In this document: piece after piece, positions 1 to 64,000 of the stretch
Position numbering within the stretch: position 1 is the stretch's first letter
Layout of the letters: every line of letters starts with the position of its first letter
DNA from: a virus
Direction: 5' to 3' (one strand)
IMG/VR virus record: IMGVR_UViG_3300021256_000006
Location: 35,954 to 99,953 of that record
Length of the DNA: 64,000 nt
Made by a program: the position numbers and the translations under genes
The notes under the pieces: generated by a model
Told to the model about the DNA's origin: nothing
Databases searched by the model: none
The model's input: the letters and a program-made list of their open reading frames with translations, nothing else

Positions 1-2
1 TG

Positions 3-488
3 AGGGCTGCACATGAGAAATACCACCGCCTCTATGTTAGAGAAATGGAGAAGAGAGAAAAGGAAAGACGATTGCAGGAACTTATTGCCCGTTCCAAGCC
101 CTATGCACAACGCATTGCTCCATTCCTTTCTCTTGCCTGGCACACCGACCAGTATGCCGTGTTTGTCTGCCCATCGGTGGAAGATATGGTGGAGGAAGGA
201 CAGAAGATGCACCACTGCGTAGGCATTATGGGCTACGACAAGAAGCCCGACTCCCTCATCCTCTTCTGCCGCACTCCACAAGGAGAGCGTATCAGCACGA
301 TTGAGTACAGCATCAGTCGTGGCAAGGTGTTGCAAAACCGAGCCGCCTGCAACAAAGTTCCCCTCTATCTTGACGAGGTGAACAAGATGCTTGAAAAGGA
401 TGCAGAGCGCATCAGGTCTTGCAAACTTATCAGCATCAACAAAAACAAAGTTCAACCAGCAGCCGAGGCAATCGCCTTGGCTGCATAA
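3..488 (+). CDS. PcfJ-like domain protein, C-terminal part (5' end outside window)
   Basis: Reading frame is open to the window edge. Motif 'VEEGQKMHHCVG' resembles the conserved EG..M.HCV core recalled for PcfJ-like proteins of conjugative elements and phages. Confidence 0.5.
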   Translation, partial: RAAHEKYHRLYVREMEKREKERRLQELIARSKPYAQRIAPFLSLAWHTDQYAVFVCPSVEDMVEEGQKMHHCVGIMGYDKKPDSLILFCRTPQGERISTIEYSISRGKVLQNRAACNKVPLYLDEVNKMLEKDAERIRSCKLISINKNKVQPAAEAIALAA

Positions 489-499
489 TACTACGAATT

Positions 500-991
500 A
501 TGGCACACAGCAAAATTTTTCAAGTTAGCGAAGCTCCTATCGACAAGGACGACTTCAAAAGCTCGTATGATTATTGCGATAACCATCAAGAATTTGCCGA
601 CTGGATTGGCGATAACGTGGAAGATGAAGTAGAACGAAAAAAGTATATTGAGTATCTCGTCAAAGAATTGGATGGCACATTCTCCATGGGTGAGAATGAC
701 ACATTGGTGTTCAATGGTAAAAAGCCGCTCAACAAATTCTTGGAGGCATGGGCAAACAAACTACAAGAACTTGCTAAAAGCATAACGAAAGATACAATCA
801 CAAGCAGCTCTGCCCTTAGCGACCTTCGCCATGTGGCAAGCGACACTCACAAGAACTCCGACTATAGATTTGACATTGAGAGCTGGACGGGTTATGCCGC
901 ACCTCTCTGCGAATTTATTGACTTTATATCAAATAGGTTAAAGAAAGGCGACAAAGTTTACATCGGAGCAATTATTGATTTTCACTATTAA
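500..991 (+). CDS. hypothetical protein
   Basis: ATG at 500, just after the preceding stop, in the long ORF 419..991. No recognisable motif. Confidence 0.6.
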   Translation: MAHSKIFQVSEAPIDKDDFKSSYDYCDNHQEFADWIGDNVEDEVERKKYIEYLVKELDGTFSMGENDTLVFNGKKPLNKFLEAWANKLQELAKSITKDTITSSSALSDLRHVASDTHKNSDYRFDIESWTGYAAPLCEFIDFISNRLKKGDKVYIGAIIDFHY

Positions 992-1003
992 AAAACAACA
1001 ACT

Positions 1004-1165
1004 ATGGCAATACAAATTTCAATTTACAACCTGCGAACAAAGCAAAAGGATATTCGTTATATATATGACGAATCAAAAAATGTCGAGATTTGGAACGCTC
1101 AAAGAATACTCACAAATGAGACTTCGTGCAAAGGCTTTGATATGGTATTAACTGAAATTGTATAA
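1004..1165 (+). CDS. small hypothetical protein (53 aa)
   Basis: Hand-translated ORF below the track cutoff. It starts in the recurrent 'CAACTATGGCA' start context and fills an otherwise empty gap. Confidence 0.3.
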   Translation: MAIQISIYNLRTKQKDIRYIYDESKNVEIWNAQRILTNETSCKGFDMVLTEIV

Positions 1166-1215
1166 AGTATGGCAATACGTTATAAGAACCTGATAAGAGA
1201 TAAGGAGGAACAGTT

Positions 1216-1752
1216 ATGGATAAAGAAATGAGAAAAAGACTCGAAAAGTTTGGTCGAGTTGAGGAAGATTCAAAAACTTGGGTGCATCCTTGGGAAACCT
1301 ATTGGAGATTGTATTGCAAGAAACATCACGGCTTACTTGTAAAGATTCTTAGCAAGATGTACCCAGACTACACATTTTCACTGGGTGAGAGCCATATTTG
1401 CGGAACGATTTTCCAAGTAATCATAATAAACAAAAAAGGAATGACTATGGCAAAGAAAAAAATATGGCTTGTCACACAAGAAAGCAATGTGGACGGAGAA
1501 ATAACATTCAATGTGACGCCTTGCAAGGATTTAGGTACAGCCATCCGAACAATGAAGAAGGAAATAGACACAATCCTGGACGAGTCGCAAAAGTACAAGG
1601 ATGCCCGCAGATGGATGGAAGGTGACGACACACTCAACTACGACGATTGCCCCTTTGTATGGGAAAATGAAAACCATGACTCGTGGTATCTTAAAGTCAT
1701 TAACGATGACTACTACGAAGACTTACGAATTGAAGAAAAGGAAATAATTTAG
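1216..1752 (+). CDS. hypothetical protein
   Basis: 178-aa ORF preceded by 'AAGGAGGAACAG'. No recognisable motif. Confidence 0.6.
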   Translation: MDKEMRKRLEKFGRVEEDSKTWVHPWETYWRLYCKKHHGLLVKILSKMYPDYTFSLGESHICGTIFQVIIINKKGMTMAKKKIWLVTQESNVDGEITFNVTPCKDLGTAIRTMKKEIDTILDESQKYKDARRWMEGDDTLNYDDCPFVWENENHDSWYLKVINDDYYEDLRIEEKEII

Positions 1753-1764
1753 GAGGACAACACC

Positions 1765-2244
1765 ATGCTAATAGATTTAATTCTCAATCGCAAAGACGGT
1801 CAGCCCTACAACGCAAAGAAGTTCTATGATGCCGTAACTTCTTACCTCGACACTTTCCACTGCTACATCGGATTGGCAAGGGCGCTCGACGGTGGCGAAG
1901 AAGAGGACGTTATCACCGAACTCTGCGACTACATCAAAAGTGGAAACTACAACCTCAACATCTGCGACTACATCAGCAGCGTGAAGTGGTTGGAAGACGA
2001 CGAGCCAGAAAAGACAGAACAGCGTTCCGTTTGGCTACGCATTGGAGTGGTGGTAACAGGAACAGCGGAAGAAATCGAAGCCTTGTTCCAAGAAGAGGGT
2101 GCAGATAAAGCACTCCAAAAATTGCTTGACAACAAGCAATATGAGTTTGATGGCGACACTTACATCCCAGAATATTGTGTCGAAACCTACAATGAGGAAT
2201 ATCACACCGACCATGAAGTCGGTGAATACGAATTTAATGTATAA
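1765..2244 (+). CDS. hypothetical acidic protein
   Basis: 159-aa ORF preceded by 'TAGGAGGACAAC' and packed tightly after the previous stop. Confidence 0.6.
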   Translation: MLIDLILNRKDGQPYNAKKFYDAVTSYLDTFHCYIGLARALDGGEEEDVITELCDYIKSGNYNLNICDYISSVKWLEDDEPEKTEQRSVWLRIGVVVTGTAEEIEALFQEEGADKALQKLLDNKQYEFDGDTYIPEYCVETYNEEYHTDHEVGEYEFNV

Positions 2245-2300
2245 CTAAAAAAATATAACCAATAGGAACAGAAATAACAGTAAAGAAAACAACATTCGAG

Positions 2301-2516
2301 GTGGAGGGTTGCAAAGAGCCCTGCATTGAAGTAAGCAATGGCTATTGCATGGTAAGAATCAGCAAGTGCCACAGGCTGATAGGGCGGAGCTCGCTCTATA
2401 TAAGAGAGTATCTGGACGGCTTCTACAATGGAGAAGACGAGTTTACGGGCAACTTTGACTCGCTATCCGATGAAGATGCAATCAGGTTGGCCAGGCAATA
2501 CTCAGCATATCTATAA
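2301..2516 (+). CDS. hypothetical protein
   Basis: 71-aa ORF with a GTG start. The start is uncertain. Confidence 0.4.
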   Translation: MEGCKEPCIEVSNGYCMVRISKCHRLIGRSSLYIREYLDGFYNGEDEFTGNFDSLSDEDAIRLARQYSAYL

Positions 2517-2518
2517 TC

Positions 2519-2785
2519 ATGTTCCATTTAAACACCGACAAAACAATGAAGAAACATATCAAGAACGCAATTCAATACGTGAAAGAAAATCACGAATGGA
2601 GCGAAGCGTGTGAGCAACACGCATTGGAAATCATTGACAAATGCAGATGCCCTATTTCTCAGGCCTCCGACGAAATCACCTATGAAATTCAGCAGTTGAT
2701 GAATGACTACGGCGATGATCATGACTTGCCTGAAGGCTGGTGGATGGAAGATATAGACGAGGATGAAATATTTATGAGAATATAA
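2519..2785 (+). CDS. hypothetical protein
   Basis: 88-aa ORF abutting its neighbours on both sides. Confidence 0.55.
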
Positions 2786-2786
2786 T

Positions 2787-3401
2787 ATGGAAAAGACAAT
2801 TATTCAGCAGTTCAATGAACTGAAAGAGAAGCACCCAACGGCAATCCTCCTGTTCCGGTGTGGCGACTTCTACGTAACCTACGAGGATGATGCTCAAATC
2901 TGTGCAAACGTGTTGGGCATCACCCTTACCAAACGAACAAGCGACGGCACTCGCACGGCAGGTTTTCCTTACCATGCTCTTGACACATATCTTCCCAAAT
3001 TGGTACGATACGTGAATCAACCCGAAAGCATTATGAAACGTATCGCTATCTGTGACCAGTTGGAAGACCCACAGACCCAAAAACTTGTGAAGCGAGGCAG
3101 TAACGAATTAACCAAACAAGGAGGACTAACAATGAAACTTTTCCACGATGTAGGCATTAACGAGCCTTGCCGTGACATCAAAGTCAACGGCAGAAAAATC
3201 ATGGCAAACGTGTGGGGAGGGCAGACGGAAGTCACCCTCACCACATGGAGCGAAATCCGACGACTGGGGTTCAAGAAAAGAGAGCGAGCCTTCGGCAACC
3301 TTAACGACGGAACTCCCGCACTCTACTTTCAAGCATGGGACGAACAAAACAATAACCACTGGTTTCTCACCACAGAGAAACTTGAAGAGCTGGAGGACTG
3401 A
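2787..3401 (+). CDS. MutS domain I (mismatch-binding domain)-like stand-alone protein
   Basis: The N-terminal ~110 aa ('[17 protein letters not shown]...GITLTKR...[16 protein letters not shown]...[10 protein letters not shown]') aligns by eye with the E. coli MutS N-terminus ('LLFYRMGDFYELFYDDAK...ISLTKRG...AGIPYHAVENYLAKLV...VAICEQIGDP'). No ATPase or clamp domains follow. Confidence 0.75.
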
Positions 3402-3403
3402 CA

Positions 3404-3532
3404 ATGACCTACAAACGATTTCACCGCATCATGAATGGTAGGAGTTACACCATCACAACCCACCAGCCTGACGTGCCGGACACACTCCGCATATCGAGAG
3501 ACAAAATGATTGTGTTTAACTATATCAAATAA
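3404..3532 (+). CDS. small hypothetical protein (42 aa)
   Basis: Hand-translated ORF. Its ATG lies just after the preceding TGA stop (3399-3401). Very short. Confidence 0.25.
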   Translation: MTYKRFHRIMNGRSYTITTHQPDVPDTLRISRDKMIVFNYIK

Positions 3533-3557
3533 ATTCATCATCTAAATCATCACAACT

Positions 3558-4658
3558 ATGGAAACTATGACAGCAAACGGAGTGACTTACTACCAAGATT
3601 GGGAAAAGTCAGAGGGTCACATCTATATGGTAAAGCCCAAGACCATCAATCGCTACATAAAAATTAAAGAAGAGCATCCACGAGAAGAAGCCTACGGTGT
3701 GTTTTTTGCTTTCAGCAAGGAACAGTTTCAGGAAGGCTACAAATCGCTGGTGCGACGTGGTTACATCAAGGATGGCGACAAGATAACACCCGGTGCTATG
3801 GGCATCTATGGCACCGCTGATGAAATAGCACGATTCTTCGATTTCTACAATGAACGAGACAAGCGCATCGCTAAGGAGTGCGACCCACAAGAGGTGTATT
3901 TCTACGAGTGGAACAACCACGAATGTATGTTTGGCGATGATGACGATGTGGTGAAACTCATTGCAGACTACTTCGGCAAGGAAGCAGCCCACAAAATTCA
4001 TCGGGTGGGAGGTGGAAGGGACATCAACATTCTTGTTCCAATTACCGAACGAGACCACCACCTGCAAGCCCATGAGCATGACATCCTGCTTCTCTCACGG
4101 CTGAAGTATGACTGCGAAGGATTCCTCAGCGAAGGTGACTGCCGACACGCCAGACCCAGTGACCTGTGGGCAAAGGATTTGAAAATGCAGATAAAAAAGA
4201 TGCGAGAGTTGTTAGGAGGACTGCCCGATGACATCAAGGGAGAATCGCCAGTTACCGAGTCTGACATTGACGACTACGAGAAGAGGATGGTTGACGAACT
4301 CTGCAAGGAATTTTCCAAACCCAAATACAATCCTGCACCTGATACAACATTTGACGAGTACCACAACGCAGAAATCAATGACGTAGATTTATATTACCAA
4401 GACGATGACGGGAAATGGCAACGACCTACCAATGTGTGGTTTTCCAATGATTCCAGACGCTGGCATCTCAATGATGCCAACACACACGGCAGAGCATTCA
4501 CATCCTACCTTGGCAAGCATGGCACCACGTTGGCTCCAGTCTATTACATGAGTTGGGGGTCATTGACGAGAAGGCCCTACGTCAACCAGAGATTCTGCAA
4601 CGTCACCGCCCGCTACGACCATGAATCCGAACGACTTTACGATTTTTACAGAGAATAG
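3558..4658 (+). CDS. hypothetical protein (possibly a polyvalent-protein-associated domain)
   Basis: 366-aa ORF preceded by the conserved leader AAATTCATCATCTAAATCATCACAACTATGG. No catalytic motif recognised. Confidence 0.65.
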   Translation: METMTANGVTYYQDWEKSEGHIYMVKPKTINRYIKIKEEHPREEAYGVFFAFSKEQFQEGYKSLVRRGYIKDGDKITPGAMGIYGTADEIARFFDFYNERDKRIAKECDPQEVYFYEWNNHECMFGDDDDVVKLIADYFGKEAAHKIHRVGGGRDINILVPITERDHHLQAHEHDILLLSRLKYDCEGFLSEGDCRHARPSDLWAKDLKMQIKKMRELLGGLPDDIKGESPVTESDIDDYEKRMVDELCKEFSKPKYNPAPDTTFDEYHNAEINDVDLYYQDDDGKWQRPTNVWFSNDSRRWHLNDANTHGRAFTSYLGKHGTTLAPVYYMSWGSLTRRPYVNQRFCNVTARYDHESERLYDFYRE

Positions 4659-4685
4659 AAACAACAATTCAAATTCATCACAACT

Positions 4686-5576
4686 ATGGCAAAAGATTTT
4701 ATCAAACAATGGGATGGCAGACGGCTTGAAGATTGGGGAAGTGTAGTTTCCAAGGAGTTCAACCAATTCCAAAACGCTTTCAAGCGTGAGGTGGAACGTC
4801 TGGCACAAGAGGGTGGGGCAAAGCTGGTGAGTTATAGCAAAGGGCATTACGATATGAGCGGTTTCATAGAAAAGGATGGAATCTATGTGTATTTCAGCTA
4901 TGGAGCACTTGACCGCACCAAAGTGCAACTCACATCTGCATCCGACTTTATCTCTCCACTCTTGATGCGAACGGCCAAGCATGAAAAGGATTTTAGTGGA
5001 GGGTCAAACAACCATATCCTCTTCACACAGTTCCTGCCCACCATGCAACGACTGTTTAAGCAACAGCAACCAAGTGTAGTCACTACACAACCCGAACCTG
5101 TAAAGGAGGTGAAACCAAGTGTAGTCACCCCACAAAAGAGTTTAGACCGACGCATCTATGACAAGCTGCTGGAATTGGCTCAATGGGAATTTGAACAGAA
5201 TATGGAACTTGTCGGGCTTCCCGTTACAATGACAGAAGCCACTTTCACACTGTATGAACTGACGCATGATAAACATTCCAAATATGGGCCATTTACCTTT
5301 GTGGAAAAAGACCGATGGAAAAAATTTCATATTGAAGAAGACAACTTTAAGTGTAACTTTTTATCAAGTGAAGTGTTTGCAATAGCCTATAAGTTTGAAA
5401 ATCTTTGCAACATCAAACCTAAAGACAAGGCTCGTTTCCATTACGAGAAAATGAAGAAACCGGCAACGCCACTTGTCAAACAATCTTTGACAACTGAAGC
5501 CATGTGGCTCCATTATGCTAACCTCTTCTTCCTTTTCTTCAACTTTAACCAAGCAGAGGCACAACAAGCTGCCTAA
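4686..5576 (+). CDS. hypothetical protein
   Basis: 296-aa ORF with the same conserved leader. The C-terminal 'HYANLFFLFFNF' is encoded by a degenerate promoter-like DNA element also seen at 6924-6972. Confidence 0.65.
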   Translation: MAKDFIKQWDGRRLEDWGSVVSKEFNQFQNAFKREVERLAQEGGAKLVSYSKGHYDMSGFIEKDGIYVYFSYGALDRTKVQLTSASDFISPLLMRTAKHEKDFSGGSNNHILFTQFLPTMQRLFKQQQPSVVTTQPEPVKEVKPSVVTPQKSLDRRIYDKLLELAQWEFEQNMELVGLPVTMTEATFTLYELTHDKHSKYGPFTFVEKDRWKKFHIEEDNFKCNFLSSEVFAIAYKFENLCNIKPKDKARFHYEKMKKPATPLVKQSLTTEAMWLHYANLFFLFFNFNQAEAQQAA

Positions 5577-5653
5577 CCCCCAGGGTGTGTGAGTGTAGCA
5601 AATATCTCACACATCCACTAATTTCAAATTCATCATCTAAATCATCAACAATT

Positions 5654-8600
5654 ATGGCAACAAAACTACAAAGGCTTCGCGACAACATCGAAGCCATCAG
5701 GCACGCCCTGACATCCCCGCATTACGATGCCGACATCATGAACAAGTACACGGGATTTGGCGGCATGACTTTTCTCCTCAACAACTTGGAGAAGAAATCA
5801 TGGAGCAAGACTGACAAGCCCTGCTATGACGACACCGTGAAACTGCGCCAGCTGCTGCATGACAAGAGCGAGAACGAGAAACAATACGAGGCATGGATAC
5901 AGAGTCTGAAGGCAAGCACATCTACCGCCTACTACACACCAAGGGAGATTCCTCAAACGCTCTTCGACAATCTCTACCACATGGCAAAAGGTTGGTACGA
6001 CAGCAACATCTATCCCAAAAAGGTGCTTGACCCATCAGCAGGAACTGGAGTCTTCATGTGCTCTGTCCTCCAAGCCTCTCTGGATTCCGGCAACATCCCT
6101 AAGCAAGTGGGCTACGAACTTGACCTACTCACAGGAACTATCCTCAAACAAAGACTCCTGGGGCATGACATCCGCATCAAGGGTTTTGAGACCATCCCGA
6201 ATGAAGACCTCGGCACATTCGACCTCGTGACCACCAATGTTCCCTTCGGCAACATCAACGTGTTTGACCCTCTCTACACCAATAGCAAGGAGCAAGTGAA
6301 AAGGGATGCAGCAAAGATGATCCACCGCTACTATGTGCTGAAAGGTCTTGATTGCCTCCGCAATGGAGGAGTGCTTGCCTACATCATCACCAGCAACTAC
6401 ATCAACCGTGACAACGACCAATTGGCAGAAGCGCTGAAGCACGCCAACCTCGTCACCGCCATCCGATTTCCGAACAACCTCTTCAAGGAGGCGGGAACAG
6501 AAGTAGGGACCGACCTTCTCATACTCCAGAAGGACGAGCACAAGCAAGCTCTCACAGAAGACGAGCAGCAACTCCTCACACCTATGGAAATGGACGATTG
6601 CCCAACCAACCTCTACTTCAACAATCATCCCGACCACATCATTGCCACCTCCACCGAGATAGGCACCGACCCCTACGGAAAGCCTGGCTATATCTACTAC
6701 CACAAAGACGGAGTGCAAGGCGTAGCCGCAGACATGGGCCGCTTGCTCAAAGCGGAATTGCCAAACATTGACAAGTCTGCCTTTCAAAAGGGCCCCTCAC
6801 TCTCTCCATCTTCCTCCCTTGCAGTCAGCGGTTCCCCCGCTGACACCACTTCCCCCGCTCCCACCGCCAAGCATCCCATTCCTAATTCCTCATTCCTCAT
6901 TCCTAATTCCGAACCCCTCTTCTTCCACTATGCCAACAAGTTTTTCCTCTTCTTCACCTTTGCACCAAGCAAGCATCAAGCACCTGCAAGCAAAGAACAG
7001 AAACTGAAAAACTTGCACAAGTTATACACCGACCTCTACAATTACGAGGCAAGCTATCAGAACGAGGACGAAGAAGGGCGCTGCAAGTTGAATGCTTCTT
7101 ATGATTTGTTCGTCAGGTCTTACGGTTTCCTGAACGATTCCAAGAATGCTTCTCTTGCCAAGCGTTTAGGCATTACCGACTTGCTTGCCATTGAGCGTTA
7201 CGAGAATGGCACATGGGTAAAGGCAGACATCATGCTGGCACCCGTCGCCTTCTCCACCGACGAGGAACCGAAAGCGAGCTCACCCCAAGAGGCATTGGCA
7301 GCATCGCTGAATAAATACGGAAAGCCCAATATTGATTATATGCTCTCCATCACCACCTGTACCCGTGACCAACTTCTCAGCGAACTGCATGACGAGGTGT
7401 TCCTCAACCCCATCAACGGGCAATACGAAGTCAGGGCAAAGTTCCTCAGCGGAAATGTGATTGAGAAGATTGATGCAATCGAAAAACTTTCAGCTTCTCA
7501 ACTGTCAACTGCGACCTGTCAACTTTCGCTGAAGGCTCTCAAGTCTGTCATCCCCGCTCCCATTCCTTTTGAGGAACTTGACTTCAACCTTGGCGAGCGC
7601 TGGATTGACTGCAAGGTGTATGAGCGCTTCGCCAACGACTTCTTCTCCATGCCTGGCAACACTCCCGACATCGAGGTGCGCTACAATCCTCTCCTCGACC
7701 AGTATGCAGCAGGTCTCAGGAAATGGGACTGGAATGAGAAGATACGCACTCAGTACGCGGTCAAGAGTGAAGCATCCAAGACGCTTGACGGACTTGAAAT
7801 ATTCACTCATGCCCTGCATAATACAATACCCAAGTTGATGAAGTATCAACGAGACAAGGAAGGGCGCATCATGACGGACGAGAACTACGATAAAATTAAA
7901 ATAGAGGACTCGGAGAATATGCAGTTGGCAGCAACCAAGATTGAAGAAATCAGACAGGCATTTGAGGAGTGGCTACGCCGACAGCCAAGGGAGTTCAGGG
8001 ATGATTTGGCCAGCGTATACAACCATCGCTTCAACTGCTTTGTCAAGCCTAAATATGACGGTAGCCATCAGACATTCCCGGACCTCAACATGAAAGGGCT
8101 GAAAGAAAAGTATGGCATTGACCACATCTACGACAGCCAAAAGGATTGCGTCTGGATGCTCTTGCTGAATGGTGGTGGCATCTGCGACCACGAGGTAGGA
8201 AGCGGAAAGACACTCATCATGTGTATTGCAGCCCACGAGATGAAACGTCTCGGACTGTGCCACAAGCCAATGATAATAGGCATGAAGGCCAACGTGAGTG
8301 CCATAGCAGAAACATATCGGACAGCATATCCCAATGCTCGCATCCTCTTCGCTACAGAGGCTGACTACTCGGCAAGCAACCGTATGGCGTTCTTCAACAA
8401 CGCCAAAAACAACGACTATGACTGCATCATCATGAGCCACGACCAGTTCGGACGTATTCCACAGAGCGAAAAAATACAGCTCGACATCATGTGCGACGAA
8501 CTGCGACAGGTAGAAGACAGTCTGACAGCAATGGAGGATTGGGGCTACAAAGTGACTTCAAAAATGCTCCGTGGATTGGAGATTAGAAAGCGCAACCTTC

Positions 8601-10675
8601 ACGCAAAAATCATGAACCTCCGCAATTCTATCAATTCGAGGAAGGATGATATTGTGGACTTCGAGAGGCTGGGCATTGACCACATCTTCATTGACGAGAG
8701 CCACCAGTTCAAGAACCTCGGCTTTGTGACACGGCATGACCGCGTGGCTGGCATTGGCAACACACAGGGCAGCAAGCGTGCTTTCAATCTGTTGATGGCC
8801 ATCCGCACCATACAGAACCGCACAGGGCGTGACCTCGGTGCCACCTTCCTCAGTGGCACCACCGTTACTAATTCCCTCACAGAACTGTTCCTTCTCTTCA
8901 AGTATCTCCGGCCCAATGCACTTCGCAAACAAGCCATCACTTGCTTCGATGCTTGGGCTGCTATATTCACGAAGAAGAGCACGGAGTTCGAGTTCAATGT
9001 CACCAACTGCATCGTTCAGAAGGAGCGCTTCCGTTACTTTATCAAGGTGCCGGAACTCGCCATGTTCTACAACGAGATTACAGACTTCCGAACGGCAGAG
9101 GATGTCGGCATCGAACGACCCCAAAAGCATGCAAGACTGCTGAACATAAAGCCGACACCGGACCAAGAGGGCTTCATTGAGCGTCTGATGAAGTTTGCGC
9201 AGGGAGGTTCCCCTTCCCTGATATTCCGTGAAAGCCTTTCCGACAACGAGGAAAAGGCGCGTATGCTTATCTGTACCGACCTCGCTCGAAAGATGTCTCT
9301 GGATATGCGGCTGATTGACCCTCGCTTTGGTGATCATCCATCCAACAAGGCAAGCCAATGCGCCAACCTCGTCAAGAAGTATTATGATGAATATGACGAC
9401 CAACGTGGCACACAGCTCATCTTCTCCGACATATCCACATGGCAAAACAATACCGATTGGAGTGTGTACAGCGAAATCAAGCGAAAGCTGATGGACATGG
9501 GCATACCTGGCAGCGAAATCAGGTTCATTCAGGAGTGTAAGAACGACCACCAAAAACAATTGCTCATTGAGCAGGTCAACCTCGGATATGTGCGTGTCCT
9601 CTTTGGCTCCACATCCATGCTGGGTACCGGAGTGAACCTCCAGCAGCGAGTGGTGGCCGTGCATCACCTCGACACACCGTGGCGACCTTCCGACCTCGAA
9701 CAGAGAGACGGACGGGCCATCCGGAAAGGAAACGAAGTGGCACGGCTCTATGCCAACAACCAAGTAGATGTTATCATCTATGCTGTTGAACGCTCGTTGG
9801 ACTCTTACAAGTTCAATCTCCTGCACCTCAAACAAACCTTCATCAACCAACTCAAACGAGGACAACTCGGAGTGAGAACGATTGACGAGGGCAGCATGGA
9901 CGAGAACGGCATGAACTTCTCGGAGTACATGGCTATTCTTTCCGGCAACACCGACTTGCTGGAACGTGCCAAACTGGAGAAGCGCATTGCCATGCTGGAG
10001 GCCGAACGCAAGAACTTCTACCGTGACCAGCGAGAACAAGAGGAAAAAATGGAAACGCTGAAAAAGGATAACGAGCTCTACAAAAATCACCTTGCAGACG
10101 CCCAAGCCGACTTTGCCAAGTTCAACAAAGCAAGGCGCCTCGATGAAGAGGGCAATGTAGTGAACGACCTCCGTCTGGATGGTCTCGCACTCAGCGGTTC
10201 CCCCGCTGAGATACAAACCCTCCTCGGCAACCACCTCATCAAAATTGCCAACACCGCCAGAACACAAGATGCCCACCTTCCCATCGGCTCCATCTATGGA
10301 TTCAAGGTGCTGGTCAAGACGGTGGAGACAGCAACGATGGACGGCAATCCGCAGTACGCTAATATGTTCTTTGTCAGCAGCGACACACTCATGTATTCTT
10401 ACAATAATGGCTACATCAATCGCAACTCTCCCAAGGCATCAGCACTCTACCCGCTGAACGCCTTGCAGCGCATCCCGGAAATCATCACTGGGTGGATGGA
10501 GAAAATCGAAAGCAACGAGAACAGCATCAAGCAGATTGCATCTATCCTTTCCGCAACGACTGAATGGTCAAAGGAGGACCGTTTGAAGCAGCTGAAGAAT
10601 GACCTCAAACTTCTTGACAAGAAGATTGAGGAAGACATGAAGAAAAAGGACGAGCCCACCAAGAAAGCAGCCTAA
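5654..10675 (+). CDS. fused N6-adenine DNA methyltransferase / SNF2(SF2)-like helicase (polyvalent-type)
   Basis: Start chosen at ATG 5654, behind the conserved leader. Methyltransferase-like motifs are 'DPSAGTGVF' and 'TTNVPFG'. Helicase motifs are 'EVGSGKTL' (Walker A), 'IDESHQFKN' (DExH), 'GSTSMLGTGVNLQ' and 'QRDGRAIRKGN'. Confidence 0.85.
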   Translation: MATKLQRLRDNIEAIRHALTSPHYDADIMNKYTGFGGMTFLLNNLEKKSWSKTDKPCYDDTVKLRQLLHDKSENEKQYEAWIQSLKASTSTAYYTPREIPQTLFDNLYHMAKGWYDSNIYPKKVLDPSAGTGVFMCSVLQASLDSGNIPKQVGYELDLLTGTILKQRLLGHDIRIKGFETIPNEDLGTFDLVTTNVPFGNINVFDPLYTNSKEQVKRDAAKMIHRYYVLKGLDCLRNGGVLAYIITSNYINRDNDQLAEALKHANLVTAIRFPNNLFKEAGTEVGTDLLILQKDEHKQALTEDEQQLLTPMEMDDCPTNLYFNNHPDHIIATSTEIGTDPYGKPGYIYYHKDGVQGVAADMGRLLKAELPNIDKSAFQKGPSLSPSSSLAVSGSPADTTSPAPTAKHPIPNSSFLIPNSEPLFFHYANKFFLFFTFAPSKHQAPASKEQKLKNLHKLYTDLYNYEASYQNEDEEGRCKLNASYDLFVRSYGFLNDSKNASLAKRLGITDLLAIERYENGTWVKADIMLAPVAFSTDEEPKASSPQEALAASLNKYGKPNIDYMLSITTCTRDQLLSELHDEVFLNPINGQYEVRAKFLSGNVIEKIDAIEKLSASQLSTATCQLSLKALKSVIPAPIPFEELDFNLGERWIDCKVYERFANDFFSMPGNTPDIEVRYNPLLDQYAAGLRKWDWNEKIRTQYAVKSEASKTLDGLEIFTHALHNTIPKLMKYQRDKEGRIMTDENYDKIKIEDSENMQLAATKIEEIRQAFEEWLRRQPREFRDDLASVYNHRFNCFVKPKYDGSHQTFPDLNMKGLKEKYGIDHIYDSQKDCVWMLLLNGGGICDHEVGSGKTLIMCIAAHEMKRLGLCHKPMIIGMKANVSAIAETYRTAYPNARILFATEADYSASNRMAFFNNAKNNDYDCIIMSHDQFGRIPQSEKIQLDIMCDELRQVEDSLTAMEDWGYKVTSKMLRGLEIRKRNLHAKIMNLRNSINSRKDDIVDFERLGIDHIFIDESHQFKNLGFVTRHDRVAGIGNTQGSKRAFNLLMAIRTIQNRTGRDLGATFLSGTTVTNSLTELFLLFKYLRPNALRKQAITCFDAWAAIFTKKSTEFEFNVTNCIVQKERFRYFIKVPELAMFYNEITDFRTAEDVGIERPQKHARLLNIKPTPDQEGFIERLMKFAQGGSPSLIFRESLSDNEEKARMLICTDLARKMSLDMRLIDPRFGDHPSNKASQCANLVKKYYDEYDDQRGTQLIFSDISTWQNNTDWSVYSEIKRKLMDMGIPGSEIRFIQECKNDHQKQLLIEQVNLGYVRVLFGSTSMLGTGVNLQQRVVAVHHLDTPWRPSDLEQRDGRAIRKGNEVARLYANNQVDVIIYAVERSLDSYKFNLLHLKQTFINQLKRGQLGVRTIDEGSMDENGMNFSEYMAILSGNTDLLERAKLEKRIAMLEAERKNFYRDQREQEEKMETLKKDNELYKNHLADAQADFAKFNKARRLDEEGNVVNDLRLDGLALSGSPAEIQTLLGNHLIKIANTARTQDAHLPIGSIYGFKVLVKTVETATMDGNPQYANMFFVSSDTLMYSYNNGYINRNSPKASALYPLNALQRIPEIITGWMEKIESNENSIKQIASILSATTEWSKEDRLKQLKNDLKLLDKKIEEDMKKKDEPTKKAA
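6824..6844 (+). repeat. 8-bp-stem hairpin (GTCAGCGG-TTCCC-CCGCTGAC) inside the MTase-helicase ORF
   Basis: The 17-nt core CAGCGGTTCCCCCGCTG is identical to the copies at 10190 and 43622. The outer base pair covaries. Confidence 0.8.
10190..10210 (+). repeat. 8-bp-stem hairpin (CTCAGCGG-TTCCC-CCGCTGAG) inside the MTase-helicase ORF
   Basis: Identical 17-nt core. It encodes 'SGSPA', as at 6824. Confidence 0.8.
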
Positions 10676-10820
10676 TAAAAAAATAGGAATTTGGAATGAG
10701 GAATGAGGAATGGTATGTTATGCTGATTGCATGGTATCAATTCCTATCTCCTCATTTCTCATTCCTAACTCCTCATTGTATCAACATTCCATTCCTAACT
10801 CCTAATTCCTAATTCCTCAT

Positions 10821-10852
10821 TTTGTATAATTCCTCATTTATTCTTACCTTTG
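10821..10852 (+). promoter_or_regulatory. canonical Bacteroidota promoter (TTTG-N20-TACCTTTG)
   Basis: The -33 TTTG sits at 10821-10824 and the -7 TACCTTTG at 10845-10852, with consensus spacing. Confidence 0.6.
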
Positions 10853-10857
10853 CACCG

Positions 10858-10950
10858 GAAATGCGATAGTTTCCGGTCATAGTAATCCTTGTTTCCAAGG
10901 ATGATTTGATGATGAGGAGGGCGGCGTGATGAACCGCCCTCCAACTTTTT
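10858..10950 (+). ncRNA. candidate ~90-nt structured small RNA
   Basis: Downstream of the promoter lie three perfect stem-loops: 10855-10876 (7 bp), 10885-10902 (7 bp) and 10916-10942 (9-bp GC-rich). A TTTTT run follows at 10946-10950. There is no ORF. Confidence 0.45.
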
Positions 10951-10963
10951 CCCATCCTTTGCT

Positions 10964-11032
10964 CCTGCGTACAGCGGTTTTCCCGCTGACACCGCTCAAT
11001 CACCCTCCCTGCGTACAGCGGTTTTCCCGCTG
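10964..11032 (+). repeat. two copies of the CCTGCG-YN-CAGCGG-TTTTC-CCGCTG hairpin element
   Basis: Two identical 25-mers, CCTGCGTACAGCGGTTTTCCCGCTG, at 10964-10988 and 11008-11032. Confidence 0.85.
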
Positions 11033-11060
11033 TCTCCCATCTTATATAAATAATGTGTAC

Positions 11061-11098
11061 TGCAACTTCAAGACAAAAAAGTTGCAAAACATGTTGCA
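11061..11098. promoter_or_regulatory. TGCAAC/GTTGCA inverted and direct repeat cluster (operator candidate)
   Basis: TGCAACTT-N10-AAGTTGCA (8-bp dyad) plus a third GTTGCA at 11093-11098. It lies 40 nt upstream of the TAACTTTG box at 11138. Confidence 0.35.
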
Positions 11099-11137
11099 TA
11101 ACATAAAAATGATGTAACAAAATACATCAAAACACGA

Positions 11138-11145
11138 TAACTTTG
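11138..11145 (+). promoter_or_regulatory. -7 box TAACTTTG
   Basis: Matches TAnnTTTG, 66 nt upstream of ATG 11212. Confidence 0.45.
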
Positions 11146-11211
11146 CAAACAGAATCAATAAACGCTGCGCCAGATAGCAAAACCAAATCCCAAGGGCATG
11201 GGTAACAGATT

Positions 11212-12327
11212 ATGAAAAAGTTCACAGCATCCGAGAACGCAACACGCAAGCAGGTTTTCGCCTACAACCGCGAGAGGTCAAAGAACTCATGGATGGACTC
11301 TTGCACCAAGGTATTCGGCAAGAGTAAGGTTGTTCGCCAGGCCATCGAAGACAGCAACAAGCGCATTGCTTCTCACACTACAGTTCTTACAGGTATCGAC
11401 GCTTACAAGGCTCGATTGAAGGACCGCCTCGAAGGTTTTGCCGCTTGCCTTCCTTCATCCGGTTACAGCATGGGCGAGTTCAAACACATTACTTGCCGCC
11501 ACCTGGGCATCGTTTCTTCTTACGACGCTACCGATGAATACGCAAGGTCTTGCAAGTTCCGCGCAACTCACGGACGTGTAGAGGTTGAGCTTCCCGTTCG
11601 CTTGCTCGCCAAGGCTGAGAACATGGACGGCATGATTACCATCCGCACCAAGCAGATTCAGAATCGCATCTGGAAGTGCCAGTGGGTAGAGTTTGACTAC
11701 ACCCGAAACGGTCGTGGCATCATCAACAGCGAGGTTGGCTACCATCTGGTAAGTGGTTACGTTGTACGCTATGAGAACCACCGAGTTGAGACTTACGCTT
11801 TCAAGAATGGTAAGAACAACACATCAGGCGTTGATTACATCGGAGGTTGGTATCACACCACATCACTTGACAAAGCTCGCAAGAACTTGAAGAGATACCT
11901 TGCTGAAGAGAAGTATTACACCAAGTGTCACGCCATCTTCGCAAAGCGTCGCGCTATCGAAGAGAAGGAGGACGAGAAACGCGCCAAGGCTGAAGCTCGT
12001 GCCAAGGCAAAGGCTGCCAAGGAGTTTGCCAAGCAGGTGAAGCGCGTACAGAAGAGCACCGAACTTTCCGACATCCTTCAGCACATGTACGTCTATCAGG
12101 ACAGCATCAAGGCTGGCAACTGTGTGCCCGGAACCGATGGATTCCTCAAAGCTCACAACCTTCAGAAGACTGACACCCGTAGCGGTGAGTTTCTTCTCCG
12201 CATCAGTCGCCACACATGGCAGCATAAGAACGTCATCCGCGTCCTTGTCCGCTACGCCGCTGACACTCACACCGATTTCTATCAGCAGAATCAGGAGGCT
12301 GTTCGTTCAATTCTTAATACTTTATAA
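11212..12327 (+). CDS. hypothetical protein
   Basis: 371-aa ORF downstream of the TAACTTTG box at 11138. It has a Lys/Ala/Glu-rich central segment. Confidence 0.65.
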   Translation: MKKFTASENATRKQVFAYNRERSKNSWMDSCTKVFGKSKVVRQAIEDSNKRIASHTTVLTGIDAYKARLKDRLEGFAACLPSSGYSMGEFKHITCRHLGIVSSYDATDEYARSCKFRATHGRVEVELPVRLLAKAENMDGMITIRTKQIQNRIWKCQWVEFDYTRNGRGIINSEVGYHLVSGYVVRYENHRVETYAFKNGKNNTSGVDYIGGWYHTTSLDKARKNLKRYLAEEKYYTKCHAIFAKRRAIEEKEDEKRAKAEARAKAKAAKEFAKQVKRVQKSTELSDILQHMYVYQDSIKAGNCVPGTDGFLKAHNLQKTDTRSGEFLLRISRHTWQHKNVIRVLVRYAADTHTDFYQQNQEAVRSILNTL

Positions 12328-12383
12328 TCCTACTTCATTATATAACCCAACAGCCCTCGACATCACGGTTAAGTCAGGAACTT

Positions 12384-13196
12384 ATGAAAACAATGGAATG
12401 GAAAGATTACCTGAATACTCAGCAAGATGCCTATTTGGATGAAGAAAATGGTGCTGACAACGAGGTTGCATATAAGAATGATGACTATACAGTATGGGCA
12501 CACCAGTCATTACACGCAGACGGAGAACATTTCTTCAGTGGTAGCGGCATTGATTTCGCGATGGTTAGCAACAACGCTGAATACGAATACCTGTGCTATG
12601 ACTGCACGCTGAATGAGATTATCAAGAGTCTGGCTCCCGATGCTGAGACTATGCAGGACGTAGCCGACTACTACAACAATTGCGAATCCCTCGACACCCA
12701 GGCTCTTGAAGCCATGATTGAGGCTAACGGATGGGTAAGCGATTGTGATACCGAGTGGGGTGTATGCCACAACGACACAGAGAGGGTGATCATCAACGAT
12801 GAAGGTCAGGCTGTAGTTGTTTCGATGGAAAAGAACTCAGCACTTGCCGCGCTCATGGATGTTAGACTTCAAATTGCGGTCGAAGGTTGGACTATCCCCA
12901 CCAATGACGAAGGTAGTGGCAGCGCAGGCGTGAACTTCCTGACAGACACCGAGGCTGTTGATGCTTACATCCGCTTTGCCTTGACAGGTGACAACACCGA
13001 TTGTCCTAACACTAACAGCATCGAGTATGTTCCTGTTGCTGATTTTGGCGACACCGAGAATGAAGTGCTCGACGAGATTATGCAGTACGCTCACATTTGC
13101 AACGTGGAACGTGACGAGGTTCTTGGATTCATCGTCTGTCACGAAGCATATCACGATATGCCTTACACATTCTACATCACTCACATTCGCGGATAA
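12384..13196 (+). CDS. hypothetical highly acidic protein
   Basis: 270-aa ORF, rich in D/E. No motif recognised. Confidence 0.6.
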   Translation: MKTMEWKDYLNTQQDAYLDEENGADNEVAYKNDDYTVWAHQSLHADGEHFFSGSGIDFAMVSNNAEYEYLCYDCTLNEIIKSLAPDAETMQDVADYYNNCESLDTQALEAMIEANGWVSDCDTEWGVCHNDTERVIINDEGQAVVVSMEKNSALAALMDVRLQIAVEGWTIPTNDEGSGSAGVNFLTDTEAVDAYIRFALTGDNTDCPNTNSIEYVPVADFGDTENEVLDEIMQYAHICNVERDEVLGFIVCHEAYHDMPYTFYITHIRG

Positions 13197-13226
13197 TAAC
13201 GAACGAAAGCATTATATCATATAATT

Positions 13227-13445
13227 ATGAATTTACTCCAACTATCAGCAGTTGCACAGGCATACTACGAGGGGCTTCGCGCCCCCAGCCTGGCGCAAGG
13301 GTGGGAAAAGTATGTCGCCACCAACGGCACAACGTGTATGTTTGTTCACAGCGACTACAACCCACAACCAGGCGAGGCAGTCTTTTTCCTCGCAACGAGA
13401 AACCGTCAAATCAGTTGTCAACTCTACAAACACGTTGAACCATGA
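13227..13445 (+). CDS. hypothetical protein
   Basis: 72-aa ORF whose stop overlaps the next start (ATGA at 13442). Confidence 0.5.
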   Translation: MNLLQLSAVAQAYYEGLRAPSLAQGWEKYVATNGTTCMFVHSDYNPQPGEAVFFLATRNRQISCQLYKHVEP

Positions 13446-13915
13446 AGGCTCCACAAAAACCGCTCTTCATCATCGACTCGTCTCACACTCATGGACGAGG
13501 GACAGAGACAGAATGGGTGAGCTGCACATCATCAAGCTGTCCATTTGTGGCAAGTGTTGTCGTTGTCAGTGAGCAAGAGTACAACAGGCACTATGACCCT
13601 GCTGATACAATGACCGCTTACTCGGACGTACAAAATGGTATGCGCCTGATGGTTCACGTCACCAACATTGACACCGAGCATGACCCTTCACAACTCCGTA
13701 CCTTGCTGCGCAAACTTGTGAAGGAGTTAATGCTTCGGAAAGCCATCGTTGAGTATTCACCAGAGGCACCGTCAGACGAAGCCATCATCAAGTTCATTGA
13801 GATTCTGCAAGGGCAGAACCGCGAGAACCTGCGCACGGAACCTAACGAGCAGACACACCGAACGGTGTATGCGCTCCTGAAGAAGATGCACGATGACTAC
13901 ACGAACAAGCAATAA
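13442..13915 (+). CDS. hypothetical protein
   Basis: 157-aa ORF followed by an 8-bp hairpin terminator at 13925-13948. Confidence 0.6.
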   Translation: MKAPQKPLFIIDSSHTHGRGTETEWVSCTSSSCPFVASVVVVSEQEYNRHYDPADTMTAYSDVQNGMRLMVHVTNIDTEHDPSQLRTLLRKLVKELMLRKAIVEYSPEAPSDEAIIKFIEILQGQNRENLRTEPNEQTHRTVYALLKKMHDDYTNKQ

Positions 13916-13924
13916 CAAACGAAG

Positions 13925-13948
13925 GGAGGGAGCCAACAGACTCCCTCC
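13925..13948. terminator. bidirectional stem-loop terminator
   Basis: GGAGGGAG-N8-CTCCCTCC, a perfect 8-bp stem. It lies 3' of the + gene 13442..13915 and 3' of the minus-strand Cas12a-repeat RNA. Confidence 0.5.
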
Positions 13949-14011
13949 TAAGATACTAATTTGTGAGCAATTCACATACCGCTTTTGCGGTTATCTACAA
14001 TAGTAGAAATT
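13925..14011 (-). ncRNA. solitary Cas12a (type V-A) crRNA repeat unit: Racr-like or crRNA-like small RNA
   Basis: Minus strand 14011->13993 reads AATTTCTACTATTGTAGAT, the 19-nt Cas12a handle (UCUAC-UAUU-GUAGA stem-loop). A TACCTTTG box lies 8 nt upstream. About 45 nt of unique sequence follow, then the terminator hairpin. There is no second repeat. Confidence 0.7.
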
Positions 14012-14019
14012 CAATGCTG

Positions 14020-14027
14020 CAAAGGTA
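14020..14027 (-). promoter_or_regulatory. Bacteroidota -7 box (TACCTTTG) upstream of the Cas12a-repeat RNA
   Basis: The reverse complement of 14020-14027 is TACCTTTG, matching TAnnTTTG. It could instead be a remnant of the 5' 'ACCUUUU' part of a native Cas12a repeat. Confidence 0.45.
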
Positions 14028-14089
14028 CTGAGTATGCACGGTGTGAACAAACAAAAAAAGATGTTTAACGACATAAAACCACTACAATT

Positions 14090-14251
14090 ATGACTGCAAA
14101 ACAACTCGACCGCCTCATTGACGAGCTTCTTAATCTAACAGAAGAAGAACGTAAGCAATTCCTAAGCCGGATGCGACAAGTGATAAAGTCCACAGCTTGC
14201 AACTGTGAAGACCTTGCCAAAGCCTTTTCTAATTTCACGCAAGAAGAATGA
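14090..14251 (+). CDS. small acidic protein (53 aa), candidate anti-CRISPR by context
   Basis: Hand-translated ORF (MTAKQLDRLIDELLNLTEEERKQ...). It is translationally coupled (ATGA overlap) to the downstream XRE HTH gene and is divergent from the Cas12a repeat unit. Confidence 0.45.
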   Translation: MTAKQLDRLIDELLNLTEEERKQFLSRMRQVIKSTACNCEDLAKAFSNFTQEE

Positions 14252-14469
14252 ATACAAGAACTAATATCGGCAAGCGCATTGCCGAACTCCGAGAACAACA
14301 AAATCTGTCGCAGAGAGAGCTGGCCCGTCGATGCAACATTGACCAGGCTCACATATCCAGAATAGAGCGAGGACTGTTATCGCCATCTCTCGACACGCTT
14401 GCAGAAATAGCGGAAACACTTGATGCCAAGGTGGAACTTGTCCCCTGCGCTCAACGGTTTTCCCGTTGA
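14248..14469 (+). CDS. XRE-family helix-turn-helix transcriptional regulator (Aca-like by context)
   Basis: 'IGKRIAELREQQNLSQRELARRCNIDQAHISRIERG' is a typical Cro/CI-type HTH. The C-terminus and stop codon lie inside hairpin element 14444-14468. Confidence 0.8.
   Translation: MNTRTNIGKRIAELREQQNLSQRELARRCNIDQAHISRIERGLLSPSLDTLAEIAETLDAKVELVPCAQRFSR
14444..14468 (+). repeat. hairpin element, CAACGG/CCGTTG stem variant
   Basis: CCTGCGCTCAACGGTTTTCCCGTTG, with a compensatory G->A / C->T change in the stem. Confidence 0.8.
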
Positions 14470-14505
14470 AAAATAAAAATACTAATCATCAAATCTCAAA
14501 CAACT

Positions 14506-14955
14506 ATGTTAACAATTATCGCAATCATCATCACAGCAGTAGTGGCAGCATCACTTACTTTTACAGCCACACGCTCACTCTACATTCACCGCTTTGCGGA
14601 ATGGTATCGCCAAGCCGTTGACAGCGAAGACATCAACGAAACAGCAAGAGCTGAAGGAGACGCCATGTATAATACGCTTTACAACAAGTGGCACATGATC
14701 CGGGAAGTGGACAATTCCATCATCCCAGAATATGTGTCCCAAAAATTTGACGTCGAAGGAGATGTGTTCACACAATGTGACCTGCGCTTCAATTGCCGTG
14801 TGGCCCGTTGGTTGGGTTATGACCTCACATTGACTAAGCGTGACGTTCCGCCACCACCACCATTCAAACCATCTTCCCCCAAAAACATACGCACCGAATT
14901 GGTGGAGTGCATAGATGCAACATTAAGCGCCGAAGATGAACAGGAAGAATCATGA
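14506..14955 (+). CDS. membrane-anchored hypothetical protein
   Basis: N-terminal hydrophobic helix 'LTIIAIIITAVVAASLTF' and a Pro-rich C-terminal part. Confidence 0.6.
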   Translation: MLTIIAIIITAVVAASLTFTATRSLYIHRFAEWYRQAVDSEDINETARAEGDAMYNTLYNKWHMIREVDNSIIPEYVSQKFDVEGDVFTQCDLRFNCRVARWLGYDLTLTKRDVPPPPPFKPSSPKNIRTELVECIDATLSAEDEQEES

Positions 14956-15135
14956 ATGTAACCGCAATTATGTTAAATACCGAGGGGAATGCCTAAAAAA
15001 GACGGCACCTTATAAGGGTGTCGCCACTTGTGCTTAGCAATCAAATGCAGAAACTCTTACCACTCCGTACACATAATTGCCATACAGCATAATATTGATT
15101 CCAGTTGCTTTATGTTTGGTGTTCTCGCAATCCCA

Positions 15136-15879
15136 TCACAGGGAGTCGCTAAAATCTTCTGCTACTTTCATGCTTTGCTCGTCCAGCTCACCAAGTGCAG
15201 CAGCAAGTTCACGGCTTTTCCTGCCAAGTGCTTGCCTGAGCCGTTCCACCTCCTGCTTCAGTTCAGCAACGGTCGCCCGCTCCTTATCCAGCTCTCTCAC
15301 AAGCCTTGCATTATAGGACATCACGTCAATATTGCGTGCCGAGAGCGCTTGTAGGCTCCCTTCTTTTCGCCCCATGTACCCGTCCAGCACAGGAACGTCA
15401 ACAGAATTGCTGGTGAAGAAGTCTAAAGGATAAGTCTTTGTCTTGTTGCACATCCTTAACCATTTCTGTATCGTGATGTTAGGCCCTATCGTGTTGCAAT
15501 TGCGGAAATTGCCGTAAAATGTGGTCGCGCTGATGCCCACAAGAGAACAGAAGTCTAAGACCTGCCTTCCTTGGATGGTTGTCACCTCTTCCCCAAATTC
15601 TTTGTTCAAGAATCGGATGCGGGTAAAAGAATCGGAGCGTTCTATGTAGTGTCGTCTTCCCACATGCACCTTTGTGGACTCTTGGGTGCAGATGAAATGT
15701 CCGATTTGTATTTTCAACGTGTTGCACAAGTTCAAAAGATTAACGATGGGCAGGTCGCCAGAGCGACGCCACCGTCTCAGGGTCGTGTCGGTTACTCCAA
15801 TCGCTTGTGCTACCGAGTGCGCACTCATTTCCAGCAAGGTTGGCAACGAACAGAAAAGACTCTCATTAAAATAATACAT
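15136..15879 (-). CDS. HTH-domain regulator with C-terminal coiled coil
   Basis: Start moved to ATG 15879 (MYYFNES...). 'SAHSVAQAIGVTDTTLRRWRRSG' is HTH-like, and a second HTH-like segment is 'CSLVGISATTFYGNF'. The tail is heptad-like. A TAAATTTG box (minus) sits at 15888-15895. Confidence 0.6.
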   Translation of the reverse strand: MYYFNESLFCSLPTLLEMSAHSVAQAIGVTDTTLRRWRRSGDLPIVNLLNLCNTLKIQIGHFICTQESTKVHVGRRHYIERSDSFTRIRFLNKEFGEEVTTIQGRQVLDFCSLVGISATTFYGNFRNCNTIGPNITIQKWLRMCNKTKTYPLDFFTSNSVDVPVLDGYMGRKEGSLQALSARNIDVMSYNARLVRELDKERATVAELKQEVERLRQALGRKSRELAAALGELDEQSMKVAEDFSDSL

Positions 15880-15887
15880 AATCACAA

Positions 15888-15895
15888 CAAATTTA
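15888..15895 (-). promoter_or_regulatory. -7 box TAAATTTG immediately upstream of the ATG at 15879
   Basis: The reverse complement matches TAnnTTTG and lies 8 nt from the start codon, implying a leaderless or near-leaderless mRNA. Confidence 0.4.
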
Positions 15896-16074
15896 CATAA
15901 AAACAATATACTGGGGACGTTATCCTGTCTAAAAATCCTCTGTTTACGAACAAACTTAGGGCTAAAATCCAATTCATGTGCGAATGAGTTAAGCCGTCAT
16001 AATTAAATTACTTCATCCGGTTTCTCACTTTTTTGGCTACAAATTTATGCGCACATATTGTATATATATGTATG

Positions 16075-16082
16075 CAAAAGTA
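16075..16082 (-). promoter_or_regulatory. -7 box TACTTTTG (minus strand)
   Basis: The reverse complement matches TAnnTTTG. It lies upstream of the HTH regulator gene. Confidence 0.35.
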
Positions 16083-16217
16083 TGTTTTGCAGCATGTTTT
16101 TCCTGTTGAGAACTTGGCTTCCTAAAGCAAAGTTCTCAAAATTTTTTCATCACCCCAACCACCAAAGGCCAAACTATGCCCTTTTGTCACTTACCCCCCC
16201 CTTTCTCCCTCCTCTCT

Positions 16218-16242
16218 CCTGCGTCCAGCGGTTTTCCCGCTG
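16218..16242 (+). repeat. hairpin element
   Basis: CCTGCGTCCAGCGGTTTTCCCGCTG. The flanking genes are on the minus strand, but the element is still in + orientation. Confidence 0.85.
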
Positions 16243-16262
16243 TCTCTCCCTCCCCCTCACCC

Positions 16263-16294
16263 AAAAAGCGCCCGACTTTCACAAGCCGGGCGCT
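16263..16294 (-). terminator. Rho-independent terminator of the tape measure gene
   Basis: On the minus strand, AGCGCCCG-N12-CGGGCGCT (8-bp GC stem) is followed by TTTTT, 33 nt after the stop at 16327. Confidence 0.7.
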
Positions 16295-16326
16295 CCCCAA
16301 AACAATCAATTAAAAAAAGAAAACGA

Positions 16327-19300
16327 TTACAAATCTATACCTCGTCTTTGCGCAAACCTGTCGCCTTTCTTCCCCGTTGCTCTCATGCCATACTTTCCAT
16401 AGTAGTCCACGATGGCGGGGATTCCAGTTTGCTTGATGTCTGCAAGCACAGAAGACAGTTCAGAAAGAGTTTGTCTCATGCTCTCCATAGTGCCATCGGT
16501 TGAAGGCATAGATGCAGGACTGATAACCTCTCCGATATTTCCGTCTGCATACGCGCGTACACCTCCACGATTCATCACCACCTCATTGCCCATTCTTGCA
16601 GTCTTGGAGAAGTCAATGCTCCGCATTCCATACTGCTTCATGGCATAAATGCGTCGCAGAGTCTCGGGGTCATACCGTTTCAGTCCTTCGTAAGTCTGGT
16701 GGTCGATAATGACTTCTGCCCCTTTCTCGCCCACGATGCCTAAATGAGGCCCGTTCACCACGCCCGTCTTCAAGTTGGGCTGGTACTTGGCAGCATACGT
16801 CTGCCCGTCATTGCCCCTCACACTCACCAACTGGCCCTGCACACGTCCGTTTCCATCATCCGCATACGCTCCATTCGCATACACTGGATAACGGCCCTTG
16901 CCGTAGGTCAGCATACCTGTAGCAAGTTTGCCAGCACTGCCACTGCTCACGCCAGTTGCAGCAGAAATAGCGCTTCTCGCTTTGGCTGACAATGCGCTGA
17001 ACACCATGGTCATTAAGAGAGAAAGCCCGGCACCAATAGCCCAGCCAATCCAACCAGCTCTTGATGCTTCTTTGGCTTGTGCGCTGGCTGCATCTGTGGC
17101 ATTCTGTGCCAATTTCACGGTCTCTTCGGCTTGTGCAGTCTGTCCCCATACTTTCATTTTTGCCGCTTGTGCTTCAAGTTCGATAGCAAGGAGTTGCTGC
17201 TGCTTGACTTGCTCGTTCAATACTTCCATTTTGTCGAACATCTGCTTGGTGGAGACATAAACAAGCCATTGTGTCAGCATCTTTCCTGTTGTTTGAATCA
17301 AATTGGCGAGTGCTTCTCTTGCGGCTTGTTGTCTGTCCTCTTTTTTGCCAAACATATTGGCACCAAAATCTTCAGCGAATGAATGAAGATTGTCATAATA
17401 GGGCTTAATCTGTTCAACGCTATTGGTCATCAGCTCAAACTGCGCTTGAGTTGCATTTCGCTGGGCTTCTTCCACATCATGCCATGCTTCTGCCTCTGCT
17501 TTCATAGAGGCGGTCTTCAGCGCCTCTGCCTCTTGCATCAGTAAAGCCTTCTCTTTCGGGTCGCCTTCCAGTTCAATTCTTTTCTGAATAGCGGCTATCT
17601 CCTTAGCATATCGCTCCTTGTCGAGCAGGTATTGCTCTTTCTTGATGGCAAGTTCTTCTTTAAGGATGTCGATGTTTGAATACTCTGAAGTGGTCACTCC
17701 TGCAACGTCATTTCCAGCCATTCCCCACGATTCTGCCACGCCTTCCGTCTGCTGGCGCCTTGATAGGCGGTTCGTTCTTTCTTCCCATCGCTGATTTTGC
17801 GATAGACCATCTTCTCCAACCATGCTCCGCTCCAGTTCAATTCTTCGCTCAATCTTCTTAATCATCTTTCGAGTGGCATCTTCATAATCATCGTAGAAAC
17901 TTTGTGTTTTGAGCACAAGGGCCGACAGCGCATCGGGTGAAAGGCTTTCAATCCATGCGTTAATGGCTGGGTTGCCGTTCTTTTTGGCGTCTTCTTTCAG
18001 TTCTTCGGCAGTCAACGCATATCCTTTTTTGGCTTCCTCCATTAAGAACGACATGCGCTCAATCATCATCTTCCGTGTTTCTTCTTCCGTGTGCAGCATG
18101 GCTTCATCGGCATCGTTCCAAAGCACACCGAGGTCTGCAAGGTCTTTGGTGAACGATTCCGCAACTTTGGCAATTGGGCGCTCGTCCAGCAGCACCTTCA
18201 GGATTTTTTCTCTATTAGCACGGATATTTTTCTCCAACTCATTCTCGTCTTTGGCAATGTTCAGCTTGATGCCATCCACCATATTCTGCCCCATACCTTT
18301 CAAGAATTCACTCAATGCAGGGAAATCAACCCCCTTCATCAGGTCTTTCACACCCTCTGTTGCAAACTCATGACTGCTGTCAAGCCATTTCTTGCGAAGG
18401 TTCTCACGTTCTAACAGGTGCTCTTGCTCGTTGGCATACATATAGCGGTTGTATTCATCCTCGCCAATCATCCCCTCATTCAGATACTTCTCTGCCATCA
18501 TCTTTCTCCGTTCGTAATATTCTTCTAACTTCTTCAAGGTGGCATCCATCAGTTCCTTCATTTCGGTTTCTTTCTTCCCTCCCTTCTTGTCTGTAAAGTC
18601 TTTGAAGTCACCTTTAGGGTTGGCAAAGTTATCTGTTTCTTGCATTTTCTTTGCTTCTTGCCAGTTGGTATATGCCCAATTTCTGATCTGCTCCTTGGTC
18701 CAGAAGTTGATGTCGGACGGAATGGTTACGCCTGCAGGTGTCTTGTGGGCGCTGGTCCGCTGAATGTCTTGCCCTGACCTCCAGTTTTTATAGATGTCAT
18801 TGAAGAAGTCAACAACGTCGGCCAGGTCTGCTCCGGCCTGCTCGGAAAGGTCAAAGGAAGTCTTTCCCCACGGCTTGATGTATTCAAGCAACTGGGGGAT
18901 TGCTTTCGCGAACTCTTTGGAATACTTGTCTCCGTATTTATTGCGTGGGTCTTTATCGTATTTCTCGTTTAATTCTCTGTACTTTGTGATATTGGCATAC
19001 AGCTCTCTGTATTCCATGCCAGTCTTTTGGGGATTTTGCTGGGCTGCTACAATCTGCTTCCTCAGTTCTGTCATAAGACGGATTTCCTCGTCTTGTGCCA
19101 TTTGTTTCTGACCTTTGGCTTGCTCCACAAACGGTGCCCTCACCATTTCTCCTTCAAACACAGCGTTGATATAATCATTCACGGCTTTTTGAAGGCGTGT
19201 GGTCCGTGATTGGGATTTGGCAGCGACGCGCTTTCCCCCGCGCACCATCATGATTTGACCAGTCAATTGATTGGTTTCGTACTTGGTGTTGCTGTCTCCT

Positions 19301-22300
19301 CCTGTTCCCCAGGTGGTTGCCACCAGTCTTTGGTCATTGCCAAGTCGTCTGCCAAGTTCGGCTTGTATGCGCTGTTTCAGCTTTTCTTGTTCCGACTTGC
19401 TTTGCGGAATACCTTCTTCTGTCATTTGCAGCACCACGCTCTGTATGCTCGATGCGATATTGCTGCGGTCGTAGGAGGAAATACCTTTCCGTTTGGCCCA
19501 GTTCTCGCCCAGATTACCTTGCATGAGCGCTTCTATCATGGCGCCGATGGCTTCTCTTTGGTCGTCCCCACTGGCTTCTTCTGCTGCTTGTTTGCCTTTT
19601 TCTTCCATGGCTGCTGCGTTCTTTTCGCGGATGGCTGCGGCAGCTTCATGATAGGCTATTTTCAACCGTTTGGCAACGTCTTCTTCACGGAGAAGTTTCG
19701 AGAGGTAGCCTCCGAACATACGGTTAAAGGCGTTGATTTTGTTGGTTCTGTCTTGCTGGGCAAGGTTCACATTCTTCAAACTGCGGTACAGGGAATTAAG
19801 GCTTGCGATTTCATCCTCGACCTTGTTTTGAAGTTCACCAAGACTCTTCCTTGCGTCTGCTGTGGCTTTGGCTGTGCGCATGAGATACCCTATCAGCATG
19901 CCTAACGCAGTCAGTACAAGTCCAATCCAGTTACTGCTCCACGCAATCTTAAAGCGCTCTGTTGCCTGTCGCGCTTTTTCTGCAGCGACGGCGCTTCCCA
20001 GCAATGCGGCGGTCTTTAAGGCAAGGACCTTGACGCCTTGATACATGATTTGTATAAGCCCGAACAATGTTCCCTTGAATCCTTTATAGGTGGATTCGTT
20101 CAATGCGGCAGCGACTGAATCCTGCCACCACGCTTTGGCGTTGACAATAAGTTGTTTGGTCAGTACGAGCAATGTGGCAATGACAACTCCGCCAAGGATA
20201 TTCCACTCTCTCAGCCATTTTACAAAGCCGAGCAGCGTATTGGCCGCAGTCAGCATTGAGCTATTGGTTCCTTCTACACTGGTGGTCATCTCGTAGAACT
20301 CATTGCCTACCTGTGCCATCACACCGGCCAGGTTGTTGTTGGCTCGCTCAAATTCTTGCGTGACAAGGGTGCCTTCCGCAAATCCTTCCTCTGCAAGGGC
20401 AACTTGATAGTTAAGTTCGCCTATGTGTTGGCTTAACAATGCCATGGCGTTTCTTGCCTGAACATTGTTTCTGCCTCCTATGGCTTTGAAGAAATTGTCA
20501 TATACGGCAGGACCTTGCTCGCCCAGTTCTGTCAACACAAGCTCTAACGCCTCAAAGGTTTTGCCAGCTTGTATCATCTGGTCAAGTTCGTCATAACCGA
20601 TATTCAGGGCTTGTGCCACGTCTTTGGTATGAGACACAATGCCGAGAACCACACGCTGTGTGGCGGTTGAGGAGCGTTCCATGGTCTCGCCTAACGAGCT
20701 GAAGGCTCCGCCTAAACCGAAGATTTGCTGCATGGTCAGTCCGGTCACACTTCCTGTTGCGCCTAATCGCTTGGTGAACTCTACAACGTCTGCGTAGGTG
20801 GCTTTGGAGTTGTTACCGACATTCAAAATAGCAGAGCCAATCTTGTTCAGGTCTTTTTCCAAACCCTCGCTCTGCTTGTTGACAACATCATTCACCTTCA
20901 GCAGGTCGTTGATGGCCTCTGCGCCGCCAATATCACCAAGGGTGTTAAGAATCTTCTGTCCTTCTTTCACGAAAGAGACAAGACCGTCTGCACCTTCTCG
21001 GGTCGCAATACCCAGTTTACCTGCCTGTTCTGCCATCTCCATCAACTGCTGATTGCTCATTCGGGTGTCAATGGACTGAATGGCATTGGTCATGTGCTCG
21101 ATTTCTTCTGTTGTCAACTGCGTGACTTTTTGTACATTGGTCATTTGGTCACTCAGCTCAATCGTGTTATGGATGATTTCTCGTGTCTTGTTCATCAAGG
21201 CATTAAAGCCAATATAAATCATCACATAGTTTTTGAGTCGGCTGAAAGCATTTTCAAGCGTAGAGACATGATGTGCCATGTGGCCGTTCAACCGCTTCAC
21301 TTGCTCGTTGATGGCTTTGAGTTGCATCGCCTTCTCGTTGTACTCTTTCTGTGCAGGACTCAGGCTTTCTATCTCTTTTTTCAGCGTCTCGTAGGCGTTC
21401 TTCAACTCTGTCAAACTGCGCTTCTTTAACTCGCTTCCTCTGTATTTCTCCCACTTGATTTCGCTGGATGCCACCTGCTTTGTCTTCCGGTCAATGGCAG
21501 TCAGCATGGTCTCTATTTGCTTCAATTGCTCCGGATCTGCGTTTTTAAGACTCTTCTTGAAGGCTTCAAGGTTGGTCCGAATGGCTTGCAGTTCCTTGGT
21601 AGAGGAAGGCAATATTTTGACAACGCGACCAACTCCTTCTATTGCTGCGTCGTGAAGATTATTGAAGGCTTGTTCTCCGTCAATTACATCTTGCTTGGTT
21701 TGTGCAAGGGCCTCGTTGAGTTTGTTGATGGCGTTAGTCGTCGCTTCCAGTCCAGAACGGTCGTCTGTGCGCAGTTCACTCTTGTATGCCTGTATCTTTT
21801 TGATGGCTTCTTCGGTCTCCTTGATGGTGCCTTGGAACTGCCCATTGTTGACCTGCGTAACTAATGCTTGACCTTCACTAATAGTCGATAATTGTTTGCG
21901 ATATTCAAGTTCTGCATTAAGTGCTTTTAGGTGGACTGTAGCCGTTTCTATCTCCTGACTTCCCTGCTTTGCCTTTTCCTGTACCGTCGTCCAATATTTC
22001 TGCAGGTTGGCTATTTCTGATTTGCTAAGTTCTGAAACGTGATCCATCTCTACAGACATTTGTGTAAACATGCTTGTTCCAGCCTTGTATTTCGATGCGT
22101 CTTGGTAGGTCTGTAGATATTGTGTGCCACGAGCAATGGCGCTGTTCAATTTGTTGGCATATTCTTCTGTAAGGTTTGTCTGCTGCGCAAATTTTTGGAG
22201 ATACTCCACAGATTTCTGTACTTCTTCAGGCGTTCGGAGGTCCATAATGCCTTTTTGGAGACTTTTTAGGCTTTTTTCAAGAAGAAGACCTCTGGCCTCT

Positions 22301-23067
22301 TTGTATTTGTCATTGAATAGTTCAATTTGCTTTGCGCTTGCACCACTATACTCACCCATCTCTTTCCAAAACATGGCAGACCGTTCTAAATCTTCCCGAC
22401 TCATGCTTTCTGTCAGTTTCTTCAACGAGCCATTGAGATACCCAATGCGTAATTTTGCATTGGTAGCGTTCTCGCCCATCTGCGCAAATGCCTTGTTGCT
22501 GTTTTCGTAATTGTCAGCAAGTGCTTTTCCGCTTTGTTCGTAGGTCTTAATATATCGTGTCAATTCCTCTACTCCCAACGAACTCGTCTTCAGTTTTGCC
22601 GTCATGTCCTGGAACCCTTGCCCAATAGCATTGGCTTGTGCTTGCAGTCCTGTCATTTCCTTAACAAGTCCTGCGATATGGCCTCTCAACTTTTCTGCTT
22701 CGGCTGCATCAAGGTCTTTGAGGCTGATGCTCTTGACACCCTTAATGATAGACTTAGTGGCTGTCTCCAGTTTCTTGCCCGACTCCACCGTCTTGTTGTT
22801 GATGATGTCAAGAACGGTGCTTGCTTGTTTCCCAAGGTCCTGAAGAAGTTTCTTCTGTCGCTCATAATAGGCGTTTGCTTTATCCACGTTCTTTGCCTGA
22901 GCCTTGTAAGCCTCAGTACCTGCAGAAAGTGTTTTCAGCAATTCCTTTTGGTCTTTCAAAGAATCCTTTGCGTTCTTTGCAATCTTCTTCTGAGCTTCAT
23001 ACACGGCATCCATTCCGCTGATGCCGAACTTGACCACCCTCTCCTGTAAAATTCGTTTGTCTGCCAT
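16327..23067 (-). CDS. tail tape measure protein
   Basis: 2246 aa and coiled-coil rich. The central block '...AEQAGKLGIATREGADGLVSFVKEGQKILNTLGDIGGAEAINDL...GLGGAFSSLGETMERSSTATQRV' resembles the TP901-type tape measure core. There are several hydrophobic segments. Confidence 0.85.
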   Translation of the reverse strand: MADKRILQERVVKFGISGMDAVYEAQKKIAKNAKDSLKDQKELLKTLSAGTEAYKAQAKNVDKANAYYERQKKLLQDLGKQASTVLDIINNKTVESGKKLETATKSIIKGVKSISLKDLDAAEAEKLRGHIAGLVKEMTGLQAQANAIGQGFQDMTAKLKTSSLGVEELTRYIKTYEQSGKALADNYENSNKAFAQMGENATNAKLRIGYLNGSLKKLTESMSREDLERSAMFWKEMGEYSGASAKQIELFNDKYKEARGLLLEKSLKSLQKGIMDLRTPEEVQKSVEYLQKFAQQTNLTEEYANKLNSAIARGTQYLQTYQDASKYKAGTSMFTQMSVEMDHVSELSKSEIANLQKYWTTVQEKAKQGSQEIETATVHLKALNAELEYRKQLSTISEGQALVTQVNNGQFQGTIKETEEAIKKIQAYKSELRTDDRSGLEATTNAINKLNEALAQTKQDVIDGEQAFNNLHDAAIEGVGRVVKILPSSTKELQAIRTNLEAFKKSLKNADPEQLKQIETMLTAIDRKTKQVASSEIKWEKYRGSELKKRSLTELKNAYETLKKEIESLSPAQKEYNEKAMQLKAINEQVKRLNGHMAHHVSTLENAFSRLKNYVMIYIGFNALMNKTREIIHNTIELSDQMTNVQKVTQLTTEEIEHMTNAIQSIDTRMSNQQLMEMAEQAGKLGIATREGADGLVSFVKEGQKILNTLGDIGGAEAINDLLKVNDVVNKQSEGLEKDLNKIGSAILNVGNNSKATYADVVEFTKRLGATGSVTGLTMQQIFGLGGAFSSLGETMERSSTATQRVVLGIVSHTKDVAQALNIGYDELDQMIQAGKTFEALELVLTELGEQGPAVYDNFFKAIGGRNNVQARNAMALLSQHIGELNYQVALAEEGFAEGTLVTQEFERANNNLAGVMAQVGNEFYEMTTSVEGTNSSMLTAANTLLGFVKWLREWNILGGVVIATLLVLTKQLIVNAKAWWQDSVAAALNESTYKGFKGTLFGLIQIMYQGVKVLALKTAALLGSAVAAEKARQATERFKIAWSSNWIGLVLTALGMLIGYLMRTAKATADARKSLGELQNKVEDEIASLNSLYRSLKNVNLAQQDRTNKINAFNRMFGGYLSKLLREEDVAKRLKIAYHEAAAAIREKNAAAMEEKGKQAAEEASGDDQREAIGAMIEALMQGNLGENWAKRKGISSYDRSNIASSIQSVVLQMTEEGIPQSKSEQEKLKQRIQAELGRRLGNDQRLVATTWGTGGDSNTKYETNQLTGQIMMVRGGKRVAAKSQSRTTRLQKAVNDYINAVFEGEMVRAPFVEQAKGQKQMAQDEEIRLMTELRKQIVAAQQNPQKTGMEYRELYANITKYRELNEKYDKDPRNKYGDKYSKEFAKAIPQLLEYIKPWGKTSFDLSEQAGADLADVVDFFNDIYKNWRSGQDIQRTSAHKTPAGVTIPSDINFWTKEQIRNWAYTNWQEAKKMQETDNFANPKGDFKDFTDKKGGKKETEMKELMDATLKKLEEYYERRKMMAEKYLNEGMIGEDEYNRYMYANEQEHLLERENLRKKWLDSSHEFATEGVKDLMKGVDFPALSEFLKGMGQNMVDGIKLNIAKDENELEKNIRANREKILKVLLDERPIAKVAESFTKDLADLGVLWNDADEAMLHTEEETRKMMIERMSFLMEEAKKGYALTAEELKEDAKKNGNPAINAWIESLSPDALSALVLKTQSFYDDYEDATRKMIKKIERRIELERSMVGEDGLSQNQRWEERTNRLSRRQQTEGVAESWGMAGNDVAGVTTSEYSNIDILKEELAIKKEQYLLDKERYAKEIAAIQKRIELEGDPKEKALLMQEAEALKTASMKAEAEAWHDVEEAQRNATQAQFELMTNSVEQIKPYYDNLHSFAEDFGANMFGKKEDRQQAAREALANLIQTTGKMLTQWLVYVSTKQMFDKMEVLNEQVKQQQLLAIELEAQAAKMKVWGQTAQAEETVKLAQNATDAASAQAKEASRAGWIGWAIGAGLSLLMTMVFSALSAKARSAISAATGVSSGSAGKLATGMLTYGKGRYPVYANGAYADDGNGRVQGQLVSVRGNDGQTYAAKYQPNLKTGVVNGPHLGIVGEKGAEVIIDHQTYEGLKRYDPETLRRIYAMKQYGMRSIDFSKTARMGNEVVMNRGGVRAYADGNIGEVISPASMPSTDGTMESMRQTLSELSSVLADIKQTGIPAIVDYYGKYGMRATGKKGDRFAQRRGIDL

Positions 23068-23140
23068 AGCTGTGCTTGTTATTTGTGCTTGTGTTATTTG
23101 TGTCTGTTTTTGTATGGTTATACAATTTTAATTGCTTCTC

Positions 23141-23165
23141 CCTGCGTCCAGCGGTTTTCCAGCTG
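23141..23165 (+). repeat. hairpin element (one stem mismatch)
   Basis: CCTGCGTCCAGCGGTTTTCCAGCTG, lying between terL and the tape measure gene (both minus). Confidence 0.75.
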
Positions 23166-23301
23166 TCTCTCTCCTTTCCCCTCTCTTCGTCTTCGTTTTC
23201 GTCCTCCTCCCTCCTGCGCCCGCCGGTCCTCTCTCCCCTCTCCTCTCTTCCCTCATCCCTCATCCCTCATACATCTTCCCTCATCCCTCTTCCCTCTTCC
23301 C

Positions 23302-25221
23302 TCACCATCTCCGGCTCCCCCATCTTCCGTTCTTCCATGCGTTATGACTTCTTCCGCTCCACATCGTCTGCTCTTTCATACCAAACTTGCAAAGTCCTCG
23401 CATGATATTGTCGAAGGCATCGCTCATGTCGGTGTAGTTGTTGCTGCCCAGTTCATCATCTGTACTCATCCCATCACCGCTTGTGCGCTTCTCTGGAGCC
23501 TTGTACTTGTGCAACTTGCCCATCTTTGTCGTCGTCTTTGAGTTCTCCAGCGAGGCCACAAGATAGTCATTGCGAATAGCGTTAATTCGTGGCATATACC
23601 GCTCTTTACCGGCAAAGCACGCATTGATAAACTCAAACTTCACATCGTGGAACATCGGATTGCCCATGTCAATCATGATGACATTCCATCCATGATTTTC
23701 GAGTGATTCACGGATGATATTGTAGAAGTAGTATCGTTCATCGTTTCCAGCGCGACTGGCATACGAGCGCCCTTGCTTGCCTGTGCTGTCATAGTATAGC
23801 ACGACGTCTTTGCAGGTGTACTGGTGTGGAGCGTAGTAATTGTGCCACTTCTCCATAAGGTCTTCCAGCATCTTTGGATTCTTCATGAACATGCTGGATA
23901 GGATGATGGCGCTTTCTGTGCCATCCATCATGCCCGTCTGTGCAGTCACCACCGTATTCACGTTGGAGTTGTAGTCATGAGCAATATAGAGTGGCTTGCC
24001 CGGCTGCATATCCACGTCAAGGGTGCAGTTGCCGCCTACGGCACCGAGTTCCTGAAGGTCTGGCGCCTCATAATCGTAGGTCTTGCTGTAAGCTCCGAGG
24101 TCAATGTTGGCCTTGTGCTTGGACTGAAACTTGCTGTAAATACGGTTGGTCTCATCGCTTTGGCTTGGCGTGTAGCCGTGAATATCCATGTCGAAGTTCG
24201 GATAAAAGCGCTGTGACTTGTCTAACGTGGCTTTCTTTCCAAGAATCTGCACGTTGTACAAGAGGTCTGGCATGTCTCGTTTTCGGTCTGCCATGTACTG
24301 CATTCCTAAAATGCTGGCATTGTAAAACGAAGAGAACCTAAAGAACACTCTGGACTGGCACCTCAAATAGCGGAGCCGTTCTACAAACTTGGGCGCATGG
24401 GATAATTGCCAGGCTGCATCCGTCGTGTATCGACCGTCTTTCTTGTTGGCTTCATCATATTCTTCTGCATATTTCAGTTGCGCCAGCATCTCGCAGATGA
24501 GGTCATTGTAGTCTCCCGTTTGGTCTTCTTCCATGCATTCCCACTCTTGCTGCTTCTTGATGACTCCTGCATCGGAGAAGAAGGACTCGGAGAGGTAAAA
24601 CGGGTTTTCGTTCCGTCTGTAACCGGGGTGATCATATACTTCGCCACGCAGAGCAGGACGCACAGACTCCACATAGTTCCTCCAGTTGGCATATCTTGCC
24701 TCGTCCATCAACGAATAGCTGAGGTTCAGACCATTTGCTGGGGCGTAGGAATTGGTGGAGATGCACATCAGGATATTCCCGTTGATGAACGACAGCACGT
24801 TCTCCCATCGGCGAGGAACAGCCATAGGTTTGTCCCATCCCCACCGCGCGTTGGGCTTTCCGCGCACAAAGTCACGGCCCTCTATGATGCCAAAAGTCTC
24901 CATCGACTTCACAAGGTTGGGCATCAGGATGGCAAACACCTGCTTGATGGTGGCGCCAAACAACGCACCTGTTGCCCTCGGCAAGGTGGCTACGCACCCA
25001 TGTAGCCGGGTGGATTCAAAGGTGGTCTTGCCCAGACCACGACCGCCGCACATAGCCATTGACTTGCTGCCCATGTTGTGTGCCAGCCGTTGTGCGGGAT
25101 TAAGATACACCTGTTTGGTCCCACTCGCCATAGGTGTCTCTTCCGTCTCGCTAAACATCAATGGGTACTGCTTGGCCACGTCTTTGATGTTATCCTCTAA
25201 TGTAAGCCCATTTCTTGCCAT
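23302..25221 (-). CDS. terL: terminase large subunit
   Basis: 639 aa. Walker A-like 'CGGRGLGKTT', Walker B-like 'LSYSLMDEA', and a C-terminal half with Asp-containing nuclease-like blocks ('YIAHDYNSN', 'MIDMGNP'). Confidence 0.7.
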   Translation of the reverse strand: MARNGLTLEDNIKDVAKQYPLMFSETEETPMASGTKQVYLNPAQRLAHNMGSKSMAMCGGRGLGKTTFESTRLHGCVATLPRATGALFGATIKQVFAILMPNLVKSMETFGIIEGRDFVRGKPNARWGWDKPMAVPRRWENVLSFINGNILMCISTNSYAPANGLNLSYSLMDEARYANWRNYVESVRPALRGEVYDHPGYRRNENPFYLSESFFSDAGVIKKQQEWECMEEDQTGDYNDLICEMLAQLKYAEEYDEANKKDGRYTTDAAWQLSHAPKFVERLRYLRCQSRVFFRFSSFYNASILGMQYMADRKRDMPDLLYNVQILGKKATLDKSQRFYPNFDMDIHGYTPSQSDETNRIYSKFQSKHKANIDLGAYSKTYDYEAPDLQELGAVGGNCTLDVDMQPGKPLYIAHDYNSNVNTVVTAQTGMMDGTESAIILSSMFMKNPKMLEDLMEKWHNYYAPHQYTCKDVVLYYDSTGKQGRSYASRAGNDERYYFYNIIRESLENHGWNVIMIDMGNPMFHDVKFEFINACFAGKERYMPRINAIRNDYLVASLENSKTTTKMGKLHKYKAPEKRTSGDGMSTDDELGSNNYTDMSDAFDNIMRGLCKFGMKEQTMWSGRSHNAWKNGRWGSRRW

Positions 25222-25235
25222 ATCAATTCCCTAAT

Positions 25236-25291
25236 TGTCAACTATCAACTGTCAACTATCAACTGTCAGCTATCAACTGTCAATTATCAAT
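25236..25291. repeat. heptamer microsatellite (TGTCAAC/TATCAAC) x8
   Basis: Eight contiguous 7-mers alternate TGTCAAC and TATCAAC, giving a 14-nt period. Confidence 0.9.
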
Positions 25292-25942
25292 TCCCTCCTC
25301 CCCTGCGTCCAGCGGTTCGCCCGCTGGTTCATCCATCTTGTGTGTAATACGGTTCCCAACTTCCACTTCCTGCTTCTCCTTCAACTTATCCAGTGCTTTT
25401 TCAATCTTCTCATCATGTTCATCAATATGCGCATCCCATTGTCGCATAATGCCCAGCAAAGTCTTGTCGCCAATCGTTTTGCGGTCAGGGTCAAGCACCT
25501 CGACGTAGGGAGTGTACACAAAGGCTTGTGGTCTGATTTGCTTGTCTTCAACCTCCGGCTCTGGCTTGTCAAGTTGATTGGCTCTTGTCAGCACCTTGGC
25601 AGCATCGAGCATGCCTTTTCGGTCGTTCACTGCCGCAGAATCTCGCATGACCTTTTCGCTGGCCCAGTTCACCAGGTCTTTCGCCTTCTGCCGTGTCATG
25701 CGCTGAAAGTTGTTGCGGATATACTCGAAGTAAACCATGTCCTCAGCAATCATGGACGGTGAATGTTTGAACTTCCACCGTAGGCACTGAACCACATCCA
25801 TGCAAGGATTCTCGTTGTACATGTCGTACAGCGAAAACAAGTCATTAAGCCTCTTGCGAACGTGCACAAGTTCCGTCAGTTCGTGTGCCGGAATGCCGTT
25901 CACGAAGTGTGACTGAATAAAAGGTGTCAAATCTGTCTTCAT
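25280..25942 (-). CDS. hypothetical protein (terminase small subunit candidate by position only)
   Basis: Start moved to ATG 25942, because the track's TTG start lies inside a heptamer array. It sits directly upstream of terL. No motif support. Confidence 0.5.
   Translation of the reverse strand: MKTDLTPFIQSHFVNGIPAHELTELVHVRKRLNDLFSLYDMYNENPCMDVVQCLRWKFKHSPSMIAEDMVYFEYIRNNFQRMTRQKAKDLVNWASEKVMRDSAAVNDRKGMLDAAKVLTRANQLDKPEPEVEDKQIRPQAFVYTPYVEVLDPDRKTIGDKTLLGIMRQWDAHIDEHDEKIEKALDKLKEKQEVEVGNRITHKMDEPAGEPLDAGEEGIDN
25302..25327 (+). repeat. hairpin element (loop TTCGC)
   Basis: CCTGCGTCCAGCGGTTCGCCCGCTGG, a 7-bp stem overlapping the 3' end of the minus gene 25280..25942. Confidence 0.8.
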
Positions 25943-25947
25943 ATAAC

Positions 25948-26045
25948 TGTCAACTATCAACTATCAACTATCAACTATCAATTCCTCATTCCTAATTCCT
26001 AACTCCTAATTCCTAACTCCTCACTCCTAACTCCTCACTCCTAAC
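25948..26045. repeat. heptamer microsatellites: (TRTCAAY)x5 then (TCCTMAY)x9
   Basis: Hand-phased contiguous 7-mers, 25948-25982 and 25983-26045. Confidence 0.9.
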
Positions 26046-26349
26046 TCATCATTCTCAATTTCATCTCTTTCTCTATCTCTTTCAGCAGTATTTTTTTTTC
26101 TGCCTTTTCGTCTGCGAGGCTCTTGATGGCTGTGTCGTATTGGTCCTGTGCCATCTTCATGTGGCGGTCAAGTTCTTCAATCGCGCCCTCGGCCCATGGA
26201 AGGAATGAGGCAAGCGCTTTCACTTCCGTATCCATTGCTTTTTCCTCTTCGTCCGTGAATGGCACCATGGGGCGCTCATGCATGACTCTTAAATACTCTT
26301 GTTCCATCTCTTTCAGGTATTTACACTTTGCGCACAACGCTCTCCACAA
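26041..26349 (-). CDS. hypothetical coiled-coil protein
   Basis: 102-aa ORF. The start is uncertain (alternative ATG at 26307), and the stop lies in the heptamer array. Confidence 0.5.
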   Translation of the reverse strand: MWRALCAKCKYLKEMEQEYLRVMHERPMVPFTDEEEKAMDTEVKALASFLPWAEGAIEELDRHMKMAQDQYDTAIKSLADEKAEKKILLKEIEKEMKLRMMS

Positions 26350-26776
26350 ACACCATCATTGATTTTTGGTCGTAGATTCCGACATACAAAGGCTTTACGT
26401 CTTGGTCAACGACCGTGAAATGCAGCAAGTGCACTTCTTCTTTCTTCACACCGTCCGATTCTCCTGCACTTCTGCGCTCATGATTCACATGGGCGAGAAT
26501 ACGGTCTAAATAGAACTTGACCTGCTCTTCAAACACCAGCTCTTCAAACCATGAGTGATTCAAGATGGCAACAATTTTGAGCAGCCATTTCTTCCAGCGT
26601 GCCATTTTGTGCGCACGCAAAGCAAAGTCAAACATACTTGTATCAAGGAGTTCCTGATACAAGTCCTGACGGATAAAGACATGAGGCGTGTCAACGTCCA
26701 CCGCCAAACGGTCATTTTTTAATTCGTCCCTAATATTCATATTCCTAATTATCAATTGTCTAATGTCTAATGTCAA
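26321..26776 (-). CDS. hypothetical protein
   Basis: 151-aa ORF in the minus-strand morphogenesis block. Confidence 0.55.
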   Translation of the reverse strand: MTLDIRQLIIRNMNIRDELKNDRLAVDVDTPHVFIRQDLYQELLDTSMFDFALRAHKMARWKKWLLKIVAILNHSWFEELVFEEQVKFYLDRILAHVNHERRSAGESDGVKKEEVHLLHFTVVDQDVKPLYVGIYDQKSMMVFVESVVRKV

Positions 26777-26798
26777 AAGTCACAGGCCGAATGGCAAT

Positions 26799-26861
26799 TA
26801 TCAACTGTCAACTGTCAACTATCAACTATCAATTCCTAATTCCTCATTCCTAATTCCTAAT
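26799..26861. repeat. heptamer microsatellites: (TRTCAAY)x5 then (TCCTMAT)x4
   Basis: Hand-phased 7-mers. The array overlaps the stop codon of 26857..27489. Confidence 0.9.
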
Positions 26862-27489
26862 TCCGATAAGGCCTACTTTTCACGTCCACATAATTGTCCT
26901 CCAGCGTATAATCATCGGTGGACCCGTTCTTAAACGGAGCGTGCAGGAGCCGTGCAACCTCTCCCCCAATCTCTGCACCAATTAGGTTAGCGATATGGAT
27001 GTCAATCAGCACGCCAGCCTCGCTCATCAGCTTATAACTGATACGCTCAACTTGTCTTCTAATCTCGCTTCGCAGAAACGGTCTGGGTCTGTGGGTCTCC
27101 TCACGTCTCGCGTTTTGTGGCACCCCGCTGAAGGATGCTTTCAAGGCGCTATATCCGTATGTCGAAATCTGTGGCGCTTGAATGTTCTTACTCTTTACAC
27201 CAACCTTTTTCCCAAGGTCTTTATCCACGCCATAATACTTACCTACGGCCTGTTCCACGCAGTCTCCGTAGTTCCAGTAAAAAAACTCAACAAGAGCCTC
27301 GTTCCCTCCGGCGTTGGTGTGAACAAGCGCCCTTATGCTGTCGCGCAAAGCTCCGGTGTTATAGATATTCATGCGGTCTATATGGTCAAAAATTTTTCCG
27401 ACCGTATCTACCACAAAATAATGAAGGATAATGTAAACTTCCGAGGAAAATTTACGCTCCAGGTCTATTCTGCTATCTAATTGCGCCAT
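26857..27489 (-). CDS. hypothetical virion morphogenesis protein (weak HK97 gp10-like resemblance)
   Basis: 'NTGALRDSI' resembles the tG.Lr.Si signature recalled for the HK97 gp10 tail-completion family. Context is structural. Confidence 0.5.
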   Translation of the reverse strand: MAQLDSRIDLERKFSSEVYIILHYFVVDTVGKIFDHIDRMNIYNTGALRDSIRALVHTNAGGNEALVEFFYWNYGDCVEQAVGKYYGVDKDLGKKVGVKSKNIQAPQISTYGYSALKASFSGVPQNARREETHRPRPFLRSEIRRQVERISYKLMSEAGVLIDIHIANLIGAEIGGEVARLLHAPFKNGSTDDYTLEDNYVDVKSRPYRN

Positions 27490-27497
27490 ACACTAAC

Positions 27498-27633
27498 CGT
27501 TTTCGTTTTCGTCTTCGTTTTGGTTTTCGTTTCTCCTGCGCTCAGCGGTTTTCCCGCTGGCCCTCTCTCCTCGTCTCTCCCGCCGTTTTCGTTTTCGTTT
27601 TCGTTTCTACTGCGCTCAGCGGTTTTCCCGCTG
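27498..27633 (+). repeat. composite cassette: (TTTTCG)n - hairpin - CT-rich - (TTTTCG)n - hairpin
   Basis: Hairpins at 27535-27559 and 27609-27633, each preceded by CGTTTTCGTTTTCG-type hexamer runs. Confidence 0.85.
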
Positions 27634-27650
27634 ATTCTCTCCCCCCCCCA

Positions 27651-28148
27651 TCAGCAATAATTGAACGGCATAACCACATTGACGTGCAGCACCACACTCT
27701 CCCAACCGTCTCCAAACGGACCGGTTGTGTCCCAGCTTAGATTGTCCACATCAATCCAGAAAGCCAGCCCCATTGTATGATTCTTTTTGGCATCTTTGTG
27801 CGCAGAGACAAGGTCTTTGACAAACGCCTCAGTCATGTTTTGGGCGCGGTCAAGCGCTGCCGCCAGCCCTTGTGCGTTGGCATAGTCTGGCTCTCGGGCA
27901 TTCATGTACAGTTCAAACGTGGCATACTTGAAGTCGCCTCTTTTCCCACCGCCATAATTGAGGTCCATCATGGTAGAGTGAAATATCTCATTGCTCGCAT
28001 GCTGCAGCATGTCCATCTTGCCCGCAAAGCCGTTGGCCAAAAAGCACGCATCACGTTCTTCTTGGTTGCCAGTGATTCCCAATGCCTGGTGCATTCTGTC
28101 TGCAGTCCATATCTGCAAATACTCGAACATTTCTTCTCGCAGTGTCAT
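27651..28148 (-). CDS. hypothetical protein
   Basis: 165-aa ORF. No motif recognised. Confidence 0.55.
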   Translation of the reverse strand: MTLREEMFEYLQIWTADRMHQALGITGNQEERDACFLANGFAGKMDMLQHASNEIFHSTMMDLNYGGGKRGDFKYATFELYMNAREPDYANAQGLAAALDRAQNMTEAFVKDLVSAHKDAKKNHTMGLAFWIDVDNLSWDTTGPFGDGWESVVLHVNVVMPFNYC

Positions 28149-28166
28149 ATTGATAACCGTTAATTG

Positions 28167-29174
28167 TTACTTTTTTCTTTTGACTTTTTTCCACTCCTTG
28201 CTTTCTTTCGCCATAGCGTCCAGCCGTTCAAGAATCACGCCTACTGGCTCCTGATTCACGGCTTCCACATTGGGATAGCCAGCATACTTCATCACCGCAT
28301 TGTCTGTGCCGAGCTTGGCCACATACATGTCTGTGTTCTTTCCAGAAGTTCCACCCTTGGAAATCAAATCGGGGAACCGCCCGTGGTAATAAGCAAGACT
28401 GCTCTGTACTAATTGCCACAGAATAGCAAATAGCCATGCAGGTGCTTTATCCATTTTCTCTGCAATACGCTCATGTGAAGAGCTGGAATAAGGGAATACT
28501 CTCCTTTGTGTGACAAAAGAGAAGCCGCGCTTGTCGTTTGCATCGTCAATCTTCTGCTCTTCTTTCACGGTTGGCAACAGCAACGATGCCAGGAAACTGT
28601 TTTTGTACACCTTCAGCAACTTCAGCAGTTCGGCATTGTTGGATTGGTCAAGTTTCTCCATCACATTCATCATGCCCATCATGTAAATCTGCATCGTACC
28701 GTATTGACCATACCGTACAGACCGTTCGTCGTTCCCTATGAATGAAGGCAATGCAAATGTCTCTCCGTCAATCGTGACAAACTTCTCCGGAAGTTTCAGC
28801 AGACCTTCTTTTTTTTCCAGCCATCGTGTCGATTCATGCACAAGCTCCACAAACGAACGCTTGTCCATCACAAGAACCTCACTCTGTTCTTTACGTTTCA
28901 TCCACACGCAACTCCCAGACTTCGTGGTCTCGTTCTCCAGCCAGCGTACTAACTCGTCTAAACGTGAATCTTCTTTGTCGAGAGGGCTAACACCCAGACC
29001 AAGCACGCTGACATTGGAGACAATCTCGAACTCTTGAACACGCTCCATCAGGTTTAATGCTTGCTTCTTGTCTTCAGGCACCGTATAGTTCCGTTCAATG
29101 GAATGGTAGCGTACCAATTCGTCCCACGAAAGGTCTGTCCATCTTGTTTTATATGCAAGCGCTGTCGTTTTCAT
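28167..29174 (-). CDS. hypothetical protein
   Basis: Start moved to ATG 29174 (MKTTALAYK...). A TATATTTG box (minus, 29179-29186) lies immediately upstream. Confidence 0.6.
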   Translation of the reverse strand: MKTTALAYKTRWTDLSWDELVRYHSIERNYTVPEDKKQALNLMERVQEFEIVSNVSVLGLGVSPLDKEDSRLDELVRWLENETTKSGSCVWMKRKEQSEVLVMDKRSFVELVHESTRWLEKKEGLLKLPEKFVTIDGETFALPSFIGNDERSVRYGQYGTMQIYMMGMMNVMEKLDQSNNAELLKLLKVYKNSFLASLLLPTVKEEQKIDDANDKRGFSFVTQRRVFPYSSSSHERIAEKMDKAPAWLFAILWQLVQSSLAYYHGRFPDLISKGGTSGKNTDMYVAKLGTDNAVMKYAGYPNVEAVNQEPVGVILERLDAMAKESKEWKKVKRKK

Positions 29175-29270
29175 GCGCCAAATATAATAAAAAGTTTGCT
29201 GAAACAAACAAAAAAGAGAATCAAATTACATAAATGGTTTATATTTGTACGCATAACAAAAAATAATTAC

Positions 29271-29278
29271 TATTTTTG
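29271..29278 (+). promoter_or_regulatory. -7 box TATTTTTG within the shared motif AATTACTATTTTTGCAC
   Basis: Matches TAnnTTTG, 41 nt upstream of ATG 29319. A near-identical motif occurs at 35001-35017. A second box, TATATTTG, sits at 29240-29247. Confidence 0.55.
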
Positions 29279-29318
29279 CACAAACTTATGGCAACATCAA
29301 ACGAAAAAACGAAACAGG

Positions 29319-30542
29319 ATGTATCATAATCTTATCCCAGTCAATCAGCGTCAGCAATATTTGGAATTGCTCGAAAATGCGGAAAGGCTTTTGCCTCTTT
29401 TGGCAAGGCATCCGGAACACTTTTCAATCATCCGTCGTGCAGCTTCGGCAGTGCGGGGCTCTGATACCGTGCTGGCGCGAATGAAACCACCATTGACTGC
29501 ACAGCAAAGGGTGGCATTGTCACAACTGATTCAGAAATCTCGTGCTTATGTGGATAATTTCTGGCCTCAAAATAAGGCACAAGGGAAGGAGAATCTGGAG
29601 AAGCCTGCAATCACGGGCGAAACGGACAAGCATGAAGCCGTCCCCCCTTCGCCAATTCCTTCTCCTGCGGCCATGAACGTGGTGCAGGTAGCACCGCGTA
29701 CTGCTGTCCAGCAGCCCGCACAAGCACCAGCTGAACCTAATACACCTCAAACGCTTGCACAATATATGCATACGCTATCGCATAAATTGCAGTGCCAGGC
29801 ATCTGTGCTCCCCATGAAATATGCAGAGCTGAATGACTTGCATGAGACATTGGATAGGCTGGTGCGCAGCCAACTGTCAAGCGACGGTCAATCGCTGAAT
29901 GTATCTGACAAGCCACACGCTCGTGAGTATTCTTATTATGCGAATAAGATTGACCTTCTTGTGCGCACAATTGATGCGTTTTGGAATCGTGTGCATGCTG
30001 AGAGAAAGGCTTTGGCCGGAGAACCTGTCACTCCTGAATACATGCAATTTCTTCAGGACGAGGAGAAAAAGTACCCGATGGATGATGCTGAACGGGCGTG
30101 GGGAGATTACACCAAAGCCGAAATTGAACAGCTCGCCGCCAAGGTGCAGAATGACACCGTGCCGCTCTTCCCTACTCCTGATGCACCATGTGCGCAGCAA
30201 CTCATTTATGCTCGGCAAGAAAGAAATAAGAAACTGCTTCGCAGAAGCCCGCAGCACACAAGCGAACGTGCTGTGCGTGAACGGGTGCTGGCCATGAATG
30301 AATTGTACGAATGGGGCATATTGCTGACGAAAAAGCAATGGGAGGTGCTGCAGTCGCTCGATATTGATGTCCCTAAAGAGTACATTGACCCATTTGTCAC
30401 CATGACTGACGAGGAGAGACGGGCGCATAAGCAGGAGCGTGAACGGAAGTATTACCACGAGAACAAGCCTGACGCTGTGAAAATGAAAGTGGGCCTCAAA
30501 CAGCGCCACTCAAAGACGCAGGATAACCCCTACAAATCATAA
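29319..30542 (+). CDS. hypothetical protein
   Basis: The in-frame ATG at 29319 is downstream of the promoter box. The upstream part of the track ORF overlaps the divergent gene. The product is 407 aa. Confidence 0.6.
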   Translation: MYHNLIPVNQRQQYLELLENAERLLPLLARHPEHFSIIRRAASAVRGSDTVLARMKPPLTAQQRVALSQLIQKSRAYVDNFWPQNKAQGKENLEKPAITGETDKHEAVPPSPIPSPAAMNVVQVAPRTAVQQPAQAPAEPNTPQTLAQYMHTLSHKLQCQASVLPMKYAELNDLHETLDRLVRSQLSSDGQSLNVSDKPHAREYSYYANKIDLLVRTIDAFWNRVHAERKALAGEPVTPEYMQFLQDEEKKYPMDDAERAWGDYTKAEIEQLAAKVQNDTVPLFPTPDAPCAQQLIYARQERNKKLLRRSPQHTSERAVRERVLAMNELYEWGILLTKKQWEVLQSLDIDVPKEYIDPFVTMTDEERRAHKQERERKYYHENKPDAVKMKVGLKQRHSKTQDNPYKS

Positions 30543-30552
30543 GCACCTGCTT

Positions 30553-30577
30553 CCTGCGCCCAACGGTTTCCCCGTTG
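30553..30577 (+). repeat. hairpin element, CAACGG/CCGTTG variant
   Basis: CCTGCGCCCAACGGTTTCCCCGTTG, 11 nt after the stop at 30542. Confidence 0.8.
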
Positions 30578-30591
30578 TCCCAATTCCCAAC

Positions 30592-30668
30592 TCTCAACTG
30601 TCAACTCTCAATTGTCAACTATCAATTCCTCATTCCCAATTCCTCATTCCTAATTCCTCATTCCTAAT
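30592..30668. repeat. heptamer microsatellites: (TNTCAAY)x5 then (TCCYMAT)x6
   Basis: Hand-phased 7-mers lying between hairpin 30553-30577 and gene 30683. Confidence 0.9.
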
Positions 30669-30682
30669 TATAAATTCTCCCC

Positions 30683-33646
30683 ATGCTATCACTTCAAATT
30701 TATATCCAAGAAGCCTGGAGCGAACTGGTGCTTGACCCAGAAACAAGTATCCCAATTGAGGATGTGAACCCTATCTTTGACATCAAAGGTGGTGGGTCAT
30801 TTTCGCGCCAGTTCACAGTTCCATTGGAACTGAATCAGCATATCTTCCCGACGGTTGTCAATCATCATGGCCGGGATGTGTACAAGTGTGTATATCACAA
30901 GCCTTTCCGTTTGTATAGCGGAGGAGAACCGCTGATGCAGGGAATCGTGGATTTGGATGAGGAGGTTGAAATCGAAGAACGGGATGACGGGACACACGAA
31001 ATAGAAATCTCGCTCTGCGCAAAGAATCAGGACTTGTCGGAACTGCTTGATGGCGTCGAGGCGCAGGACATACCGCTGAAGGACAGAATACCTGTGGGTA
31101 GCGAGGTGCACTCGCTGGAAGGCACGGTTTCTGGGCACTATTATCTGACTCCGGAAACTGTGTACACGTCAAAAATATCTATCGACTTGCCGCCAAAGGT
31201 GTTCTCGCTGAATAAGTATAAGCCGAACATGGATGGCACCGGCGCGTGGATTGATGCGACAAATGTCAGCGAGCCTTATCCGGCAAAACCGTATTGCAAT
31301 GTAGAGGTCTGTGTGCAGAAACGGGAGAAGCAGTCAGACGGTTCTTATAAGACGCTGCGTGAATATGAGGTGTTCGGCGCGGACAGACCAAACTCGGGTC
31401 TCTGTTTCTATGTGCAGTATTTCTTGGATTGCCTCTTTGCCCATATCGGAGTGGCATATGACAATGCGGCGTTGAGGGCTGTGGAGGATTTGAACAGACT
31501 GGCGTTCTTTAACACAAAATGTGAATGCGATGCACAGCAAACTGCTTTCCAATTAAGGGAAGAGTTTGACTGGCCAGGAGAAGTGGCTATCAGGGAGTTT
31601 TCTGCATTGTTTGACAAGGTGACTGTCGAGGCTAAGAACTCGAGTCCTAAAGGATACTTAATGGTGGGCTCGTCGTTGCATGAATACATCTATTCCACAA
31701 GACTAAAAGCAAATGTGTGGACGAAGTATGCAAGTCCAAGGAATTTCCCGAAAGAGAAAGCGGTTGATATTTTGAACAGCATCCAAGAGGCTTTTGGCAT
31801 TCGGTTTATCTTTGACTCGCAGCGCCAAAGGTGTAAGGCTGTTCTGGTGAAAGATGTGATGAGGAAGATGAACGCAGTCCGTCATGGCGCAATATTGCAT
31901 GACGTGTATCACATCGACAACGATGTGCGGGGCGTGAAGATGTCTTACGGACAGGAAGGAACGGATTATAACTATAACCCCGACGACGACAATTCGGTGG
32001 TGGATGTGCGACTGGGATATAGCAAAATACGCGACGAGCGTGGAATATATGACAAGCGCACATTCTACGACCAGCAGACGGGAAATATGTACCGAATTAA
32101 GGTGGATGAAGATGCAAAAACCGTGGAGGAATTGTACCCTTCTCTTTTTGAGGTCGGACAATTTCAGGATGCTATAGTGGGCGACACGACGGATGAGGAA
32201 AAGACTAAAAATGTTGAGGTGTCTTTTACCCCGGTTGTCAGCAACGTCGTGGAGTATGTGGATAAAAAGCAGGATGTGGTAACGACGAACAGTTCAAGCA
32301 GCCGAGGGCGTGGCGTACAGTTAAGAACTGCAGCGCCAACAAGTCAGGATTGCCACTATGCTGTATTTCTTCCCGTTGAAATGGATGACGAAGAAAAACA
32401 GACGGTTTCTGCGTCTGTCTATTCTGTCATGTCGGGCAGGGGTGTACACCCTGAGCTTTATATTTTTCAGTATTACGAGCTGAAGGCAACGTATGTAACA
32501 AGGTATGGCTATGCTGATAACTATCTTTCTGCGAACAAGAAATATAGTGAATCGCAACGGGATTCATACACAAATAGCAGAAGGCGGACGAGTGCTCTAA
32601 ACCAAAACGGAATAACGAACAGGGATGCGCTGAAGCCTATTGCTGCATACGACGAGGATCCGCTGGAGTCTTATGATGCTGGATTCATGCTGGGCATCAT
32701 GCGGGGTCCTGGCAATGAGGCAGGTGTCGATGTGGTGAATGAGAATTATGATAACAACGGAAATGCACAATGGGCACAGGTGTCTGCGCTCCCTGCCTTT
32801 ACAGCGGATTCGATTGACCAATACGGGAACGATTTTGACTACAACGGTCAAGGAGAAGGGGGTGTCTCTGGTGAAGGTCGTTTCTCCCTTAAACTGCAGG
32901 TGGAGAAAAGAAGCAAGGTGCAAACAATGTCGATTGAGAATAATTCGGCATGGGTTCGCACAAAGAAGGAGGCGGAATATTGGATTGCTTATCTGTTTTC
33001 ACCAGAGCAAGAACAGAATCTGTTTACGTTTGCTCCACGAAAAATGACTGATGTACAAAATGCTGGATGGGATGTGACGGGATTCACAGACGAATACACG
33101 GCTTTTTATCCAGTCTTGCGCACAATCGTGGTGGGCGAGTATCAATATACGGTACTTCTCAATGCTATCATGCATGATGGCACGATTCTCACGCCACAAG
33201 AAATTCAAGAGTACATAGATGACCAAGGTGGAAGTCGCGCTCCTGCTGCTGTGAATGACAGTCTTGGCATCTTGATAAAGGATGATGCTACGGAAAAGGA
33301 CGGCACGGACTTGTATGCGCTGATGCAGTTGTTTTATATGCCTGACACCGCACAGCCGTATCTTCTTACAGGCTTGCCTGAAACAGCAACAACGAACTTC
33401 TATCCCATTAACTCGTCTGCCGCGCATCGTGGGTTGCTGCATAAGTTTAATTATGAATATTTCAAGTTCTTGGTGGAATCAAGGGTTGCGGTCATCACCA
33501 CAACAATGACGGTCCAGGAGCTGAGAGAGCTTGACATGATGGAGTGGCACACGTTTGGCACCTATACGGGGCTAATAGAAAAGACGTCTTACCGAGTCAC
33601 GGACAACGGCCTCTCCACGGTCATTATCCATCTCCGCTATCTGTAA
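30683..33646 (+). CDS. large virion-associated protein (tail/baseplate candidate by context)
   Basis: 987-aa ORF at the head of the + strand structural block. No motif recognised. Confidence 0.6.
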   Translation: MLSLQIYIQEAWSELVLDPETSIPIEDVNPIFDIKGGGSFSRQFTVPLELNQHIFPTVVNHHGRDVYKCVYHKPFRLYSGGEPLMQGIVDLDEEVEIEERDDGTHEIEISLCAKNQDLSELLDGVEAQDIPLKDRIPVGSEVHSLEGTVSGHYYLTPETVYTSKISIDLPPKVFSLNKYKPNMDGTGAWIDATNVSEPYPAKPYCNVEVCVQKREKQSDGSYKTLREYEVFGADRPNSGLCFYVQYFLDCLFAHIGVAYDNAALRAVEDLNRLAFFNTKCECDAQQTAFQLREEFDWPGEVAIREFSALFDKVTVEAKNSSPKGYLMVGSSLHEYIYSTRLKANVWTKYASPRNFPKEKAVDILNSIQEAFGIRFIFDSQRQRCKAVLVKDVMRKMNAVRHGAILHDVYHIDNDVRGVKMSYGQEGTDYNYNPDDDNSVVDVRLGYSKIRDERGIYDKRTFYDQQTGNMYRIKVDEDAKTVEELYPSLFEVGQFQDAIVGDTTDEEKTKNVEVSFTPVVSNVVEYVDKKQDVVTTNSSSSRGRGVQLRTAAPTSQDCHYAVFLPVEMDDEEKQTVSASVYSVMSGRGVHPELYIFQYYELKATYVTRYGYADNYLSANKKYSESQRDSYTNSRRRTSALNQNGITNRDALKPIAAYDEDPLESYDAGFMLGIMRGPGNEAGVDVVNENYDNNGNAQWAQVSALPAFTADSIDQYGNDFDYNGQGEGGVSGEGRFSLKLQVEKRSKVQTMSIENNSAWVRTKKEAEYWIAYLFSPEQEQNLFTFAPRKMTDVQNAGWDVTGFTDEYTAFYPVLRTIVVGEYQYTVLLNAIMHDGTILTPQEIQEYIDDQGGSRAPAAVNDSLGILIKDDATEKDGTDLYALMQLFYMPDTAQPYLLTGLPETATTNFYPINSSAAHRGLLHKFNYEYFKFLVESRVAVITTTMTVQELRELDMMEWHTFGTYTGLIEKTSYRVTDNGLSTVIIHLRYL

Positions 33647-33654
33647 GCCCCCGC

Positions 33655-33760
33655 CCTGCGTCCAGCGGTTTTCCCGCTGGCCCTCTCGTTTTCGTCTTCG
33701 TTTTCGTCTTCGTTTTCGTCCCCTCGTCCTTCTCCCCTGCGCTCAGCGGTTTTCCCGCTG
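33655..33760 (+). repeat. composite cassette: hairpin - (TTTTCG/TCTTCG)n - hairpin
   Basis: Hairpins at 33655-33679 and 33736-33760 flank CGTTTTCGTCTTCGTTTTCGTCTTCGTTTTCG. Confidence 0.85.
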
Positions 33761-33807
33761 AATCTACAAAATAAAACCAACAACTACACACCTAATCCCA
33801 AAAACAA

Positions 33808-34956
33808 ATGACTATCTCAACAGACATCCTCAACAATTACAAGCACATTTTTGCTGGCGACCCCATCATCGTCAGGGCACAAACCAGCAATGCTGACGCT
33901 CCAGCTTCTGCGGTGCTGGCGCAATTGGTTGTTAGAGTGCTTGTGCATCTGCCTAACGAAATCACACACACGCATGATATTGCACAGCAGTTTATGCCGG
34001 GCGACACGGTGTTTGCTGACATATCATCTGCCTTGCAAACAGAATATCAACTGATGGATAGGACCAATGAGCCTTCTGCAGACGTCCTTGATAACCTGGA
34101 GCCGGGCGTCACATCAACGGAATATTATTATCCGTTTAGTTTCTCGTTGCAGGCGTTTGTGCGATACTTGCAGAATGGCACAGAGTATTCGGGAGAGAAC
34201 AACCCTGTCACAGTGATTGAAAACGTGCATGTTCTTAGGGGGCATCTTCTTCCTAATCTGCGAAGGATTATCAATAGCCCGTCTGCGGCAGTCGCTGAGT
34301 TCGCGCCTCTCTTAACGACAAAGCCTCACATCCCTGTTGATGTTATCTACCCTGCTCCTGCTGCTCCTGTTCTCTTGGAGACCGTCAACGCTGGAGACCC
34401 TTATGCTTATTCTGTATTTGATACGGAACCTACGCCGACAGTCACATCCTCGTATATGATTGCAGATGCTGATAGCGATGAGCCTTATCCACAAATCGTT
34501 CCTGTTGATGGGCTCTCTTCTGTCTTGGTAATTGACCCGTCTCCTGACCGACAACTGCTTGTGTTTAGAAATTCAATGGGTGTGCTTGAGACATTCTCTT
34601 CCATCACATTGAAGAAAACGTCTGTGAATAGAACATCGGAGCGGCTGGCATCTGTTCTCCCTCCTTCTTACGCTCAAAAGGAGAATGTGCTGAACAGCTC
34701 TGTATTTCCTAATCAAACCATCGAAATGTCAACGGGATTCTTGCCTACTGAATGGGCTGATTGGTTTGTCGGGGAAGTGCTGACCGCTGAATATGTGTGG
34801 ATACCGATGAAGACCCGTCACCCAAAGACAGGTACGGAATCATTTTTGTTTGTCCCTGTATATTTGGAGGTGGATAACGAGTTGGTAATGGAAGACTTAA
34901 AGACCACAAGCATACCGGAGGTCAAATTTAAGGTGAAAATAAAACAAAAAGTGTAA
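33808..34956 (+). CDS. hypothetical structural protein
   Basis: 382-aa ORF lying between large structural genes. Confidence 0.6.
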   Translation: MTISTDILNNYKHIFAGDPIIVRAQTSNADAPASAVLAQLVVRVLVHLPNEITHTHDIAQQFMPGDTVFADISSALQTEYQLMDRTNEPSADVLDNLEPGVTSTEYYYPFSFSLQAFVRYLQNGTEYSGENNPVTVIENVHVLRGHLLPNLRRIINSPSAAVAEFAPLLTTKPHIPVDVIYPAPAAPVLLETVNAGDPYAYSVFDTEPTPTVTSSYMIADADSDEPYPQIVPVDGLSSVLVIDPSPDRQLLVFRNSMGVLETFSSITLKKTSVNRTSERLASVLPPSYAQKENVLNSSVFPNQTIEMSTGFLPTEWADWFVGEVLTAEYVWIPMKTRHPKTGTESFLFVPVYLEVDNELVMEDLKTTSIPEVKFKVKIKQKV

Positions 34957-35006
34957 AGTGTATTTCTTTTTTGTTTTTGTTTGTACACAAACAAAAAAAG
35001 AATTAC

Positions 35007-35014
35007 TATATTTG
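35007..35014 (+). promoter_or_regulatory. -7 box TATATTTG within the shared motif AATTACTATATTTGCAAC
   Basis: Matches TAnnTTTG, 21 nt upstream of ATG 35035. Confidence 0.55.
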
Positions 35015-35034
35015 CAACATCCAAACCGCATGAT

Positions 35035-38000
35035 ATGATTAAGCCGGAAAATTACTTCTTTTCACCGTCTGCCATCAGCATTGAACTGAACACAAACCTC
35101 GGTCACGAAGGGATTAACAAGTCTGAGACTTGTGCGGTCTCTGTTGCTGCTGGCTCTGCTGTTCGTTTGACGAATGAATTGACGACAAAGGCTGGTGTGA
35201 AGGTAAATGTGGGATATAATGCGCAATTGGGGTATCGCCAGTTCGTCTTTACTGGCTACAACACGGCTTTTGGCTATCCGGGAAACAAATATATTGGCGC
35301 GGCTATTCGAGTGTATGTCAGGATTGATGCTTCTAATAATGCGTCAACGGGTACTCTGGTGTTCCTACCCTATGAGGTGGACTATGATGGACGTATCTTG
35401 GACGAGGATTTTGTGGCGTATGTTGATATTGCGACAGAGCAGCACACAGAGGTGGTTGGCGGCCAAGAAAGAACTTACTACACGCTGGCAAATACGAATG
35501 AGGATAATGACTCTCACTTGTCATTCTATTATGTGCATATAGGAACCATCGCTGCACCGGAGGACGGGAACCGTATATGGGAGGAGCCACTGAATAGCGG
35601 ACGTCTCGATACGGCAAAGGGGGAGAATGAGGATGGAACGGGGGCCTGGACAAAGATGTTCAGGCTGGTCAACGGCTTGATTGAGTTGCTGCTACCTTTT
35701 AACCGCATTTTCTTCGCAACGGGGAATGCCTACATCAACCGAATCACTGAACAGGTGAATGAAGCGGTAAGCGATTTTGGCTCGTTTACCGAATGGGCGT
35801 ATGCACATACGGTTGCAACGACTCGCTCTGTGGCTTCTTATGTGGAAACGAAGTTGCAGCAACTTGATGGCAGGTTCTTCCGGAAGGATCGCCCGGATGT
35901 TTCTCCGCACATGGCCACTTTTGGCGATATGCGGATTGAGGCTGGATTGGAAAAAGGCGAAGGTGCTTCTTCCGGCTCTCTTGTTGTCGATGGCAACGCT
36001 TCTGTTGATGGAAACGCTCTCGTCAAAGGCACTTCCCGTCTGCAACGAGAACTGACGTTTGGCACAGAAGGGCAAACCGACGATTATGTACAGAACATAA
36101 AGGGCTGCAAGATTTTTTGGGATGGCTCAGGCTGGATGGTGGAGGCCGACTACATGAACATCCACAAGAAACTGTATGCAAAAACCATACAGGCAGATGA
36201 GGTGACTCATGTAGGTGGCGAGAATATCCTTTCCGATGCGAGTTGTATTGCAGATGCCGTCATTCCTTATACCGTGAATGGAACGGTAGTCTTTTGGCGA
36301 GTGTTGTTCCGCAAGAAGAACGGTGAGGACAAGACGGTATATAACCGATGGAAACGTGGAGATATGGCTTATTGTCAGGTCTTTAACGTCCAAGCAGGTA
36401 CCACGTCAGACTTTGAGAACAAATACTATTGGCGAAAGGTCATTGGTACGAACCTTTCCCCGAATCCCGAAATTGAGAATGACTCATTTAGCTCTGACGA
36501 GTACCACTACATAGACCTGTCTAACCAAGCTGGAGAGTTTGACAATGCTGGAGTAATGAGGGTAGATGTTAATGCGGGCTCGATTCCCGCAGCTGAAGAC
36601 CCGATTATTCAAGTCGGTCACATCGCTTCACCCAACGATGACCCTGCAACGGTTATCGAGCGACAAGGTGTGACCATCGTGTCAGGCGGTGGCCAATACA
36701 AGCGTTCAATCATGATGTGGGAAGGTATTGGTGGCGGCACAAATCCGTGGACGTTCCCAGAACCCAAGGTGAAGTTAAGCCCTTACGATGTACGAATCAT
36801 CGCCAATAAGTTCCTCATCAAGACCGACTACGGAGTAACATACCAACCGCCAATTAACAGAGGTGTGTGGGCTAATCTCCCTCCCGAACCAGGGCAATCA
36901 GACAACTTGCACCGTTGCTACAAGGACGATGTTTTGCAGCACAACGGAGCGACTTGGATATGTACCTACATTCAAGTGAGCGGACAGCCAGCATATACCA
37001 CCGAGGAACCTTCCGAAAATGCCGTGAACTGGCAAGTGTATGCCCAGAAAGGAATCAATGGTACTAATGCAGACGTGTGGACCATCGGCCAAGATGGCTA
37101 CTGGTATAAGAACGGAGTCAAGCAGTCAACGAAAGCCGAGGGCAAGGATGGCACGGGTATTGAACTTAGCGGTACGGTGGATGTGCTATTTATCGCAGAC
37201 AAGACCACTCAATCCCAAATTGCATTGGAAGAATTGACTGGCGTGCCCGTTGGTCAATGTTGGACGGTTAGTGCCACACGTCACTTGTATTTTTATAATG
37301 GCACACAACCTGCAGAGGCTGGCGTGAACCCACAAGGTTGGAATGACGTGGGTCTATTCCAAGGACAAGATGGTAAATCGTCCTATATGCACATTGTCTA
37401 TGCAGATAACGTCACCTTTGATGCGCAAGGGAATCCAACTTCCGCAACAGGCTTCACCATTACAAAGCAGAAGGAGGCCTATGCGTGGATGGGCTTATGC
37501 ACGAATGATTCGCAAACAGACCCCACTACCTACACGGCTTACGAATGGAACAAAGTAGAAGGTGCACAAGGCGCACAGGGAACATCTAACGCATCGCTTG
37601 TCATTTCCGACCCGATGATTGTTGTTAATGCTGATTCTTCTGGACGAGCAAAGACCGCTGTTGATAAGACCGTGACCATTACGTTCAGAGTTGGTGACAC
37701 ACAAGCAGCCCTCGTTGATTCACAAAGCAGTGGTGTGACGGGTGTTCCTACGGGTGTGCAAACAACGCTTAACTATGTGGTATATAGCGGAATACTTGTA
37801 CAGGCAACGGTGCGAATACAAATACCTTACAATAACTCTACCTTCCCCTCCACGCTCACCGTCACACTTAGCGGCATTGACCCCACAACAGGACTAACAC
37901 GCACCACAAAAGGTACAATCACATTGGTAGCACAGAGAGACGGAGACAACGGAGAAGATGCCATCAATCCCGTCCTTGACCCTCCATCTTTGCTGATTAA

Positions 38001-39921
38001 CCAAGACATTACAAGTGGACTTTTTGACTTGCCTATATACAGCACTCTGAAGGTGTATAAAGGCGGTGTAGATGATTCCGCCAACGCAAACATTGAGGGG
38101 GTGTCGGCCACTGGTTGTAGTGCTACCTATGAGCAGAACACCAAGCGCATTATTATTAACGGGTGGAGTACAGACTCACAAGGCAATTACTACCAAAGTG
38201 CGACTGTTAATGTTGTTTTCTTGTACGGTGGCGCACCACGCACCATCCAACTCAAAGTTTTTGCTAATCTCGTAGGCACTTGGAAGCAGACCATTGAGGG
38301 GGATGTAAACACTGCTATTGCACAGAAAACTACCTACACCGTCAATGGGCACAGTTACACCGTTTCGGAGAATTTGGGCACGTTTATCCAATCTTCCAGC
38401 GAAAGCATTACCAAACTTGAAGAAACCGTAGGCGACCCCGAAGACCCGACTTCGGGAACGTTGGCTTACCGCACCTCTGCCATTGAACAACACGTAGATA
38501 GAATTGACTTGTCCGTTGCAGAGGGAAATCGCAATTTGCACCCCAATCCCACATTTGCCAACTACAACCCCTACACCAACGGAACAAACCACGAATCGGG
38601 CACATTAGTAGGCAGCGTGGAATATGGCAGCACAATCGGAGCCCACACATCTATCTGGGCGAACGAAGGCGCACAACTTGTAGCCTTGAAGGTGCTTACT
38701 AACACCACAACTGCGGCAACCGTCTTGTATGCCTACAATAGCCCGACTGCCAATCCTCGCATACGTCTGACTGCTGGAAAGACCTATACATGGTCTGTGC
38801 TTGTAGCAGGGGATTTTGAGATGATTTCCGCATCCTCTGTCTTGGTTGAAGGTTCGCTGTACAACTCCAAAACAGGCGACCAACGCCAATCGCCCTGGGA
38901 ATACATTCGTGCAAACGACGCAGTTCTGTGGCGAGATTCAGCGTGGAAACAACTTTACGCCACATTCGAGATTCCTGCCAATTCCGAATACGTTTGGTTT
39001 TCATGGATCCCACTTATTGAAGTCCTTGCTGGCGCAACAGGTAGAATTGTGTATGGCGGCATCCGTCTTGAAGAAGGAACAAAGCCAACCATCATCAACT
39101 ACAACGGTACAGAAGACAAACTTGTCAAAACGGGCATCAATATTGAGAACCACACGATTCGACACACTGCCGACAACTTCATCGTGGAGAACAATCAAGG
39201 TGAACGCACAGCGTGGATAGACAGGTTGGGCAACTTGGGCACGAGCGGAAATGTCTTTACTGGCTTGACGGAGATTAAATCCTCGTCCTTTAATGCTTAT
39301 TTCACAAGTGCGGAATATGATGATATATGGCAAGATGGGGGTGAATATGATTATATCGAGGAAAATGAATATCGTCTCGTTAAAGCAGGAGATGATTATT
39401 TCATTGCCGCTGGCTTGTTTCTCATTCCTGACATCTTCTTGCTTTCCGACATTGTTGTGTTTGACAATTCGTTGCCAACGAGCGGAGACCCCAGGCAAAT
39501 CCTTCTTCCATTCGCCTTGCCACGTTTGTACAGCAATACTGGATATATAGCTGATGTGGTGCGGACAAAGACCAATTACAAGGTAGGTACAGCGCACTTG
39601 CTTGATATGATGGAGTTGTATATGCTTGAAGGGAAGGAATTTACATTTATGACAAAACAAACCATTCAGAACATGTGGCTATTCCGCTTCCCTCGCCTTG
39701 AAGAGCATACAGACAGCGATGGCATGAAATACTACACGCTTGACGAAGAGCACCCGTTTGATACAAAAGACTTTGGAACAAATCCTTTATTAACTATTCA
39801 ATATAAACGATTGCGATTCCAAATCCCCAACGGTGCAGGAGTACTCTACACAGACGGGATAGTGCCAGTCATAAGTCAAACGGGCAACGGATTTTTGTAC
39901 AACAATATAACAGGATTCTAA
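35035..39921 (+). CDS. large tail fibre / host-recognition protein
   Basis: 1628 aa from ATG 35035. It has short collagen-like and G-x-y stretches ('GKDGTGIEL', 'GQDGKSSY', 'GAQGAQGTS'), a beta-rich repetitive composition, and sits upstream of small fibre-like genes. Confidence 0.65.
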   Translation: MIKPENYFFSPSAISIELNTNLGHEGINKSETCAVSVAAGSAVRLTNELTTKAGVKVNVGYNAQLGYRQFVFTGYNTAFGYPGNKYIGAAIRVYVRIDASNNASTGTLVFLPYEVDYDGRILDEDFVAYVDIATEQHTEVVGGQERTYYTLANTNEDNDSHLSFYYVHIGTIAAPEDGNRIWEEPLNSGRLDTAKGENEDGTGAWTKMFRLVNGLIELLLPFNRIFFATGNAYINRITEQVNEAVSDFGSFTEWAYAHTVATTRSVASYVETKLQQLDGRFFRKDRPDVSPHMATFGDMRIEAGLEKGEGASSGSLVVDGNASVDGNALVKGTSRLQRELTFGTEGQTDDYVQNIKGCKIFWDGSGWMVEADYMNIHKKLYAKTIQADEVTHVGGENILSDASCIADAVIPYTVNGTVVFWRVLFRKKNGEDKTVYNRWKRGDMAYCQVFNVQAGTTSDFENKYYWRKVIGTNLSPNPEIENDSFSSDEYHYIDLSNQAGEFDNAGVMRVDVNAGSIPAAEDPIIQVGHIASPNDDPATVIERQGVTIVSGGGQYKRSIMMWEGIGGGTNPWTFPEPKVKLSPYDVRIIANKFLIKTDYGVTYQPPINRGVWANLPPEPGQSDNLHRCYKDDVLQHNGATWICTYIQVSGQPAYTTEEPSENAVNWQVYAQKGINGTNADVWTIGQDGYWYKNGVKQSTKAEGKDGTGIELSGTVDVLFIADKTTQSQIALEELTGVPVGQCWTVSATRHLYFYNGTQPAEAGVNPQGWNDVGLFQGQDGKSSYMHIVYADNVTFDAQGNPTSATGFTITKQKEAYAWMGLCTNDSQTDPTTYTAYEWNKVEGAQGAQGTSNASLVISDPMIVVNADSSGRAKTAVDKTVTITFRVGDTQAALVDSQSSGVTGVPTGVQTTLNYVVYSGILVQATVRIQIPYNNSTFPSTLTVTLSGIDPTTGLTRTTKGTITLVAQRDGDNGEDAINPVLDPPSLLINQDITSGLFDLPIYSTLKVYKGGVDDSANANIEGVSATGCSATYEQNTKRIIINGWSTDSQGNYYQSATVNVVFLYGGAPRTIQLKVFANLVGTWKQTIEGDVNTAIAQKTTYTVNGHSYTVSENLGTFIQSSSESITKLEETVGDPEDPTSGTLAYRTSAIEQHVDRIDLSVAEGNRNLHPNPTFANYNPYTNGTNHESGTLVGSVEYGSTIGAHTSIWANEGAQLVALKVLTNTTTAATVLYAYNSPTANPRIRLTAGKTYTWSVLVAGDFEMISASSVLVEGSLYNSKTGDQRQSPWEYIRANDAVLWRDSAWKQLYATFEIPANSEYVWFSWIPLIEVLAGATGRIVYGGIRLEEGTKPTIINYNGTEDKLVKTGINIENHTIRHTADNFIVENNQGERTAWIDRLGNLGTSGNVFTGLTEIKSSSFNAYFTSAEYDDIWQDGGEYDYIEENEYRLVKAGDDYFIAAGLFLIPDIFLLSDIVVFDNSLPTSGDPRQILLPFALPRLYSNTGYIADVVRTKTNYKVGTAHLLDMMELYMLEGKEFTFMTKQTIQNMWLFRFPRLEEHTDSDGMKYYTLDEEHPFDTKDFGTNPLLTIQYKRLRFQIPNGAGVLYTDGIVPVISQTGNGFLYNNITGF

Positions 39922-39940
39922 CCATTAAAACGAATACATT

Positions 39941-40573
39941 ATGAGCGAAAATAGACAAATGACAATGGGCGGCATCCCTGTTGATGTAGCCGACGAAACA
40001 GCAAGAGCAGCCATCGCCGCCATTCAAGCCCTTATTCCCTCCGAAGCATCGGAAAGCAACCAGCTCGCAGACAAGAATTTTGTCAACTCTACGGTTGCAA
40101 CCAACACGGCGACCTTCCGTGGCACATATAACCTTGTTTCCGACTTAGGCTTGACCATATCTGCCACGCAACAACAGATTGCTGCCGCATTGGCTACCGA
40201 GGTGGACGTGGCAGACAACAACGACTACGCCTATGTGCAGATTCCCACATCCGCACAAAGACCTACGGAGATAGCAAGGATAGACCGATACAAGTTCAAC
40301 GGCACAGCATGGGGGTTTGAGTACACGCTAAATAATTCTGGCTTTACGGCAGACCAATGGGCTGCAATCAACTCCTACATCACGTCCGACTTGGTTTACA
40401 AGTTGCAACGCCTACCCGATTCCAATACTCTGAGCACCTTGCTGAGCGGCAAGCAAGACGTTATTTCAGACCTCGCAGCGATTCGTGCTGGCGCACAAGC
40501 AGGTGCAACGGCACTCCAACCTTCTGACATTTCTGTAGGGGCAGTGATAACCGATATAACAACAATACTATAA
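39941..40573 (+). CDS. fibre-associated protein with C-terminal VITDITTIL motif
   Basis: 210 aa with an Ala-rich coiled N-terminus. It shares a C-terminal peptide with the next gene product. Confidence 0.55.
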   Translation: MSENRQMTMGGIPVDVADETARAAIAAIQALIPSEASESNQLADKNFVNSTVATNTATFRGTYNLVSDLGLTISATQQQIAAALATEVDVADNNDYAYVQIPTSAQRPTEIARIDRYKFNGTAWGFEYTLNNSGFTADQWAAINSYITSDLVYKLQRLPDSNTLSTLLSGKQDVISDLAAIRAGAQAGATALQPSDISVGAVITDITTIL

Positions 40574-40583
40574 CTATAAGACT

Positions 40584-41156
40584 ATGGCAGACTCAGTAAA
40601 TATCAAGCACGTATTTGGCAACCCTCTCCAAATAGCCATCCCTCTCACACAAAGAATAAGAACGTTGGAGGGCGGGCAAGAGATTGAACGCACGGAGGAT
40701 TTCTTCCCTTCTGGTGATGTAAAAGTCGTATTGTGGAGTAACATAAGGACATACGAATACATCGCCACTATGGATGGAAATGTGGCGATTATAACCGATG
40801 ATAAGGGAGAGGTGAGTAGCGGTCTATATGGGGTGACGATTACTTGTTTAGACCAAGAGGGAAAATCGCGAAGATTTGCAATTGCTGATGCAATAAAGAT
40901 AGTCACCTATACAGCAGATGCAGGGATAGTTGCAGGAGTTGAGTTTAATGCGGAAACATATACACTTGAAGGTGCGGTCTTCTTTTATGCCAAGGGAGAA
41001 AAGGGTGATAAAGGCGACCCATTCACTTATGAAGACTTTACTCCTGCACAGATAGCGGAATTGCAAAAGCCTGCAACCGATGCTGCACAAATGGTAAATG
41101 AAACATTATCACACTACATTGGGAACGTGATAACCGACATAACTGATATTCTTTAA
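40584..41156 (+). CDS. fibre-associated protein with a collagen-like triplet run and C-terminal VITDITDIL motif
   Basis: 190 aa, with 'GEKGDKGDP' and a shared C-terminal peptide. Confidence 0.55.
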   Translation: MADSVNIKHVFGNPLQIAIPLTQRIRTLEGGQEIERTEDFFPSGDVKVVLWSNIRTYEYIATMDGNVAIITDDKGEVSSGLYGVTITCLDQEGKSRRFAIADAIKIVTYTADAGIVAGVEFNAETYTLEGAVFFYAKGEKGDKGDPFTYEDFTPAQIAELQKPATDAAQMVNETLSHYIGNVITDITDIL

Positions 41157-41175
41157 CTAATTAAATTATAAGACT

Positions 41176-43065
41176 ATGACTAAAGAAATAAGACCATTGC
41201 AGCGGTATAATGCGAATACCGAACAGACAGAAATTTTCTATCCTGCCACAACGACCGACGCGATTGCGCACCCCACAAAAAGAAAGTCGCTAACAAACGT
41301 GATTTCTGACATAGAAGCAAGTATTGCCGACATCGAGACGATTGCCGAGGGCTATGTGCGTGTGGCTGGTTCGTCAAGTCCTGCTCTCTCTTACAAGTCA
41401 TACAAGTATCACGAACAGGGCGGCTTCGGACGTGAATCTGTGTTCTCGCTGTTCTACCCCTGTCTGGTGGGAACACCGCTGACAGGCAGTGGCACAGAAG
41501 GCAAGGTGCTTCATGTGCTTCAGAAGTTCGGTGCAAGAACTATCGACGGAAGCCCGAAATGGCTTGACATCTACGGAACACCTCATGCCATCGACGGCTC
41601 GGAGGGTGACGTGCTGATTGTGAACATTGAACCATTTTACAGCATCAACGGCAAGCACACAATCGAGGGCACGGAGTATGATGTATTCCTGATGTCGCGC
41701 TCACCATTCACCTGGCAGGGCATCGAGGCAGAGCACATGGAGAAGTTCGGATGGAGCCCTGACTACTGCGTGAGCCATACGGACACCGACAACGTGGTGC
41801 GTATGCACTCAGTTTATAACCCTGCGTGGAACGGATCATACCAAGCACCTCAAGGCGTGACTGGCAAGTACGTCTATACCACCGACCCTGAGACGGGCGA
41901 CATTGTGGAAACCTATGATGCAAACGAGACACTGCTGGGTGGTGCAGGTGGCTTGCACTCTACTGACATCGACCTGACTACGGGTGAACAACGAGCCATG
42001 AACATGAACGCTGACCCGACGAAGACCGTGCCATGGATGAACCAGACGGCAGAGGGTTGCAACCGACTGATGTCGCTGATACTGGCAGAGGGTGGCACGT
42101 TCGATGCGCACAACGCAGCTCGTATGGGTAGTGGTTTCTCATCCAATGACCCCGCCACCGCAGCAGGCGACTGGGAACAGGCGGGCAGCGGTGCGAAGAA
42201 CGGTTTGCGCGTGAAGGACAAGAACGACGCATGGAAGTACTACGGAATGAACGGCAACGTCCGCTTCCTGACGGGTGCAACGTCGGGTGCGGTGTATGCT
42301 GCCAACGTTATCAACTCTTGGCGAAATCCGTGGCACATTCTGGAGGCGCACCGTGCGATGTCGTATGCTATTGAGAACGACGTGCACGAGCTGGAGTGGT
42401 TTGTGTTCGAGGGCAACAAGTACAAGTACCGCAGCGTGCAAGGCTTCAACGGTCCGAGTCACGGAGAAATGACCTGTGTGGTGTGGAAGCTCATGGCAAC
42501 ACAGGCTGGTGCCAATGCCATCGACCCGACAGACAACGCAACGAGCATCGCAGGCAATCGCGTGGAAATACTCGTCAGCACAGCACTCGTTCACGGCATG
42601 ACTACGCAGGTATCACCTTCGTGGTGGACTTCAGGACTGCTGTTCACGGAAGATGAGAGCGGACAGTATGAGTGCTTCATTGAGCGCGACCAGGCAGAAC
42701 TGGTGAAGGGCATTGCCGCTGACAATTACGACCCAGCAACACCACGAAACTTCGAGACTATCTACGATCATGTGCTCACCGTACAGAAGGGCGAAGGCTA
42801 CGCTAAGAACTATCTGAACGGAGCGCTGATGCTGCCTGATACCAATGCCAACAAGACTGGGGCAGGCTTGCATACCTATGTTGGCAAATACAACTGGTTT
42901 ACGGGTAGCAATGCAAGTGCTGGGAAGCGGTCGGTCCGTGGCTTCCGGCGCGGCGCCCTCGCTAACTACGCGGTCCTGTCTCCGTTGGCGCTGAACGCTT
43001 ACTACTCGCCCTCGGGCGCGGGCACGGGCCTCGGCTTCGGCACCTGTTGTCGCATAGCGGAATAG
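41176..43065 (+). CDS. DGR target protein with a C-terminal variable (C-type-lectin-like) region
   Basis: The last ~40 codons (42927-43049) form the variable repeat matching the template repeat at 43299-43421. The TR-encoded 'RGFRRGNNANNTN...NIGFGN' follows the usual Asn(AAC)-rich CLec-type pattern. Confidence 0.85.
   Translation: MTKEIRPLQRYNANTEQTEIFYPATTTDAIAHPTKRKSLTNVISDIEASIADIETIAEGYVRVAGSSSPALSYKSYKYHEQGGFGRESVFSLFYPCLVGTPLTGSGTEGKVLHVLQKFGARTIDGSPKWLDIYGTPHAIDGSEGDVLIVNIEPFYSINGKHTIEGTEYDVFLMSRSPFTWQGIEAEHMEKFGWSPDYCVSHTDTDNVVRMHSVYNPAWNGSYQAPQGVTGKYVYTTDPETGDIVETYDANETLLGGAGGLHSTDIDLTTGEQRAMNMNADPTKTVPWMNQTAEGCNRLMSLILAEGGTFDAHNAARMGSGFSSNDPATAAGDWEQAGSGAKNGLRVKDKNDAWKYYGMNGNVRFLTGATSGAVYAANVINSWRNPWHILEAHRAMSYAIENDVHELEWFVFEGNKYKYRSVQGFNGPSHGEMTCVVWKLMATQAGANAIDPTDNATSIAGNRVEILVSTALVHGMTTQVSPSWWTSGLLFTEDESGQYECFIERDQAELVKGIAADNYDPATPRNFETIYDHVLTVQKGEGYAKNYLNGALMLPDTNANKTGAGLHTYVGKYNWFTGSNASAGKRSVRGFRRGALANYAVLSPLALNAYYSPSGAGTGLGFGTCCRIAE
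42927..43049 (+). repeat. DGR variable repeat (VR)
   Basis: 123 nt collinear with the TR at a constant offset of 372 nt. All 24 differences fall at TR adenines. Confidence 0.9.
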
Positions 43066-43109
43066 AAAACGTAAACCCCGCGAGCAAGGCGAGCGCGAAA
43101 ACGAAAACT

Positions 43110-43126
43110 GCGCGGCTGAGCCGCGC
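43110..43126 (+). other. GC-rich hairpin downstream of the VR
   Basis: GCGCGGC-TGA-GCCGCGC, a 7-bp stem about 60 nt after the VR end. It may be the DGR target-recognition hairpin or cruciform. Confidence 0.4.
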
Positions 43127-43155
43127 CCGCTGAGCAATAGCGAAGGCTATAATAC

Positions 43156-43174
43156 TGCCGCAAGGCGGCATTTT
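43156..43174 (+). terminator. Rho-independent terminator after the DGR target gene
   Basis: TGCCGC-AAG-GCGGCA followed by TTTT. Confidence 0.5.
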
Positions 43175-43298
43175 GCCCGAATAGTGTGGAGATGTGGTGC
43201 GACATCGTTGAAGCAAAAATCCATGCCACCGACCAAAGCGCACAAGGGAATCGGAGTACCCGTCAGGTGGTGAGGTTGAAATAAGGCGGCTGCACTGT

Positions 43299-43421
43299 AC
43301 GGTCGGTCCGTGGCTTCCGGCGCGGCAACAACGCTAACAACACGAACCTGTCTCCGTTGACGATGAACGCTAACAACTCGCCCTCGAACGCGAACACGAA
43401 CATCGGCTTCGGCAACTGAAA
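43299..43421 (+). repeat. DGR template repeat (TR)
   Basis: Non-coding copy of the VR. It holds 33 adenines, 24 of which differ in the VR. In the VR frame it is rich in AAC codons. Confidence 0.9.
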
Positions 43422-43621
43422 CGCAGTAACGAAATACATAAGCCCTCCAATGCTTGACCTGAGCATGAAGAGGCAGGTGCAGAGCCTCGCTGACGAAGAG
43501 AGCGGAACAACGCAGGAAAAGGTGCTAAGACCACCAGCCGACCGCGCAAGAATGAGCGAAGGAAAGGGTAGGCTGCAAGGCGTTCAAAAACCTTGCTATC
43601 GGCGCAACAGGTCATAAAGCG

Positions 43622-43642
43622 TTCAGCGGTTCCCCCGCTGAA
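43622..43642 (+). repeat. 8-bp-stem hairpin (TTCAGCGG-TTCCC-CCGCTGAA) 18 nt upstream of the RT start
   Basis: Identical 17-nt core, located in the TR-RT spacer. Confidence 0.8.
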
Positions 43643-43659
43643 AAACAAAGAAAAGAACA

Positions 43660-44988
43660 ATGGGGACATCCACATGGAACAACATCACCACCGGCCTTCA
43701 CGCTGCTGTATATGACAGCTACATGGCCAAGAGCTCACGCCAACGCGCCAAGCGTGAGGTGGTGGAGGTCATGGCAGATGTGGACGGGTTCTGCCAACGG
43801 AAGCAGGCAGAGCTGGCAAGCGGCAGCTACCATGTGGGTGACTATCGTCACTTCCAGTTGAAGGACAAGAAGAAGGAGCGTAGCATCTCTGTACTGCCCT
43901 ATGAAGACCGCTGCGTGCAGAATGCTATCAAGGATGCCATAGAGCCGCTATTGCTCCGTCAGATGACCGACGACATGATGGGAGGTCTGCCTGGTTGCGG
44001 CGTGCTGGCAAGCGACAAGCGGCACCAGGTGGTGGCACGGATGCGGGTGATGCTGAACGACCGCTCGCTGAGGTATTGCTTGCAAGGTGACATCGAGAAG
44101 TTCTACGACCATGTGGATAATGTCATCAGTATGCGGCTCATTGAGAAGCAGGTGAAAGACAAGCGCACAAGGGCGGTTATCCGTCAACACCTCTTCAACC
44201 AGAAGCGGCTCGCTATTGGTGATCCATTCAGTCACCTTATCGCCAATCTCAATACGTCGGTCATTATTCGCAAGGCAAAGGAGTTGTACGGCAATAGCAT
44301 CAAGGTGGTCAATTTTGCCGACGACTTCATAGCCTTCAGCAGAGACAAGACAATCCTCAATGCCCTGCGGAAAGATATGAAGATATGGGCAAAGGCGATG
44401 CGGTTGCATTACAAGCCGATGTACGTGCGTCCCATAGACCCGCAACCAGGAAAGGAATACAACCCTATTATCTTCTGCGGCTACAAGTGCGGGCGTGGTT
44501 ATGTTCACCTCACCCCGCGCACTAAGAAACGATACGTCAAGACCCGACACAAGGAACGCAGTATTGGCTCCTATCAGGGCATTATCGGCGTGGCTGACAC
44601 GAAACATCTGAGACTAAAAGTACAAATTAACGATAACAAAACTATGAGCGAGAAAATCAGGCGACCATTTGCAGGACGCCCCATGAAGATAGAAACGATG
44701 GAAGGTATCAACCACACCATTGTGGACTTTCAGAAACGCAGCAGCAATCAGAAGGACTGCGACAGTTACTATCACATCCAGGCACTTGCCGACGGGCTGG
44801 GGCTAATAGTCTATTCGACGGGCGCACAGAAAATCTGCAAGTATCTCGACACCAAGAGAAGGACGGACATCCCATTGCGTGACATGAAGATAGTGCACGA
44901 CTGGAGTGGATTCTACTACGATGGCACCGTATATACCGATGCCGAGGAAGAGGAAATGATTCGCAAACAATTTAACATATCGAAATAA
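43660..44988 (+). CDS. DGR reverse transcriptase
   Basis: RT motifs 'ISVLPYEDRCVQNAI', 'LQGDIEKFYDHVD', 'IGDPFSHLIANL' and 'VNFADDFIAF' (YxDD equivalent). It lies directly downstream of the TR. Confidence 0.9.
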   Translation: MGTSTWNNITTGLHAAVYDSYMAKSSRQRAKREVVEVMADVDGFCQRKQAELASGSYHVGDYRHFQLKDKKKERSISVLPYEDRCVQNAIKDAIEPLLLRQMTDDMMGGLPGCGVLASDKRHQVVARMRVMLNDRSLRYCLQGDIEKFYDHVDNVISMRLIEKQVKDKRTRAVIRQHLFNQKRLAIGDPFSHLIANLNTSVIIRKAKELYGNSIKVVNFADDFIAFSRDKTILNALRKDMKIWAKAMRLHYKPMYVRPIDPQPGKEYNPIIFCGYKCGRGYVHLTPRTKKRYVKTRHKERSIGSYQGIIGVADTKHLRLKVQINDNKTMSEKIRRPFAGRPMKIETMEGINHTIVDFQKRSSNQKDCDSYYHIQALADGLGLIVYSTGAQKICKYLDTKRRTDIPLRDMKIVHDWSGFYYDGTVYTDAEEEEMIRKQFNISK

Positions 44989-44989
44989 T

Positions 44990-45331
44990 ATGAGACAAGA
45001 ACGATTTTCAGAGCCTCACAAGCAAGGCTTGATGAAGCTCACTGGTGACAACACAGGACTGGTGTACTGCAACGAGCGCACCGAAGTAGTAACCGACGAA
45101 GAGGGCAACGAAAAGACGGAGTACGTGTACGACGTGTACGAGGTCACAGATGCCCGCGACCCTCACAAGGTGAAGAATGAGGTGATAGAGAATGAGCACC
45201 CCTTCGGCGATGAGACGAAGATACTGCGCAAGACCATTGCCAAGATGCTAAAGGCATCAGGTCAGTATAACAGCGAGGACTTCCGAGAGTTTAAGCAATA
45301 CAACGAATTTGTCGAAAGCATCGACGTATAG
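44990..45331 (+). CDS. hypothetical acidic protein downstream of the RT
   Basis: 113-aa ORF starting 2 nt after the RT stop. No motif recognised. Confidence 0.55.
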   Translation: MRQERFSEPHKQGLMKLTGDNTGLVYCNERTEVVTDEEGNEKTEYVYDVYEVTDARDPHKVKNEVIENEHPFGDETKILRKTIAKMLKASGQYNSEDFREFKQYNEFVESIDV

Positions 45332-45355
45332 CCAAACGCAAATAACACTCCTATC

Positions 45356-45835
45356 ATGTTCCATACTCTCACACACACCTATGACAAGCTGTGCAACATC
45401 CTGCAACGCCCCGCAGGATGGGCACTTGGCATCCTATTTGCCATCGCAAACTACTTTGAGGGACACTCTTTTGTCGTATTCCTCGTCGTCGCTGTCACAC
45501 TCATTGACGCGGCCTGGGGAATAGCGGTCAGTATTCATCAAGGACACTTCACGCTTTCAGAACTCCTGCGGCTCACCATTGCCAAACTCGGCGTGTACGG
45601 TTCAGCCCTCTTTGTATTCGTGGGCCTCGACAAGTTCATGAACAGCACCATCACCACATCCGTCGTCGCTGGTGCCATCGTCCTTGTGGAGTTTTGGAGT
45701 TCCTGCGGAAGTATGCTGATTCTCTTCCCCAACTTTCTCTTCCTCCGTTTATTGAAGAAAGCCCTCACGGGAGAGATAGCAAGCAAATTGAACATTCCCG
45801 AAGAGGATGTTGAAAAAGTGTTGCGCAATGGATAA
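45356..45835 (+). CDS. holin-like membrane protein
   Basis: Three to four hydrophobic helices. 'LIDAAWGIAVSI...KLGVY' resembles the phage holin family 4 pattern. It lies upstream of the endolysin. Confidence 0.55.
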   Translation: MFHTLTHTYDKLCNILQRPAGWALGILFAIANYFEGHSFVVFLVVAVTLIDAAWGIAVSIHQGHFTLSELLRLTIAKLGVYGSALFVFVGLDKFMNSTITTSVVAGAIVLVEFWSSCGSMLILFPNFLFLRLLKKALTGEIASKLNIPEEDVEKVLRNG

Positions 45836-45971
45836 GGTACTCGGATTCTGCGAAATTGATAAGGTGCTTGGCTTTTGCACAATGGATAAGATAGGCGGTT
45901 TCTTGATGATAGCCTTTCTCGTCTGGCTCATGTACGAGGCATACAAATATGACAAGCGAAATCACGGATAA
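45828..45971 (+). CDS. small membrane protein (47 aa)
   Basis: Hand-translated ORF overlapping the holin stop. It has one hydrophobic helix, 'GGFLMIAFLVWLMY'. Confidence 0.35.
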   Translation: MDKVLGFCEIDKVLGFCTMDKIGGFLMIAFLVWLMYEAYKYDKRNHG

Positions 45972-46052
45972 AATCCTTCTTGCTGCCTACACGCTCGCGC
46001 TCTGCGCAATGTTTTGGGCGTGGGCAAAGGACAAGGAATAAATAAGAAAAAT

Positions 46053-46490
46053 ATGAAGTACTTTACTATTACTGAGTTGACAAAAAGCTCGACGGCTCAA
46101 CGGAAAGGCATCAAGAACACACCCAGCGATGAGGTGCGCAAAAGCCTCACGGCCCTCATTGAGAAGGTGCTTGACCCTCTCCGTGAAGCATACGGTAAAC
46201 CTATAGTTGTTAATTCGGGTTACAGGTGCCCAAAACTGAATGCGGCTGTAGGAGGTTCTGCTTCCTCTCAGCACGTCAAAGGAGAAGCAGCCGACATCAG
46301 GAGTGTGGCCGACACGCCCGAAGAAAATAAGAAGCTCTACGACCTCATCGTGAAGTTGAAACTCCCCTTTGACCAACTCATCAATGAGTATAATTTCGAT
46401 TGGGTGCACGTCTCGTTCGGTCCTCGGCATCGACGCCAACGATTGAAAGCGGTAAAGAAAAATGGCAGGACATCTTACATTCCGGCATAA
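46053..46490 (+). CDS. peptidase M15 (D-Ala-D-Ala carboxypeptidase-like) endolysin
   Basis: 'SGYRCPKLNAAVGGSASSQHVKGEAADI' and 'DWVHVS' match the zinc-ligand H..D...H pattern of M15 phage endolysins. Start set at MKYF. Confidence 0.85.
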   Translation: MKYFTITELTKSSTAQRKGIKNTPSDEVRKSLTALIEKVLDPLREAYGKPIVVNSGYRCPKLNAAVGGSASSQHVKGEAADIRSVADTPEENKKLYDLIVKLKLPFDQLINEYNFDWVHVSFGPRHRRQRLKAVKKNGRTSYIPA

Positions 46491-46497
46491 TCTCATA

Positions 46498-46513
46498 ACT
46501 GACAGCGGTCAGT
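46498..46513 (+). terminator. stem-loop after the endolysin gene
   Basis: ACTGAC-AGCG-GTCAGT, 8 nt after the stop. There is no clear U tract. Confidence 0.35.
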
Positions 46514-46623
46514 CGATTCTTTCATATACGTTTAAGGTTAATAATAAGATTAGTGTTTTTTCACGGTTGGCTAACCACTTGGGAAAGCCGTTAGCCATTT
46601 TCAACTCTTAAAAAATAAATGTT

Positions 46624-47220
46624 ATGACAAACTTTGCAAAAAAACACCCAAACATCGCCTCCGTAGTGAGCGTGATTTTATTCTTTGTGTTCATGGCTGT
46701 GCTTTCCGCCCTGACGGGATGCAAGAGCTCGCACCAGGTAGTGACCGTCGTCACAACAGACACGCTGCATGTGTACCACACGGACACGCTGAAGGTGGTG
46801 CACAATGATACCATTCGGGAAGTAATAACCAAAGTGGTGCATGACTCCATCGTTAAGGGGACGATTATCAAGGAGGTGGTGAATGAATTGGGAGAAGTAA
46901 TCCATTCGGAAAAGGAGACCAACAGCGAAGTGTGGCACAACAGCGACACCAATTCATCCCTCATTCAGCATACCGTTGACAGCATCCTTCAAGTCAAGAT
47001 GGATTCTATCTACAATTCCAAGTACAACGAGAAGCCTGTAATTGTTGAGGTGGAGAAACCTACGCCCTGGTATAGGAAGGCTTGGAACTGGATAGTAAAC
47101 AGGTTTGCCCATCTGATGGGTACTTTGGCTTTCTTCTTGCTCCTGTATTTCTTGCCGGATATTCGGAAGGTTATCGGATGGATCATCTCAAAAAGAACAA
47201 GGAATGACTCCGGAACTTAA
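46624..47220 (+). CDS. lipoprotein with a C-terminal transmembrane helix (unimolecular spanin candidate)
   Basis: Signal peptide with lipobox 'LSALTGC' and a C-terminal helix 'LMGTLAFFLLLYFL'. It lies directly after the endolysin. Confidence 0.55.
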   Translation: MTNFAKKHPNIASVVSVILFFVFMAVLSALTGCKSSHQVVTVVTTDTLHVYHTDTLKVVHNDTIREVITKVVHDSIVKGTIIKEVVNELGEVIHSEKETNSEVWHNSDTNSSLIQHTVDSILQVKMDSIYNSKYNEKPVIVEVEKPTPWYRKAWNWIVNRFAHLMGTLAFFLLLYFLPDIRKVIGWIISKRTRNDSGT

Positions 47221-47246
47221 TTAGCAGGTGCTGAACTTGCCGCTTC

Positions 47247-47272
47247 ACCAAGGACAAAAAAATCCTTGGTGT
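47247..47272 (+). terminator. stem-loop terminator
   Basis: CACCAAGGA-N8-TCCTTGGTG, a 9-bp stem 27 nt after the spanin stop. Confidence 0.5.
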
Positions 47273-47300
47273 AATAAATCTCTTACCTTTCATTACACAT

Positions 47301-47386
47301 AAAATGCCCTACAGCATGACCAAGGATTTTTTAACCTTTCTTGCTGTACGGGCATATATTGTTTTTGTGTATGTCGGTTGGTAAGA
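47301..47386 (-). ncRNA. candidate small RNA (minus strand)
   Basis: A minus-strand TACTTTTG box (47393-47400) is followed by about 85 nt ending in a long stem (47306-47353) plus ATTTT. The architecture matches the Cas12a-repeat RNA at 14 kb. There is no ORF. Confidence 0.3.
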
Positions 47387-47423
47387 GTGATGCAAAAGTA
47401 TGGATTAAAAATTAAATAACCAA

Positions 47424-47651
47424 ATGAAAGCGGCAAAATTATTAAAAATCGGTGCAGAAATTCTAAAAATGATGTCAGAAAATGACCTTAGAGTGAAAGA
47501 TGTAGAACATTTAGACCTTTATGTTGACTACAAAAATGCACGCAAAAATAAGGTAAAATATAATGCGATTGTCTATGACCTCTCTATACGGTATAATATT
47601 TCGGAAAGCACAGTAAAACGCATCATCCGGCGGTTTGAAAGGGAGGTATGA
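47424..47651 (+). CDS. small HTH-like protein
   Basis: 75 aa. 'YNISESTVKRIIRRFE' resembles a C-terminal HTH, as in Mor or sigma region 4-like regulators. Confidence 0.5.
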   Translation: MKAAKLLKIGAEILKMMSENDLRVKDVEHLDLYVDYKNARKNKVKYNAIVYDLSIRYNISESTVKRIIRRFEREV

Positions 47652-47783
47652 AGGGGGTCAACGGCTGAACCTTGCATTTTGCCTGTTTGTTTGTTCGTGT
47701 TTGTTTCTTCTACGATATTTGCCATCGTCATTGCGCATGGCAATAGCAAATCATTTTATTAACAAACACAAACACCAAAGATT

Positions 47784-48338
47784 ATGGCATTAGATTCTAA
47801 CGACCTGATGATGCTGAAGGAGATGAATGGCAACATGTCTCCATACGAGCAGTTTAAGGTGGGCCACATGCAGTCACGACGCGCTTCTGGAACGTCTATC
47901 GGTGCACTGGGCGTCGGCATCGGCGCTGCCGTGTTGGGCATCGGAGCATGGGTGTTCGCTCCTCTTTATGGCAATGCAAAGGCTGCACAGGCTAAAGAGG
48001 TGGCTAATGCGGCTAAGGAACAAGCAACACTCCTGGCCGCTGGCACACAGCGACAACTCGACCAGCTCACTAACCTTTTTGCTGCCGAACGTCAAGAACG
48101 CATCAACGGAGATTACTCCATTACGCAAACAGTCAACGACACCGTTTCTTCTGCACAGCAGGGAACGCTGACTGCACAGCAGGCCGCAGAACTCGCCGCT
48201 TCACAGGCTACACAGCAGGTGATGCAGCAGACTTTTGCGGACGCAGTAACCGGACGTTCTTCGCTGAACGCAACTCCTGTGCAGATTTATTCTGCACCAC
48301 AGCCTTGTGGCTGCCCCGGTTGCGGATGCAATGGCTAA
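47784..48338 (+). CDS. membrane protein with a Cys-rich C-terminus
   Basis: 184 aa with a Gly-rich TM helix 'IGALGVGIGAAVLGIGAWVF', a Gln/Ala-rich coiled region and a terminal 'PQPCGCPGCGCNG'. Confidence 0.6.
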   Translation: MALDSNDLMMLKEMNGNMSPYEQFKVGHMQSRRASGTSIGALGVGIGAAVLGIGAWVFAPLYGNAKAAQAKEVANAAKEQATLLAAGTQRQLDQLTNLFAAERQERINGDYSITQTVNDTVSSAQQGTLTAQQAAELAASQATQQVMQQTFADAVTGRSSLNATPVQIYSAPQPCGCPGCGCNG

Positions 48339-48354
48339 ATCTCTTCGAGGGAAT

Positions 48355-48379
48355 GGTATGCCGGACCTTCCGGCATACC
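48355..48379 (+). terminator. GC-rich stem-loop terminator
   Basis: GGTATGCCGG-ACCTT-CCGGCATACC, a 10-bp stem 17 nt after the stop. Confidence 0.55.
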
Positions 48380-48402
48380 TCTCTCTCTAAAAACACGGCA
48401 AA

Positions 48403-48771
48403 ATGTTATGGCTTAATAAGGATAAGGAACGTAAATTGGCTATCATGCAAGCAATAACTCCAACAAGCAAGACCTCTCTAAAAAGACAATGCCTATTTGC
48501 AGCAAAAGGAAACCTGAAAGAGGCAAGGGAACTCTATGATTTCTTTGCTGAGGACTTGAAGGACTTACCTGACTGTGACCCAGTTGCACCTACATGGCAG
48601 GAAAATGCTGCTAATACCGTGAATGGTATTATGGGATGGCTGAAGGAGAACCAGGGAACGCTGGTGGACGCATACTCGTTTGTGCAGGGCATTATCACAA
48701 ACAAGGGAGTGCTGCCGGTCATGAACGTGGCGGAGGATGCGGAACAGGCACTGGAGCCAATCAATGAATAA
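48403..48771 (+). CDS. hypothetical protein
   Basis: 122-aa ORF. The start is uncertain (alternative ATG at 48445, 'MQAITP'). Confidence 0.5.
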   Translation: MLWLNKDKERKLAIMQAITPTSKTSLKRQCLFAAKGNLKEARELYDFFAEDLKDLPDCDPVAPTWQENAANTVNGIMGWLKENQGTLVDAYSFVQGIITNKGVLPVMNVAEDAEQALEPINE

Positions 48772-48782
48772 GGCACGGCAAT

Positions 48783-48995
48783 ATGGCACAGAATAATGTG
48801 AAAAGAATCGCTTTTAATATCTATGCGGACTCTGACGAGGAAGCGGAAAGCGGAAGACAAGCCATCATCATGTTTATCAACATGGTCGGACAGCATGGAT
48901 ATAAGGTCAGCGGAAACAAAATAGCAGAGGCTGTCAATAAAATGAAATCTAATCATTTTATTGCAACACAAGTAATCAATTTCTTTAAAAGGTAA
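48783..48995 (+). CDS. hypothetical protein
   Basis: 70-aa ORF, tightly packed. Confidence 0.5.
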   Translation: MAQNNVKRIAFNIYADSDEEAESGRQAIIMFINMVGQHGYKVSGNKIAEAVNKMKSNHFIATQVINFFKR

Positions 48996-48998
48996 ACT

Positions 48999-49328
48999 AT
49001 GGCAGACAACGGAACAACGGCAACGAATGCCCAGCAAACATCACACTGCACCGGGGATTGCAGGAAATGTATGCCAATACAGAGAGCTTACTGCTCGTCT
49101 CAAATTGCTTACAGCAACATGAAGTTGCTGGATGCACTCACACAGTCTGTGGCAGCGCTTGACAATTCTGTTAAAATGATTCAGGCAAAAGTGGAGGCAA
49201 TTCAAGGCAACGAGGCGCTTCTCTTTGCTCCATCGCATACAGATAGTTTGCCAACACAACAAACTCAAGAACAAGAGGGTCACGTATGCACCGATGCCAT
49301 CGGCGCAGAAACTCCATCTGCAGAATAG
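48999..49328 (+). CDS. hypothetical Cys-containing protein
   Basis: 109-aa ORF with 'HCTGDCRKCMPIQRAYC'. Confidence 0.5.
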   Translation: MADNGTTATNAQQTSHCTGDCRKCMPIQRAYCSSQIAYSNMKLLDALTQSVAALDNSVKMIQAKVEAIQGNEALLFAPSHTDSLPTQQTQEQEGHVCTDAIGAETPSAE

Positions 49329-49427
49329 GCGCACCGCCATACCCCATCGGATGAACATACCATAGCGCAGAGTGGGAGGCGGCGCAGAAAATAGGCCTCC
49401 AAAAACAAACAAACACAAAGTAATATT

Positions 49428-49874
49428 ATGAATTGTAACAACAACGGAAAGACATTTGTGGTAAGTCTTACTACGGTGCCAGGCGGCACAGCTGCCAATG
49501 CCAACTATCTGCTGGCGCTTGAACATTACACTTGCGGGAACCGCAAACTCTGCACACAGGAGGTTTTCCCGGTTACCGCTGACTTGAAAGCACAGGTGAT
49601 TGGAACGCCTGTCAGCGTGGGCAACGGTACATTCTGCTGCGAGGTGCTGGTGAGTGGAACCGTCACATACATGCCTTACGTTTGCGGATGCAACTGCAAC
49701 GTGTGCCCTCGCACGGAAAATATCCACACAACTATTTGCGTGCCTTGCTCATCAGCAGCCGTGCCTACCCTTGCCATCGGCGAGAGTGTGGCTACGCCTA
49801 CTAACGTGCAGCCTTGCTACAACCTTACAAACGCAGTGGCCATCACCACTTCGCTGAATGTAACCACAGCGTAA
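49428..49874 (+). CDS. Cys-rich hypothetical protein
   Basis: 148 aa with 12 Cys, including 'FCCEV' and 'VCGCNCNVCP'. Confidence 0.55.
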   Translation: MNCNNNGKTFVVSLTTVPGGTAANANYLLALEHYTCGNRKLCTQEVFPVTADLKAQVIGTPVSVGNGTFCCEVLVSGTVTYMPYVCGCNCNVCPRTENIHTTICVPCSSAAVPTLAIGESVATPTNVQPCYNLTNAVAITTSLNVTTA

Positions 49875-49877
49875 GGC

Positions 49878-50246
49878 ATGATACAGTGGGAGGATATTGC
49901 TATGCTGGTGTTTGCCTGTGTGTCAGCAAACCACCTCGGGCTGATCGAGGCAATGGAACGTGCTATACGGCACCGCATCCCCATTGCCAACTGCCCTAAG
50001 TGCTTCACATTTTGGAGCGTGCTGTTCACTACCTACTTGACAGGCTGGAATATGATAGCAGCATTGGCAATATCTTTCCTCTGTGCATACCTTGCCATTT
50101 GGCTTGAACTATTGATGGCTTTCATTGACTTAATTTTTCAGAAACTCTATGAAACGATTTATCCCAACACTGGCACCGACGAGACTGCCACAGACAGCAA
50201 CAATGATTTTCCCGACCGCACCATGCCCAACATGCCAAAAAACTAA
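49878..50246 (+). CDS. membrane protein
   Basis: 122 aa with three hydrophobic helices. Confidence 0.55.
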   Translation: MIQWEDIAMLVFACVSANHLGLIEAMERAIRHRIPIANCPKCFTFWSVLFTTYLTGWNMIAALAISFLCAYLAIWLELLMAFIDLIFQKLYETIYPNTGTDETATDSNNDFPDRTMPNMPKN

Positions 50247-50365
50247 AGGAAGAATGAGAAATGCAACAAAGAAGTGAGGATGGACTACCGCCCACAAACC
50301 GAGGAGAAACCTACAAAACAGCAAGGTAATTGCTGTCAAGAAACTGCACCACCCTTCTGCCCCAC

Positions 50366-50474
50366 CCCTGCGTCCAGCGGTTTTCCCGCTGGCCCTCTCT
50401 CCTCCCTCTCTCCTCCCTCTCGTCTTCGTTTTCGTTTTCGTTTCTTCCCCCTGCGCTCAACGGTTTACCCGTTG
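50366..50474 (+). repeat. composite cassette: hairpin - CT-rich/(TTTTCG)n - hairpin (CAACGG variant)
   Basis: Hairpins at 50366-50390 and 50450-50474. Confidence 0.85.
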
Positions 50475-50593
50475 ACCCAACTCCCAATCACCGCATCCTC
50501 ACACCTTCGCATTATCACATCTTCACATTTTAGTATTTCTACATTCTTACATCATTATATTATCAATCTTTCAAATTATCAAATTATTAAATT

Positions 50594-51100
50594 ATGAAAA
50601 CTCCTGAACAAATGAAAGAGCAGTTTGACGAACTGTACAACCTCATGTCGAACAGCAACAATGTTGCTTTCATGCGCACGTTTGGTCATGTGCACAAGGA
50701 AATGATGAACTGGTTCATCGCTAACAAGCCCGAGGCGGCAGAGGAATGGTTGTGCAAACTGGAGAGCATCAAGTGGCATAACTATCTCACGCAGAAGGAA
50801 GCGGACAAGATTGTCGCAGGAATGACCCCTAAAGCGCCATGGAGCCGAGACGCATGGAAACAGGCCATGGACGGACTTGGCATCTCAACGGAAGAGGCAC
50901 CATACTATAACTCTTGTGCGCTCTATACAGAGATGAACAAGATGTATAGCGACCATGCCGAAACCTTGGCTAAGTTGATGGGCAAGACCATTGCTGAAAT
51001 TCCAGCCGAGACAATGGTCAAGGCCATGTACGGCTTTGCCATTGACAACTTGAAGGACAAGGACCACGTGTACAACATCCGCTCCTACTTCAAACTCTAA
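50594..51100 (+). CDS. hypothetical protein
   Basis: 168-aa ORF flanked on both sides by hairpin and repeat cassettes. Confidence 0.6.
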   Translation: MKTPEQMKEQFDELYNLMSNSNNVAFMRTFGHVHKEMMNWFIANKPEAAEEWLCKLESIKWHNYLTQKEADKIVAGMTPKAPWSRDAWKQAMDGLGISTEEAPYYNSCALYTEMNKMYSDHAETLAKLMGKTIAEIPAETMVKAMYGFAIDNLKDKDHVYNIRSYFKL

Positions 51101-51114
51101 CCACACATCTCCTA

Positions 51115-51139
51115 CTTGCGTATGACGGTTTACCCGTCA
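51115..51139 (+). repeat. hairpin element, TGACGG/CCGTCA variant
   Basis: CTTGCGTATGACGGTTTACCCGTCA, with a doubly compensated stem. Confidence 0.7.
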
Positions 51140-51338
51140 CCCCAGCACCCACACACTTGCCGTGTAATTCGGGCACCGACTGAGCATGCCAGCCGGTGCC
51201 CTTCCATTATCAAATGATTACATCATCGCATCGTCACATCATCGCATTTCCGCATTTCCCCGTTTCCGCATCTTCACATTTCCACATTTTCCCATCTTCC
51301 CCCCCCACCCTTTTTTTTATCTCCGTTTTCGCCTTCTC

Positions 51339-51363
51339 CCTGCGTCCAGCGGTTTTCCCGCTG
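51339..51363 (+). repeat. hairpin element
   Basis: CCTGCGTCCAGCGGTTTTCCCGCTG. Confidence 0.85.
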
Positions 51364-51491
51364 GCTCTCCCTCCTCCACCTCCCCGTCTCCCCCTCCTTC
51401 GTCTTCGTCCCCTCATCCCTCATCCCTCATCCCTCATACATCTTCCCTCTTCCCCCCCCCCTCCTCTCTCCCCATCTTCACATTTTCAAAT

Positions 51492-51505
51492 GATGTTATA
51501 TAACA
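51492..51505. promoter_or_regulatory. perfect 14-bp palindrome ATGTTATATAACAT upstream of the parA promoter
   Basis: Perfect dyad 36 nt upstream of the TAACTTTG box at 51541. Candidate operator. Confidence 0.4.
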
Positions 51506-51540
51506 TATAAAAATGTAATCACATTTTCACATTTTCACAC

Positions 51541-51548
51541 TAACTTTG
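51541..51548 (+). promoter_or_regulatory. -7 box TAACTTTG upstream of parA
   Basis: Matches TAnnTTTG, 73 nt upstream of ATG 51622, and is preceded by CACATTTT iterons. Confidence 0.5.
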
Positions 51549-51621
51549 CACCCAGTGAGAAAAATACTGCTGCATCGCATAGCAGCCATTCATCAATAAT
51601 CATTATAAACAACATCAAATT

Positions 51622-52383
51622 ATGGCAAAAACTATCGCAATCCTCAACTTCAAGGGTGGGGTAGGGAAGACGACCACAGCCATCAACCTGGCCGCAGCCC
51701 TGCATAACCACAAAAAGAAAGTCCTTGTAATCGACATTGACTTCCAGTGTAACGCATCTTCCACATTAGGGTACAGACCCAAGGACGGAGACAGCATCTA
51801 CGAGTTGTTTACGGTCAAAGACATCAAGTCTCTTCCTCTCTATGAACGGGAAAAAGGTTTTGACTTTATCCCTTCGTCCATGAACATGAAGAACTTCAAT
51901 GAAATCATGTCTTCACGGAACCGACGTGAGTACATCCTAAAGAAGCTCGTCGATATGGTGCGTGACAATTATGATTTCATCTTTATTGATTGCCCGCCTA
52001 ACGGTGGCCTCTTGAATACAAATGCAATGTGTGCAGCGGACTCTATCATCATCCCTCTTGATTGTGAGCCGTATTCCCTGCAGGGAGTTATCACCATCTT
52101 GGATGAAATCAAATCCATACAGGAGGATGAGGTGAATCCTGACATCAATATCCTTGGTTTTCTCCTTACTCGCTACGACTCTGTGCTGTCTATCCATAAG
52201 GAAGCAGCCAGCATGATGCGTGACCGCTATCCCGGGAAAGTCTTTAACGCAAAGATACGAAAGAACACAGCGCTCTCCAAAGCATCAGCACAGGGAAAGA
52301 CCATCTTCGAGTATGCACCTGACTCTGCCGGAGCCGCCGATTACGACCAACTGGCCCGCGAAATCCTCAAAGCAAAGAAATAA
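51622..52383 (+). CDS. parA: ParA/Soj-family partition ATPase
   Basis: Deviant Walker A 'NFKGGVGKTTTAINLA' plus 'IFIDCPP'. At 253 aa it is typical of small type Ib ParA proteins. Confidence 0.9.
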   Translation: MAKTIAILNFKGGVGKTTTAINLAAALHNHKKKVLVIDIDFQCNASSTLGYRPKDGDSIYELFTVKDIKSLPLYEREKGFDFIPSSMNMKNFNEIMSSRNRREYILKKLVDMVRDNYDFIFIDCPPNGGLLNTNAMCAADSIIIPLDCEPYSLQGVITILDEIKSIQEDEVNPDINILGFLLTRYDSVLSIHKEAASMMRDRYPGKVFNAKIRKNTALSKASAQGKTIFEYAPDSAGAADYDQLAREILKAKK

Positions 52384-52393
52384 CATCTTTCAC

Positions 52394-52418
52394 CAAGCGT
52401 CCATCGGTTCCCCGATGG
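52394..52418 (+). repeat. hairpin element, CCATCGG/CCGATGG variant
   Basis: CAAGCGTCCATCGGTTCCCCGATGG, 11 nt after the parA stop. Confidence 0.7.
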
Positions 52419-52438
52419 GACAAATAAAAATACTAATT

Positions 52439-52765
52439 ATGGCAACAAAGAAAAAACAAGTCCTGACTACAGGATTCCTCGTAGAAACAGAGGAAGATAA
52501 ATATACGGAAAGAAACAAACAGAAGAAACTTGAAGCACAGAAGGGTGGGGGAGTGAACAGCCCAAAAGGGAAGGGCTCCCGATGGAGAGAAACACAACGC
52601 CCTCATGCCAAGTCTATCCATTTTGACGAGGCGCTGCATCAAAAAATAAACTTACTGAAGCACCTCACCAACAAGCCTGTCGAGGATATTATCTACGACA
52701 TCATCCACGAATGGTTTGACACCAACTTTGAAAATAAGAAAAAGGAACTGCTCGGTCAACTATGA
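52439..52765 (+). CDS. small basic protein, candidate centromere-binding partner (ParG/RHH-like)
   Basis: 108 aa from ATG 52439, directly downstream of parA. It has a basic disordered N-terminus, then 'KSIHFDEALHQKINLLK', consistent with a ribbon-helix-helix. The call rests on position. Confidence 0.45.
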   Translation: MATKKKQVLTTGFLVETEEDKYTERNKQKKLEAQKGGGVNSPKGKGSRWRETQRPHAKSIHFDEALHQKINLLKHLTNKPVEDIIYDIIHEWFDTNFENKKKELLGQL

Positions 52766-52883
52766 CCGGGCAGTTCCCATACTAACACATTTCCACATTT
52801 TCACATTTTTACACTTTCCCATTTCCGTATCTCCCCATCCCCCCGTTTTCGTCTTCGTTTTCGTTTTCGTTTTCGTTCTCTCA

Positions 52884-52908
52884 CCCGCGCCCAACGGTTT
52901 ACCCGTTG
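52884..52908 (+). repeat. hairpin element, CAACGG/CCGTTG variant
   Basis: CCCGCGCCCAACGGTTTACCCGTTG, preceded by a TTTTCG hexamer run at 52843-52878. Confidence 0.75.
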
Positions 52909-53120
52909 CCTGTATCCTCCCAAAAACTGCTCATTAAGTCCCATTTGCATTCCTTTTTCCATCTTGTGCCATTCAGTCCACAACGATTTCTGCGGGCCAA
53001 ATAGCAGTCTTGTTGTAAGCAAGGATAGCCATCCTTGACCACGCTCTTTGTCTCTTCCATTTTTTCTGCAATCATCCTATCAAGTTTGTTTATTGCGTTA
53101 TAAAAAATAATATTGTTCAC
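52899..53120 (-). CDS. hypothetical protein (doubtful)
   Basis: 73-aa ORF with a GTG start. Its 3' end runs into the repeat region. Confidence 0.3.
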   Translation of the reverse strand: MNNIIFYNAINKLDRMIAEKMEETKSVVKDGYPCLQQDCYLARRNRCGLNGTRWKKECKWDLMSSFWEDTGNG

Positions 53121-53144
53121 CTTCTCTTATATTCGTTTTCGTTA

Positions 53145-53516
53145 TCACACCTTTTCCGTGATTAAGGTCCTGCGCTCCACAAAGTAGCACTCCACACTCA
53201 TGAGCTTGCCTTTCTTGTTTCGCTGATGGTTTCGGTACCGTATCTCCGTTCCGTCAAGAAAGAGTTGCATATGCCTCTTGTCCTGTGTGATGAATTTCCA
53301 AAAGGTGTCAAGATATATCCAGTCTTCGCCCTTGGGCTTATCTCCCTCTATCAGCTGTCTCGTCACCTCTTGCACAGCTTGAATGGCACCTAAATAGTAG
53401 GCGCCATAATAAGTAACCATCTGCGCATTCAGTGGCAGGTCATGGCTCGTCGCAAAACGTCTTGCCTGGATGTCACGAGCCATCTCAATAATTCTATTCT
53501 CTTCTTCTGTTGTCAT
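53145..53516 (-). CDS. hypothetical protein
   Basis: Start set at ATG 53516 (MTTEEENRII...). Confidence 0.55.
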   Translation of the reverse strand: MTTEEENRIIEMARDIQARRFATSHDLPLNAQMVTYYGAYYLGAIQAVQEVTRQLIEGDKPKGEDWIYLDTFWKFITQDKRHMQLFLDGTEIRYRNHQRNKKGKLMSVECYFVERRTLITEKV

Positions 53517-53520
53517 TGTC

Positions 53521-53638
53521 AATTGTCAACGTTTGTAGCAGCGAGAGCAGTGTCAAGTTTACTTGAACTATGCCGAGTCGCGCCCAAACCTCAGCGAAGC
53601 TAATTCTCAACGTTTGTAGCAGCGAGAGCAGAGTCAAG
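53521..53638. repeat. two 37-nt direct repeats separated by a 44-nt unique spacer
   Basis: AATTGTCAACGTTTGTAGCAGCGAGAGCAGTGTCAAG (53521-53557) versus AATTCTCAACGTTTGTAGCAGCGAGAGCAGAGTCAAG (53602-53638), with 35 of 37 positions identical. The spacer is GC-rich and non-repetitive. Confidence 0.8.
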
Positions 53639-53643
53639 CCAAC

Positions 53644-53707
53644 TGTCAATTGTCAACTGTCAACTGTCAATTGAATAATTCCTCATTCCTCATTCCTAAT
53701 TCCTAAT
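53644..53707. repeat. heptamer microsatellites: (TGTCAAY)x4 and (TCCTMAT)x4
   Basis: Arrays at 53644-53671 and 53680-53707. Confidence 0.85.
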
Positions 53708-53710
53708 TAA

Positions 53711-54562
53711 CTAAAAATGATTAAAACTTAATGCCAAAATATTTCTCCAGGAACTCCCGATAATGGGGGGGGTAAATTGTGTAACCGTCTTGTGGTCATT
53801 CCAGTAGTTCTGCCTTTCAAAGAAGACTTCACGGGTGAACCACTCATACACATCAGCGTACTTCTGCACCGTGGCATTATTAGGATGTGCGTCTATAAAC
53901 TTCTGCGCTGCACGGCAGTACGCCTTCACCATGTTAGGGTATTTTTTGAAGTACTCAATGCGCTTTTTGTAATAAGCCAGCGGACAGCACATGCAGCCTA
54001 AGCGACGCTTGGCGTCGATGGTTCCGTCCTCTCGATAATAGAGAGGATGAATCTTGATGTGCCGTGCCTCTATAAAGTCCACAACATCCTCGTCCGTCCA
54101 GTCAAGAATAGGGTAGAATACTTCTGCACTTGTCTCCTTGCGACCTTTACCATAAATGCGACACTCTGTTGGCTCTTCGTAATTCTTTGCACGGGAAGTG
54201 CTCTCGGATTTGCGGATGCCTTGAATGCTCCGGTCAAGCACCTTGTACTCCTTCAGCACCCTACAGCATGACCGCTGAAACCGATTCGGGAAACCGTTGT
54301 TAGCAAGATACTGAAAGAACGTGTATTGGGGTTGAATAACCTCGGCCCCATTCTCCTTGGCGTGCTTGATTGTCCCGGGTGGGTCAATCGTTGTATTCTT
54401 ATAGATGGCACGATACTTAATGCCCGCCATCTTTGTCAGTTCAAGAATAATGTCGCTATCCTTCCCGCCTGAATAGGCTACTTCTACAACTTCTCCATCC
54501 GAACCGGCCGACCGTATTAACCGTATCGCCCTTTCCACTTTCTTCTGTAATTCTTCTGTCAT
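53711..54562 (-). CDS. PAPS reductase-like PP-loop ATPase family protein
   Basis: PP-loop 'VAYSGGKDSDI' and Cys pairs 'RSCCRVLK' and 'LGCMCCP', typical of phage PAPS-reductase/DndC-like proteins. Confidence 0.8.
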   Translation of the reverse strand: MTEELQKKVERAIRLIRSAGSDGEVVEVAYSGGKDSDIILELTKMAGIKYRAIYKNTTIDPPGTIKHAKENGAEVIQPQYTFFQYLANNGFPNRFQRSCCRVLKEYKVLDRSIQGIRKSESTSRAKNYEEPTECRIYGKGRKETSAEVFYPILDWTDEDVVDFIEARHIKIHPLYYREDGTIDAKRRLGCMCCPLAYYKKRIEYFKKYPNMVKAYCRAAQKFIDAHPNNATVQKYADVYEWFTREVFFERQNYWNDHKTVTQFTPPIIGSSWRNILALSFNHF

Positions 54563-54656
54563 AGTTTCTTATTCGTATCAATTCGTTAAATCCGTGGGCC
54601 AATATTTGTTTTATACCTCCCACGAATCAAACAAATTTTGATTTATTTTTCTTTCG

Positions 54657-55238
54657 TCAGTCCTCCTGCTTACTTTCTTCCTTATCCGGCCACCAAAACA
54701 ACGCTGCATGCTCAGCCCTGCTGATCATCCACGGAGCGATACCTTTGACAACCTCATCGTAGTATGCCCACGCCACTGGTAACTGCTTGCGCCCATCGCT
54801 ATCGTGAAATTCACACGAGGCAGGCTGCACGCTGGCTGAGAAGAACTGCACGGGTTTAAACACGTACTGACCTTCTTTCAGGTCTTTTCTCGTAAATGCC
54901 ATCAGTACACGTCGCTTTCCAGGACTCTCCGTTGCAGGCTGCCATGTGAATGCGGTTGGCTTCAAGTCGGGATATTTATTCTCTACCATTGTATAGGGCA
55001 ACTCCAGTCCGTGCTTCTTATCCCACGTTCTCAGTCGAGGACATGACACGTCTGAGGTGCAGCCATACAATACGCCACCGTCAACGTAGCACTTATATCC
55101 TTTCTCGCATAACGTGCCCAACTTATTGTACTTGCACTTCTCTCGGAACTTGATGCGCTCCTTGGGCTCCAATATCCATCTGTGTCCGTACTGGTTCTTC
55201 TTCAGAACCTTGAACTCTATTTGTTTCTTTTCTGCCAT
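54657..55238 (-). CDS. hypothetical protein, paralogue A of 60892..61464
   Basis: 193 aa, roughly 85-90% identical by eye to the 190-aa product of 60892..61464. The N-terminal half is Cys-rich. Confidence 0.7.
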   Translation of the reverse strand: MAEKKQIEFKVLKKNQYGHRWILEPKERIKFREKCKYNKLGTLCEKGYKCYVDGGVLYGCTSDVSCPRLRTWDKKHGLELPYTMVENKYPDLKPTAFTWQPATESPGKRRVLMAFTRKDLKEGQYVFKPVQFFSASVQPASCEFHDSDGRKQLPVAWAYYDEVVKGIAPWMISRAEHAALFWWPDKEESKQED

Positions 55239-55311
55239 AATTTCTAATTCTCAATTGTCAACTGTCAATTAACTAAGATTCTCTAATTCTTGCTAATTCT
55301 TGATAAATTTG

Positions 55312-55914
55312 CTACCGCTTGAAAAGCGATGGCTCTGCCTGATATTCGGCCAATTTCTTTTTGAGGTTCCATACACGCATTCCGAGCAATCGCAACAGCT
55401 TCAGCTCTTCGTCGGTGTTCAGCTTGTAGTCGTGCATCAGTTGTGCCGGTACATTAAGACTACATGAGCCGATGTGGGTGTATCTTGCTCTCGATTCTTC
55501 TGAGTCGGCATAGATAATGAGTCCGCAGCGGTTCGGGTTGTGTTCCGTGTACCCCGTCACCTCCGACCGCTCGTAGTAGATGAAGCCAGGTTTGCACTTG
55601 TAGGCGCCTTCGTAGAGCCAATGGAACACGCGCTCGCCGATGCTCAGCGGCACGGCATAGTAGAAGCGCGACAGCTTGGGGTCGTCGTGCGTGTGGCTCT
55701 TCTTGAAGTCGGCCATAAAGTCTGACCATGTGCGCTTGATTTCTATCTCCACGAGCCGCTTGGTCTTATTCAGCACCAGAAGGTCGGCTTCGTGGTTCAG
55801 GAATCCCCAGTTGCAGTTGGGAACCACGATGTTCTGCCGGATATAGTACGGCGCATCGGGATAGCCCGTGATGATTGTCTCTATCTGCTCTATCGTGAGG
55901 GTTGTTTCCTTCAT
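55312..55914 (-). CDS. PD-(D/E)xK nuclease-fold protein (MmcB-like)
   Basis: 'HEADLLVLNKTKRLVEIEIKRTWSDFMAD' fits the D...E.K motif recalled for the MmcB family. Confidence 0.5.
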   Translation of the reverse strand: MKETTLTIEQIETIITGYPDAPYYIRQNIVVPNCNWGFLNHEADLLVLNKTKRLVEIEIKRTWSDFMADFKKSHTHDDPKLSRFYYAVPLSIGERVFHWLYEGAYKCKPGFIYYERSEVTGYTEHNPNRCGLIIYADSEESRARYTHIGSCSLNVPAQLMHDYKLNTDEELKLLRLLGMRVWNLKKKLAEYQAEPSLFKR

Positions 55915-56108
55915 AGTTCCTTCTCTACCGTGATACTTATTGTTCCGTTGTTTGGTAAGCGGTCAATCTCGTTGGTTAGCATTGTGACAAACGTTCCGAT
56001 TGATTCGCCAAAGCCTGTTGCAAGCTCGTTGGCGCACGTCCTGTCATGCTTATGCAATGATACGATGTGCGAAGACTTGTCGAAATAAAATGTTACCGTC
56101 TTCTTCAT
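55911..56108 (-). CDS. hypothetical protein
   Basis: 65-aa ORF overlapping the next start by 4 nt. Confidence 0.5.
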   Translation of the reverse strand: MKKTVTFYFDKSSHIVSLHKHDRTCANELATGFGESIGTFVTMLTNEIDRLPNNGTISITVEKEL

Positions 56109-56192
56109 AATTCCTAATTCTCCAATTCTCTAATTCTTGATAGACTTCTCTCTCATAGTTCCTTCTAATTATCAATTGTCAATTATCAACTG

Positions 56193-56552
56193 TCAATTAT
56201 CCAAGTACTTGTTCATTGCCACCGTCTGCCCTTTCGATTCTTCGGGGTTTTCATCGTAAATCTCATATCCGTGTCGCTGATACCAGGGAATGAGGAACGT
56301 CCCCCTTCTCGCACCCAGCGCAACTTGTTTCAGTCCTAACTTCTTTGCCTTTTCCTCGGCAAACATCAGCATGACGTTGCCGCGCCCCTGCTGTCGTACC
56401 GATTCATGCACAAGCAATGACTGTATAGTACCGCAGTCGTTGCGCTCTTCATTATCTTCGATGACAAGTTCTATCATGCTCTTGCCATCGTCGGCTATCA
56501 TGGTGTAACTCTTACCCCACCACCATTCGTTTTCGTGAGTTATTATCTTCAT
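56193..56552 (-). CDS. GNAT-family N-acetyltransferase (paralogue 1)
   Basis: 'LLVHESVRQQGRGNVMLMFAEEKAKKLG' is the acetyl-CoA-binding motif A (R/Q-x-x-G-x-G/A). Paralogous to 61596..61949. Confidence 0.75.
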   Translation of the reverse strand: MKIITHENEWWWGKSYTMIADDGKSMIELVIEDNEERNDCGTIQSLLVHESVRQQGRGNVMLMFAEEKAKKLGLKQVALGARRGTFLIPWYQRHGYEIYDENPEESKGQTVAMNKYLDN

Positions 56553-56815
56553 GACGGTCTTTCTTCAATATATACGTTAGTGAAGACAAACGTGATGCTG
56601 CCAATACGACATTGCCCGTCTATGATACTCACACCATCGAAGAACTTGCTCAGCTTGTCTACAATCTCATGTCGTTCATACTTTCGTTTGTCGAGCATAA
56701 ATGTTGCCGTGTCGTTCTCATTCTCGGTCAACATCGAAGCGTTATCCGCTTCTCCCGTGTTCGTTTCAAACATGCCCTTGATTGCATCAATGGCTTCTCT
56801 CCTTGTAATTCTCAT
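56549..56815 (-). CDS. hypothetical protein
   Basis: 88-aa ORF with a 4-nt overlap with the downstream gene. Confidence 0.5.
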   Translation of the reverse strand: MRITRREAIDAIKGMFETNTGEADNASMLTENENDTATFMLDKRKYERHEIVDKLSKFFDGVSIIDGQCRIGSITFVFTNVYIEERPS

Positions 56816-56857
56816 AGTTCCTTGTAATTTGATTCTCCAATTCTCAATAAGTTATTC

Positions 56858-57022
56858 CTAAGCATACCACTTGTCAATCTTTTCCCATTCAGCCACCACG
56901 TCTTGATAGCCAAGCTCGGTAAGCAAATCTGTGAGTACGCCGTCTGCATCTACATGTGCTGCTTCAATATCAAAGTTTGACTGACATTGGCGCAACTTTA
57001 TAATAGCTTCTTCTCTTGTCAT
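56858..57022 (-). CDS. small hypothetical protein (54 aa)
   Basis: Hand-translated ORF (MTREEAIIKLRQCQSNFDIEAAH...) starting in the conserved AAGGAACTATG context. Confidence 0.4.
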   Translation of the reverse strand: MTREEAIIKLRQCQSNFDIEAAHVDADGVLTDLLTELGYQDVVAEWEKIDKWYA

Positions 57023-57102
57023 AGTTCCTTAATTTATTCAATTCTCAATTGTAAATTCCCAATTGTCAATTAACTAAGATTCTCCAATTCTTGATAGATT
57101 TT

Positions 57103-57291
57103 CTACCGCTGCATCTGGTCGATAGCCTCCTTTATTTCGTCCTTGTTGGCATCACGATATTCAAACATGTGTGCCATCAGTTCCATGAACTCAACACGAT
57201 TGAGGAACACAAGCAACTGCATGTTGTCGGTGACGATGTTCAAAGCGATGCGGTCTTTGTGTATCTTTGTGATTGATGATGTTGCTCTCAT
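57103..57291 (-). CDS. hypothetical protein
   Basis: 62-aa ORF. Confidence 0.45.
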   Translation of the reverse strand: MRATSSITKIHKDRIALNIVTDNMQLLVFLNRVEFMELMAHMFEYRDANKDEIKEAIDQMQR

Positions 57292-57749
57292 AGTTCTTTA
57301 TGCTTTTTAAGTTCGTCTAAAATTGCTTCAAGTACGGGTGCATTATCCTCATCCTCCCATTCCTTTGCCACGTTCCAACTTATAGACTTCTTTGGAGTCC
57401 AGTTGTCGAGCCGCATGGAGTGATGCGATAATCTTCCCTCTGTCGGTTTCAGTCCTTTGTCGTGAAGTTCGCAAAGTCCGTCATGGTAGAACGTACACCA
57501 ATCACCCTCGGTTGTGGCTTGCACCATCCCGACAATGTGGTCAGTACATCCCATGATGATACCCGCCGCCCAATCAGTCCACGAAAGGCGGTCGGCATAT
57601 CCCGCTTTTATCAGTTTCAAGATGTCTTGCGGAGTGCCCAAGCATGGCGTGTGGCACTGCTGTCGACATTGTTTGCACTTGCATTGTATCGGTTTGCGTC
57701 CTGTCTTTCGGATGATACGTTGCAACTGGCTTTCGCCCATTCTCTTCAT
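57288..57749 (-). CDS. Cys-rich hypothetical protein
   Basis: 153 aa with 'CKCKQCRQQCHTPC', a possible metal-binding segment. Confidence 0.55.
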   Translation of the reverse strand: MKRMGESQLQRIIRKTGRKPIQCKCKQCRQQCHTPCLGTPQDILKLIKAGYADRLSWTDWAAGIIMGCTDHIVGMVQATTEGDWCTFYHDGLCELHDKGLKPTEGRLSHHSMRLDNWTPKKSISWNVAKEWEDEDNAPVLEAILDELKKHKEL

Positions 57750-57757
57750 AGTTCCTT

Positions 57758-57991
57758 TTATTTTGTCAAATTCTTAAATAACATTTTGATTACTGTATAA
57801 ATCATCGCGACACACATGATAACAAACCATATCGGCCACACTGACAATATGGATATGCGAATCAATGTCCGCCAAATGCGTGAAAGATTGTTCCACCATT
57901 CTTCTGTCTCTAAAACTTCGCTCTGAAAGTCGACATATGCCGTGCAAAAGAATAGTATAGCAATCAGAACGTAAATGAAAACGATAATCAT
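57758..57991 (-). CDS. small membrane protein
   Basis: 77 aa with two hydrophobic helices. Confidence 0.5.
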   Translation of the reverse strand: MIIVFIYVLIAILFFCTAYVDFQSEVLETEEWWNNLSRIWRTLIRISILSVWPIWFVIMCVAMIYTVIKMLFKNLTK

Positions 57992-58032
57992 AGTTCCTTA
58001 TAATTCGTTAAATTCGTGATAATCCGTGGTCG

Positions 58033-58755
58033 TTACTCTCTCCCAAACTTCTCCTTGCGTATCTCGGTCAGCTTGTCGATGAGCTGCTGGCGCAGTTCGG
58101 GTGTGGCAAACTTAACGTAGCGGTCAACGATGTCCTCCACCTTCAGCGATGCGTCCTTCACGTCCTCCGCCATGCGAGCCATCAGTTCAGCCGCCTTGTC
58201 CTCTGCGGTGTACTCGAACACGTCCACCAGCTGTGTCTCGCCTACGTTGGCCTGCACATAGTCAATCATCGTACCCTTCATCACCGTGTCAATGTTGTCG
58301 AGCGCATTGTGCAGCGAGCAAGCCTGCACCAGATACGTCACGTTGGTACGCTTCTCCTTCTCCGTCCGCTCGTCGATGGTGATAAACTGGAGCTTCGCCT
58401 TGTACCAGCGGGTGTCGGCATTGTTCGGGTTCCAGTCCATCGGCTTGTCGTACTGCTCCATAGCGGCCTCTCTGCCCTTGTTCATGGCACGGCTCAGCTT
58501 CTCCGTCTCGTGCGACAGGATCTTCTCGCCGTCCTGCATGAAGAACACCTCCTTGTAGGCCGCCTTCTTCACGTCCACTACTTCAAATCCGCCGCTGATG
58601 TACTGCGACATCTCCTCAATGATGCGCTTCTCCGCCTCTGCAAACGACAGGGCATCGACCACGTACTGCTCCACGACCTGCTTCTGCAGTCCGTCTTCCA
58701 TCACCTTTTCGTACTTGATTTTGCACTCAAACCATTGTGCTGATATACTTTTCAT
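58033..58755 (-). CDS. DUF4494-like protein
   Basis: 'WFECKIKYEKVMEDGLQKQVVEQYVVDALSFAEAE' matches my recollection of the Bacteroidota DUF4494 N-terminus. A second similar half follows ('WYKAKLQFITIDERTEKEKR'). Confidence 0.6.
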   Translation of the reverse strand: MKSISAQWFECKIKYEKVMEDGLQKQVVEQYVVDALSFAEAEKRIIEEMSQYISGGFEVVDVKKAAYKEVFFMQDGEKILSHETEKLSRAMNKGREAAMEQYDKPMDWNPNNADTRWYKAKLQFITIDERTEKEKRTNVTYLVQACSLHNALDNIDTVMKGTMIDYVQANVGETQLVDVFEYTAEDKAAELMARMAEDVKDASLKVEDIVDRYVKFATPELRQQLIDKLTEIRKEKFGRE

Positions 58756-58780
58756 AATCGCAAATGTTTTAATAGGGTTG

Positions 58781-59470
58781 TTATTTTATTAACTCAAACT
58801 CATAAGCAAATACCCAAGGATTGCTCTGCCATGTGCCCTTGCCACTGATGCGGTCTATGAGTGCGGCGAAGGCTTCGCGGGGAGAGTTGAACTTAAAATC
58901 TCTGTATCTGTCGCTATAGTAATGTTTGCCGTCTGCGGTCTGAGCGATTGGAGGCATCTTTCCCTTGGGGATAGTCATGCCAATGCCATGAACACACCAT
59001 CCATCGAAATACTCTTGTATTCCCTCTTTCAGACAATCCTCTTCGCTTATATCTTGCAATCGCTCTACTTTGATGTTGGTGAAGAGAATGCGGTGCGGCA
59101 TCCAGTTGGCTTTGACAAACATCTTATTGTGGCATCCCTTTTCGTCTTGGATACACTCCAATGGGAATGTAGGGTCAGCCTTTTCTAATGCCTCATAGAA
59201 TGCGTCACAATTCCGCAAATCCCAATATTTTTGAGCAATGGCCACCTCTTCGCCTATCTGATATTGAGGAGAGATGTCGCGCTGCTCGCAGTTGATAAAA
59301 TCAAAGGTAAAATACACCTTGCCTCGGTTGTCAATGTCCTTGACTGGGTTCCACATATCAGAGGGCGTGATACCGTCAGGCAGTTTTATCACTCTCCGTG
59401 TCATCGTCTTTTCCCCTTCCAATACGGCTTGCGTCAGCCCATATCGGTCATTAAACATTATTTTCTTCAT
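58781..59470 (-). CDS. ASCH-domain-like protein
   Basis: 'MFNDRYGLTQAVLEGEKTMTRR' and 'VERLQDISEEDCLKEGI' resemble ASCH/PUA-like proteins common in phages. Confidence 0.6.
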   Translation of the reverse strand: MKKIMFNDRYGLTQAVLEGEKTMTRRVIKLPDGITPSDMWNPVKDIDNRGKVYFTFDFINCEQRDISPQYQIGEEVAIAQKYWDLRNCDAFYEALEKADPTFPLECIQDEKGCHNKMFVKANWMPHRILFTNIKVERLQDISEEDCLKEGIQEYFDGWCVHGIGMTIPKGKMPPIAQTADGKHYYSDRYRDFKFNSPREAFAALIDRISGKGTWQSNPWVFAYEFELIK

Positions 59471-59473
59471 ACG

Positions 59474-59950
59474 TCAGTCCTCCTCATCATCAATCCTCGT
59501 CACCTTCACCCAGACGGGGAACACCGAACCCTCTGCAATGTCGGGGAAGTGGTCGCAGTTGCACCACTGTTCGATGTACACCGAGCCGTTCTTGATCTCC
59601 GCAATCGTCGAGTCCTCGCCCCGCTCCACGCTGCGCGGCTTGTGCTCCGTAATGCAGCGCGAGCGACCCACGAATCCGAACACCCACATCTGGCGCCAGC
59701 CCTCACGCTCCACGCGGCTCACGTGCAGGTCCACCGCAATACCCTGACGCGGCGACCGCTTGCCGTTGGGGTTCTCCATGTCAGCCTCACGCGGCTTCAA
59801 GTCCGGCAGCAGGTCAATCGCCCACAGGCCGTCAAAACTCATGAATGTCTTGCCACCCCGCGACCGGTTGGGGAATCCACTCGTCAAAAACTGGTAGCCA
59901 TCCGCCGCCGTGCAGATGCGCTTCCGCACTGTAAATTCTTGGTCTTGCAT
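59474..59950 (-). CDS. hypothetical protein
   Basis: 158-aa ORF in a locally GC-rich segment. The minus strand is chosen for collinearity and start context. Confidence 0.5.
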   Translation of the reverse strand: MQDQEFTVRKRICTAADGYQFLTSGFPNRSRGGKTFMSFDGLWAIDLLPDLKPREADMENPNGKRSPRQGIAVDLHVSRVEREGWRQMWVFGFVGRSRCITEHKPRSVERGEDSTIAEIKNGSVYIEQWCNCDHFPDIAEGSVFPVWVKVTRIDDEED

Positions 59951-59965
59951 AATTATTCCTCCATT

Positions 59966-60139
59966 TTAATCGTCTATTGGTTTTGATATTACTTGCGGAT
60001 TAGTGCAAACCGTAACCATGTTGTTACAATTCTCGCACCGCACCTTACCTTCGTACATACAATCTGCATCCCGCAAGTAGTCTGGCATTTCAACGTCAAA
60101 TTCGTGGTCACACCACGGGCATTTTATTTTCTCTATCAT
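59966..60139 (-). CDS. zinc-ribbon protein
   Basis: Start at ATG 60139 (MIEKIKCPWCDHEF...CENCNN), with two CxxC pairs. Confidence 0.5.
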   Translation of the reverse strand: MIEKIKCPWCDHEFDVEMPDYLRDADCMYEGKVRCENCNNMVTVCTNPQVISKPIDD

Positions 60140-60141
60140 CG

Positions 60142-60681
60142 TCAGTCCTCCGTTATATAAATGTAACACAACAGCCAAACGATGTTGAATACCATGCTGG
60201 AGGTGATGCTGTCAAGACCGCAGTACAATCCAAACAACTTATGCGATAGAATGTTGGCACCGATTGCCACCGCGAAATAGAGCAGACACAGCAGCAGCGC
60301 GTAGAACATACTGAGCATCTTCGGGCGTTTCTTCTTTGGTCGTTCCTCTTCGTCAGCAGACACGGATGATTCGTGAAGTTCATTGACGGTCTTGTCAGGA
60401 TTGCCCTCTTGTTCACTGCCAAGCGTTTCAAGTTCATGCTTACATCTTTCCAACTCTCGCTCTACCACCTCCATCAGTGGCTTATTGAGCCATGTCGGTA
60501 GGTCTTGCATGTCTTCTGGGGCGTGGCCCCAGTCCTTGCAAAACTCAAAATGGTATAAGCTCGCATTGTTATTTAAACTCCAATAACTCCACTGTCCTCG
60601 CTTGTAATAGGACAAAGCGAACTCCATCTGTTGAATGTCTTTTTCGAGCTCCTTTGCTCTTGCTAATGTATCTTTGTCCAT
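60142..60681 (-). CDS. membrane protein with an N-terminal coiled coil
   Basis: 179 aa with C-terminal hydrophobic helices. Confidence 0.55.
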   Translation of the reverse strand: MDKDTLARAKELEKDIQQMEFALSYYKRGQWSYWSLNNNASLYHFEFCKDWGHAPEDMQDLPTWLNKPLMEVVERELERCKHELETLGSEQEGNPDKTVNELHESSVSADEEERPKKKRPKMLSMFYALLLCLLYFAVAIGANILSHKLFGLYCGLDSITSSMVFNIVWLLCYIYITED

Positions 60682-60687
60682 AGTTTC

Positions 60688-60849
60688 TTATTCGGGTAAT
60701 TCTTTAATAGCGTCGCTGAGATAGTCGAATATATTCATACAAAGTCGAGCCATATATTCTTCAGGTGTCCTTCGTTCCGCGCAGTTGTGGTCTGATTTTG
60801 CTTTCATATAAGCAGAATCGAGAGCTTCAATCCATTCTTTCTTTGTCAT
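60688..60849 (-). CDS. small hypothetical protein
   Basis: Start moved to ATG 60849 in the CATAGTT context. The track's upstream extension translates the heptamer array. Confidence 0.45.
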   Translation of the reverse strand: MTKKEWIEALDSAYMKAKSDHNCAERRTPEEYMARLCMNIFDYLSDAIKELPE

Positions 60850-60891
60850 AGTTTCTCTAATTATCAATTGCCAATTGTCAATTATCAACTG

Positions 60892-61464
60892 TCAATTATC
60901 CAAGTTCTTATCAGGCCACCAAAACAACGCTGCATTCTCAGCCCTGCTGAACATCCACGGAGCGATACCTTTGATAACCTCATCGTAGTATGCCCACGCC
61001 ACAGGCAACTGCTTACGTCCCTCGCTATCGTGAAACTCACACGAGGCAGGCTGCACGCCGGCTGAGAAGAACCGCACGGGTCCAAACACGTACTGACCTT
61101 CTTTCAGGTCTTTTCTCGTAAATGCCATCAGCACGCGCCGCTTTCCAGGACTCTCCGTGGCAGGCTGCCATGTGAATGTGGTCGGCTTCAAGTCGGGATA
61201 CTTGTTCTCTACCATCGTAAAAGGCCTCTCCAGCCCGTGTTTTTTATCCCACGCCTTCAGTCGCGGACATGACACGTTTGGGGTGCATCCTAACAGCACG
61301 CCACCGTAAATGTAGCACTTATAGCCTTTCTCGCAGAGCGTACCCAGCTTGTTGGACTTGCACTTCTTGCGGAACTTGAGGCGCTCCTTGGGCTCTAATA
61401 TCCACCTATGTCCGTACTGGTTCTTCTTTAGAACCTTAAACTCTATTTGTTTCTTTTCTGCCAT
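60892..61464 (-). CDS. hypothetical protein, paralogue B of 54657..55238
   Basis: 190 aa, near-identical to paralogue A over its whole length. Confidence 0.7.
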   Translation of the reverse strand: MAEKKQIEFKVLKKNQYGHRWILEPKERLKFRKKCKSNKLGTLCEKGYKCYIYGGVLLGCTPNVSCPRLKAWDKKHGLERPFTMVENKYPDLKPTTFTWQPATESPGKRRVLMAFTRKDLKEGQYVFGPVRFFSAGVQPASCEFHDSEGRKQLPVAWAYYDEVIKGIAPWMFSRAENAALFWWPDKNLDN

Positions 61465-61551
61465 AATTCGTTTGTTTTTTAACTGTCAAATGTCAAATAA
61501 ATGTCTAATGTCAAATGCTAATTATGAATTTTGAATTATGAATTAAACCAT

Positions 61552-61600
61552 TCCTCATTCCTAATTCCTAACTGTCAATTGTCAATTATCAACTGTCAAT
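61552..61600. repeat. heptamer microsatellites: (TCCTMAY)x3 then (TRTCAAY)x4
   Basis: Same two 7-mer families, in the opposite order to the other arrays. Confidence 0.85.
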
Positions 61601-61949
61601 TATCCAAGTACTTGTTCATTGCTACCGTCTGCCCTTTCGATTCTTCGGGGTTTTCATCATATATCTTGTAGCCGCGTCGCTCGTACAAAGGTATGAGGAA
61701 CGTGCCTTTTCGGGCGCACAGATATGCTTGCTTGCACCCTGCTTTCTTCGCCTTTTCCTCGGCAAAGGTCAGCATTGCATTGGCTATGCCCTGCTGCCTT
61801 ACCGATTCATGCACCATGAGCGACTGGATGTACGCAGCGTCGGGGTGGTCAGCATCAATGCTCACCTCTATTATGGCTTTGCCGTTGTCAGTGATGAGCG
61901 TGTAACTCTTGCCCCACCACCATAGGTTTTCGTGAGTTATTATTTTCAT
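61596..61949 (-). CDS. GNAT-family N-acetyltransferase (paralogue 2)
   Basis: 'LMVHESVRQQGIANAMLTFAEEKAKKAG'. Both termini are identical to paralogue 1 ('MKIITHEN', 'ENPEESKGQTVAMNKYLDN'). Confidence 0.75.
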   Translation of the reverse strand: MKIITHENLWWWGKSYTLITDNGKAIIEVSIDADHPDAAYIQSLMVHESVRQQGIANAMLTFAEEKAKKAGCKQAYLCARKGTFLIPLYERRGYKIYDENPEESKGQTVAMNKYLDN

Positions 61950-61975
61950 GGTCCCTTTAATTTATAAATCCGTGT

Positions 61976-62659
61976 TCAGAACGGCTCTGGCTCTGCGTAT
62001 GACCGCAGTAGTGTTTTTGTATTGCCAATGAATTTCAGCATGGCAGTGGCGTAGAAGTCCCTCATGCGATGTGTGGCACCGTTTGAACATTCCAACATGG
62101 CTGACACGGCATCAAGGCAAGCCACAGACTTGCGTAGATAGTCCTCTATGTCTTCCGCTTGCTTGCAATTCTTCTGCTGCTCGGCACTCAACTTCTGCTC
62201 CAGTTCACGCATCTTGCCGTTCAATGCGCTCACCTCACGGAAGTATTCGTTCTGAGTGACGGTCTTTGTCTGTGGCTCAGATTCGGGTACGTTGTCAGGT
62301 GGTGTGTTTGGTGCCGTTGAACGCTCCACCAGTTCTGCTTGATACTCCGGCAATATCAAGCAGATGCCATCCTCGGCTTCCACGATGTACACATGGTTTC
62401 CGTCATAAAATCTAAATACCACACGCAGATTGTCGTGGTACTGCTTGCCCGTGTCAACCGGTGACAATAGATAGGTGTCTGGGTCGTTCACCTTCAAGAT
62501 GTCGCCAATGTTGTACTTGAAGTTGTCGGGTGCCACCTTCCCCTCTTGTGGTCCGGATTGCACGTCCTCCATGTTTCGATACTCTTGCTTTGGTGCTGAA
62601 GGCAGACATATTTCCTCGCGCACGTCGTCTTCCATTTTAATGTGCGTTGAATTGCTCAT
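61976..62659 (-). CDS. hypothetical protein
   Basis: 227-aa ORF with a coiled-coil C-terminal half. Confidence 0.55.
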   Translation of the reverse strand: MSNSTHIKMEDDVREEICLPSAPKQEYRNMEDVQSGPQEGKVAPDNFKYNIGDILKVNDPDTYLLSPVDTGKQYHDNLRVVFRFYDGNHVYIVEAEDGICLILPEYQAELVERSTAPNTPPDNVPESEPQTKTVTQNEYFREVSALNGKMRELEQKLSAEQQKNCKQAEDIEDYLRKSVACLDAVSAMLECSNGATHRMRDFYATAMLKFIGNTKTLLRSYAEPEPF

Positions 62660-62686
62660 AGTTCCTCTAATTTATTCAATTCGTGT

Positions 62687-63559
62687 TCAGAAGTCAAACA
62701 TATTCCAATCCTTGCCGACTGCATTAGGCTGGTCGAGTATTTCGTCAACTGCTGCTGGAGCGTAAACGGTGCCGAGTAAATCACGCACAGACTGTTTCCA
62801 ATAGACGGTAGCCTTGCCGTTAGTTATTGTCAGCACGTCGGTAATGAATCCCATGCACTCTATAACGTCAAACTTCTTGCGGCATACCCGTGTATTCTCC
62901 GTAAGTAGCCCGATTTTGAAGTGCTTGCAACCTACGTCAACGGCTTTCGCTATCATGGTAAGTGACGATTTGAAATCAATCACAGGCTCAATGCTTGCCC
63001 ATGTCTTGAAACCATCACGGCTGACAATATCCATGTCGCGCAGACGTGCTCCGTTGGTTGGCGCGTTTGGTTCCAGCTCGTCATGCCCTGTAAGTGTCCA
63101 TCCGAATGCCGTAAGCCTCTTGCGGTCTTTCATGTCTAAGTCATAGTTAGGATAATGCGGATTGCCAGCTATACACTTATAGCGGAAGGTGTTCCAGATG
63201 TTGACCGACTTAGTTAGGATGGTCACTGGTATGCCTCTCGCTGCGGCGAAAGCAATATATCCCCAAAACAGCGGACGGTTCTGCTCACACATCGGGTCAG
63301 TGACAAACGACATGAATAACCCTCCGTCTCGGATGATTTCATCTTTGTGCTCGATAATCTCAACCGCAAACAAGTGGAAGGCATGGTCTTTGTTCACGAT
63401 TCCCTTTTTGAATGTCGGCTCATTACCTCCGAGCGCGTTCTTCCATACGCCCTTCTTCAGATAGCAGTATTCGCAGCCATGAGGACACCCCACAACGGGA
63501 TTGACACTCCAGCGGCCATACTCTTCTGCATTTCCTTTTGGCTTTGATAAAATCTTCAT
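62687..63559 (-). CDS. radical SAM protein (SplB / DNA-photolyase-like, COG1533-like)
   Basis: 'VNPVVGCPHGCEYCYLKKG' carries the CxxxCxxC cluster in the context recalled for SplB-like radical SAM enzymes. Confidence 0.65.
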   Translation of the reverse strand: MKILSKPKGNAEEYGRWSVNPVVGCPHGCEYCYLKKGVWKNALGGNEPTFKKGIVNKDHAFHLFAVEIIEHKDEIIRDGGLFMSFVTDPMCEQNRPLFWGYIAFAAARGIPVTILTKSVNIWNTFRYKCIAGNPHYPNYDLDMKDRKRLTAFGWTLTGHDELEPNAPTNGARLRDMDIVSRDGFKTWASIEPVIDFKSSLTMIAKAVDVGCKHFKIGLLTENTRVCRKKFDVIECMGFITDVLTITNGKATVYWKQSVRDLLGTVYAPAAVDEILDQPNAVGKDWNMFDF

Positions 63560-63618
63560 TGTTCCTTAATTCTCCAATTCTCTAATTCTTGACAACATTG
63601 TGAAGAGTAAATAATTTG

Positions 63619-64000
63619 CTACCGCCAAAGCACGACAATAATCATCAGCACGGCCAACGCCCAGCCGACAATCGTCCAGATGATGAACTTGTTGACCATC
63701 TGCTGCTGTTTGTTCTTTAGCCGCTCGATTTCGTTCAGGTTCAGCATGTGTTCGCCGAAGTAGTAATAGAAAGCATCTTCAACGATACTCTTTACATGCT
63801 TTGCAATCCGCTTGCGGTCTTTCTCCGGCACTTTGAAGAATGTCTCCTCGTAGTCGCCAGATGACGAAATACTCCACTCCCGACAGTCGCATTGAAACTC
63901 GTGGCGGTCGCTCTCCACTTCTCCGTAGCTTTTTCGATATAGGTTGCATGAGAAGTCAATCTTCACCACGCCCTCCTTCTCGTAAATCTCACGGGCACGT
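63619..64000 (-). CDS. hypothetical membrane-anchored protein (5' end outside window)
   Basis: The frame stays open to the window edge. C-terminal TM helix 'IIWTIVGWALAVLMIIVVLW'. Confidence 0.5.
   Translation of the reverse strand, partial: RAREIYEKEGVVKIDFSCNLYRKSYGEVESDRHEFQCDCREWSISSSGDYEETFFKVPEKDRKRIAKHVKSIVEDAFYYYFGEHMLNLNEIERLKNKQQQMVNKFIIWTIVGWALAVLMIIVVLWR

Follow-up and report, generated by a model that had tools for sequence, protein, structure and literature searches.

A one-strand hairpin repeat in a Bacteroidales phage and its likeness to REP-type palindromic elements

A short hairpin repeat recurs throughout a 64,000-nucleotide stretch of DNA from a Bacteroidales phage (the window), a genome region that encodes parA, a DarB-like gene and a diversity-generating retroelement. 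All 20 copies lie on the + strand, whatever the local gene direction, which raises the question of what kind of process holds a structured repeat to one strand of a replicon. We consider it about an even chance (probability roughly 0.5) that this is a REP/RPE-like non-autonomous palindromic repeat, in which a single-strand hairpin and an adjacent conserved motif are recognised or copied, with copying tied to one replicon strand or to polypyrimidine-tract homology.

Copy inventory and hairpin anatomy

A preliminary description of this DNA had counted about 20 copies, all on the + strand and without reverse-complement counterparts, and had proposed a covariance model as a check. The core CAGCGGTTTTCCCGCTG, allowing at most 3 mismatches, has 18 matches in the window, every one on the + strand, compared with 0.16 in shuffled sequences, and two more divergent copies (51126 and 52405) are on the + strand as well. 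The covariance model, built from the copies and scanned over both strands with filters off, recovered exactly these 20 sites at 29-49 bits, with nothing further below E = 0.1 and no match on the minus strand, in agreement with the earlier count. The copies represent 16 separate sites, for which a sign test on strand gives p ~3e-5.

On the + strand the ~30-nt core reads (C)TGCG-NN followed by a stem of 6-7 bp, with CGG/CCG at its top, that closes a TTYNC loop. Three stem pairs vary only through double compensated changes (CG/UA, AU/GC and GC/AU/UA) and 93% of stem cells are paired, versus 25-55% with the partner slid, which bears out the compensated stems described earlier. The T-T-Y-N-C loop rule corresponds to G-N-R-A-A on the opposite strand, where 66 of 68 copies have GNRAA or GNRA. 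The CCTGCG flank is not common to every copy as first described, only its central GC being invariant. CGTC immediately precedes the stem in 7 of the 20 window copies and in most bacterial copies. Rfam contains no family for the element.

The hairpins are usually set within extreme polypyrimidine tracts, which lie almost exclusively on the + strand. A composite of ~110 nt (L hairpin, CT tract, (TTTTCG)n, R hairpin) is frequent in the phage, with three full and three partial copies in the window, and the TTTTCG-bridged pairs noted previously are spaced 44-83 nt apart. Neither a target motif nor a duplication of the target site could be identified. The copies are as follows, all on the + strand and identified by the covariance model unless other evidence is given.

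6813..6847, +: copy within the DarB-like ORF (TCAGCGGTTCCCCCGCTGA), in-frame as SGSPAD in a P/S-rich linker (37.9 bits; translation; orthologous copy in DarB of the related phage L047)
10179..10213, +: copy within the DarB-like ORF, in-frame as SGSPAE (32.1 bits)
10959..11037, +: tandem pair with cores at 10972-10988 and 11016-11032 and a 44-nt period, just 3' of a canonical terminator at ~10915-10950 (core match and covariance model)
14439..14473, +: R-type, CAACGG/CCGTTG stem, overlapping the stop of ORF 14248-14469 and 37 nt ahead of the start of gene 14506
16213..16247, +: L-type at a convergent junction, polypyrimidine flanks 16179-16262, ~25 nt past the tape measure terminator
23136..23313, +: module between two minus-strand genes, made up of an L-type copy with CCAGCTG as a mismatched stem arm, a TTTTCG run, the degenerate remnant of an R copy (23208-23230) and a CT-rich/CCCTCAT tract of some length (42.2 bits; remnant 14.4 bits)
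25297..25331, +: L-type, loop TTCGC, antisense within the C-terminus of minus-strand ORF 25280-25942 (..PAGEPLDAGEEGIDN*)
27530..27638, +: composite between minus-strand genes (hairpin, CT tract, (TTTTCG)3, hairpin), the right hairpin and the stop of minus-strand gene 27651-28148 being 17 nt apart
30548..30582, +: copy CAACGG TTTCC CCGTTG, 18 nt past the stop of a 479-aa gene
33650..33765, +: composite, with the L hairpin 16 nt past the stop of a 987-aa gene, a TTTTCG/TCTTCG run and the R hairpin 47 nt ahead of the next start codon
43611..43645, +: subfamily copy in the gap that separates template repeat from reverse transcriptase in the retroelement, 19 nt ahead of the reverse transcriptase start codon
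50362..50479, +: composite (L hairpin, CT tract, TTTTCG run, then an R hairpin whose stem is CAACGG/CCGTTG)
51110..51144, +: copy whose stem is TGACGG/CCGTCA, 22 nt past the stop of the DUF7841 gene
51285..51487, +: L-type copy at 51334-51368 in long polypyrimidine tracts upstream of parA, R partner absent
52389..52422, +: copy with 7-bp CCATCGG/CCGATGG stem and 4-nt loop TTCC, 18 nt past the parA stop and 14 nt ahead of the next start codon
52858..52913, +: (TTTTCG)n run and R-type copy (CAACGG TTTAC CCGTTG) at a convergent junction, L partner absent

Relative to local genes, 13 of the 16 sites are sense and three are antisense, with copies 16229 and 52895 at convergent gene junctions. Strand invariance despite gene direction stands. 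Only four copies, at three sites (23152, 25313 and 27546/27620), lie among minus-strand genes, which corrects the earlier account of the 16-29 kb block, and the minus-strand block at 53-64 kb contains none.

Gene context and roles in RNA or protein binding

Hairpins lie 13-22 nt past stop codons at six sites, behind genes of either strand, and several copies come after canonical terminators. These positions, together with the preponderance of sense sites, the near confinement of extreme polypyrimidine flanks to the + strand, and an RNA fold of two clean hairpins separated by unstructured CU-rich sequence, are consistent with an action in RNA. The element could, like REPs, stabilise or tune the gene upstream of it as a 3'-end hairpin, or it could be a polar Rho-dependent terminator or insulator for + direction transcripts only, its C-rich, G-poor YC tracts serving as rut sites split by the hairpin. 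We regard this as improbable. The three antisense sites in the window are matched by six copies antisense to minus-strand genes in L047, a bacterial array (B) lies between divergent gene starts, and an orientation-independent hairpin role leaves the strand lock unexplained. Termination of transcription cannot be the role of the R-type copies found within operons 14-47 nt ahead of start codons, or of the copies inside ORFs. The elements also lack T tracts, terminator prediction in the window did not pick them up, and the tape measure gene has its own minus-strand terminator at ~16270-16286, all of which supports the original view that they are not the main terminators.

The surroundings of parA (50.3-52.9 kb) hold a cluster of six copies and three TTTTCG or CT tracts. 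This could suggest double-strand protein sites, such as partition centromeres or iterons for a ParA system or replication initiator, with TTTTCG hexamer arrays and palindromes as the bound units. In the element-bearing bacterial contig L010, copies likewise have a parA homologue and a weak Rep-like ORF nearby, and bacterial arrays occur upstream of an HTH_36/DUF7833 gene. Such a role is nevertheless highly improbable. Covariation of the arms around a fixed centre is the prediction for a folded hairpin rather than for a sequence-specific duplex site, the copies are spread across 46 kb and partly within ORFs, the bacterial arrays have no TTTTCG runs, and relatives with the neighbouring DUF7841 gene are without elements (the homologue of parA itself was found in L010 only).

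A single orientation throughout a replicon is also the expected signature of Chi-like sites, which would shield the phage or a rolling-circle tail from AddAB/RecBCD, and GCG- and AGCGG-type motifs resembling Firmicutes Chi sites are present in its flank and stem. Chi sites, however, are short single-strand words that need no hairpin, whereas the element has a covarying stem and a fixed loop; with the element also missing from close relatives, we give this explanation almost no weight.

Copies in related phages and bacterial contigs

The syntenic relative L017/L047 carries at least 19 copies, all on the equivalent strand; the six antisense ones are in-frame insertions within minus-strand ORFs that homologues do not have. 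Strand invariance and structural selection are both reproduced in a related phage, and a DNA-level, strand-tied process, as initially put forward, is the right kind of explanation; among the options then listed, the comparative data favour a REP/MITE-like selfish element. In-frame insertions occupy variable loops of one minus-strand and one plus-strand ORF and are absent from homologues. Copies at orthologous sites are retained between diverged phages, including the in-frame DarB copy of L047, and copy number differs (2 versus 1) between phages 81.5% identical. The 23136..23313 module has both hairpins intact in L046 (97% tape-measure identity), and by this comparison one window copy is decaying. 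Presence among phages is patchy: closer relatives lack the element, and it is missing from L015/16 (61% identity), L035-41, L042, L043 and L048.

Near-identical copies with matching CT-rich flanks occur in MAG and metagenome contigs of rumen Bacteroidales and Prevotellaceae, which share no proteins with the window except the parA homologue in L010. These copies form head-to-tail arrays, one of them in a chromosomal recN-dnaB spacer, and at one host site the number of copies varies between strains (1-5 and 2-4). The host loci comprise only ~4 independent ones. No locus has copies on both strands, and no transposase or nuclease able to act on the element was found beside the host arrays. On this distribution the element is not phage-specific, and the outcome named earlier as counting against the proposal, a common host REP unrelated to the phage, is partly borne out. 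The occurrence in unrelated bacterial contigs, the absence from closer phages, the in-frame ORF copies and the decaying copy argue against an essential phage-specific signal. Survival at orthologous sites and the strict loop rule could nonetheless mean function, not only mobility.

Likeness to nick sites and single-strand mobile elements

The phage-specific signals that must be weighed here are T5/tf-type strand-specific nick sites, or single-strand hairpins for priming or loading, carried by the strand exposed in rolling-circle replication or packaging; an enzyme would read the minus-strand GNRAA hairpin and act at the adjacent (R)GCGCAGG. Phage tf, whose genome is transcribed convergently, has 14 nick sites, all on its top strand (PMC3517423), and the element shows the same one-strand pattern irrespective of transcription direction and a similar number of sites per genome (14-20, as in tf). 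On the minus strand the R-type sequence is CCGCTGA/GCGCAGGGG, which matches both the R/GCGCRGG consensus of T5 and its annotated nick sites a/GCGCAGGG, and the minus-strand flank A/GCGCAGG(G) is identical to T5 sites. RGCGCRGG has 12 matches in the window, nine on the minus strand, and seven of those nine lie inside elements. The minus-strand loop rule and the same-site copies in diverged phages fit as well. The nick sites of T5, tf and phiKMV differ in being simple words of 7-19 nt that lack a conserved covarying hairpin (none lies 5' of the T5 sites), and they are not known from host chromosomes. The full GCGCRGG is present in only 7-8 of 20 copies, L-type copies reading ACGCAGG, and none of the window proteins was recognisable as a nickase, HNH or primase. 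Considered with the bacterial arrays, the patchy phage distribution and the decaying copy, this alternative appears unlikely, although the agreement with the T5 consensus is a lead in its favour.

CGTC-tagged REPs, which include the intragenic Rickettsia RPEs, are present in Bacteroidetes and lack a dedicated transposase (PMC3733652). The element shares with this superfamily a short 20-40 nt palindrome with a 4-5 nt loop, a conserved tag at the 5' foot (CGTC right before the stem in the copies noted above), many dispersed copies just past stop codons, patchiness between strains and some in-frame intragenic copies. Known REPs form inverted dimers and occupy both strands (equally so in E. coli), whereas the element is arranged head-to-tail only and on one strand per replicon (PMC3733652; PMC12306157). 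Its 6-7 bp stems also differ from REP stems of 8-9 bp that open with A-T pairs, and it has no CCA tail, has strongly polypyrimidine flanks and is phage-borne.

The L and R hairpins of the composite recall the one-strand sub-terminal hairpins at both unit ends of IS200/IS605 elements, PATEs and REP/RAYT systems, as does the conserved short motif at the hairpin foot. Replication-tied orientation bias is a known outcome of IS200/IS605-type chemistry, and single-strand transposition in IS200/IS605 and REP/RAYT is reportedly coupled to the lagging-strand template (Ton-Hoang et al.). IS200/IS605 Y1 transposases are present in related phages, but the ends of those copies are unlike the element, no cognate Y1 enzyme is linked to it, and single hairpins and tandem arrays are common.

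In the REP-like reading, the hairpin and its neighbouring single-strand motif would be recognised on one DNA strand, in the way that REPs, IS200/IS605 ends and nic sites are handled by HUH/Y1 enzymes; alternatively, new copies would come from template switches among polypyrimidine tracts. Both routes would keep orientation relative to the replicon rather than to genes, and a single-stranded template (the lagging-strand template or a rolling-circle displaced strand) would place all copies on the same strand. Composition skews were not decisive on phage replication direction. Arrays may later grow or shrink through tandem duplication, and insertions would be tolerated in spacers just past stop codons and as in-frame ORF linkers, where the hairpin may incidentally serve as an RNA 3' hairpin in either orientation. 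This is the reading we prefer, at about even odds. The strand lock, host copies, copy-number variation, patchy presence, in-frame insertions, decaying copy and Y1 transposases in relatives speak for it; against it stand the lack of an acting enzyme (no suitable transposase or nuclease among the window proteins), of a defined target site, the head-to-tail one-strand layout and the dissimilar IS ends in relatives.

The minus-strand GNRAA or GNRA loop also resembles GNRA-like pentaloop hairpins such as boxB of lambda nut, whose loop is GAAAA. In this orientation most copies would oppose the local transcripts, which does not fit a nut-like role in RNA, and no N-like protein or relaxase was found. 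The element's hairpin, with a conserved single-strand motif on its 3' side, also resembles relaxase nic-site hairpins, the inverted repeat plus nic of oriT.

Inventory, anatomy and polarity of the hairpin repeat

A search of the window for the 17-nt core of the element, with up to three mismatches allowed, returned 18 occurrences against 0.16 expected, all of them on the + strand. Two further, more diverged copies (51126 and 52405) share this polarity. A covariance model was built from an alignment of the 20 window copies with seven from related loci, and was run on both strands of the window with filters off. The 20 copies were recovered at 29-49 bits, with no further match better than E = 0.1 in the window and none on its minus strand, in agreement with the preliminary description, which had reported about 20 copies confined to the + strand. 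These represent 16 separate sites, for which uniform orientation has p ~3e-5. The compensated stem changes reported there are also borne out: the 7-bp helix is 93% paired in the 27-copy alignment, compared with 25-55% after sliding the partner, three stem pairs change by double compensated changes only, and the top CGG/CCG pairs are invariant. The hairpin repeat and its strand bias are real and beyond chance, and the earlier structural and strand observations are correct.

Individual copies have a stem of 6-7 bp and a loop of 4-5 nt. In 66 of 68 copies the loop takes the form TT(Y)(N)C or TTYC, which on the opposite strand becomes GNRAA or GNRA. DNA folding forms the hairpin on both strands, and RNA folding of a pair gives two hairpins with unstructured CU-rich sequence between them. 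Read on the minus strand, the element is 5'-hairpin-(R)(G/A)CGCAGG-3'. The tag CGTC lies directly 5' of the stem in 7 of the 20 window copies and in most copies from host-type contigs; other copies carry CGCT, CGTA, CGCC or CGTT, and GC alone is invariant. A composite of ~110 nt, identical in layout at three sites (27.5, 33.7 and 50.4 kb) and present in partial versions at three more, comprises a left (L-type) hairpin (GCG-TC-CAGCGG…CCGCTG-G), a CT tract, a (TTTTCG)n run and a right (R-type) hairpin (GCG-CT-CAGCGG…CCGCTG-A). The + strand of the window has polypyrimidine tracts (at least 27 Y in 30 nt) at 14 places, the minus strand at one. Arrays of the TTTTCG/TCTTCG hexamer are found on the + strand only, bridge hairpin pairs, cluster around parA and are absent from the host arrays:

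23180-23200, + strand, hexamer array
27586-27603, + strand, hexamer array
33680-33720, + strand, hexamer array
50420-50445, + strand, hexamer array
51622-52383, parA
52835-52875, + strand, hexamer array

A small ParB/ParG-like protein, for example the product of the ORF at 52433-52765, could bind these arrays. A partition or iteron function for the element itself would suit the clustering around parA but does not fit the covariation of the arms, and is weakened as an explanation.

At six sites the hairpin lies 13-22 nt past a stop codon, after genes of either strand, and R-type copies stand 14-47 nt ahead of start codons. The preliminary description had held that the elements are not the main terminators, and they do not qualify as intrinsic terminators: the elements have no T tract, a terminator scan calls none of them, copies lie within ORFs and before gene starts, and separate canonical terminators precede some copies. 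Genes of the window are arranged in four blocks:

1-16.2 kb, + strand genes
16.3-29.2 kb, minus-strand genes
29.3-52.8 kb, + strand genes
53-64 kb, minus-strand genes

Only four copies, at three sites, lie among minus-strand genes, two copies lie at convergent junctions, and the 53-64 kb block holds none. The earlier statement that the elements keep their orientation whichever way genes run therefore rests, within the window, on three sites.

Related phages extend this support. Syntenic relatives were located through homologues of a 987-aa protein and of the tape measure protein, and one related phage (loci L017, L018 and L047; identity to the window of 53% for the 987-aa protein, 44% for the tape measure protein and 83% for DarB) gave 19 model matches in 27 kb, all on the equivalent of the window + strand when oriented by synteny. 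Six of the 19 are antisense within genes of the minus block, and protein alignments identify these six as in-frame insertions in variable loops, missing from homologues. Inserts in a minus-strand 404-aa ORF read WRENRQE… and SVGKTDGRKE…, and those in a plus-strand 448-aa ORF read LPALGGSPAKP and similar. Two weaker copies in L019/L020 are again antisense, in the same minus-strand ORF. A count of 68 copies with perfect stems, drawn from 15 loci, found none of the loci with copies on both strands. The strand lock is thus repeated in the relatives and throughout this count, and the strand invariance is a genuine property of the phage lineage. An RNA role, as a 3' hairpin or a Rho-type polar terminator, would suit the post-stop-codon positions and the YC-rich flanks, but antisense, intragenic and promoter-region copies do not fit it and the strand lock would be left unexplained. 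A Chi-like site would suit the polarity but not the hairpin, and both readings are weakened.

Copies in hosts and a REP/RPE-like reading

Four contigs of Bacteroidales or Prevotellaceae MAGs also carry the exact element pattern, as do seven metagenome contigs; the rumen Bacteroidales that have the element include RUG11782, W1P18.013, RUG242 and UBA4359. These host-type contigs have no proteins in common with the window except a parA homologue in one (L010), and in them the element is arrayed head-to-tail within polypyrimidine sequence, at a period of 44-66 nt. One four-copy array lies between convergent recN and dnaB genes, a chromosomal setting. In a second host locus family, array A (1-5 copies, depending on the strain) lies between convergent genes, just after a canonical terminator, and array B (2-4 copies) between divergent gene starts. 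In this family (L001, L002, L006, L007 and L008) a small HTH (XRE-like) gene lies between the two arrays, which are followed by an HTH_36/DUF7833 gene next to SusD-like genes; the locus could be an integrated element, and a longer ORF opposite the HTH gene is probably spurious. Host copies are not always sense to flanking genes: the HTH gene between the arrays is encoded on the opposite strand, and one array sits between divergent starts. The element is not specific to phages.

Occurrence among phages is patchy. The closest long relative (L015/16, 61% identity) lacks the element, as do seven loci with a DUF7841 gene (67-85% identity) and L042, L043 and L048, and the element-bearing spacers of the window are 100-170 nt longer than their counterparts in L015 and L019. 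L017 and L044 (81.5% nucleotide identity) have copies at the same sites with tandem numbers of 2 vs 1, and copies are homogenised within each of these genomes. In L046, a strain with 97% tape-measure identity, both hairpins upstream of the tape measure gene are intact, while at the equivalent site of the window one copy carries a mismatch in its stem and 12 nt have been lost from its partner. Two in-frame copies in the DarB gene occupy orthologous positions in the window and L047, encoding SGSPAD and SGSPAE.

Repeats of the REP type are viewed as chromosomal features of bacteria that occupy both strands, and they are still poorly understood. The element is a palindrome in the 20-40 nt range with many dispersed, mostly extragenic copies (20 in 64 kb, together with those in relatives and host contigs), presence or absence by strain, changes in copy number and some RPE-like in-frame intragenic copies; its stem subfamilies are genome-specific. 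Sharing between host and phage, patchiness, variable arrays, in-frame copies, stem subfamilies and decay are together the features of a REP/RPE-like non-autonomous repeat. Of the interpretations offered in the preliminary description, a selfish REP/MITE-like element is the best supported, while those invoking a phage function are weakened by the host copies and by the element's absence from relatives. Among described groups the CGTC-tagged REP superfamily comes closest; it includes the intragenic Rickettsia RPEs, has members in Bacteroidetes, and no transposase is known for it (PMC3733652). The element differs from it in head-to-tail arrangement, shorter stems, polypyrimidine flanks and confinement to one strand. 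REPs form inverted (head-to-head or tail-to-tail) dimers in both orientations, and those of E. coli occupy both strands (PMC12306157), whereas the element forms only head-to-tail pairs and arrays on one strand per locus.

The strand lock of such a repeat would require a copying process that preserves orientation, and we infer two candidate routes. The hairpin and its foot motif may be recognised as a single strand, coupled to one replication strand, or template switching or conversion may occur between polypyrimidine tracts, by which orientation could only be preserved. IS200/IS605 elements exemplify single-strand recognition coupled to one replication strand. Insertions of this family were observed in related phages, so single-strand transposons do colonise the phage group:

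L038/L039, 6668-8299, TnpB alone or with an unrecognised 153-aa ORF
L048, 19092-20717, Y1_Tnp and TnpB

The ends associated with the Y1 transposases of related phages are unrelated to the element, and those of the L038/L039 and L048 insertions gave no model match. No Y1_Tnp was found within the window or beside the host arrays, nor was a cognate nuclease found in unannotated ORFs.

One small repeat family is here common to a phage lineage and rumen Bacteroidales chromosomes, enters ORFs in frame in both reading senses and, in two diverged phages, is strand-locked across at least 46 kb. It would offer a handle on whether repeats are copied by single-strand, replication-coupled chemistry or by recombination, provides a sequence link from an uncultured phage to its likely hosts, and leads to a concrete prediction on nicks or replication polarity in Bacteroidales phage-plasmids. 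If it is only a selfish repeat, its chief value is as a caution that covariation and strand bias alone do not prove phage function.

Strand-specific nicking and other candidates

The element could also be a strand-specific nick or priming site of the phage, and several observations favour this. Phage tf has 14 nick sites on one strand of a convergently transcribed genome, and a consensus word limited to one genome strand is found here in both the window and the related phage. The T5 nick sequence a/GCGCAGGG equals the minus-strand flank of R-type copies, and 9 of the 12 RGCGCRGG matches in the window are on the minus strand. Examples of the corresponding features are:

14444-14451, minus strand, R-type flank AGCGCAGG(G), as at annotated T5 major single-chain interruptions
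27535-27542, minus strand, same flank
33736-33743, minus strand, same flank
50450-50457, minus strand, same flank
9748, 22336 and 39746 of T5 (L045), single-chain interruptions compared

However, T5 nick sites have no hairpin, only 7-8 of the 20 copies have a minus-strand match to the full T5 consensus R/GCGCRGG (the L-type sequence being ACGCAGG), and the element is chromosomal in bacteria and dispensable in relatives, so that this reading is weakened. A fuller version holds that the hairpin with (R)GCGCAGG is the recognition and cleavage site of a strand-specific single-strand nickase active on phage and Bacteroidales host DNA alike. The elements would then be T5-like hairpin-guided nick sites or the ends of a new replication-coupled single-strand mobile element, and their orientation would report the replication or packaging direction of this phage-plasmid. 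We consider this unlikely.

Further candidates were rejected on anatomy. CRISPR arrays or solitary repeat units have 28-37 nt repeats and unique spacers of similar length, whereas spacers here are 15-55 nt of low-complexity CT-rich sequence with a period of 44-83 nt. An attC site and an N4-type promoter do not fit, and the hairpin of diversity-generating retroelements was dismissed since the hairpin after the variable repeat differs in sequence and the related phage lacks the element before its reverse transcriptase. In the window, no Rfam family matched at gathering score and no tRNA was found. DNA and protein searches recovered no close relatives among INPHARED phages or PLSDB plasmids, and a search of IMG/VR through a 479-aa protein gave none either; the exact element was absent from IMG/VR, looser patterns there being mostly chance matches without a hairpin, and literature searches by sequence string returned primers only.

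Phage genome context

The window derives from a tailed phage of a Bacteroidales host, with start codons lacking Shine-Dalgarno sequences and a TAnnTTTG promoter motif, and its 2246-aa tape measure protein is encoded on the minus strand. Positions 1-10675 hold a cluster of the anti-restriction or 'polyvalent protein' type, which is typical of conjugative elements and P1-like phages:

45-488, PcfJ-like
2787-3401, stand-alone MutS domain I (MutS_I) protein
3558-4658, LPD11/DUF7659 protein
5585-10675, DarB-like methylase-helicase

The high identity of this last protein to that of the related phage stands against only 44-53% for the structural proteins. A complete diversity-generating retroelement occupies 41176-45331, and reverse transcriptases also occur in relatives L017, L018 and L044:

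41176-43065, target gene, tail-fibre-like
42928-43046 and 43300-43418, variable and template repeats, 83% identical, differing at template A positions
43660-44988, reverse transcriptase
3' of the reverse transcriptase, 113-aa ORF, possible accessory protein

Further G-poor short tandem motifs (CAACTNTCAA, ATTCCTCATTCC and CTCTAAA/CCCTAAA) fill spacers of plus and minus gene blocks alike and keep to the same genome strand:

window, 25240-25300 and 30585-30680
L017, 5830-5895 and 9960-10000
L019, 9950-10000

In spacers of either orientation, G is scarce on the + strand (0.13-0.18); with these motifs, this hints that a strand asymmetry may extend across the replicon and go beyond the hairpin element. 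Replication direction was approached through four-fold-site skews, intergenic composition and host-locus skews; genes were heterogeneous, and the spacer signal is confounded by the elements, codon usage and possibly spurious ORFs. A k-mer test for an excess of direct over inverted repeats was inflated by tandem tracts and set aside. A 371-aa ORF of unassigned function (11212-12327) has 4 G vs 61 C and 67 T at four-fold sites and is far more skewed than its neighbours. The following minus-strand genes, from a block without the hairpin element, have a possible role in DNA or nucleotide modification:

53711-54562, minus strand, PAPS-reductase-like
56193-56552, minus strand, GNAT acetyltransferase
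61596-61949, minus strand, GNAT acetyltransferase
62687-63559, minus strand, weak radical-SAM match

Follow-up and report, generated by a model that had tools for sequence, protein, structure and literature searches.

A predicted phage small RNA joining a Cas12a crRNA handle to the start of a type II-C repeat, a candidate RNA anti-CRISPR

A predicted small-RNA gene in a phage intergenic gap

The stretch of DNA analyzed here (the window) comprises 64,000 nt of the IMG/VR record IMGVR_UViG_3300021256_000006 and has a phage context that includes a tape-measure protein and a DGR. The 174-bp gap between two of its genes, p157 and p53, is the site of a predicted small-RNA gene on the minus strand, from ~14015 to ~13917, whose ~95-nt RNA would comprise a type V-A (Cas12a) crRNA handle, a structured pseudo-spacer, the start of a type II-C repeat, and a terminator. 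The features of the locus, in window coordinates, are:

13227..13915, plus strand: p72 and p157, markers of synteny that converge on the RNA gene (homologues at 55% and 27-29% identity)
13925..13948, minus strand: intrinsic terminator hairpin GGAGGGAGUC-UGUU-GGCUCCCUCC, then CUUCGUUUGU (terminator scan and predicted fold)
13950..13976, minus strand: segment UGUGAAUUGCUCACAAAUUAGUAUCUU, resembling a II-C repeat; it covers the tracrRNA-pairing part (nt 3-29) of a repeat of 47 nt
13962..13976, minus strand: hairpin 2, inside the II-C-like segment
13978..13991, minus strand: hairpin 1, ACCGC-AAAA-GCGGU, in the guide position for both effectors
13993..14011, minus strand: 19-nt mature V-A crRNA handle AAUUUCUACUAUUGUAGAU, an exact match; a full repeat would have 17 nt more at its 5' end
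14012..14019, minus strand: 8-nt gap with the predicted transcription start (predicted leader 0 to ~4 nt)
14020..14027, minus strand: -7 box TACCTTTG, fitting TAnnTTTG, read directly, 8 nt 5' of the handle
14048..14051, minus strand: -33 box TTTG, separated from TACCTTTG by a 20-nt spacer
14090..14251, plus strand: p53, a 53-aa ORF and candidate Acr gene, divergent from the RNA gene
14248..14469, plus strand: HTH73, a 73-aa Xre-type, Aca-like HTH regulator (HTH_3, E = 4e-17), overlapping p53 by 4 nt

Established Bacteroides promoters have a -33/-7 consensus, and a full motif of this kind (TTTG-N20-TACCTTTG) precedes the handle. The original prediction had pointed to a Bacteroidota -7 box 8 nt upstream of the handle; this box is indeed present at 14027..14020 and is joined by a TTTG at 14051..14048. 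The pattern TTTG-N18-22-TAnnTTTG has only 6 copies on the two strands of the window, one of which begins at 14051. Because of the box-to-start spacing in Bacteroides promoters, transcription is predicted to start within 14012..14019. The -7 box is kept as TACCTTTG in the related loci L290 and L302-L306, the gap between box and handle is 3-8 nt in relatives, and of 67 unrelated solitary units, 6 have this box 3-8 nt 5' of the handle. At the other end of the gene, the terminator hairpin that had been placed at 13925-13948 was recovered by a terminator scan, which called a minus-strand terminator with 10 pairs. Its tail, CUUCGUUUGU, is a poor U-run, a point against the RNA-gene reading; a G+C-rich hairpin followed by a T-run is found at the homologous position in L290 and L304-L306. 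Both the promoter motif and the terminator are in place and conserved in homologues, and the predicted RNA has a clean fold with four hairpins (z = -5.0). Rfam scans at gathering and at permissive thresholds gave no family for the region, megablast of the region gave no close relatives among GenBank phages, and, being 100% identical, the four public copies of the phage carry no comparative signal.

The RNA combines repeat portions of two CRISPR types

The handle DNA, AATTTCTACTATTGTAGAT, occurs as a single exact copy in the window (minus strand, 14011..13993), where no further site with up to 3 mismatches and, by relaxed regular expression, no second V-A repeat was found. The chance expectation for such a match is 0.01, in line with the earlier judgment that it is improbable. 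When compared with Cas12a repeats, the handle is identical at 19/19 positions to the 3' repeat end in the arrays of ~70 genome loci, many of them Bacteroidales MAGs; the repeats that share it have variable 5' 17 nt, precisely the part missing here. With only 19 of ~36 repeat nt present, the element falls short of the near-full-length match on which SRUFinder-like searches depend. Its UCUAC/GUAGA stem forms in the predicted fold. Domain searches of the large ORFs of the window revealed no Cas domains, no Cas12a-sized gene was found in a further 20 kb of the phage contig, and in all no phage-encoded Cas12a was found in 84 kb of the ~99.5-kb genome. The handle is thus solitary in the window, as had been claimed, with no cas gene found in the ~84 kb inspected, and a solitary V-A unit with its own promoter and terminator is an architecture that recurs widely: the handle is present in more than 119 viral contigs, nearly always as a single copy and often in the order promoter, handle, hairpin, terminator.

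The ~45 nt downstream of the handle had been described as unique sequence. This holds within the window, where 13976..13950 occurs once and every other site differs from it at 9 positions or more, but not beyond it: the segment matches, ungapped and in crRNA sense, the 47-nt type II-C repeat of Phocaeicola massiliensis with 24/27 identity, the comparison being with heterologous repeats and leaving 3 mismatches and a one-base insertion at the GTTGTG start. A comparable match was reached in 0/100 shuffles. The II-C array was recognized because a search of plasmids with the pseudo-spacer matched one. The reference repeat belongs to an 8-copy array adjoining cas9 and cas1, the Cas9 having RuvC_III (2.6e-62), HNH, and bridge-helix domains, and its family is labeled II/II-C both in PMC6390457 and in the Racr supplement (PMC10651486). 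The reference anti-repeat pairs with repeat nt 1-26, and its position, together with the orientation of the array relative to cas9, gives the crRNA sense. When paired in silico with this heterologous anti-repeat, the window segment forms a duplex of -23.6 kcal/mol, as against -11.1 +/- 2.8 kcal/mol for shuffled sequences, of which 1/1000 reached its value; co-folding leaves the other hairpins intact. The segment is thus both similar to the repeat of a cas9-cas1-array locus and predicted to be able to form the tracrRNA duplex. A fuzzy search of all collected loci for the II-C core found only these elements and true arrays. Neither the sequence nor the fold of the RNA contains an anti-repeat or a tracrRNA scaffold, the terminator alone lying 3' of the II-C segment, and the RNA would accordingly depend on host tracrRNA. 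The palindrome TGTGA-N5-TCACA was at first taken for an operator or a plain RNA hairpin and is now assigned to the II-C-like segment; as hairpin 2, it could make the segment inaccessible, or else it could act at the DNA level as an operator for the HTH regulator.

A V-A crRNA consists of the handle followed by the spacer, and a type II crRNA of the spacer followed by the repeat. The RNA keeps exactly those repeat portions that survive in the mature crRNAs of the two systems, the handle and ~27-30 nt of the II-C start, and has them on either side of one shared, structured pseudo-spacer. That the gap merely contains control elements (promoters and operators) belonging to its neighboring genes, and that the resemblance to CRISPR repeats is fortuitous, is effectively refuted: although the palindrome at 13962..13976 is of the HTH type and lies in the control region of a divergent operon, the expectation for the 19-mer and the shuffle result for the 27-mer both speak against chance, the two matches share a strand, follow each other in the right order, and are bounded by a promoter and a terminator, and the layout recurs in unrelated contigs.

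Homologous units occupy a conserved slot beside an HTH regulator

Homologous V-A/II-C chimeras were found in L290, L304/L305, L306, and L012, and L013 has the V-A and II-C parts as tandem, separate units. The independent homologues (L290, L304-L306, and L012) share the layout beside a conserved, divergently transcribed HTH regulator. In L290, the HTH homologue (45% identity, E = 1e-14) is divergent from the homologous RNA gene and 67 nt away from it; in L038 and L080, too, HTH homologues are found at a distance of 1.5-1.8 kb from solitary handles. On the other side, homologues of p72 and p157 are followed by a solitary-repeat unit in antisense orientation, both in L088, L094, and L110 and in 21/39 related loci. 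The relatives of p157 were recovered by an alignment-based search, a single-sequence search having given none; domain searches assigned no function to p72 or p157, and p157 has no PDB match. In distant syntenic phages, the same slot is occupied by I-B + I-C + V-A composites, the repeat combinations observed being V-A + II-C, I-B + I-C + V-A, and I-C + V-A.

The element lies in an anti-restriction gene neighborhood and adjoins what looks like an acr-aca operon (14090..14469), in which a variable small ORF stands directly 5' of a conserved HTH gene on a mobile element. The small ORF, p53, has no family match and no PDB match; it is conserved in L303 (68%) and L306 (81%), and L304 has an unrelated 130-aa ORF in its place, followed by an HTH gene that is 95% identical at the DNA level. 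HTH73 gave only generic Xre matches in the PDB, none of them specific to solved Aca proteins. Assignment of HTH73 to the CasPR family (bioRxiv 10.64898/2026.02.23.707548) was considered and set aside, as CasPRs have CapR/AP2 domains. From this layout we infer that p53 may encode an Acr, the divergent ORF and HTH gene probably forming a co-regulated acr-aca unit; candidate racr genes, too, tend to neighbor acr genes (PMC10651486). The original prediction had overlooked this operon linkage, as well as the II-C segment, which makes the element a V-A/II-C chimera, and the description of its kind in 2023.

One could regard the element as an inert scrap of host CRISPR DNA, for example a V-A/II-C array junction, that has no RNA function or serves only as homology for array integration. 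A plausible source exists, since type II-like repeats lie ~120-200 nt from V-A arrays in two Bacteroidota MAGs (L150 and L228), and array integration has been proposed for solitary repeats (PMC10651486). Nevertheless, we consider this very unlikely: nothing of either repeat is present beyond what mature crRNAs retain, the handle is fused to a complete promoter motif and a terminator follows, and elsewhere the slot likewise contains units with repeats of several types, together with a conserved regulator. Moreover, the RNA segments are far better conserved than the adjacent protein (window versus L290: handle 19/19 and II-C part 27/30, the linked HTH proteins being only 45% identical), and the hairpin between them covaries, as described below.

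The pseudo-spacer is structured and variable and has no match in the searches

The ACCGC/GCGGT hairpin named in the original prediction is present at 13991..13978, in a pseudo-spacer of 14-17 nt. The first 24 nt after the handle have a minimum free energy of -7.7 kcal/mol, a stability equaled by 1% of 962 true spacers, and pseudo-spacers behind solitary viral handles are in general more structured than these true spacers (p = 3e-4), that of the window being in the top 1%. The stem of hairpin 1 is kept in L290 (with a G.U first pair) and in L306 (with a G-C first pair), with unrelated loops. In other lineages the post-handle hairpin covaries, both sides having changed in 4/6 pairs, and the covariation score (0.271) exceeded that of 500/500 shuffles and of all slid controls. 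Covariation was scored by direct pair counting; a covariance model was set aside because the invariant handle would dominate its score and because MAFFT misaligned the terminator arms. Among homologues the pseudo-spacer ranges from 8 nt (L012) to 33 nt, some relatives having 29-33 nt, and the seeds of strains with ~95% identical flanks are wholly different (AACCGCAAAA, ATAATCGTAC, and AGCCGCAGGT).

No protospacer for the window pseudo-spacer was found in IMG/VR (exact 20-mer), among INPHARED phages and PLSDB plasmids (blastn), in the window itself, or in the collected loci, and the pseudo-spacers of L290, L304, and L306 gave no targets in phages or collected loci. In the reverse direction, 0/956 V-A and 0/159 type II host spacers match the phage; V-A spacers with TTTG PAMs do target other phages that bear solitary handles. 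With one V-A handle, one partial II-C repeat, and a short, hairpinned pseudo-spacer with no protospacer in these searches, the element resembles neither a CRISPR array nor a functional crRNA.

Cleavage by Cas12a and by Cas9 needs a guide longer than 14-17 nt. This bears on a hijacking guide, the second proposal of the original prediction, which named Cas12a alone; in the form considered here, the spacer of the hybrid crRNA would send host Cas12a, Cas9, or both to cleave either a rival mobile element or a locus of the host. The pseudo-spacers of some relatives are of typical spacer length (29-33 nt) and have the correct flanks for both effectors, they vary between close strains as spacers do, and phage mini-arrays against rival viruses are known (PMC11656645); in relatives of this kind, a guide function may exist. 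For the window element, we nonetheless find cutting quite improbable, given a pseudo-spacer that here and in L012 is shorter than a cleavage-competent guide, a stable hairpin in the guide position, and the lack of protospacers in the phage, plasmid, and locus searches, which extends to homologues across the 8-33-nt range.

A Cracr-type regulator would need no cleavage. Here the RNA would mimic host CreR, its seed guiding Cas12a to the cas12a promoter (or Cas9 to the cas9 promoter), thereby silencing the system in addition to competing for the effector. The architecture of a single repeat, a pseudo-spacer, and a terminator is that of CracrVA1, and CreR-like elements whose seed matches a nearby site beside TTTA are present in a Bacteroidales V-A locus (L167) and in other hosts (L242, L189, and L196). 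The viral L014 family resembles the L189 CreR. Against this, a search for the seed beside a TTTV PAM gave no match of at least 9 nt in the 120 available host V-A loci, in which positive controls were recovered; a sole 8-nt match was at chance level and inside an array. Likewise, a scan of JGI metagenomes found no host twin with both handle and seed, and neither the host loci nor the metagenome scan yielded a match of the pseudo-spacer to a host cas12a promoter or CreR. A single metagenomic match to a CreR twin lies inside an unrelated ORF, has no PAM, and was dismissed as coincidence. Since, in addition, the seeds differ among strains with ~95% identical flanks and the hairpin that sequesters the seed is conserved in its stem but not in its sequence, a regulator of this type appears unlikely for the window element.

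Proposed mechanism

The reading that we favor, with moderate confidence, is that the minus-strand gene encodes a Racr-type decoy crRNA that competes for Cas12a and for host tracrRNA and/or Cas9. On the basis of sequence comparison and predicted folds, Cas12a is best regarded as its target, and Cas9/tracrRNA probably is one as well. A Bacteroidota sigma-type promoter would start the RNA at the 19-nt handle or a few nt before it. Cas12a would bind the handle and thereby take up a guide that is folded into a hairpin, is too short, and lacks a target, and host tracrRNA would pair with the II-C segment, such that tracrRNA and/or Cas9 would be occupied by an inert guide; by both routes, the RNA would compete with phage-targeting crRNAs. 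One consideration counts against a pure decoy, namely, that CreR-type autoregulation, which exists in Bacteroidales V-A loci (L167), can blunt such decoys, according to the Cracr preprint (bioRxiv 10.1101/2024.10.29.618823).

A broader interpretation, which we offer tentatively and with some doubt, is that the RNA is a compact bifunctional crRNA mimic that disables two class 2 effectors of Bacteroidales hosts and belongs to a modular, fast-shuffling family of RNA anti-CRISPR cassettes held in a fixed slot under an Aca-like HTH regulator, most such cassettes being missed by current programs that look for solitary repeats, since nothing of a repeat is left in them beyond what a mature crRNA contains.

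Comparison with known systems

Solitary-repeat RNA anti-CRISPRs, V-A members included, were validated in 2023 (PMC10651486) and are already known; what is new here is a minimal, promoter-fused, two-system chimera. The decoy reading of the original prediction accords with this published class. RacrVA1-3 (Camara-Wilpert et al., Nature 2023, PMC10651486) are likewise solitary V-A phage repeats with their own promoter and no cas genes, proposed to act by competing with crRNAs for the effector. They differ in coming from Moraxella prophages and in retaining 34-36 of 36 nt of the repeat, whereas the window element has only the 19-nt handle, a promoter replacing the 5' part, and is distinguished further by its Bacteroidota setting, its covarying post-handle hairpin, and the II-C repeat start fused downstream. 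The SRUFinder catalogue comprises near-full-length matches that are not associated with other partial repeats (PMC10651486), and it therefore probably misses forms such as this one.

CracrVA1 and other Cracrs (Liu et al., bioRxiv 10.1101/2024.10.29.618823) share with the window element the single handle, a spacer-like segment, a terminator, and a native promoter, and multiplexed Cracr units act against several CRISPR types in one transcript. A Cracr requires a PAM-proximal match of at least 9-10 nt to a cas or creT promoter or to host CreR, none of which was found for the window element; the target phyla given in the preprint do not include Bacteroidota, and no type II component is described in the sections consulted. 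Host CreR/CreA (L167, L242, L189, and L196) likewise combine one degenerate repeat with a short guide and a terminator. They are, however, encoded by the host immediately beside cas12a, and TTTA adjoins the site, ~140 nt distant, that their seed matches; for the phage-borne window element, no such match was found.

The vsgRNAs (bioRxiv 10.64898/2026.06.01.729453) are also phage small RNAs, engaging II-A and II-C systems from anti-CRISPR islands with Acr and Aca genes. Unlike the window RNA, which has the crRNA repeat start only, they combine a crRNA-like part with an anti-repeat in a tracrRNA scaffold of their own and a guide to the cas9 promoter, and the window RNA thus falls outside that class; the vsgRNA paper makes no mention of Bacteroidota, Cas12a, or chimeras. 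Viral solitary units and mini-arrays (Faure et al. 2019, cited in PMC10651486; reviewed in PMC11656645) resemble the element in placing a viral repeat just 3' of a promoter and unlinked to cas genes, but those described there are of a single type or have real spacers, whereas partial repeats of two CRISPR classes here share one pseudo-spacer.

RNA anti-CRISPRs were discovered only recently, and current catalogues of them rest on near-full-length solitary repeats. The present locus points to phages of the Bacteroidales type in which a repeat can be cut down to nothing more than the module bound by the effector, with a promoter attached immediately to it, and in which modules for unrelated CRISPR types can be united in a predicted single transcript of less than 100 nt. 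This suggests that searches with fragments of mature handles would bring many further RNA anti-CRISPRs to light. A working two-system decoy would explain how one tiny gene could blunt several host systems together, and it would be a small, naturally occurring scaffold with which Cas12a and Cas9 could be shut down at the same time. The variable small ORFs beside the conserved HTH gene (p53 and the 130-aa protein of L304) are, for their part, candidate new protein anti-CRISPRs against Bacteroidales systems.

A putative phage RNA gene that joins a Cas12a handle to a segment like the start of a type II-C repeat

The handle, the 19-nt mature end of a type V-A (Cas12a) crRNA repeat, has one site in the window even when 3 mismatches are allowed (chance expectation 0.01), confirming the exact match claimed in the original prediction. 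It lies in a 174-bp gap between the plus-strand ORFs 13442..13915 and 14090..14251, in a minus-strand unit that is therefore antisense to its neighbours.

Parts of the RNA gene
From 14051, minus strand, 5' to 3': TTTG, 20 nt, TACCTTTG, CAGCATTG, AATTTCTACTATTGTAGAT, A, ACCGC-AAAA-GCGGT, ATGTGAATTGCTCACAAATTAGTATCTTA, GGAGGGAGTCTGTTGGCTCCCTCC, CTTCGTTTG
14011..13993, minus strand: handle
13991..13978, minus strand: ACCGC-AAAA-GCGGT hairpin (hairpin 1)
13976..13950, minus strand: II-C repeat-like segment
13948..13925, minus strand: terminator

Other predicted parts held up as well: the promoter box belongs to a full Bacteroidota pattern (TTTG-N18-22-TAnnTTTG; six copies on the two window strands) that stops 8 nt upstream of the handle, hairpin 1 is read directly in the minus strand, a terminator scan recovers the terminator hairpin on the minus strand, and no large ORF of the window has a Cas domain. 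The 102-nt transcript model is predicted to fold into four separate hairpins (-37.1 kcal/mol, z = -5.0); Rfam has no match for the gene.

The sequence downstream of the handle had been described as unique, and within the window it is, but 13976..13950 matches nt 3-29 of a type II-C repeat at 24/27 positions, ungapped and in the same sense as the handle. A plasmid search gave eight matches, all in one Phocaeicola massiliensis record, where they form a CRISPR array (47-nt repeat GTTGTGATTTGCTTTCAAATTAGTATCTTTGAACCATTGAAAACAAC, period 76-77 nt) adjoining a 1504-aa Cas9 (RuvC_III 2.6e-62, HNH, bridge helix) and a Cas1. A near-identical B. fragilis repeat has been published as BfragL47-II (PMC6390457), and the repeat database of the paper on Racrs, decoy RNA anti-CRISPRs from solitary repeats (PMC10651486), includes the variant GTTGTGAATTGCT in a family labelled II-C. 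No shuffle equalled the 24/27 match, and the next-best window site has at least 9 mismatches.

The anti-repeat of the Phocaeicola tracrRNA, just upstream of cas9, pairs with repeat nt 1-26, and exactly this pairing part is what the phage RNA copies. Predicted pairing of the window segment with the heterologous Phocaeicola anti-repeat is -23.6 kcal/mol, compared with -33.4 for the native repeat and -11.1 +/- 2.8 for shuffles, 1 in 1000 of which reaches the window value; the predicted co-fold disrupts neither the V-A stem nor hairpin 1 nor the terminator.

Of its repeat, Cas12a recognises the 3' stretch of 19-20 nt, a pseudoknot that remains on the mature crRNA as its 5' handle; a type II crRNA ends, on its 3' side, in the 5' portion of its repeat, to which tracrRNA is paired. 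Around one short hairpin the phage RNA retains exactly the Cas12a handle and the tracrRNA-pairing repeat part, the portions present in mature crRNAs. Its most economical reading is as a decoy crRNA of the Racr kind (PMC10651486) for both V-A and type II systems; we infer its transcription, binding and inhibition.

Solitary V-A repeats are known and validated as RNA anti-CRISPRs and near-full-length II-C solitary repeats already catalogued (PMC10651486), and the available sections of the preprint on Cracrs, Cas-repressing RNA anti-CRISPRs, mention multiplexed units (10.1101/2024.10.29.618823). What is new relative to these sources is a V-A handle, without the rest of its repeat, fused to the start of a type II repeat, a combination described neither in the Racr paper nor in the available parts of the Cracr preprint and the vsgRNA paper (10.64898/2026.06.01.729453), all three likewise without Bacteroidota examples.

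Related chimeras and the divergent operon

Chimeric units in the window and in other loci (handle loop; pseudo-spacer, between handle and II-C-like segment; hairpin; II-C-like part)
Window, L302, L303: TATT; 14-17 nt; ACCGC-AAAA-GCGGT; (GTA)TGTGAATTGCTCACAAATTAGTATCTT
L290: TATT; 29 nt; GCCGC-TCTG-GCGGT; GTTGTGAATTGCTCACGAATTAGTATTTT
L306: TATG; 29 nt; GCCGC-AGGT-GCGGC; GTTGTGATTTGCCTTCAAATTAT
L304, L305: TATC; 33 nt; no similar hairpin after handle; GTTGTGAATTGCTCGCAAATTAGTATC
L012: TATT; 8 nt; no hairpin after handle; TTTGTGAATTGCTTTCACAAAAG

L302-L306 come from a search for relatives of HTH73 (14248..14469, plus strand) and have flanks 93-95% identical to the window. L302 and L303 have the same version as the window, and their SNPs spare the handle, hairpin 1 and the II-C segment; in L304 and L305 the V-A-like repeat is full-length. 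L290, an unrelated 15.5-kb viral contig, has the order TTACCTTTG, 6 nt, the same handle, pseudo-spacer, II-C-like part and terminator, and, 67 nt away and divergent as in the window, the gene for a 141-aa protein with an HTH that shares 45% identity with HTH73 (E = 1e-14). Hairpin 1 opens with an A-U pair in the window, G.U in L290 and G-C in L306, and the loops are unrelated. L013 and L033 have the V-A and II-C modules unfused, as tandem units that each possess a promoter and a terminator. A motif, G(A/G)GTTTT(T)CAC, is conserved just 5' of the II-C-like segment in L290, L304 and L306 and deleted in the window; in L290 it pairs with the beginning of the segment, and its complement, UGUGAAAAC, lies 13 nt 3' of the anti-repeat in the Phocaeicola tracrRNA.

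HTH73 overlaps the small ORF p53 by 4 nt. p53 is kept in L303 and L306; in L304 its place (window 14090..14251) is taken by an unrelated 130-aa ORF (2328..2720; weak zinc-finger match) beside an unchanged HTH, and the RNA gene version switches along with the small ORF between strains with ~95% identical flanks. Operons of the acr-aca kind usually place a small ORF that varies ahead of an HTH gene that is conserved, a layout which the p53-HTH73 operon appears to fit; family and structure-database searches linked neither protein by homology to a known Acr or Aca.

When all loci compared were searched, with mismatches allowed, for the II-C core, the only hits were the window copies, those in L012 and L013, and true repeats of L150 (2817..2930) and L228 (~2700..2830). 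The latter, Bacteroidota MAGs (one Bacteroidales, one Flavobacteriaceae), have type II-like repeats ~120-200 nt from a V-A array, evidence that the two repeat types can coexist in one host; such neighbouring arrays are a possible source of V-A/II-C junctions.

Phage solitary II-C repeat starts, the first 23-31 nt only of the canonical Bacteroides repeat with a terminator within ~60-90 nt downstream, occur in L291, L294 (3712..3734), L296, L300 and L301 (1625..1647) and are candidate type II crRNA mimics lacking a V-A part. Nt 23-30 of the Bacteroidales II-C repeat, TATCTTTG, equal the Bacteroidota -7 box consensus (L288 2043..2642; L289 17716..17760), which suggests repeat-embedded crRNA promoters, as occur in other II-C systems.

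Handles in hosts and other viruses

The exact 19-mer is the repeat 3' end in arrays of many genomes, heavily Bacteroidales (hosts include Prevotella, Prevotellamassilia, Bacteroidaceae, Muribaculaceae, Paludibacteraceae and Alistipes). The 5' 17 nt of these repeats vary freely and are wholly absent from the window element, where the promoter stands instead. More than 119 IMG/VR contigs have the 19-mer, nearly all as a single copy and only L040 and L107 as arrays; many viral units consist of promoter, handle, small hairpin and terminator, and of 67 distinct units, 6 have a TAnnTTTG box that starts 9-20 nt upstream of the handle. One phage group (L003, L022, L036, L038, L044, L048, L080; e.g., L080 3296..3170, minus strand) combines promoter, I-C repeat (GTCAACCCT...GTGGATTGAAAC), 14 nt, V-A handle, hairpin and terminator; in L074 the V-A handle precedes the I-C repeat.

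The pseudo-spacer as structure, guide or seed

The first 24 nt of the window pseudo-spacer fold at -7.7 kcal/mol; among 962 genuine spacers taken from arrays that share this handle, just 1% are as stable. Taken together, viral pseudo-spacers have more structure than genuine spacers (Mann-Whitney p = 3e-4). In a 20-sequence alignment from several lineages, both partners have changed at 4 of the 6 pairs in the helix after the handle, with a covariation score (0.271) above 500/500 shuffles and all slid controls. Searches with the pseudo-spacer found no protospacer in IMG/VR, GenBank phages, PLSDB plasmids, the window or the other loci compared. The idea of a hijacking crRNA, in which the phage RNA directs an effector to cut a target, is unlikely: the pseudo-spacer's length and structure speak against it, and these searches gave no target.

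An RNA of the Cracr type (10.1101/2024.10.29.618823) would instead repress cas genes, and we looked for pseudo-spacer seeds beside TTTV near cas12a. This test recovered as positive controls the host solitary V-A repeats in L167 (Muribaculaceae MAG, ~5074..5234; 11 nt + TTTA ~140 nt away), L242 (~7538..7700), L189 and L196, whose 9-11 nt seeds match a TTTA-flanked site ~140 nt off in the same locus, the signature of a CreR autoregulator. The viral L014/L077/L089 family is Cracr-like because its pseudo-spacer is nearly identical to that of the Eubacterium L189 element. The window pseudo-spacer has no seed match among the host V-A loci examined. The Cracr reading is disfavoured because seeds differ between near-identical strains and the seed sits in a hairpin. 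A metagenome scan for handle plus seed gave a single match (L244 1833..1857, TCTACCATCTGTAGATAACCGCAAAATCGGTAT; 22/23 from GTAGAT on), which we treat as coincidence since it lies inside a 233-aa ORF without PAM or promoter context.

A variable slot and its phage

Homologues of p72 and p157, the genes just upstream in window coordinates (13227..13915, plus strand; convergent with the RNA gene), are 55% and 27-29% identical in ~100-kb phages, and in 21 of 39 loci (L245-L283; e.g., L245, L246, L248, L269) an antisense unit follows them. It consists, in order, of an I-B repeat with the same sequence as a solitary I-B repeat listed in the Racr supplement (PMC10651486), an I-C-like repeat, a 13-nt hairpin, a V-A handle whose loop is TATT, TATA or TATC, and then a covarying hairpin followed by a terminator. 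L110 10777..10965 exemplifies such a composite I-B/I-C/V-A unit, the I-C part is missing from L269, and 18 relatives have no such unit. Because these distant syntenic phages carry differently composed units there, the slot is a putative cassette site whose repeat-derived RNAs vary in composition.

A V-A spacer of MAG L136 matches this syntenic group (L259 1609..1637, PAM TTTG; L265 1600..1628, TTCG), and a Saccharibacteria V-A spacer (L145) matches L086 and L101 (PAM TTTG), both with a solitary handle, so such phages are under V-A pressure; the matches have 2-4 mismatches, and the mismatched or TTCG protospacers look like escape variants. L136 is labelled Lachnospiraceae, yet the matched phages use Bacteroidota-type promoters.

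The window is part of a ~99.5-kb phage, present four times in public assemblies with 100% identity across the region, that has promoters of the Bacteroidota kind, ~47% G+C in the window, rare Shine-Dalgarno-like motifs (10/52 long ORFs), a tape-measure protein and many orphan genes; an additional 20 kb of its contig holds no gene longer than 471 aa. Upstream of the RNA gene lies an anti-restriction-type cluster, and the phage also encodes a diversity-generating retroelement (DGR), whose template and variable repeats differ at 20 positions, every one a template adenine.

Other features of the phage
Window 3558..10675 (anti-restriction-type cluster): LPD11/DUF7659 protein; 1696-aa N6-methylase + helicase polyvalent protein
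L284 5973..9273 (same cluster, just beyond the window): ArdC-N/MPTase protein, PcfJ
Window 41176..44988: DGR
43660..44988: DGR reverse transcriptase (RVT_1 1.9e-15)
43300..43418: DGR template repeat
42928..43046: DGR variable repeat, at the 3' end of the 629-aa ORF 41176..43065

Follow-up and report, generated by a model that had tools for sequence, protein, structure and literature searches.

Anti-CRISPR (acr) genes paired with aca genes are exemplified by acrIF1–aca1 of Pseudomonas phage JBD30 and acrIF8–aca2 of Pectobacterium phage ZF40, and in AcrIIA1 and AcrIF24 an anti-CRISPR is fused to an HTH regulator. The gene of SinI, a small helical protein, immediately precedes sinR. Most Aca proteins are HTH regulators encoded together with acr genes, and they often control neighbouring anti-defence operons (10.64898/2026.07.27.740549). 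Among RNA anti-CRISPRs (Racrs), those of type V-A inhibit Cas12a; acr genes are significantly over-represented within 1 kb of racr candidates, and one acr–racr operon has been validated (Camara-Wilpert et al., 2023, PMC10651486). In Cracr RNAs, a match to the cas promoter of the host is required over at least 9–10 PAM-proximal nucleotides (Liu et al., bioRxiv 10.1101/2024.10.29.618823, where AcrIF24 is also discussed).

Here we describe a locus in a 64-kb stretch of viral DNA (the window), in which a 53-aa ORF, whose product is called p53, and a 73-aa HTH gene lie beside a solitary Cas12a repeat. We give roughly even weight to the reading in which the two genes form the protein-coding portion of a compact counter-defence cassette that can be exchanged, with p53 as a candidate anti-CRISPR. 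The features of the locus, in window positions, are the following:

13925–13948, minus strand: G+C-rich terminator hairpin predicted to end the solitary-repeat RNA (terminator scan and minimum-free-energy fold)
13962–13976, minus strand: hairpin 3 (UGUGA-AUUGC-UCACA), at the DNA level a TGTGA-N5-TCACA palindrome; in the minimum-free-energy fold
13978–13991, minus strand: hairpin 2 (ACCGC-AAAA-GCGGU), starting 2 nt after the repeat; in the minimum-free-energy fold
13993–14011, minus strand: solitary type V-A (Cas12a) repeat unit AATTTCTACTATTGTAGAT, a possible Racr-like decoy and so an RNA anti-CRISPR candidate
14020–14051, minus strand: predicted Bacteroidetes-type promoter of the repeat RNA, by consensus match; −7 box TACCTTTG at 14020–14027, −33 TTTG at 14048–14051
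14052–14089, plus strand: conserved A-rich leader, preceding whatever gene opens the cargo slot
14090–14251, plus strand: p53 ORF, ATG start, 53 aa, orphan, predicted three-helix; candidate anti-defence (anti-CRISPR) cargo gene
14248–14469, plus strand: XRE-family HTH gene, ATG start, 73 aa; Aca-like regulator candidate and 3' end of the cargo slot
14446–14468, plus strand: copy of the dispersed hairpin motif TGCGCTCAACGGTTTTCCCGTTG, making up the 3' end of the HTH gene
14506–14955, plus strand: gene whose 149-aa product bears a membrane helix at its N-terminus; 36 nt past the HTH gene

Both ORFs of the pair have the positions, strand and ATGA overlap given in the initial annotation, and its estimate of about 60 nt between the promoter box of the repeat and the pair agrees with the 62 nt from the end of the −7 box to the ATG at 14090. 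Its description of the 53-aa product as acidic is true in a mild sense only (pI 5.05, with 10 D+E vs. 8 K+R; homologues have a pI of 4.1–4.9). Transcription is divergent, as had been claimed, in that the two units point apart, but the gap between them holds no recognizable plus-strand promoter: no −7-like box with at most one mismatch lies on the plus strand within 13900–14095. A sigma-70 promoter scan was set aside as inapplicable to the Bacteroidetes-type promoter signals of this locus. The p53–HTH pair may be read through from an upstream operon, and in two related contigs (L001 and L003) the small ORF lies within a longer operon. Downstream, the 149-aa gene is conserved backbone, lies outside the variable slot and probably shares a transcript with the HTH gene; a short membrane protein likewise lies downstream of an HTH fusion in L133.

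As for control of the locus, the leader holds ATGT-N6-ACAT (14061–14074), a weak candidate HTH site without statistical significance by itself; in an alignment, ATG.T.....ACAT is invariant in five diverged leaders. The initial annotation had suggested looking for operator dyads between the repeat promoter and the ATG, and nothing there exceeded chance, 14012–14095 containing one imperfect 7-nt dyad vs. 0.8 expected.

The repeat unit is intergenic and outside any array. It occurs as an exact match, in a single copy, in the 64-kb window, where shuffles predict 0.02 copies, and the same 19-mer is the CRISPR array repeat in at least 120 genome loci, many of them from Bacteroidales, with Prevotella and others also represented. 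It is conserved in L002, L004 and L136, and takes variant forms in L001, L010, L137 and L140. In the motif scan the −7 box is a perfect Bacteroidetes match with TTTG 20 nt further upstream, and this box is conserved or near-conserved across all relatives, among which the −33 element is retained too. The RNA structure is retained as well: the CCGC/GCGG stem of hairpin 2 is kept in seven of eight sequences while its loop varies freely, its closing pair covaries (AU in four, GC in two, GU in one), hairpin 3 is conserved in the window-type, L010 and L137 variants, and the terminator stem, which sits just past the stop codon (13915) of the upstream plus-strand gene, is maintained through base changes among relatives. 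Neither Rfam at the gathering threshold (whole window) nor Rfam at E ≤ 10 (13800–14200) gave a match, and an IMG/VR scan with repeat plus hairpin 2 returned L010 alone.

Because hairpin 2 begins so close to the repeat, the would-be crRNA seed positions should be locked up. No TTTV-flanked match to the spacer-like region of the repeat RNA was found in 148 loci, in which cas12a promoters are poorly sampled. With its seed nucleotides paired in a conserved hairpin and no PAM-flanked match, the RNA is more likely a guide-less Cas12a decoy than a repressing guide. The corresponding Cracr reading, a guide directed against the cas12a promoter, is disfavoured: it gained no supporting match in those loci and is at odds with the covarying hairpin 2.

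Related contigs share the phage backbone, and what varies is the gene upstream of the same or a near-identical HTH. The identical 73-aa HTH (P0006) is present on five contigs, one of them cut short, and the upstream gene is readable on four. Upstream of the identical HTH lie p53 alleles in L002 and L136, and in L137 and L139 the gene of p130, a Cys-rich 130-aa protein without matches in protein-family and GenBank phage protein searches, ends 8 nt before it. In L138 the order before the HTH is p131, 170 nt of foreign DNA and the last 37 nt of p53. L001 and L003 carry p143–p197–p130–p53 followed by a deleted HTH, and the hairpin motif TGCGCTCAACGGTTTTCCCGTTG is retained at the right-hand junction in both deletion variants. 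A solitary Cas12a repeat flanks the other side of the slot in every architecture seen. The leader stretch TTTAACGACATAAAACC, found again at the 3' end of the p130 gene in relatives, is a likely crossover point. Positions 14060–14089 had also been considered as a remnant of the p130 3' end; the alignment shows instead a conserved leader that shares a short repeat with that end.

More distant contigs carry variations on this arrangement. In L010 and L133 a homologous repeat element is divergent from a 141-aa protein, in which an acidic 78-aa N-domain is fused to an HTH 46% identical to that of the window; no similarity between this acidic domain and p53 was detectable. In L140 the repeat is followed directly by an HTH-like reading frame. 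Homologues of the 149-aa protein occur mostly in other contexts, such as restriction-modification systems and helicases, and only L140 was informative among them. The initial annotation had read the pair as an acr–aca operon. The constant HTH with variable cargo, the fused HTH by the repeat and the small gene as a hot spot of divergence speak for that reading, and the lack of Acr similarity speaks against it.

The HTH protein is of XRE type, as had been stated: it matches Pfam HTH_3 (E = 4.1e-17, spanning residues 11–61) and HTH_31 (6e-14), PHROG transcriptional regulators (4e-16) and the PADLOC 'control protein' models (1.8e-10), and it falls below the cut-offs of the HigA, HipB, MqsA and RstR-type models. 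SinR, C.AhdI and C.BclI are included among the closest solved relatives in the PDB matches listed, and no Aca-named chain is among the best 60 of 78 PDB sequence matches (E ≤ 10). We therefore assign it to the generic XRE/HTH_3 superfamily only, as a candidate Aca-like regulator. Relatives with 34–53% identity lie near integrases in L132 and L134. An HTH in L098 (37% identity, beside a host array) was discarded as an unrelated bacterial regulator.

p53 itself has no match in the Pfam, PHROG, NCBIfam or PADLOC families and no relatives in IMG/VR, and its profile, compared with 1.84 billion representative proteins, found only its own cluster and low-complexity matches. A JGI metagenome match (26 residues, 38%) was regarded as spurious. 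The structure model, built on a 5-sequence alignment, has three helices at moderate confidence (pLDDT 75); Foldseek returned zero PDB matches to this fold and nothing from BFVD better than E = 0.69. Structures of AcrVA1, AcrVA4 and AcrVA5 are present in the PDB. No Acr protein was found with p53 in the PDB sequence search (E ≤ 10) or the Foldseek PDB search, so that the comparison with Acr families by structure and profile, proposed in the initial annotation, ended with no known Acr or solved structure resembling the 53-aa protein.

The surroundings of the pair are anti-restriction in character. A DarB-like antirestriction protein is encoded at 5585–10675 on the same strand (PHROG, 1.4e-261), and genes with LPD11/DUF7659 and MutS_I domains lie upstream of the pair, also on the same strand. 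An acidic 270-aa gene is present in the window and absent from L002. No restriction-modification genes adjoin the pair, and no integrase was found among the window ORFs scanned. A DNA search of GenBank phages with 11000–16300 gave no match, and p53, p130 and the C-terminus of the tape-measure protein likewise had none among the proteins of those phages, which points to an uncultured lineage. The phage is probably an uncultured siphovirus with a host in the Bacteroidales; none of 1066 spacers sampled from 120 Cas12a loci matched the window over 20 nt or more.

In one rival reading p53 is no functional protein: the ORF would be a gene in decay, or else a leader (upstream ORF) translated only to bring ribosomes to the HTH start, which would fit the ATGA overlap, suggestive of coupling. 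The frame is stop-free by chance in a quarter of cases (P = 0.25), which makes its openness weakly informative, and the antisense frame is open too; the gene is an orphan, has been deleted repeatedly, and evolves quickly. Its DNA diverges by 10–16% vs. 1–5% in the flanks (ratio 4.0–5.7; Fisher P 1e-5 to 3e-10), its dN is 0.085–0.30 vs. 0.006–0.023 in neighbours (0.006–0.012 in the HTH gene), and its dN/dS is mostly 1–2.9 and about 1 overall, a value near 1 being also what a drifting, unconstrained ORF would show. Against this, frame +0 has the best codon log-likelihood of the six (0.236 per codon), equal to that of bona fide neighbours, and constraint is uneven, with a longest invariant run of 28 nt among the alleles (P = 0.023) and pN/pS of 0.41 in the conserved-core codons when these were set apart post hoc. 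All six alleles (56–96% identity) keep the ORF intact and have bodies free of frameshifts, their one indel of 3 nt being in frame; a 1-nt indel in L136 and the deletion junction in L003 change only the last 2–3 codons. It also stays intact after loss of the HTH, and its three-helix model is confident enough. Independent gene callers called the 53-aa ORF on identical copies of the locus from three sample sets, which equal the window at every base. p53 thus looks like a real gene, given codon usage like that of its neighbours and a conserved core, and a non-functional p53 seems to us quite unlikely. (An antisense ORF at 14065–14352, open in all alleles, was rejected: it scores −0.43 per codon and runs antisense through the well-supported HTH gene.) If p53 is functional, it might still lack a direct host target and act as partner or antagonist of the HTH, in the manner of SinI and SinR, timing the expression of the repeat RNA and of the genes downstream. 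Such a role would suit a small helical protein whose gene directly precedes that of an XRE HTH, coupled to it in translation, the HTH having SinR among its closest solved relatives; it would also suit the extra N-terminal domain that the L010/L133 HTH bears in place of a separate small gene, and the lack of Acr homology. Yet the 73-aa HTH, filled by HTH_3 at residues 11–61, has no oligomerization domain to bind; the identical HTH is present without p53 in L137, L139 and L138, and p53 is intact where the HTH is destroyed (L001 and L003). Co-evolution would be expected of partners, yet p53 differs by up to 30% (L136 vs. window) beside an HTH with one residue change and by 22% (L002 vs. L136) beside an identical one. 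We regard this role as improbable.

The initial annotation had named a toxin–antitoxin or lysogeny-switch module as the alternative that would undo its proposal. A type II toxin–antitoxin or lysogeny-switch module, with the HTH as antitoxin or repressor, is very improbable. The HTH does score, under the cut-offs, against the HigA, HipB, MqsA and RstR-type models, and has the relatives near integrases described above. However, two contigs (L001 and L003) keep the small ORF with the HTH deleted, so that a putative toxin would be intact without its antitoxin, which disfavours such a module; p53 has no toxin-family match (Pfam, NCBIfam, PADLOC) and is smaller than RelE/HigB-type toxins; and cargo is swapped under an unchanged HTH. 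The scanned window ORFs lack an integrase, and the second nearby HTH gene (15136–15972) is convergent, not divergent. It is possible, if somewhat doubtful, that p53 is a genuine slot gene whose target is other than CRISPR: it might counter a further host defence such as restriction-modification or abortive infection, take part in host takeover, or shut out rival phages. The HTH would then regulate the slot in general. In favour of this are the DarB-like protein and polyvalent-protein domains of the neighbourhood, the 149-aa homologues adjoining type I restriction-modification systems elsewhere, the fact that p53 is tied to Cas12a by proximity alone, and the mixing of specificities in anti-defence islands (10.64898/2026.07.27.740549). 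On the other hand, Cas12a is the only defence to which the cassette is visibly linked, through the repeat RNA present in every architecture, and the enrichment around racr candidates within 1 kb is specifically for acr genes (PMC10651486).

We return to the preferred reading, a counter-defence cassette with p53 as its candidate anti-CRISPR. The pattern, as far as sequence can tell, is that expected of an acr–aca locus beside an RNA anti-CRISPR in a DarB-like anti-restriction neighbourhood, and p53 is a credible candidate for a new anti-CRISPR protein. On one side the cassette carries a self-contained gene of a predicted structured RNA, in which a Cas12a crRNA 5' handle is followed at once by a stable hairpin, with hairpin 3 and the terminator coming next. 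The small XRE HTH gene closes the other side, and the cargo slot lies in between. In the window the slot holds p53, and in sister phages p130, both, or further genes. p53 appears dispensable, having been deleted at least twice in sister phages. We infer three steps: the repeat RNA would act as Racrs do, binding the host's Cas12a as a decoy that carries no guide; p53, probably translationally coupled to the HTH, would be an early host-directed inhibitor of defence, for which anti-CRISPR is the leading candidate role; and the HTH would, like an Aca protein, repress the locus, turning it down after a first burst of expression.

A more far-reaching proposal, which we hold as rather unlikely, sees in the decoy-RNA gene plus the HTH a portable platform on which anti-defence genes are exchanged. 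In that case the HTH would govern the shared 80-nt control region, hence both the RNA anti-CRISPR and the protein cargo; p53, p130, p143 and p197 would be gained and lost by recombination at short direct repeats at the junctions (TTTAACGA.ATAA.AAAAC); and the hairpin after the repeat would be an adaptation making the RNA a dead, guide-less ligand of Cas12a. To our knowledge, no Racr under the control of a protein has been described.

Should p53, or p130 from the same slot, prove to inhibit Cas12a, it would represent a very small new family of Cas12a inhibitors from gut/rumen Bacteroidales phages, from which none is characterized in the Acr, Racr, Cracr and Aca literature considered, and p53 or p130 could then find use as a compact off-switch in tools built on Cas12a. 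The locus amounts to a natural experiment as well, in which near-identical backbones differ only in the cargo between decoy RNA and HTH, and it could reveal in what ways phages combine, regulate and exchange anti-CRISPRs of the RNA and protein kinds. For RNA decoys of Cas12a, the hairpin that occludes the seed suggests a simple rule of design.

Compared with the described systems, the locus shares with Cracr RNAs (CracrVA1) a phage-encoded type V-A pseudo-repeat, a spacer-like stretch and a rho-independent terminator, often found alongside Acr proteins; unlike in those RNAs, the PAM-proximal nucleotides here are paired in a hairpin, whose stem is kept by compensatory change and whose loop is variable. 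SinI–SinR and the restriction-modification controller (C) proteins resemble it through SinR, C.AhdI and C.BclI, the closest listed solved relatives of the HTH. The window HTH lacks a C-terminal domain of the SinR type and can do without p53; the pair has no adjacent restriction-modification genes. Acr–HTH fusions have a counterpart in L010/L133, where an HTH relative is fused to the acidic 78-aa domain at the position of p53, whereas in the window p53 and the HTH are separate, overlapping genes. With the Racr loci (RacrIC1–AcrIC5, RacrVA1–3) this locus has in common a solitary repeat, a viral intergenic position and a candidate protein anti-CRISPR within 1 kb. It differs from them in that the RNA has its own predicted promoter and is divergent from, not co-transcribed with, the protein genes, a conserved hairpin would occupy the seed positions, and repeat and HTH appear to bracket an exchangeable cargo slot. 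From the acr–aca operons (families Aca1–Aca14) it is set apart by a lack of homology to validated Acrs, by a search that found no clear inverted-repeat operator or strong promoter, by a host phylum that is probably Bacteroidota, with different promoter and translation signals, and by repeated loss of the HTH in one lineage. What it has in common with those operons is one or more small, unrelated and fast-changing genes that immediately precede a small conserved HTH gene on the same strand, in an anti-defence neighbourhood; from one related element to the next, the upstream genes are exchanged under an unchanged HTH.

The p53 ORF and the XRE-type helix-turn-helix gene (HTH) stand opposite a minus-strand unit built around a solitary Cas12a repeat (the repeat RNA):

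13925-13948, minus strand, G+C-rich terminator hairpin, downstream of the repeat
13993-14011, minus strand, Cas12a repeat AATTTCTACTATTGTAGAT, exact match, single copy
14020-14027, minus strand, -7 box TACCTTTG, perfect Bacteroidetes-type match, upstream of the repeat
14048-14051, minus strand, TTTG, 20 nt beyond the -7 box
14090-14251, plus strand, p53 ORF, ATG start, 53 aa
14248-14469, plus strand, HTH gene, ATG start, 73 aa

The initial annotation saw here an acr-aca-like pair, divergent from the repeat unit and forming a compact anti-CRISPR island with it. The layout it described is correct: the coordinates hold, the end of p53 and the start of the HTH gene have the bases ATGA in common (a 4-nt overlap), the promoter box lies about 60 nt from the p53 ATG, and the 73-aa product is an XRE-type HTH (Pfam HTH_3 4.1e-17, HTH_31 6e-14; PHROG transcriptional regulators, 4e-16). 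The pI of p53 is 5.05 here and 4.1-4.9 among its homologues. Divergent transcription stood in part: the geometry is opposed, but no plus-strand Bacteroidetes-type promoter is recognisable in 13900-14095. Because the terminator at 13925-13948 has no T-run on the plus strand, the pair may be transcribed by read-through from the upstream operon, and "divergent transcription" therefore describes geometry only. Operator dyads, anticipated in the gap upstream of p53, did not exceed chance; the sole candidate, ATGT-N6-ACAT at 14061-14074, is invariant in five diverged leaders and of low information content.

The single copy of AATTTCTACTATTGTAGAT compares with 0.02 predicted by shuffles. CRISPR arrays at more than 120 genome loci use this 19-mer as their repeat, with many of these loci in Bacteroidales, Prevotella, Paludibacteraceae and Muribaculaceae from gut and rumen samples. 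Folding of the minus strand between roughly 14019 and 13912 yields four hairpins (-39.5 kcal/mol, z = -5.7 against shuffles), in the order Cas12a handle, second hairpin (ACCGC-AAAA-GCGGU), third hairpin (UGUGA-AUUGC-UCACA) and terminator. The second begins 2 nt past the handle and covers positions equivalent to the crRNA seed; its stem is kept in seven of eight homologous elements on related contigs, its loop sequence varies freely, and its closing pair covaries (AU in four, GC in two, GU in one). Since this hairpin fills the seed, and no TTTV-flanked match to its sequence was found among 148 loci, the repeat RNA reads as a putative guide-less decoy of the RNA anti-CRISPR (Racr) type (PMC10651486). 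A Cas-repressing RNA (Cracr), whose seed must be unpaired and must match a cas promoter (10.1101/2024.10.29.618823), is the less likely reading on these two grounds.

The same -7 box directly precedes Cas12a repeats in other IMG/VR phages (L006 4628-4686, L011 11070-11123, L008 12727-12745), where the repeats come either in pairs, as mini-arrays with spacers of 16-21 nt, or singly, ahead of a hairpin of GNRA type (UACCC-GAAA-GGGUA) and a terminator; Cas12a repeat RNAs with a promoter of their own thus recur in these phages.

Related contigs (L-numbers) carry a variable cargo beside a constant regulator. The HTH protein P0006, 99% identical to that of the window, recurs with an unchanged amino-acid sequence on five of them. 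Other cargo genes are named by length in aa:

Window, L002, L004, L136, L147, L148: 157-aa gene, terminator, repeat RNA (minus strand), leader, p53, HTH, 149-aa gene
L137, L139 (the latter covering only the p130 end and HTH): variant repeat, Cys-rich p130 ending 8 nt ahead of the same HTH, p53 cleanly missing
L138: p131, 170 nt of unrelated DNA, last 37 nt of p53, HTH
L001, L003 (different backbone): repeat RNA, p143-p197-p130-p53, damaged HTH
L140 (backbone about 70-85% identical): repeat RNA, HTH-like frame directly after, no cargo
L010/L133 (IMG/VR contig with integrase): homologous repeat element, divergent from a 141-aa protein

The HTH of L001 is frameshifted by an internal deletion and that of L003 is nearly all deleted; p53 is intact in both. 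The 141-aa protein joins a C-terminal HTH, 46% identical to that of the window, to an acidic 78-aa N-terminal domain unrelated to p53. The leader, from the repeat promoter to the first cargo ATG, is conserved regardless of the first gene. Judged from these architectures and the conserved leader, the locus is therefore, at the level of sequence, two conserved anchors, the putative decoy RNA and the HTH, around exchangeable cargo. The stretch TTTAACGA.ATAA.AAAAC is common to the leader and the p130 3' end; a crossover between the two short direct copies would turn leader-p130-p53 into leader-p53, the arrangement of the window.

The orphan p130 (L137 2328-2720, L138 274-669, L001 2164-2556, L003 334-729) has an FCS/TRASH-like zinc-finger motif (CAVCGK...FCSDTCAAH); it occupies the cargo slot of p53, either instead of p53 or together with it, and is likewise an Acr candidate. 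The HTH-like frame of L140 (5740-5960) is, by eye, about two-thirds identical to the window HTH and, beyond the stop codons that precede it, lacks any ATG, GTG or TTG start; it must therefore be a pseudogene or begin at a non-canonical codon. Outside the lineage, the HTH is matched most closely in L132 (25-225 and 300-370; 53% identical, 67 aa), next to a tyrosine integrase and the 3' fragment of a tRNA, a likely attachment site.

p53 is very probably a real protein-coding gene. Its +0 frame has the best codon log-likelihood of all six (0.236 per codon), on par with neighbouring genes (0.21-0.22); the antisense frame is likewise open, but its codon score is poor. The frame is kept in related phages, being open in six of six alleles (56-96% identity, one in-frame 3-nt indel among them), and substitutions are unevenly spread, leaving 28 nt at its core unchanged (P=0.023). 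On three identical locus copies from different sample sets, the gene had also been annotated by independent pipelines. Chance alone would leave p53 stop-free with an expectation of 25%. No significant match was found in Pfam, PHROGs, NCBIfam, PADLOC or PDB sequences, and, among 1.84 billion representative proteins, a profile search returned its own cluster alone. The AlphaFold2 model has three helices (mean pLDDT 75); Foldseek returned no PDB match and nothing better than E=0.69 in BFVD. HMM and structure searches, proposed as a check on the acr assignment, thus found no known Acr family.

p53 also diverges faster than its flanks. Among syntenic contigs (window, L002, L136, L004), 10-16% of its DNA sites differ, against 2-5% in the repeat plus leader, 1-2% in the HTH and 2.5-5% in the upstream 157-aa gene, a 4.0-5.7-fold excess (Fisher P 1e-5 to 3e-10). 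Pairwise dN is 0.085-0.30, compared with 0.006-0.023 for neighbours. dN/dS is mostly 1-2.9 and, with about 32 synonymous sites, not individually significant; it fits a constrained core with diversifying ends and also relaxed constraint.

The wider neighbourhood contains the following genes:

2787-3401, plus strand, MutS domain I protein, upstream
3558-4658, plus strand, LPD11/DUF7659 protein, upstream
5585-10675, plus strand, DarB-like antirestriction protein, 1696 aa, PHROG 1.4e-261
12384-13196, plus strand, acidic 270-aa gene, pI 4.05
16327-23067, tail tape-measure gene, downstream

Together the first three make the kind of group expected of polyvalent anti-defence proteins; the DarB-like protein has methyltransferase and helicase regions. 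L002, though syntenic in other respects, lacks the 270-aa protein, a second accessory product that matches no family and may mimic DNA. No relatives of the phage were found among GenBank phages.

Elsewhere, the window holds many repeats. A hairpin motif, CCTGCG[YY]CA[GA]CGGTTTTCCCG[CT]TG, is dispersed in at least 15 copies, all plus-strand whatever the gene orientation and mostly intergenic:

10956, 11000, 14446, 16210, 23133, 25294, 27527, 27601, 30545, 33647, 33728, 50359, 50442, 51331, 52876, plus strand, hairpin motif starts
25217-26060, 26745-26890, 30573-30680, 50479-50600, 51206-51500, 52765-52900, 53626-53722, 60857-60909, 61498-61640, tandem-repeat stretches

The motif could be a terminator, regulatory site or recombination site; the copy at 14446 makes up the 3'-terminal codons of the HTH gene, and both HTH-deletion variants retain it at the junction. 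The intergenic tandem repeats, which often adjoin the motif, comprise heptamers (TCAACTG/TCAACTA, ATTCCTC/ATTCCTA), hexamers (TTTTCG/TCTTCG) and octamers (CACATTTT), an organisation unusual for a phage genome in its richness in repeats. A 442-aa reverse transcriptase (43660-44988, plus strand, PHROG 1.9e-42), possibly part of a diversity-generating retroelement, lies just downstream of repeat D19 (42928-43046 / 43300-43418, 83% identical). Two pairs of long direct repeats, 54681-54980 / 60907-61206 (300 nt, 93% identity) and 56165-56426 / 61568-61829 (262 nt, 80% identity), are about 5-6 kb apart within a minus-strand gene block.

We propose that the locus as a whole is a counter-defence cassette, in which the repeat RNA would titrate Cas12a, p53 would be a small early protein against host defence, most plausibly a CRISPR effector, and the HTH, its translation coupled to that of the last cargo gene, would damp expression as Aca proteins do (10.64898/2026.07.27.740549). 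We put even chances on this mechanism in full. What the sequences show is the anatomy, a constant regulator with changing cargo, and the faster divergence of p53; the functional steps are inferred. An anti-defence function of some sort for p53 is marginally probable; that p53 acts on Cas12a specifically is a tentative suggestion, and an anti-defence or host-takeover role unrelated to CRISPR is rather unlikely.

Three other readings are disfavoured. A SinI-like antagonist of the HTH is improbable, given that an identical HTH occurs without p53, p53 survives without the HTH, and p53 alleles differ by as much as 30% where the accompanying HTH changes at one residue at most. We give little credence to a non-functional ORF or leader, against which stand codon usage, uneven constraint and the keeping of p53 after HTH loss. 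The toxin-antitoxin or lysogeny switch that the initial annotation named as its alternative is very improbable: the "toxin" persists without its "antitoxin", cargo is exchanged beside the HTH, and no toxin domains were found in p53.

Viewed as a counter-defence cassette, the window locus resembles an acr-aca operon set beside a Racr; both have been described, and their co-location is documented (PMC10651486; 10.64898/2026.07.27.740549). It is not yet fileable as an acr-aca member, because no known Acr lies upstream, no operator was found, and the HTH is placed only in the generic XRE/HTH_3 superfamily and as yet in none of Aca1-14. Its novelty is one of degree: two orphan candidate inhibitor families (p53 and p130), a putative V-A decoy RNA with a covarying seed-blocking hairpin, and an exchangeable slot, bracketed by an RNA gene and an HTH, in what are probably Bacteroidales phages.
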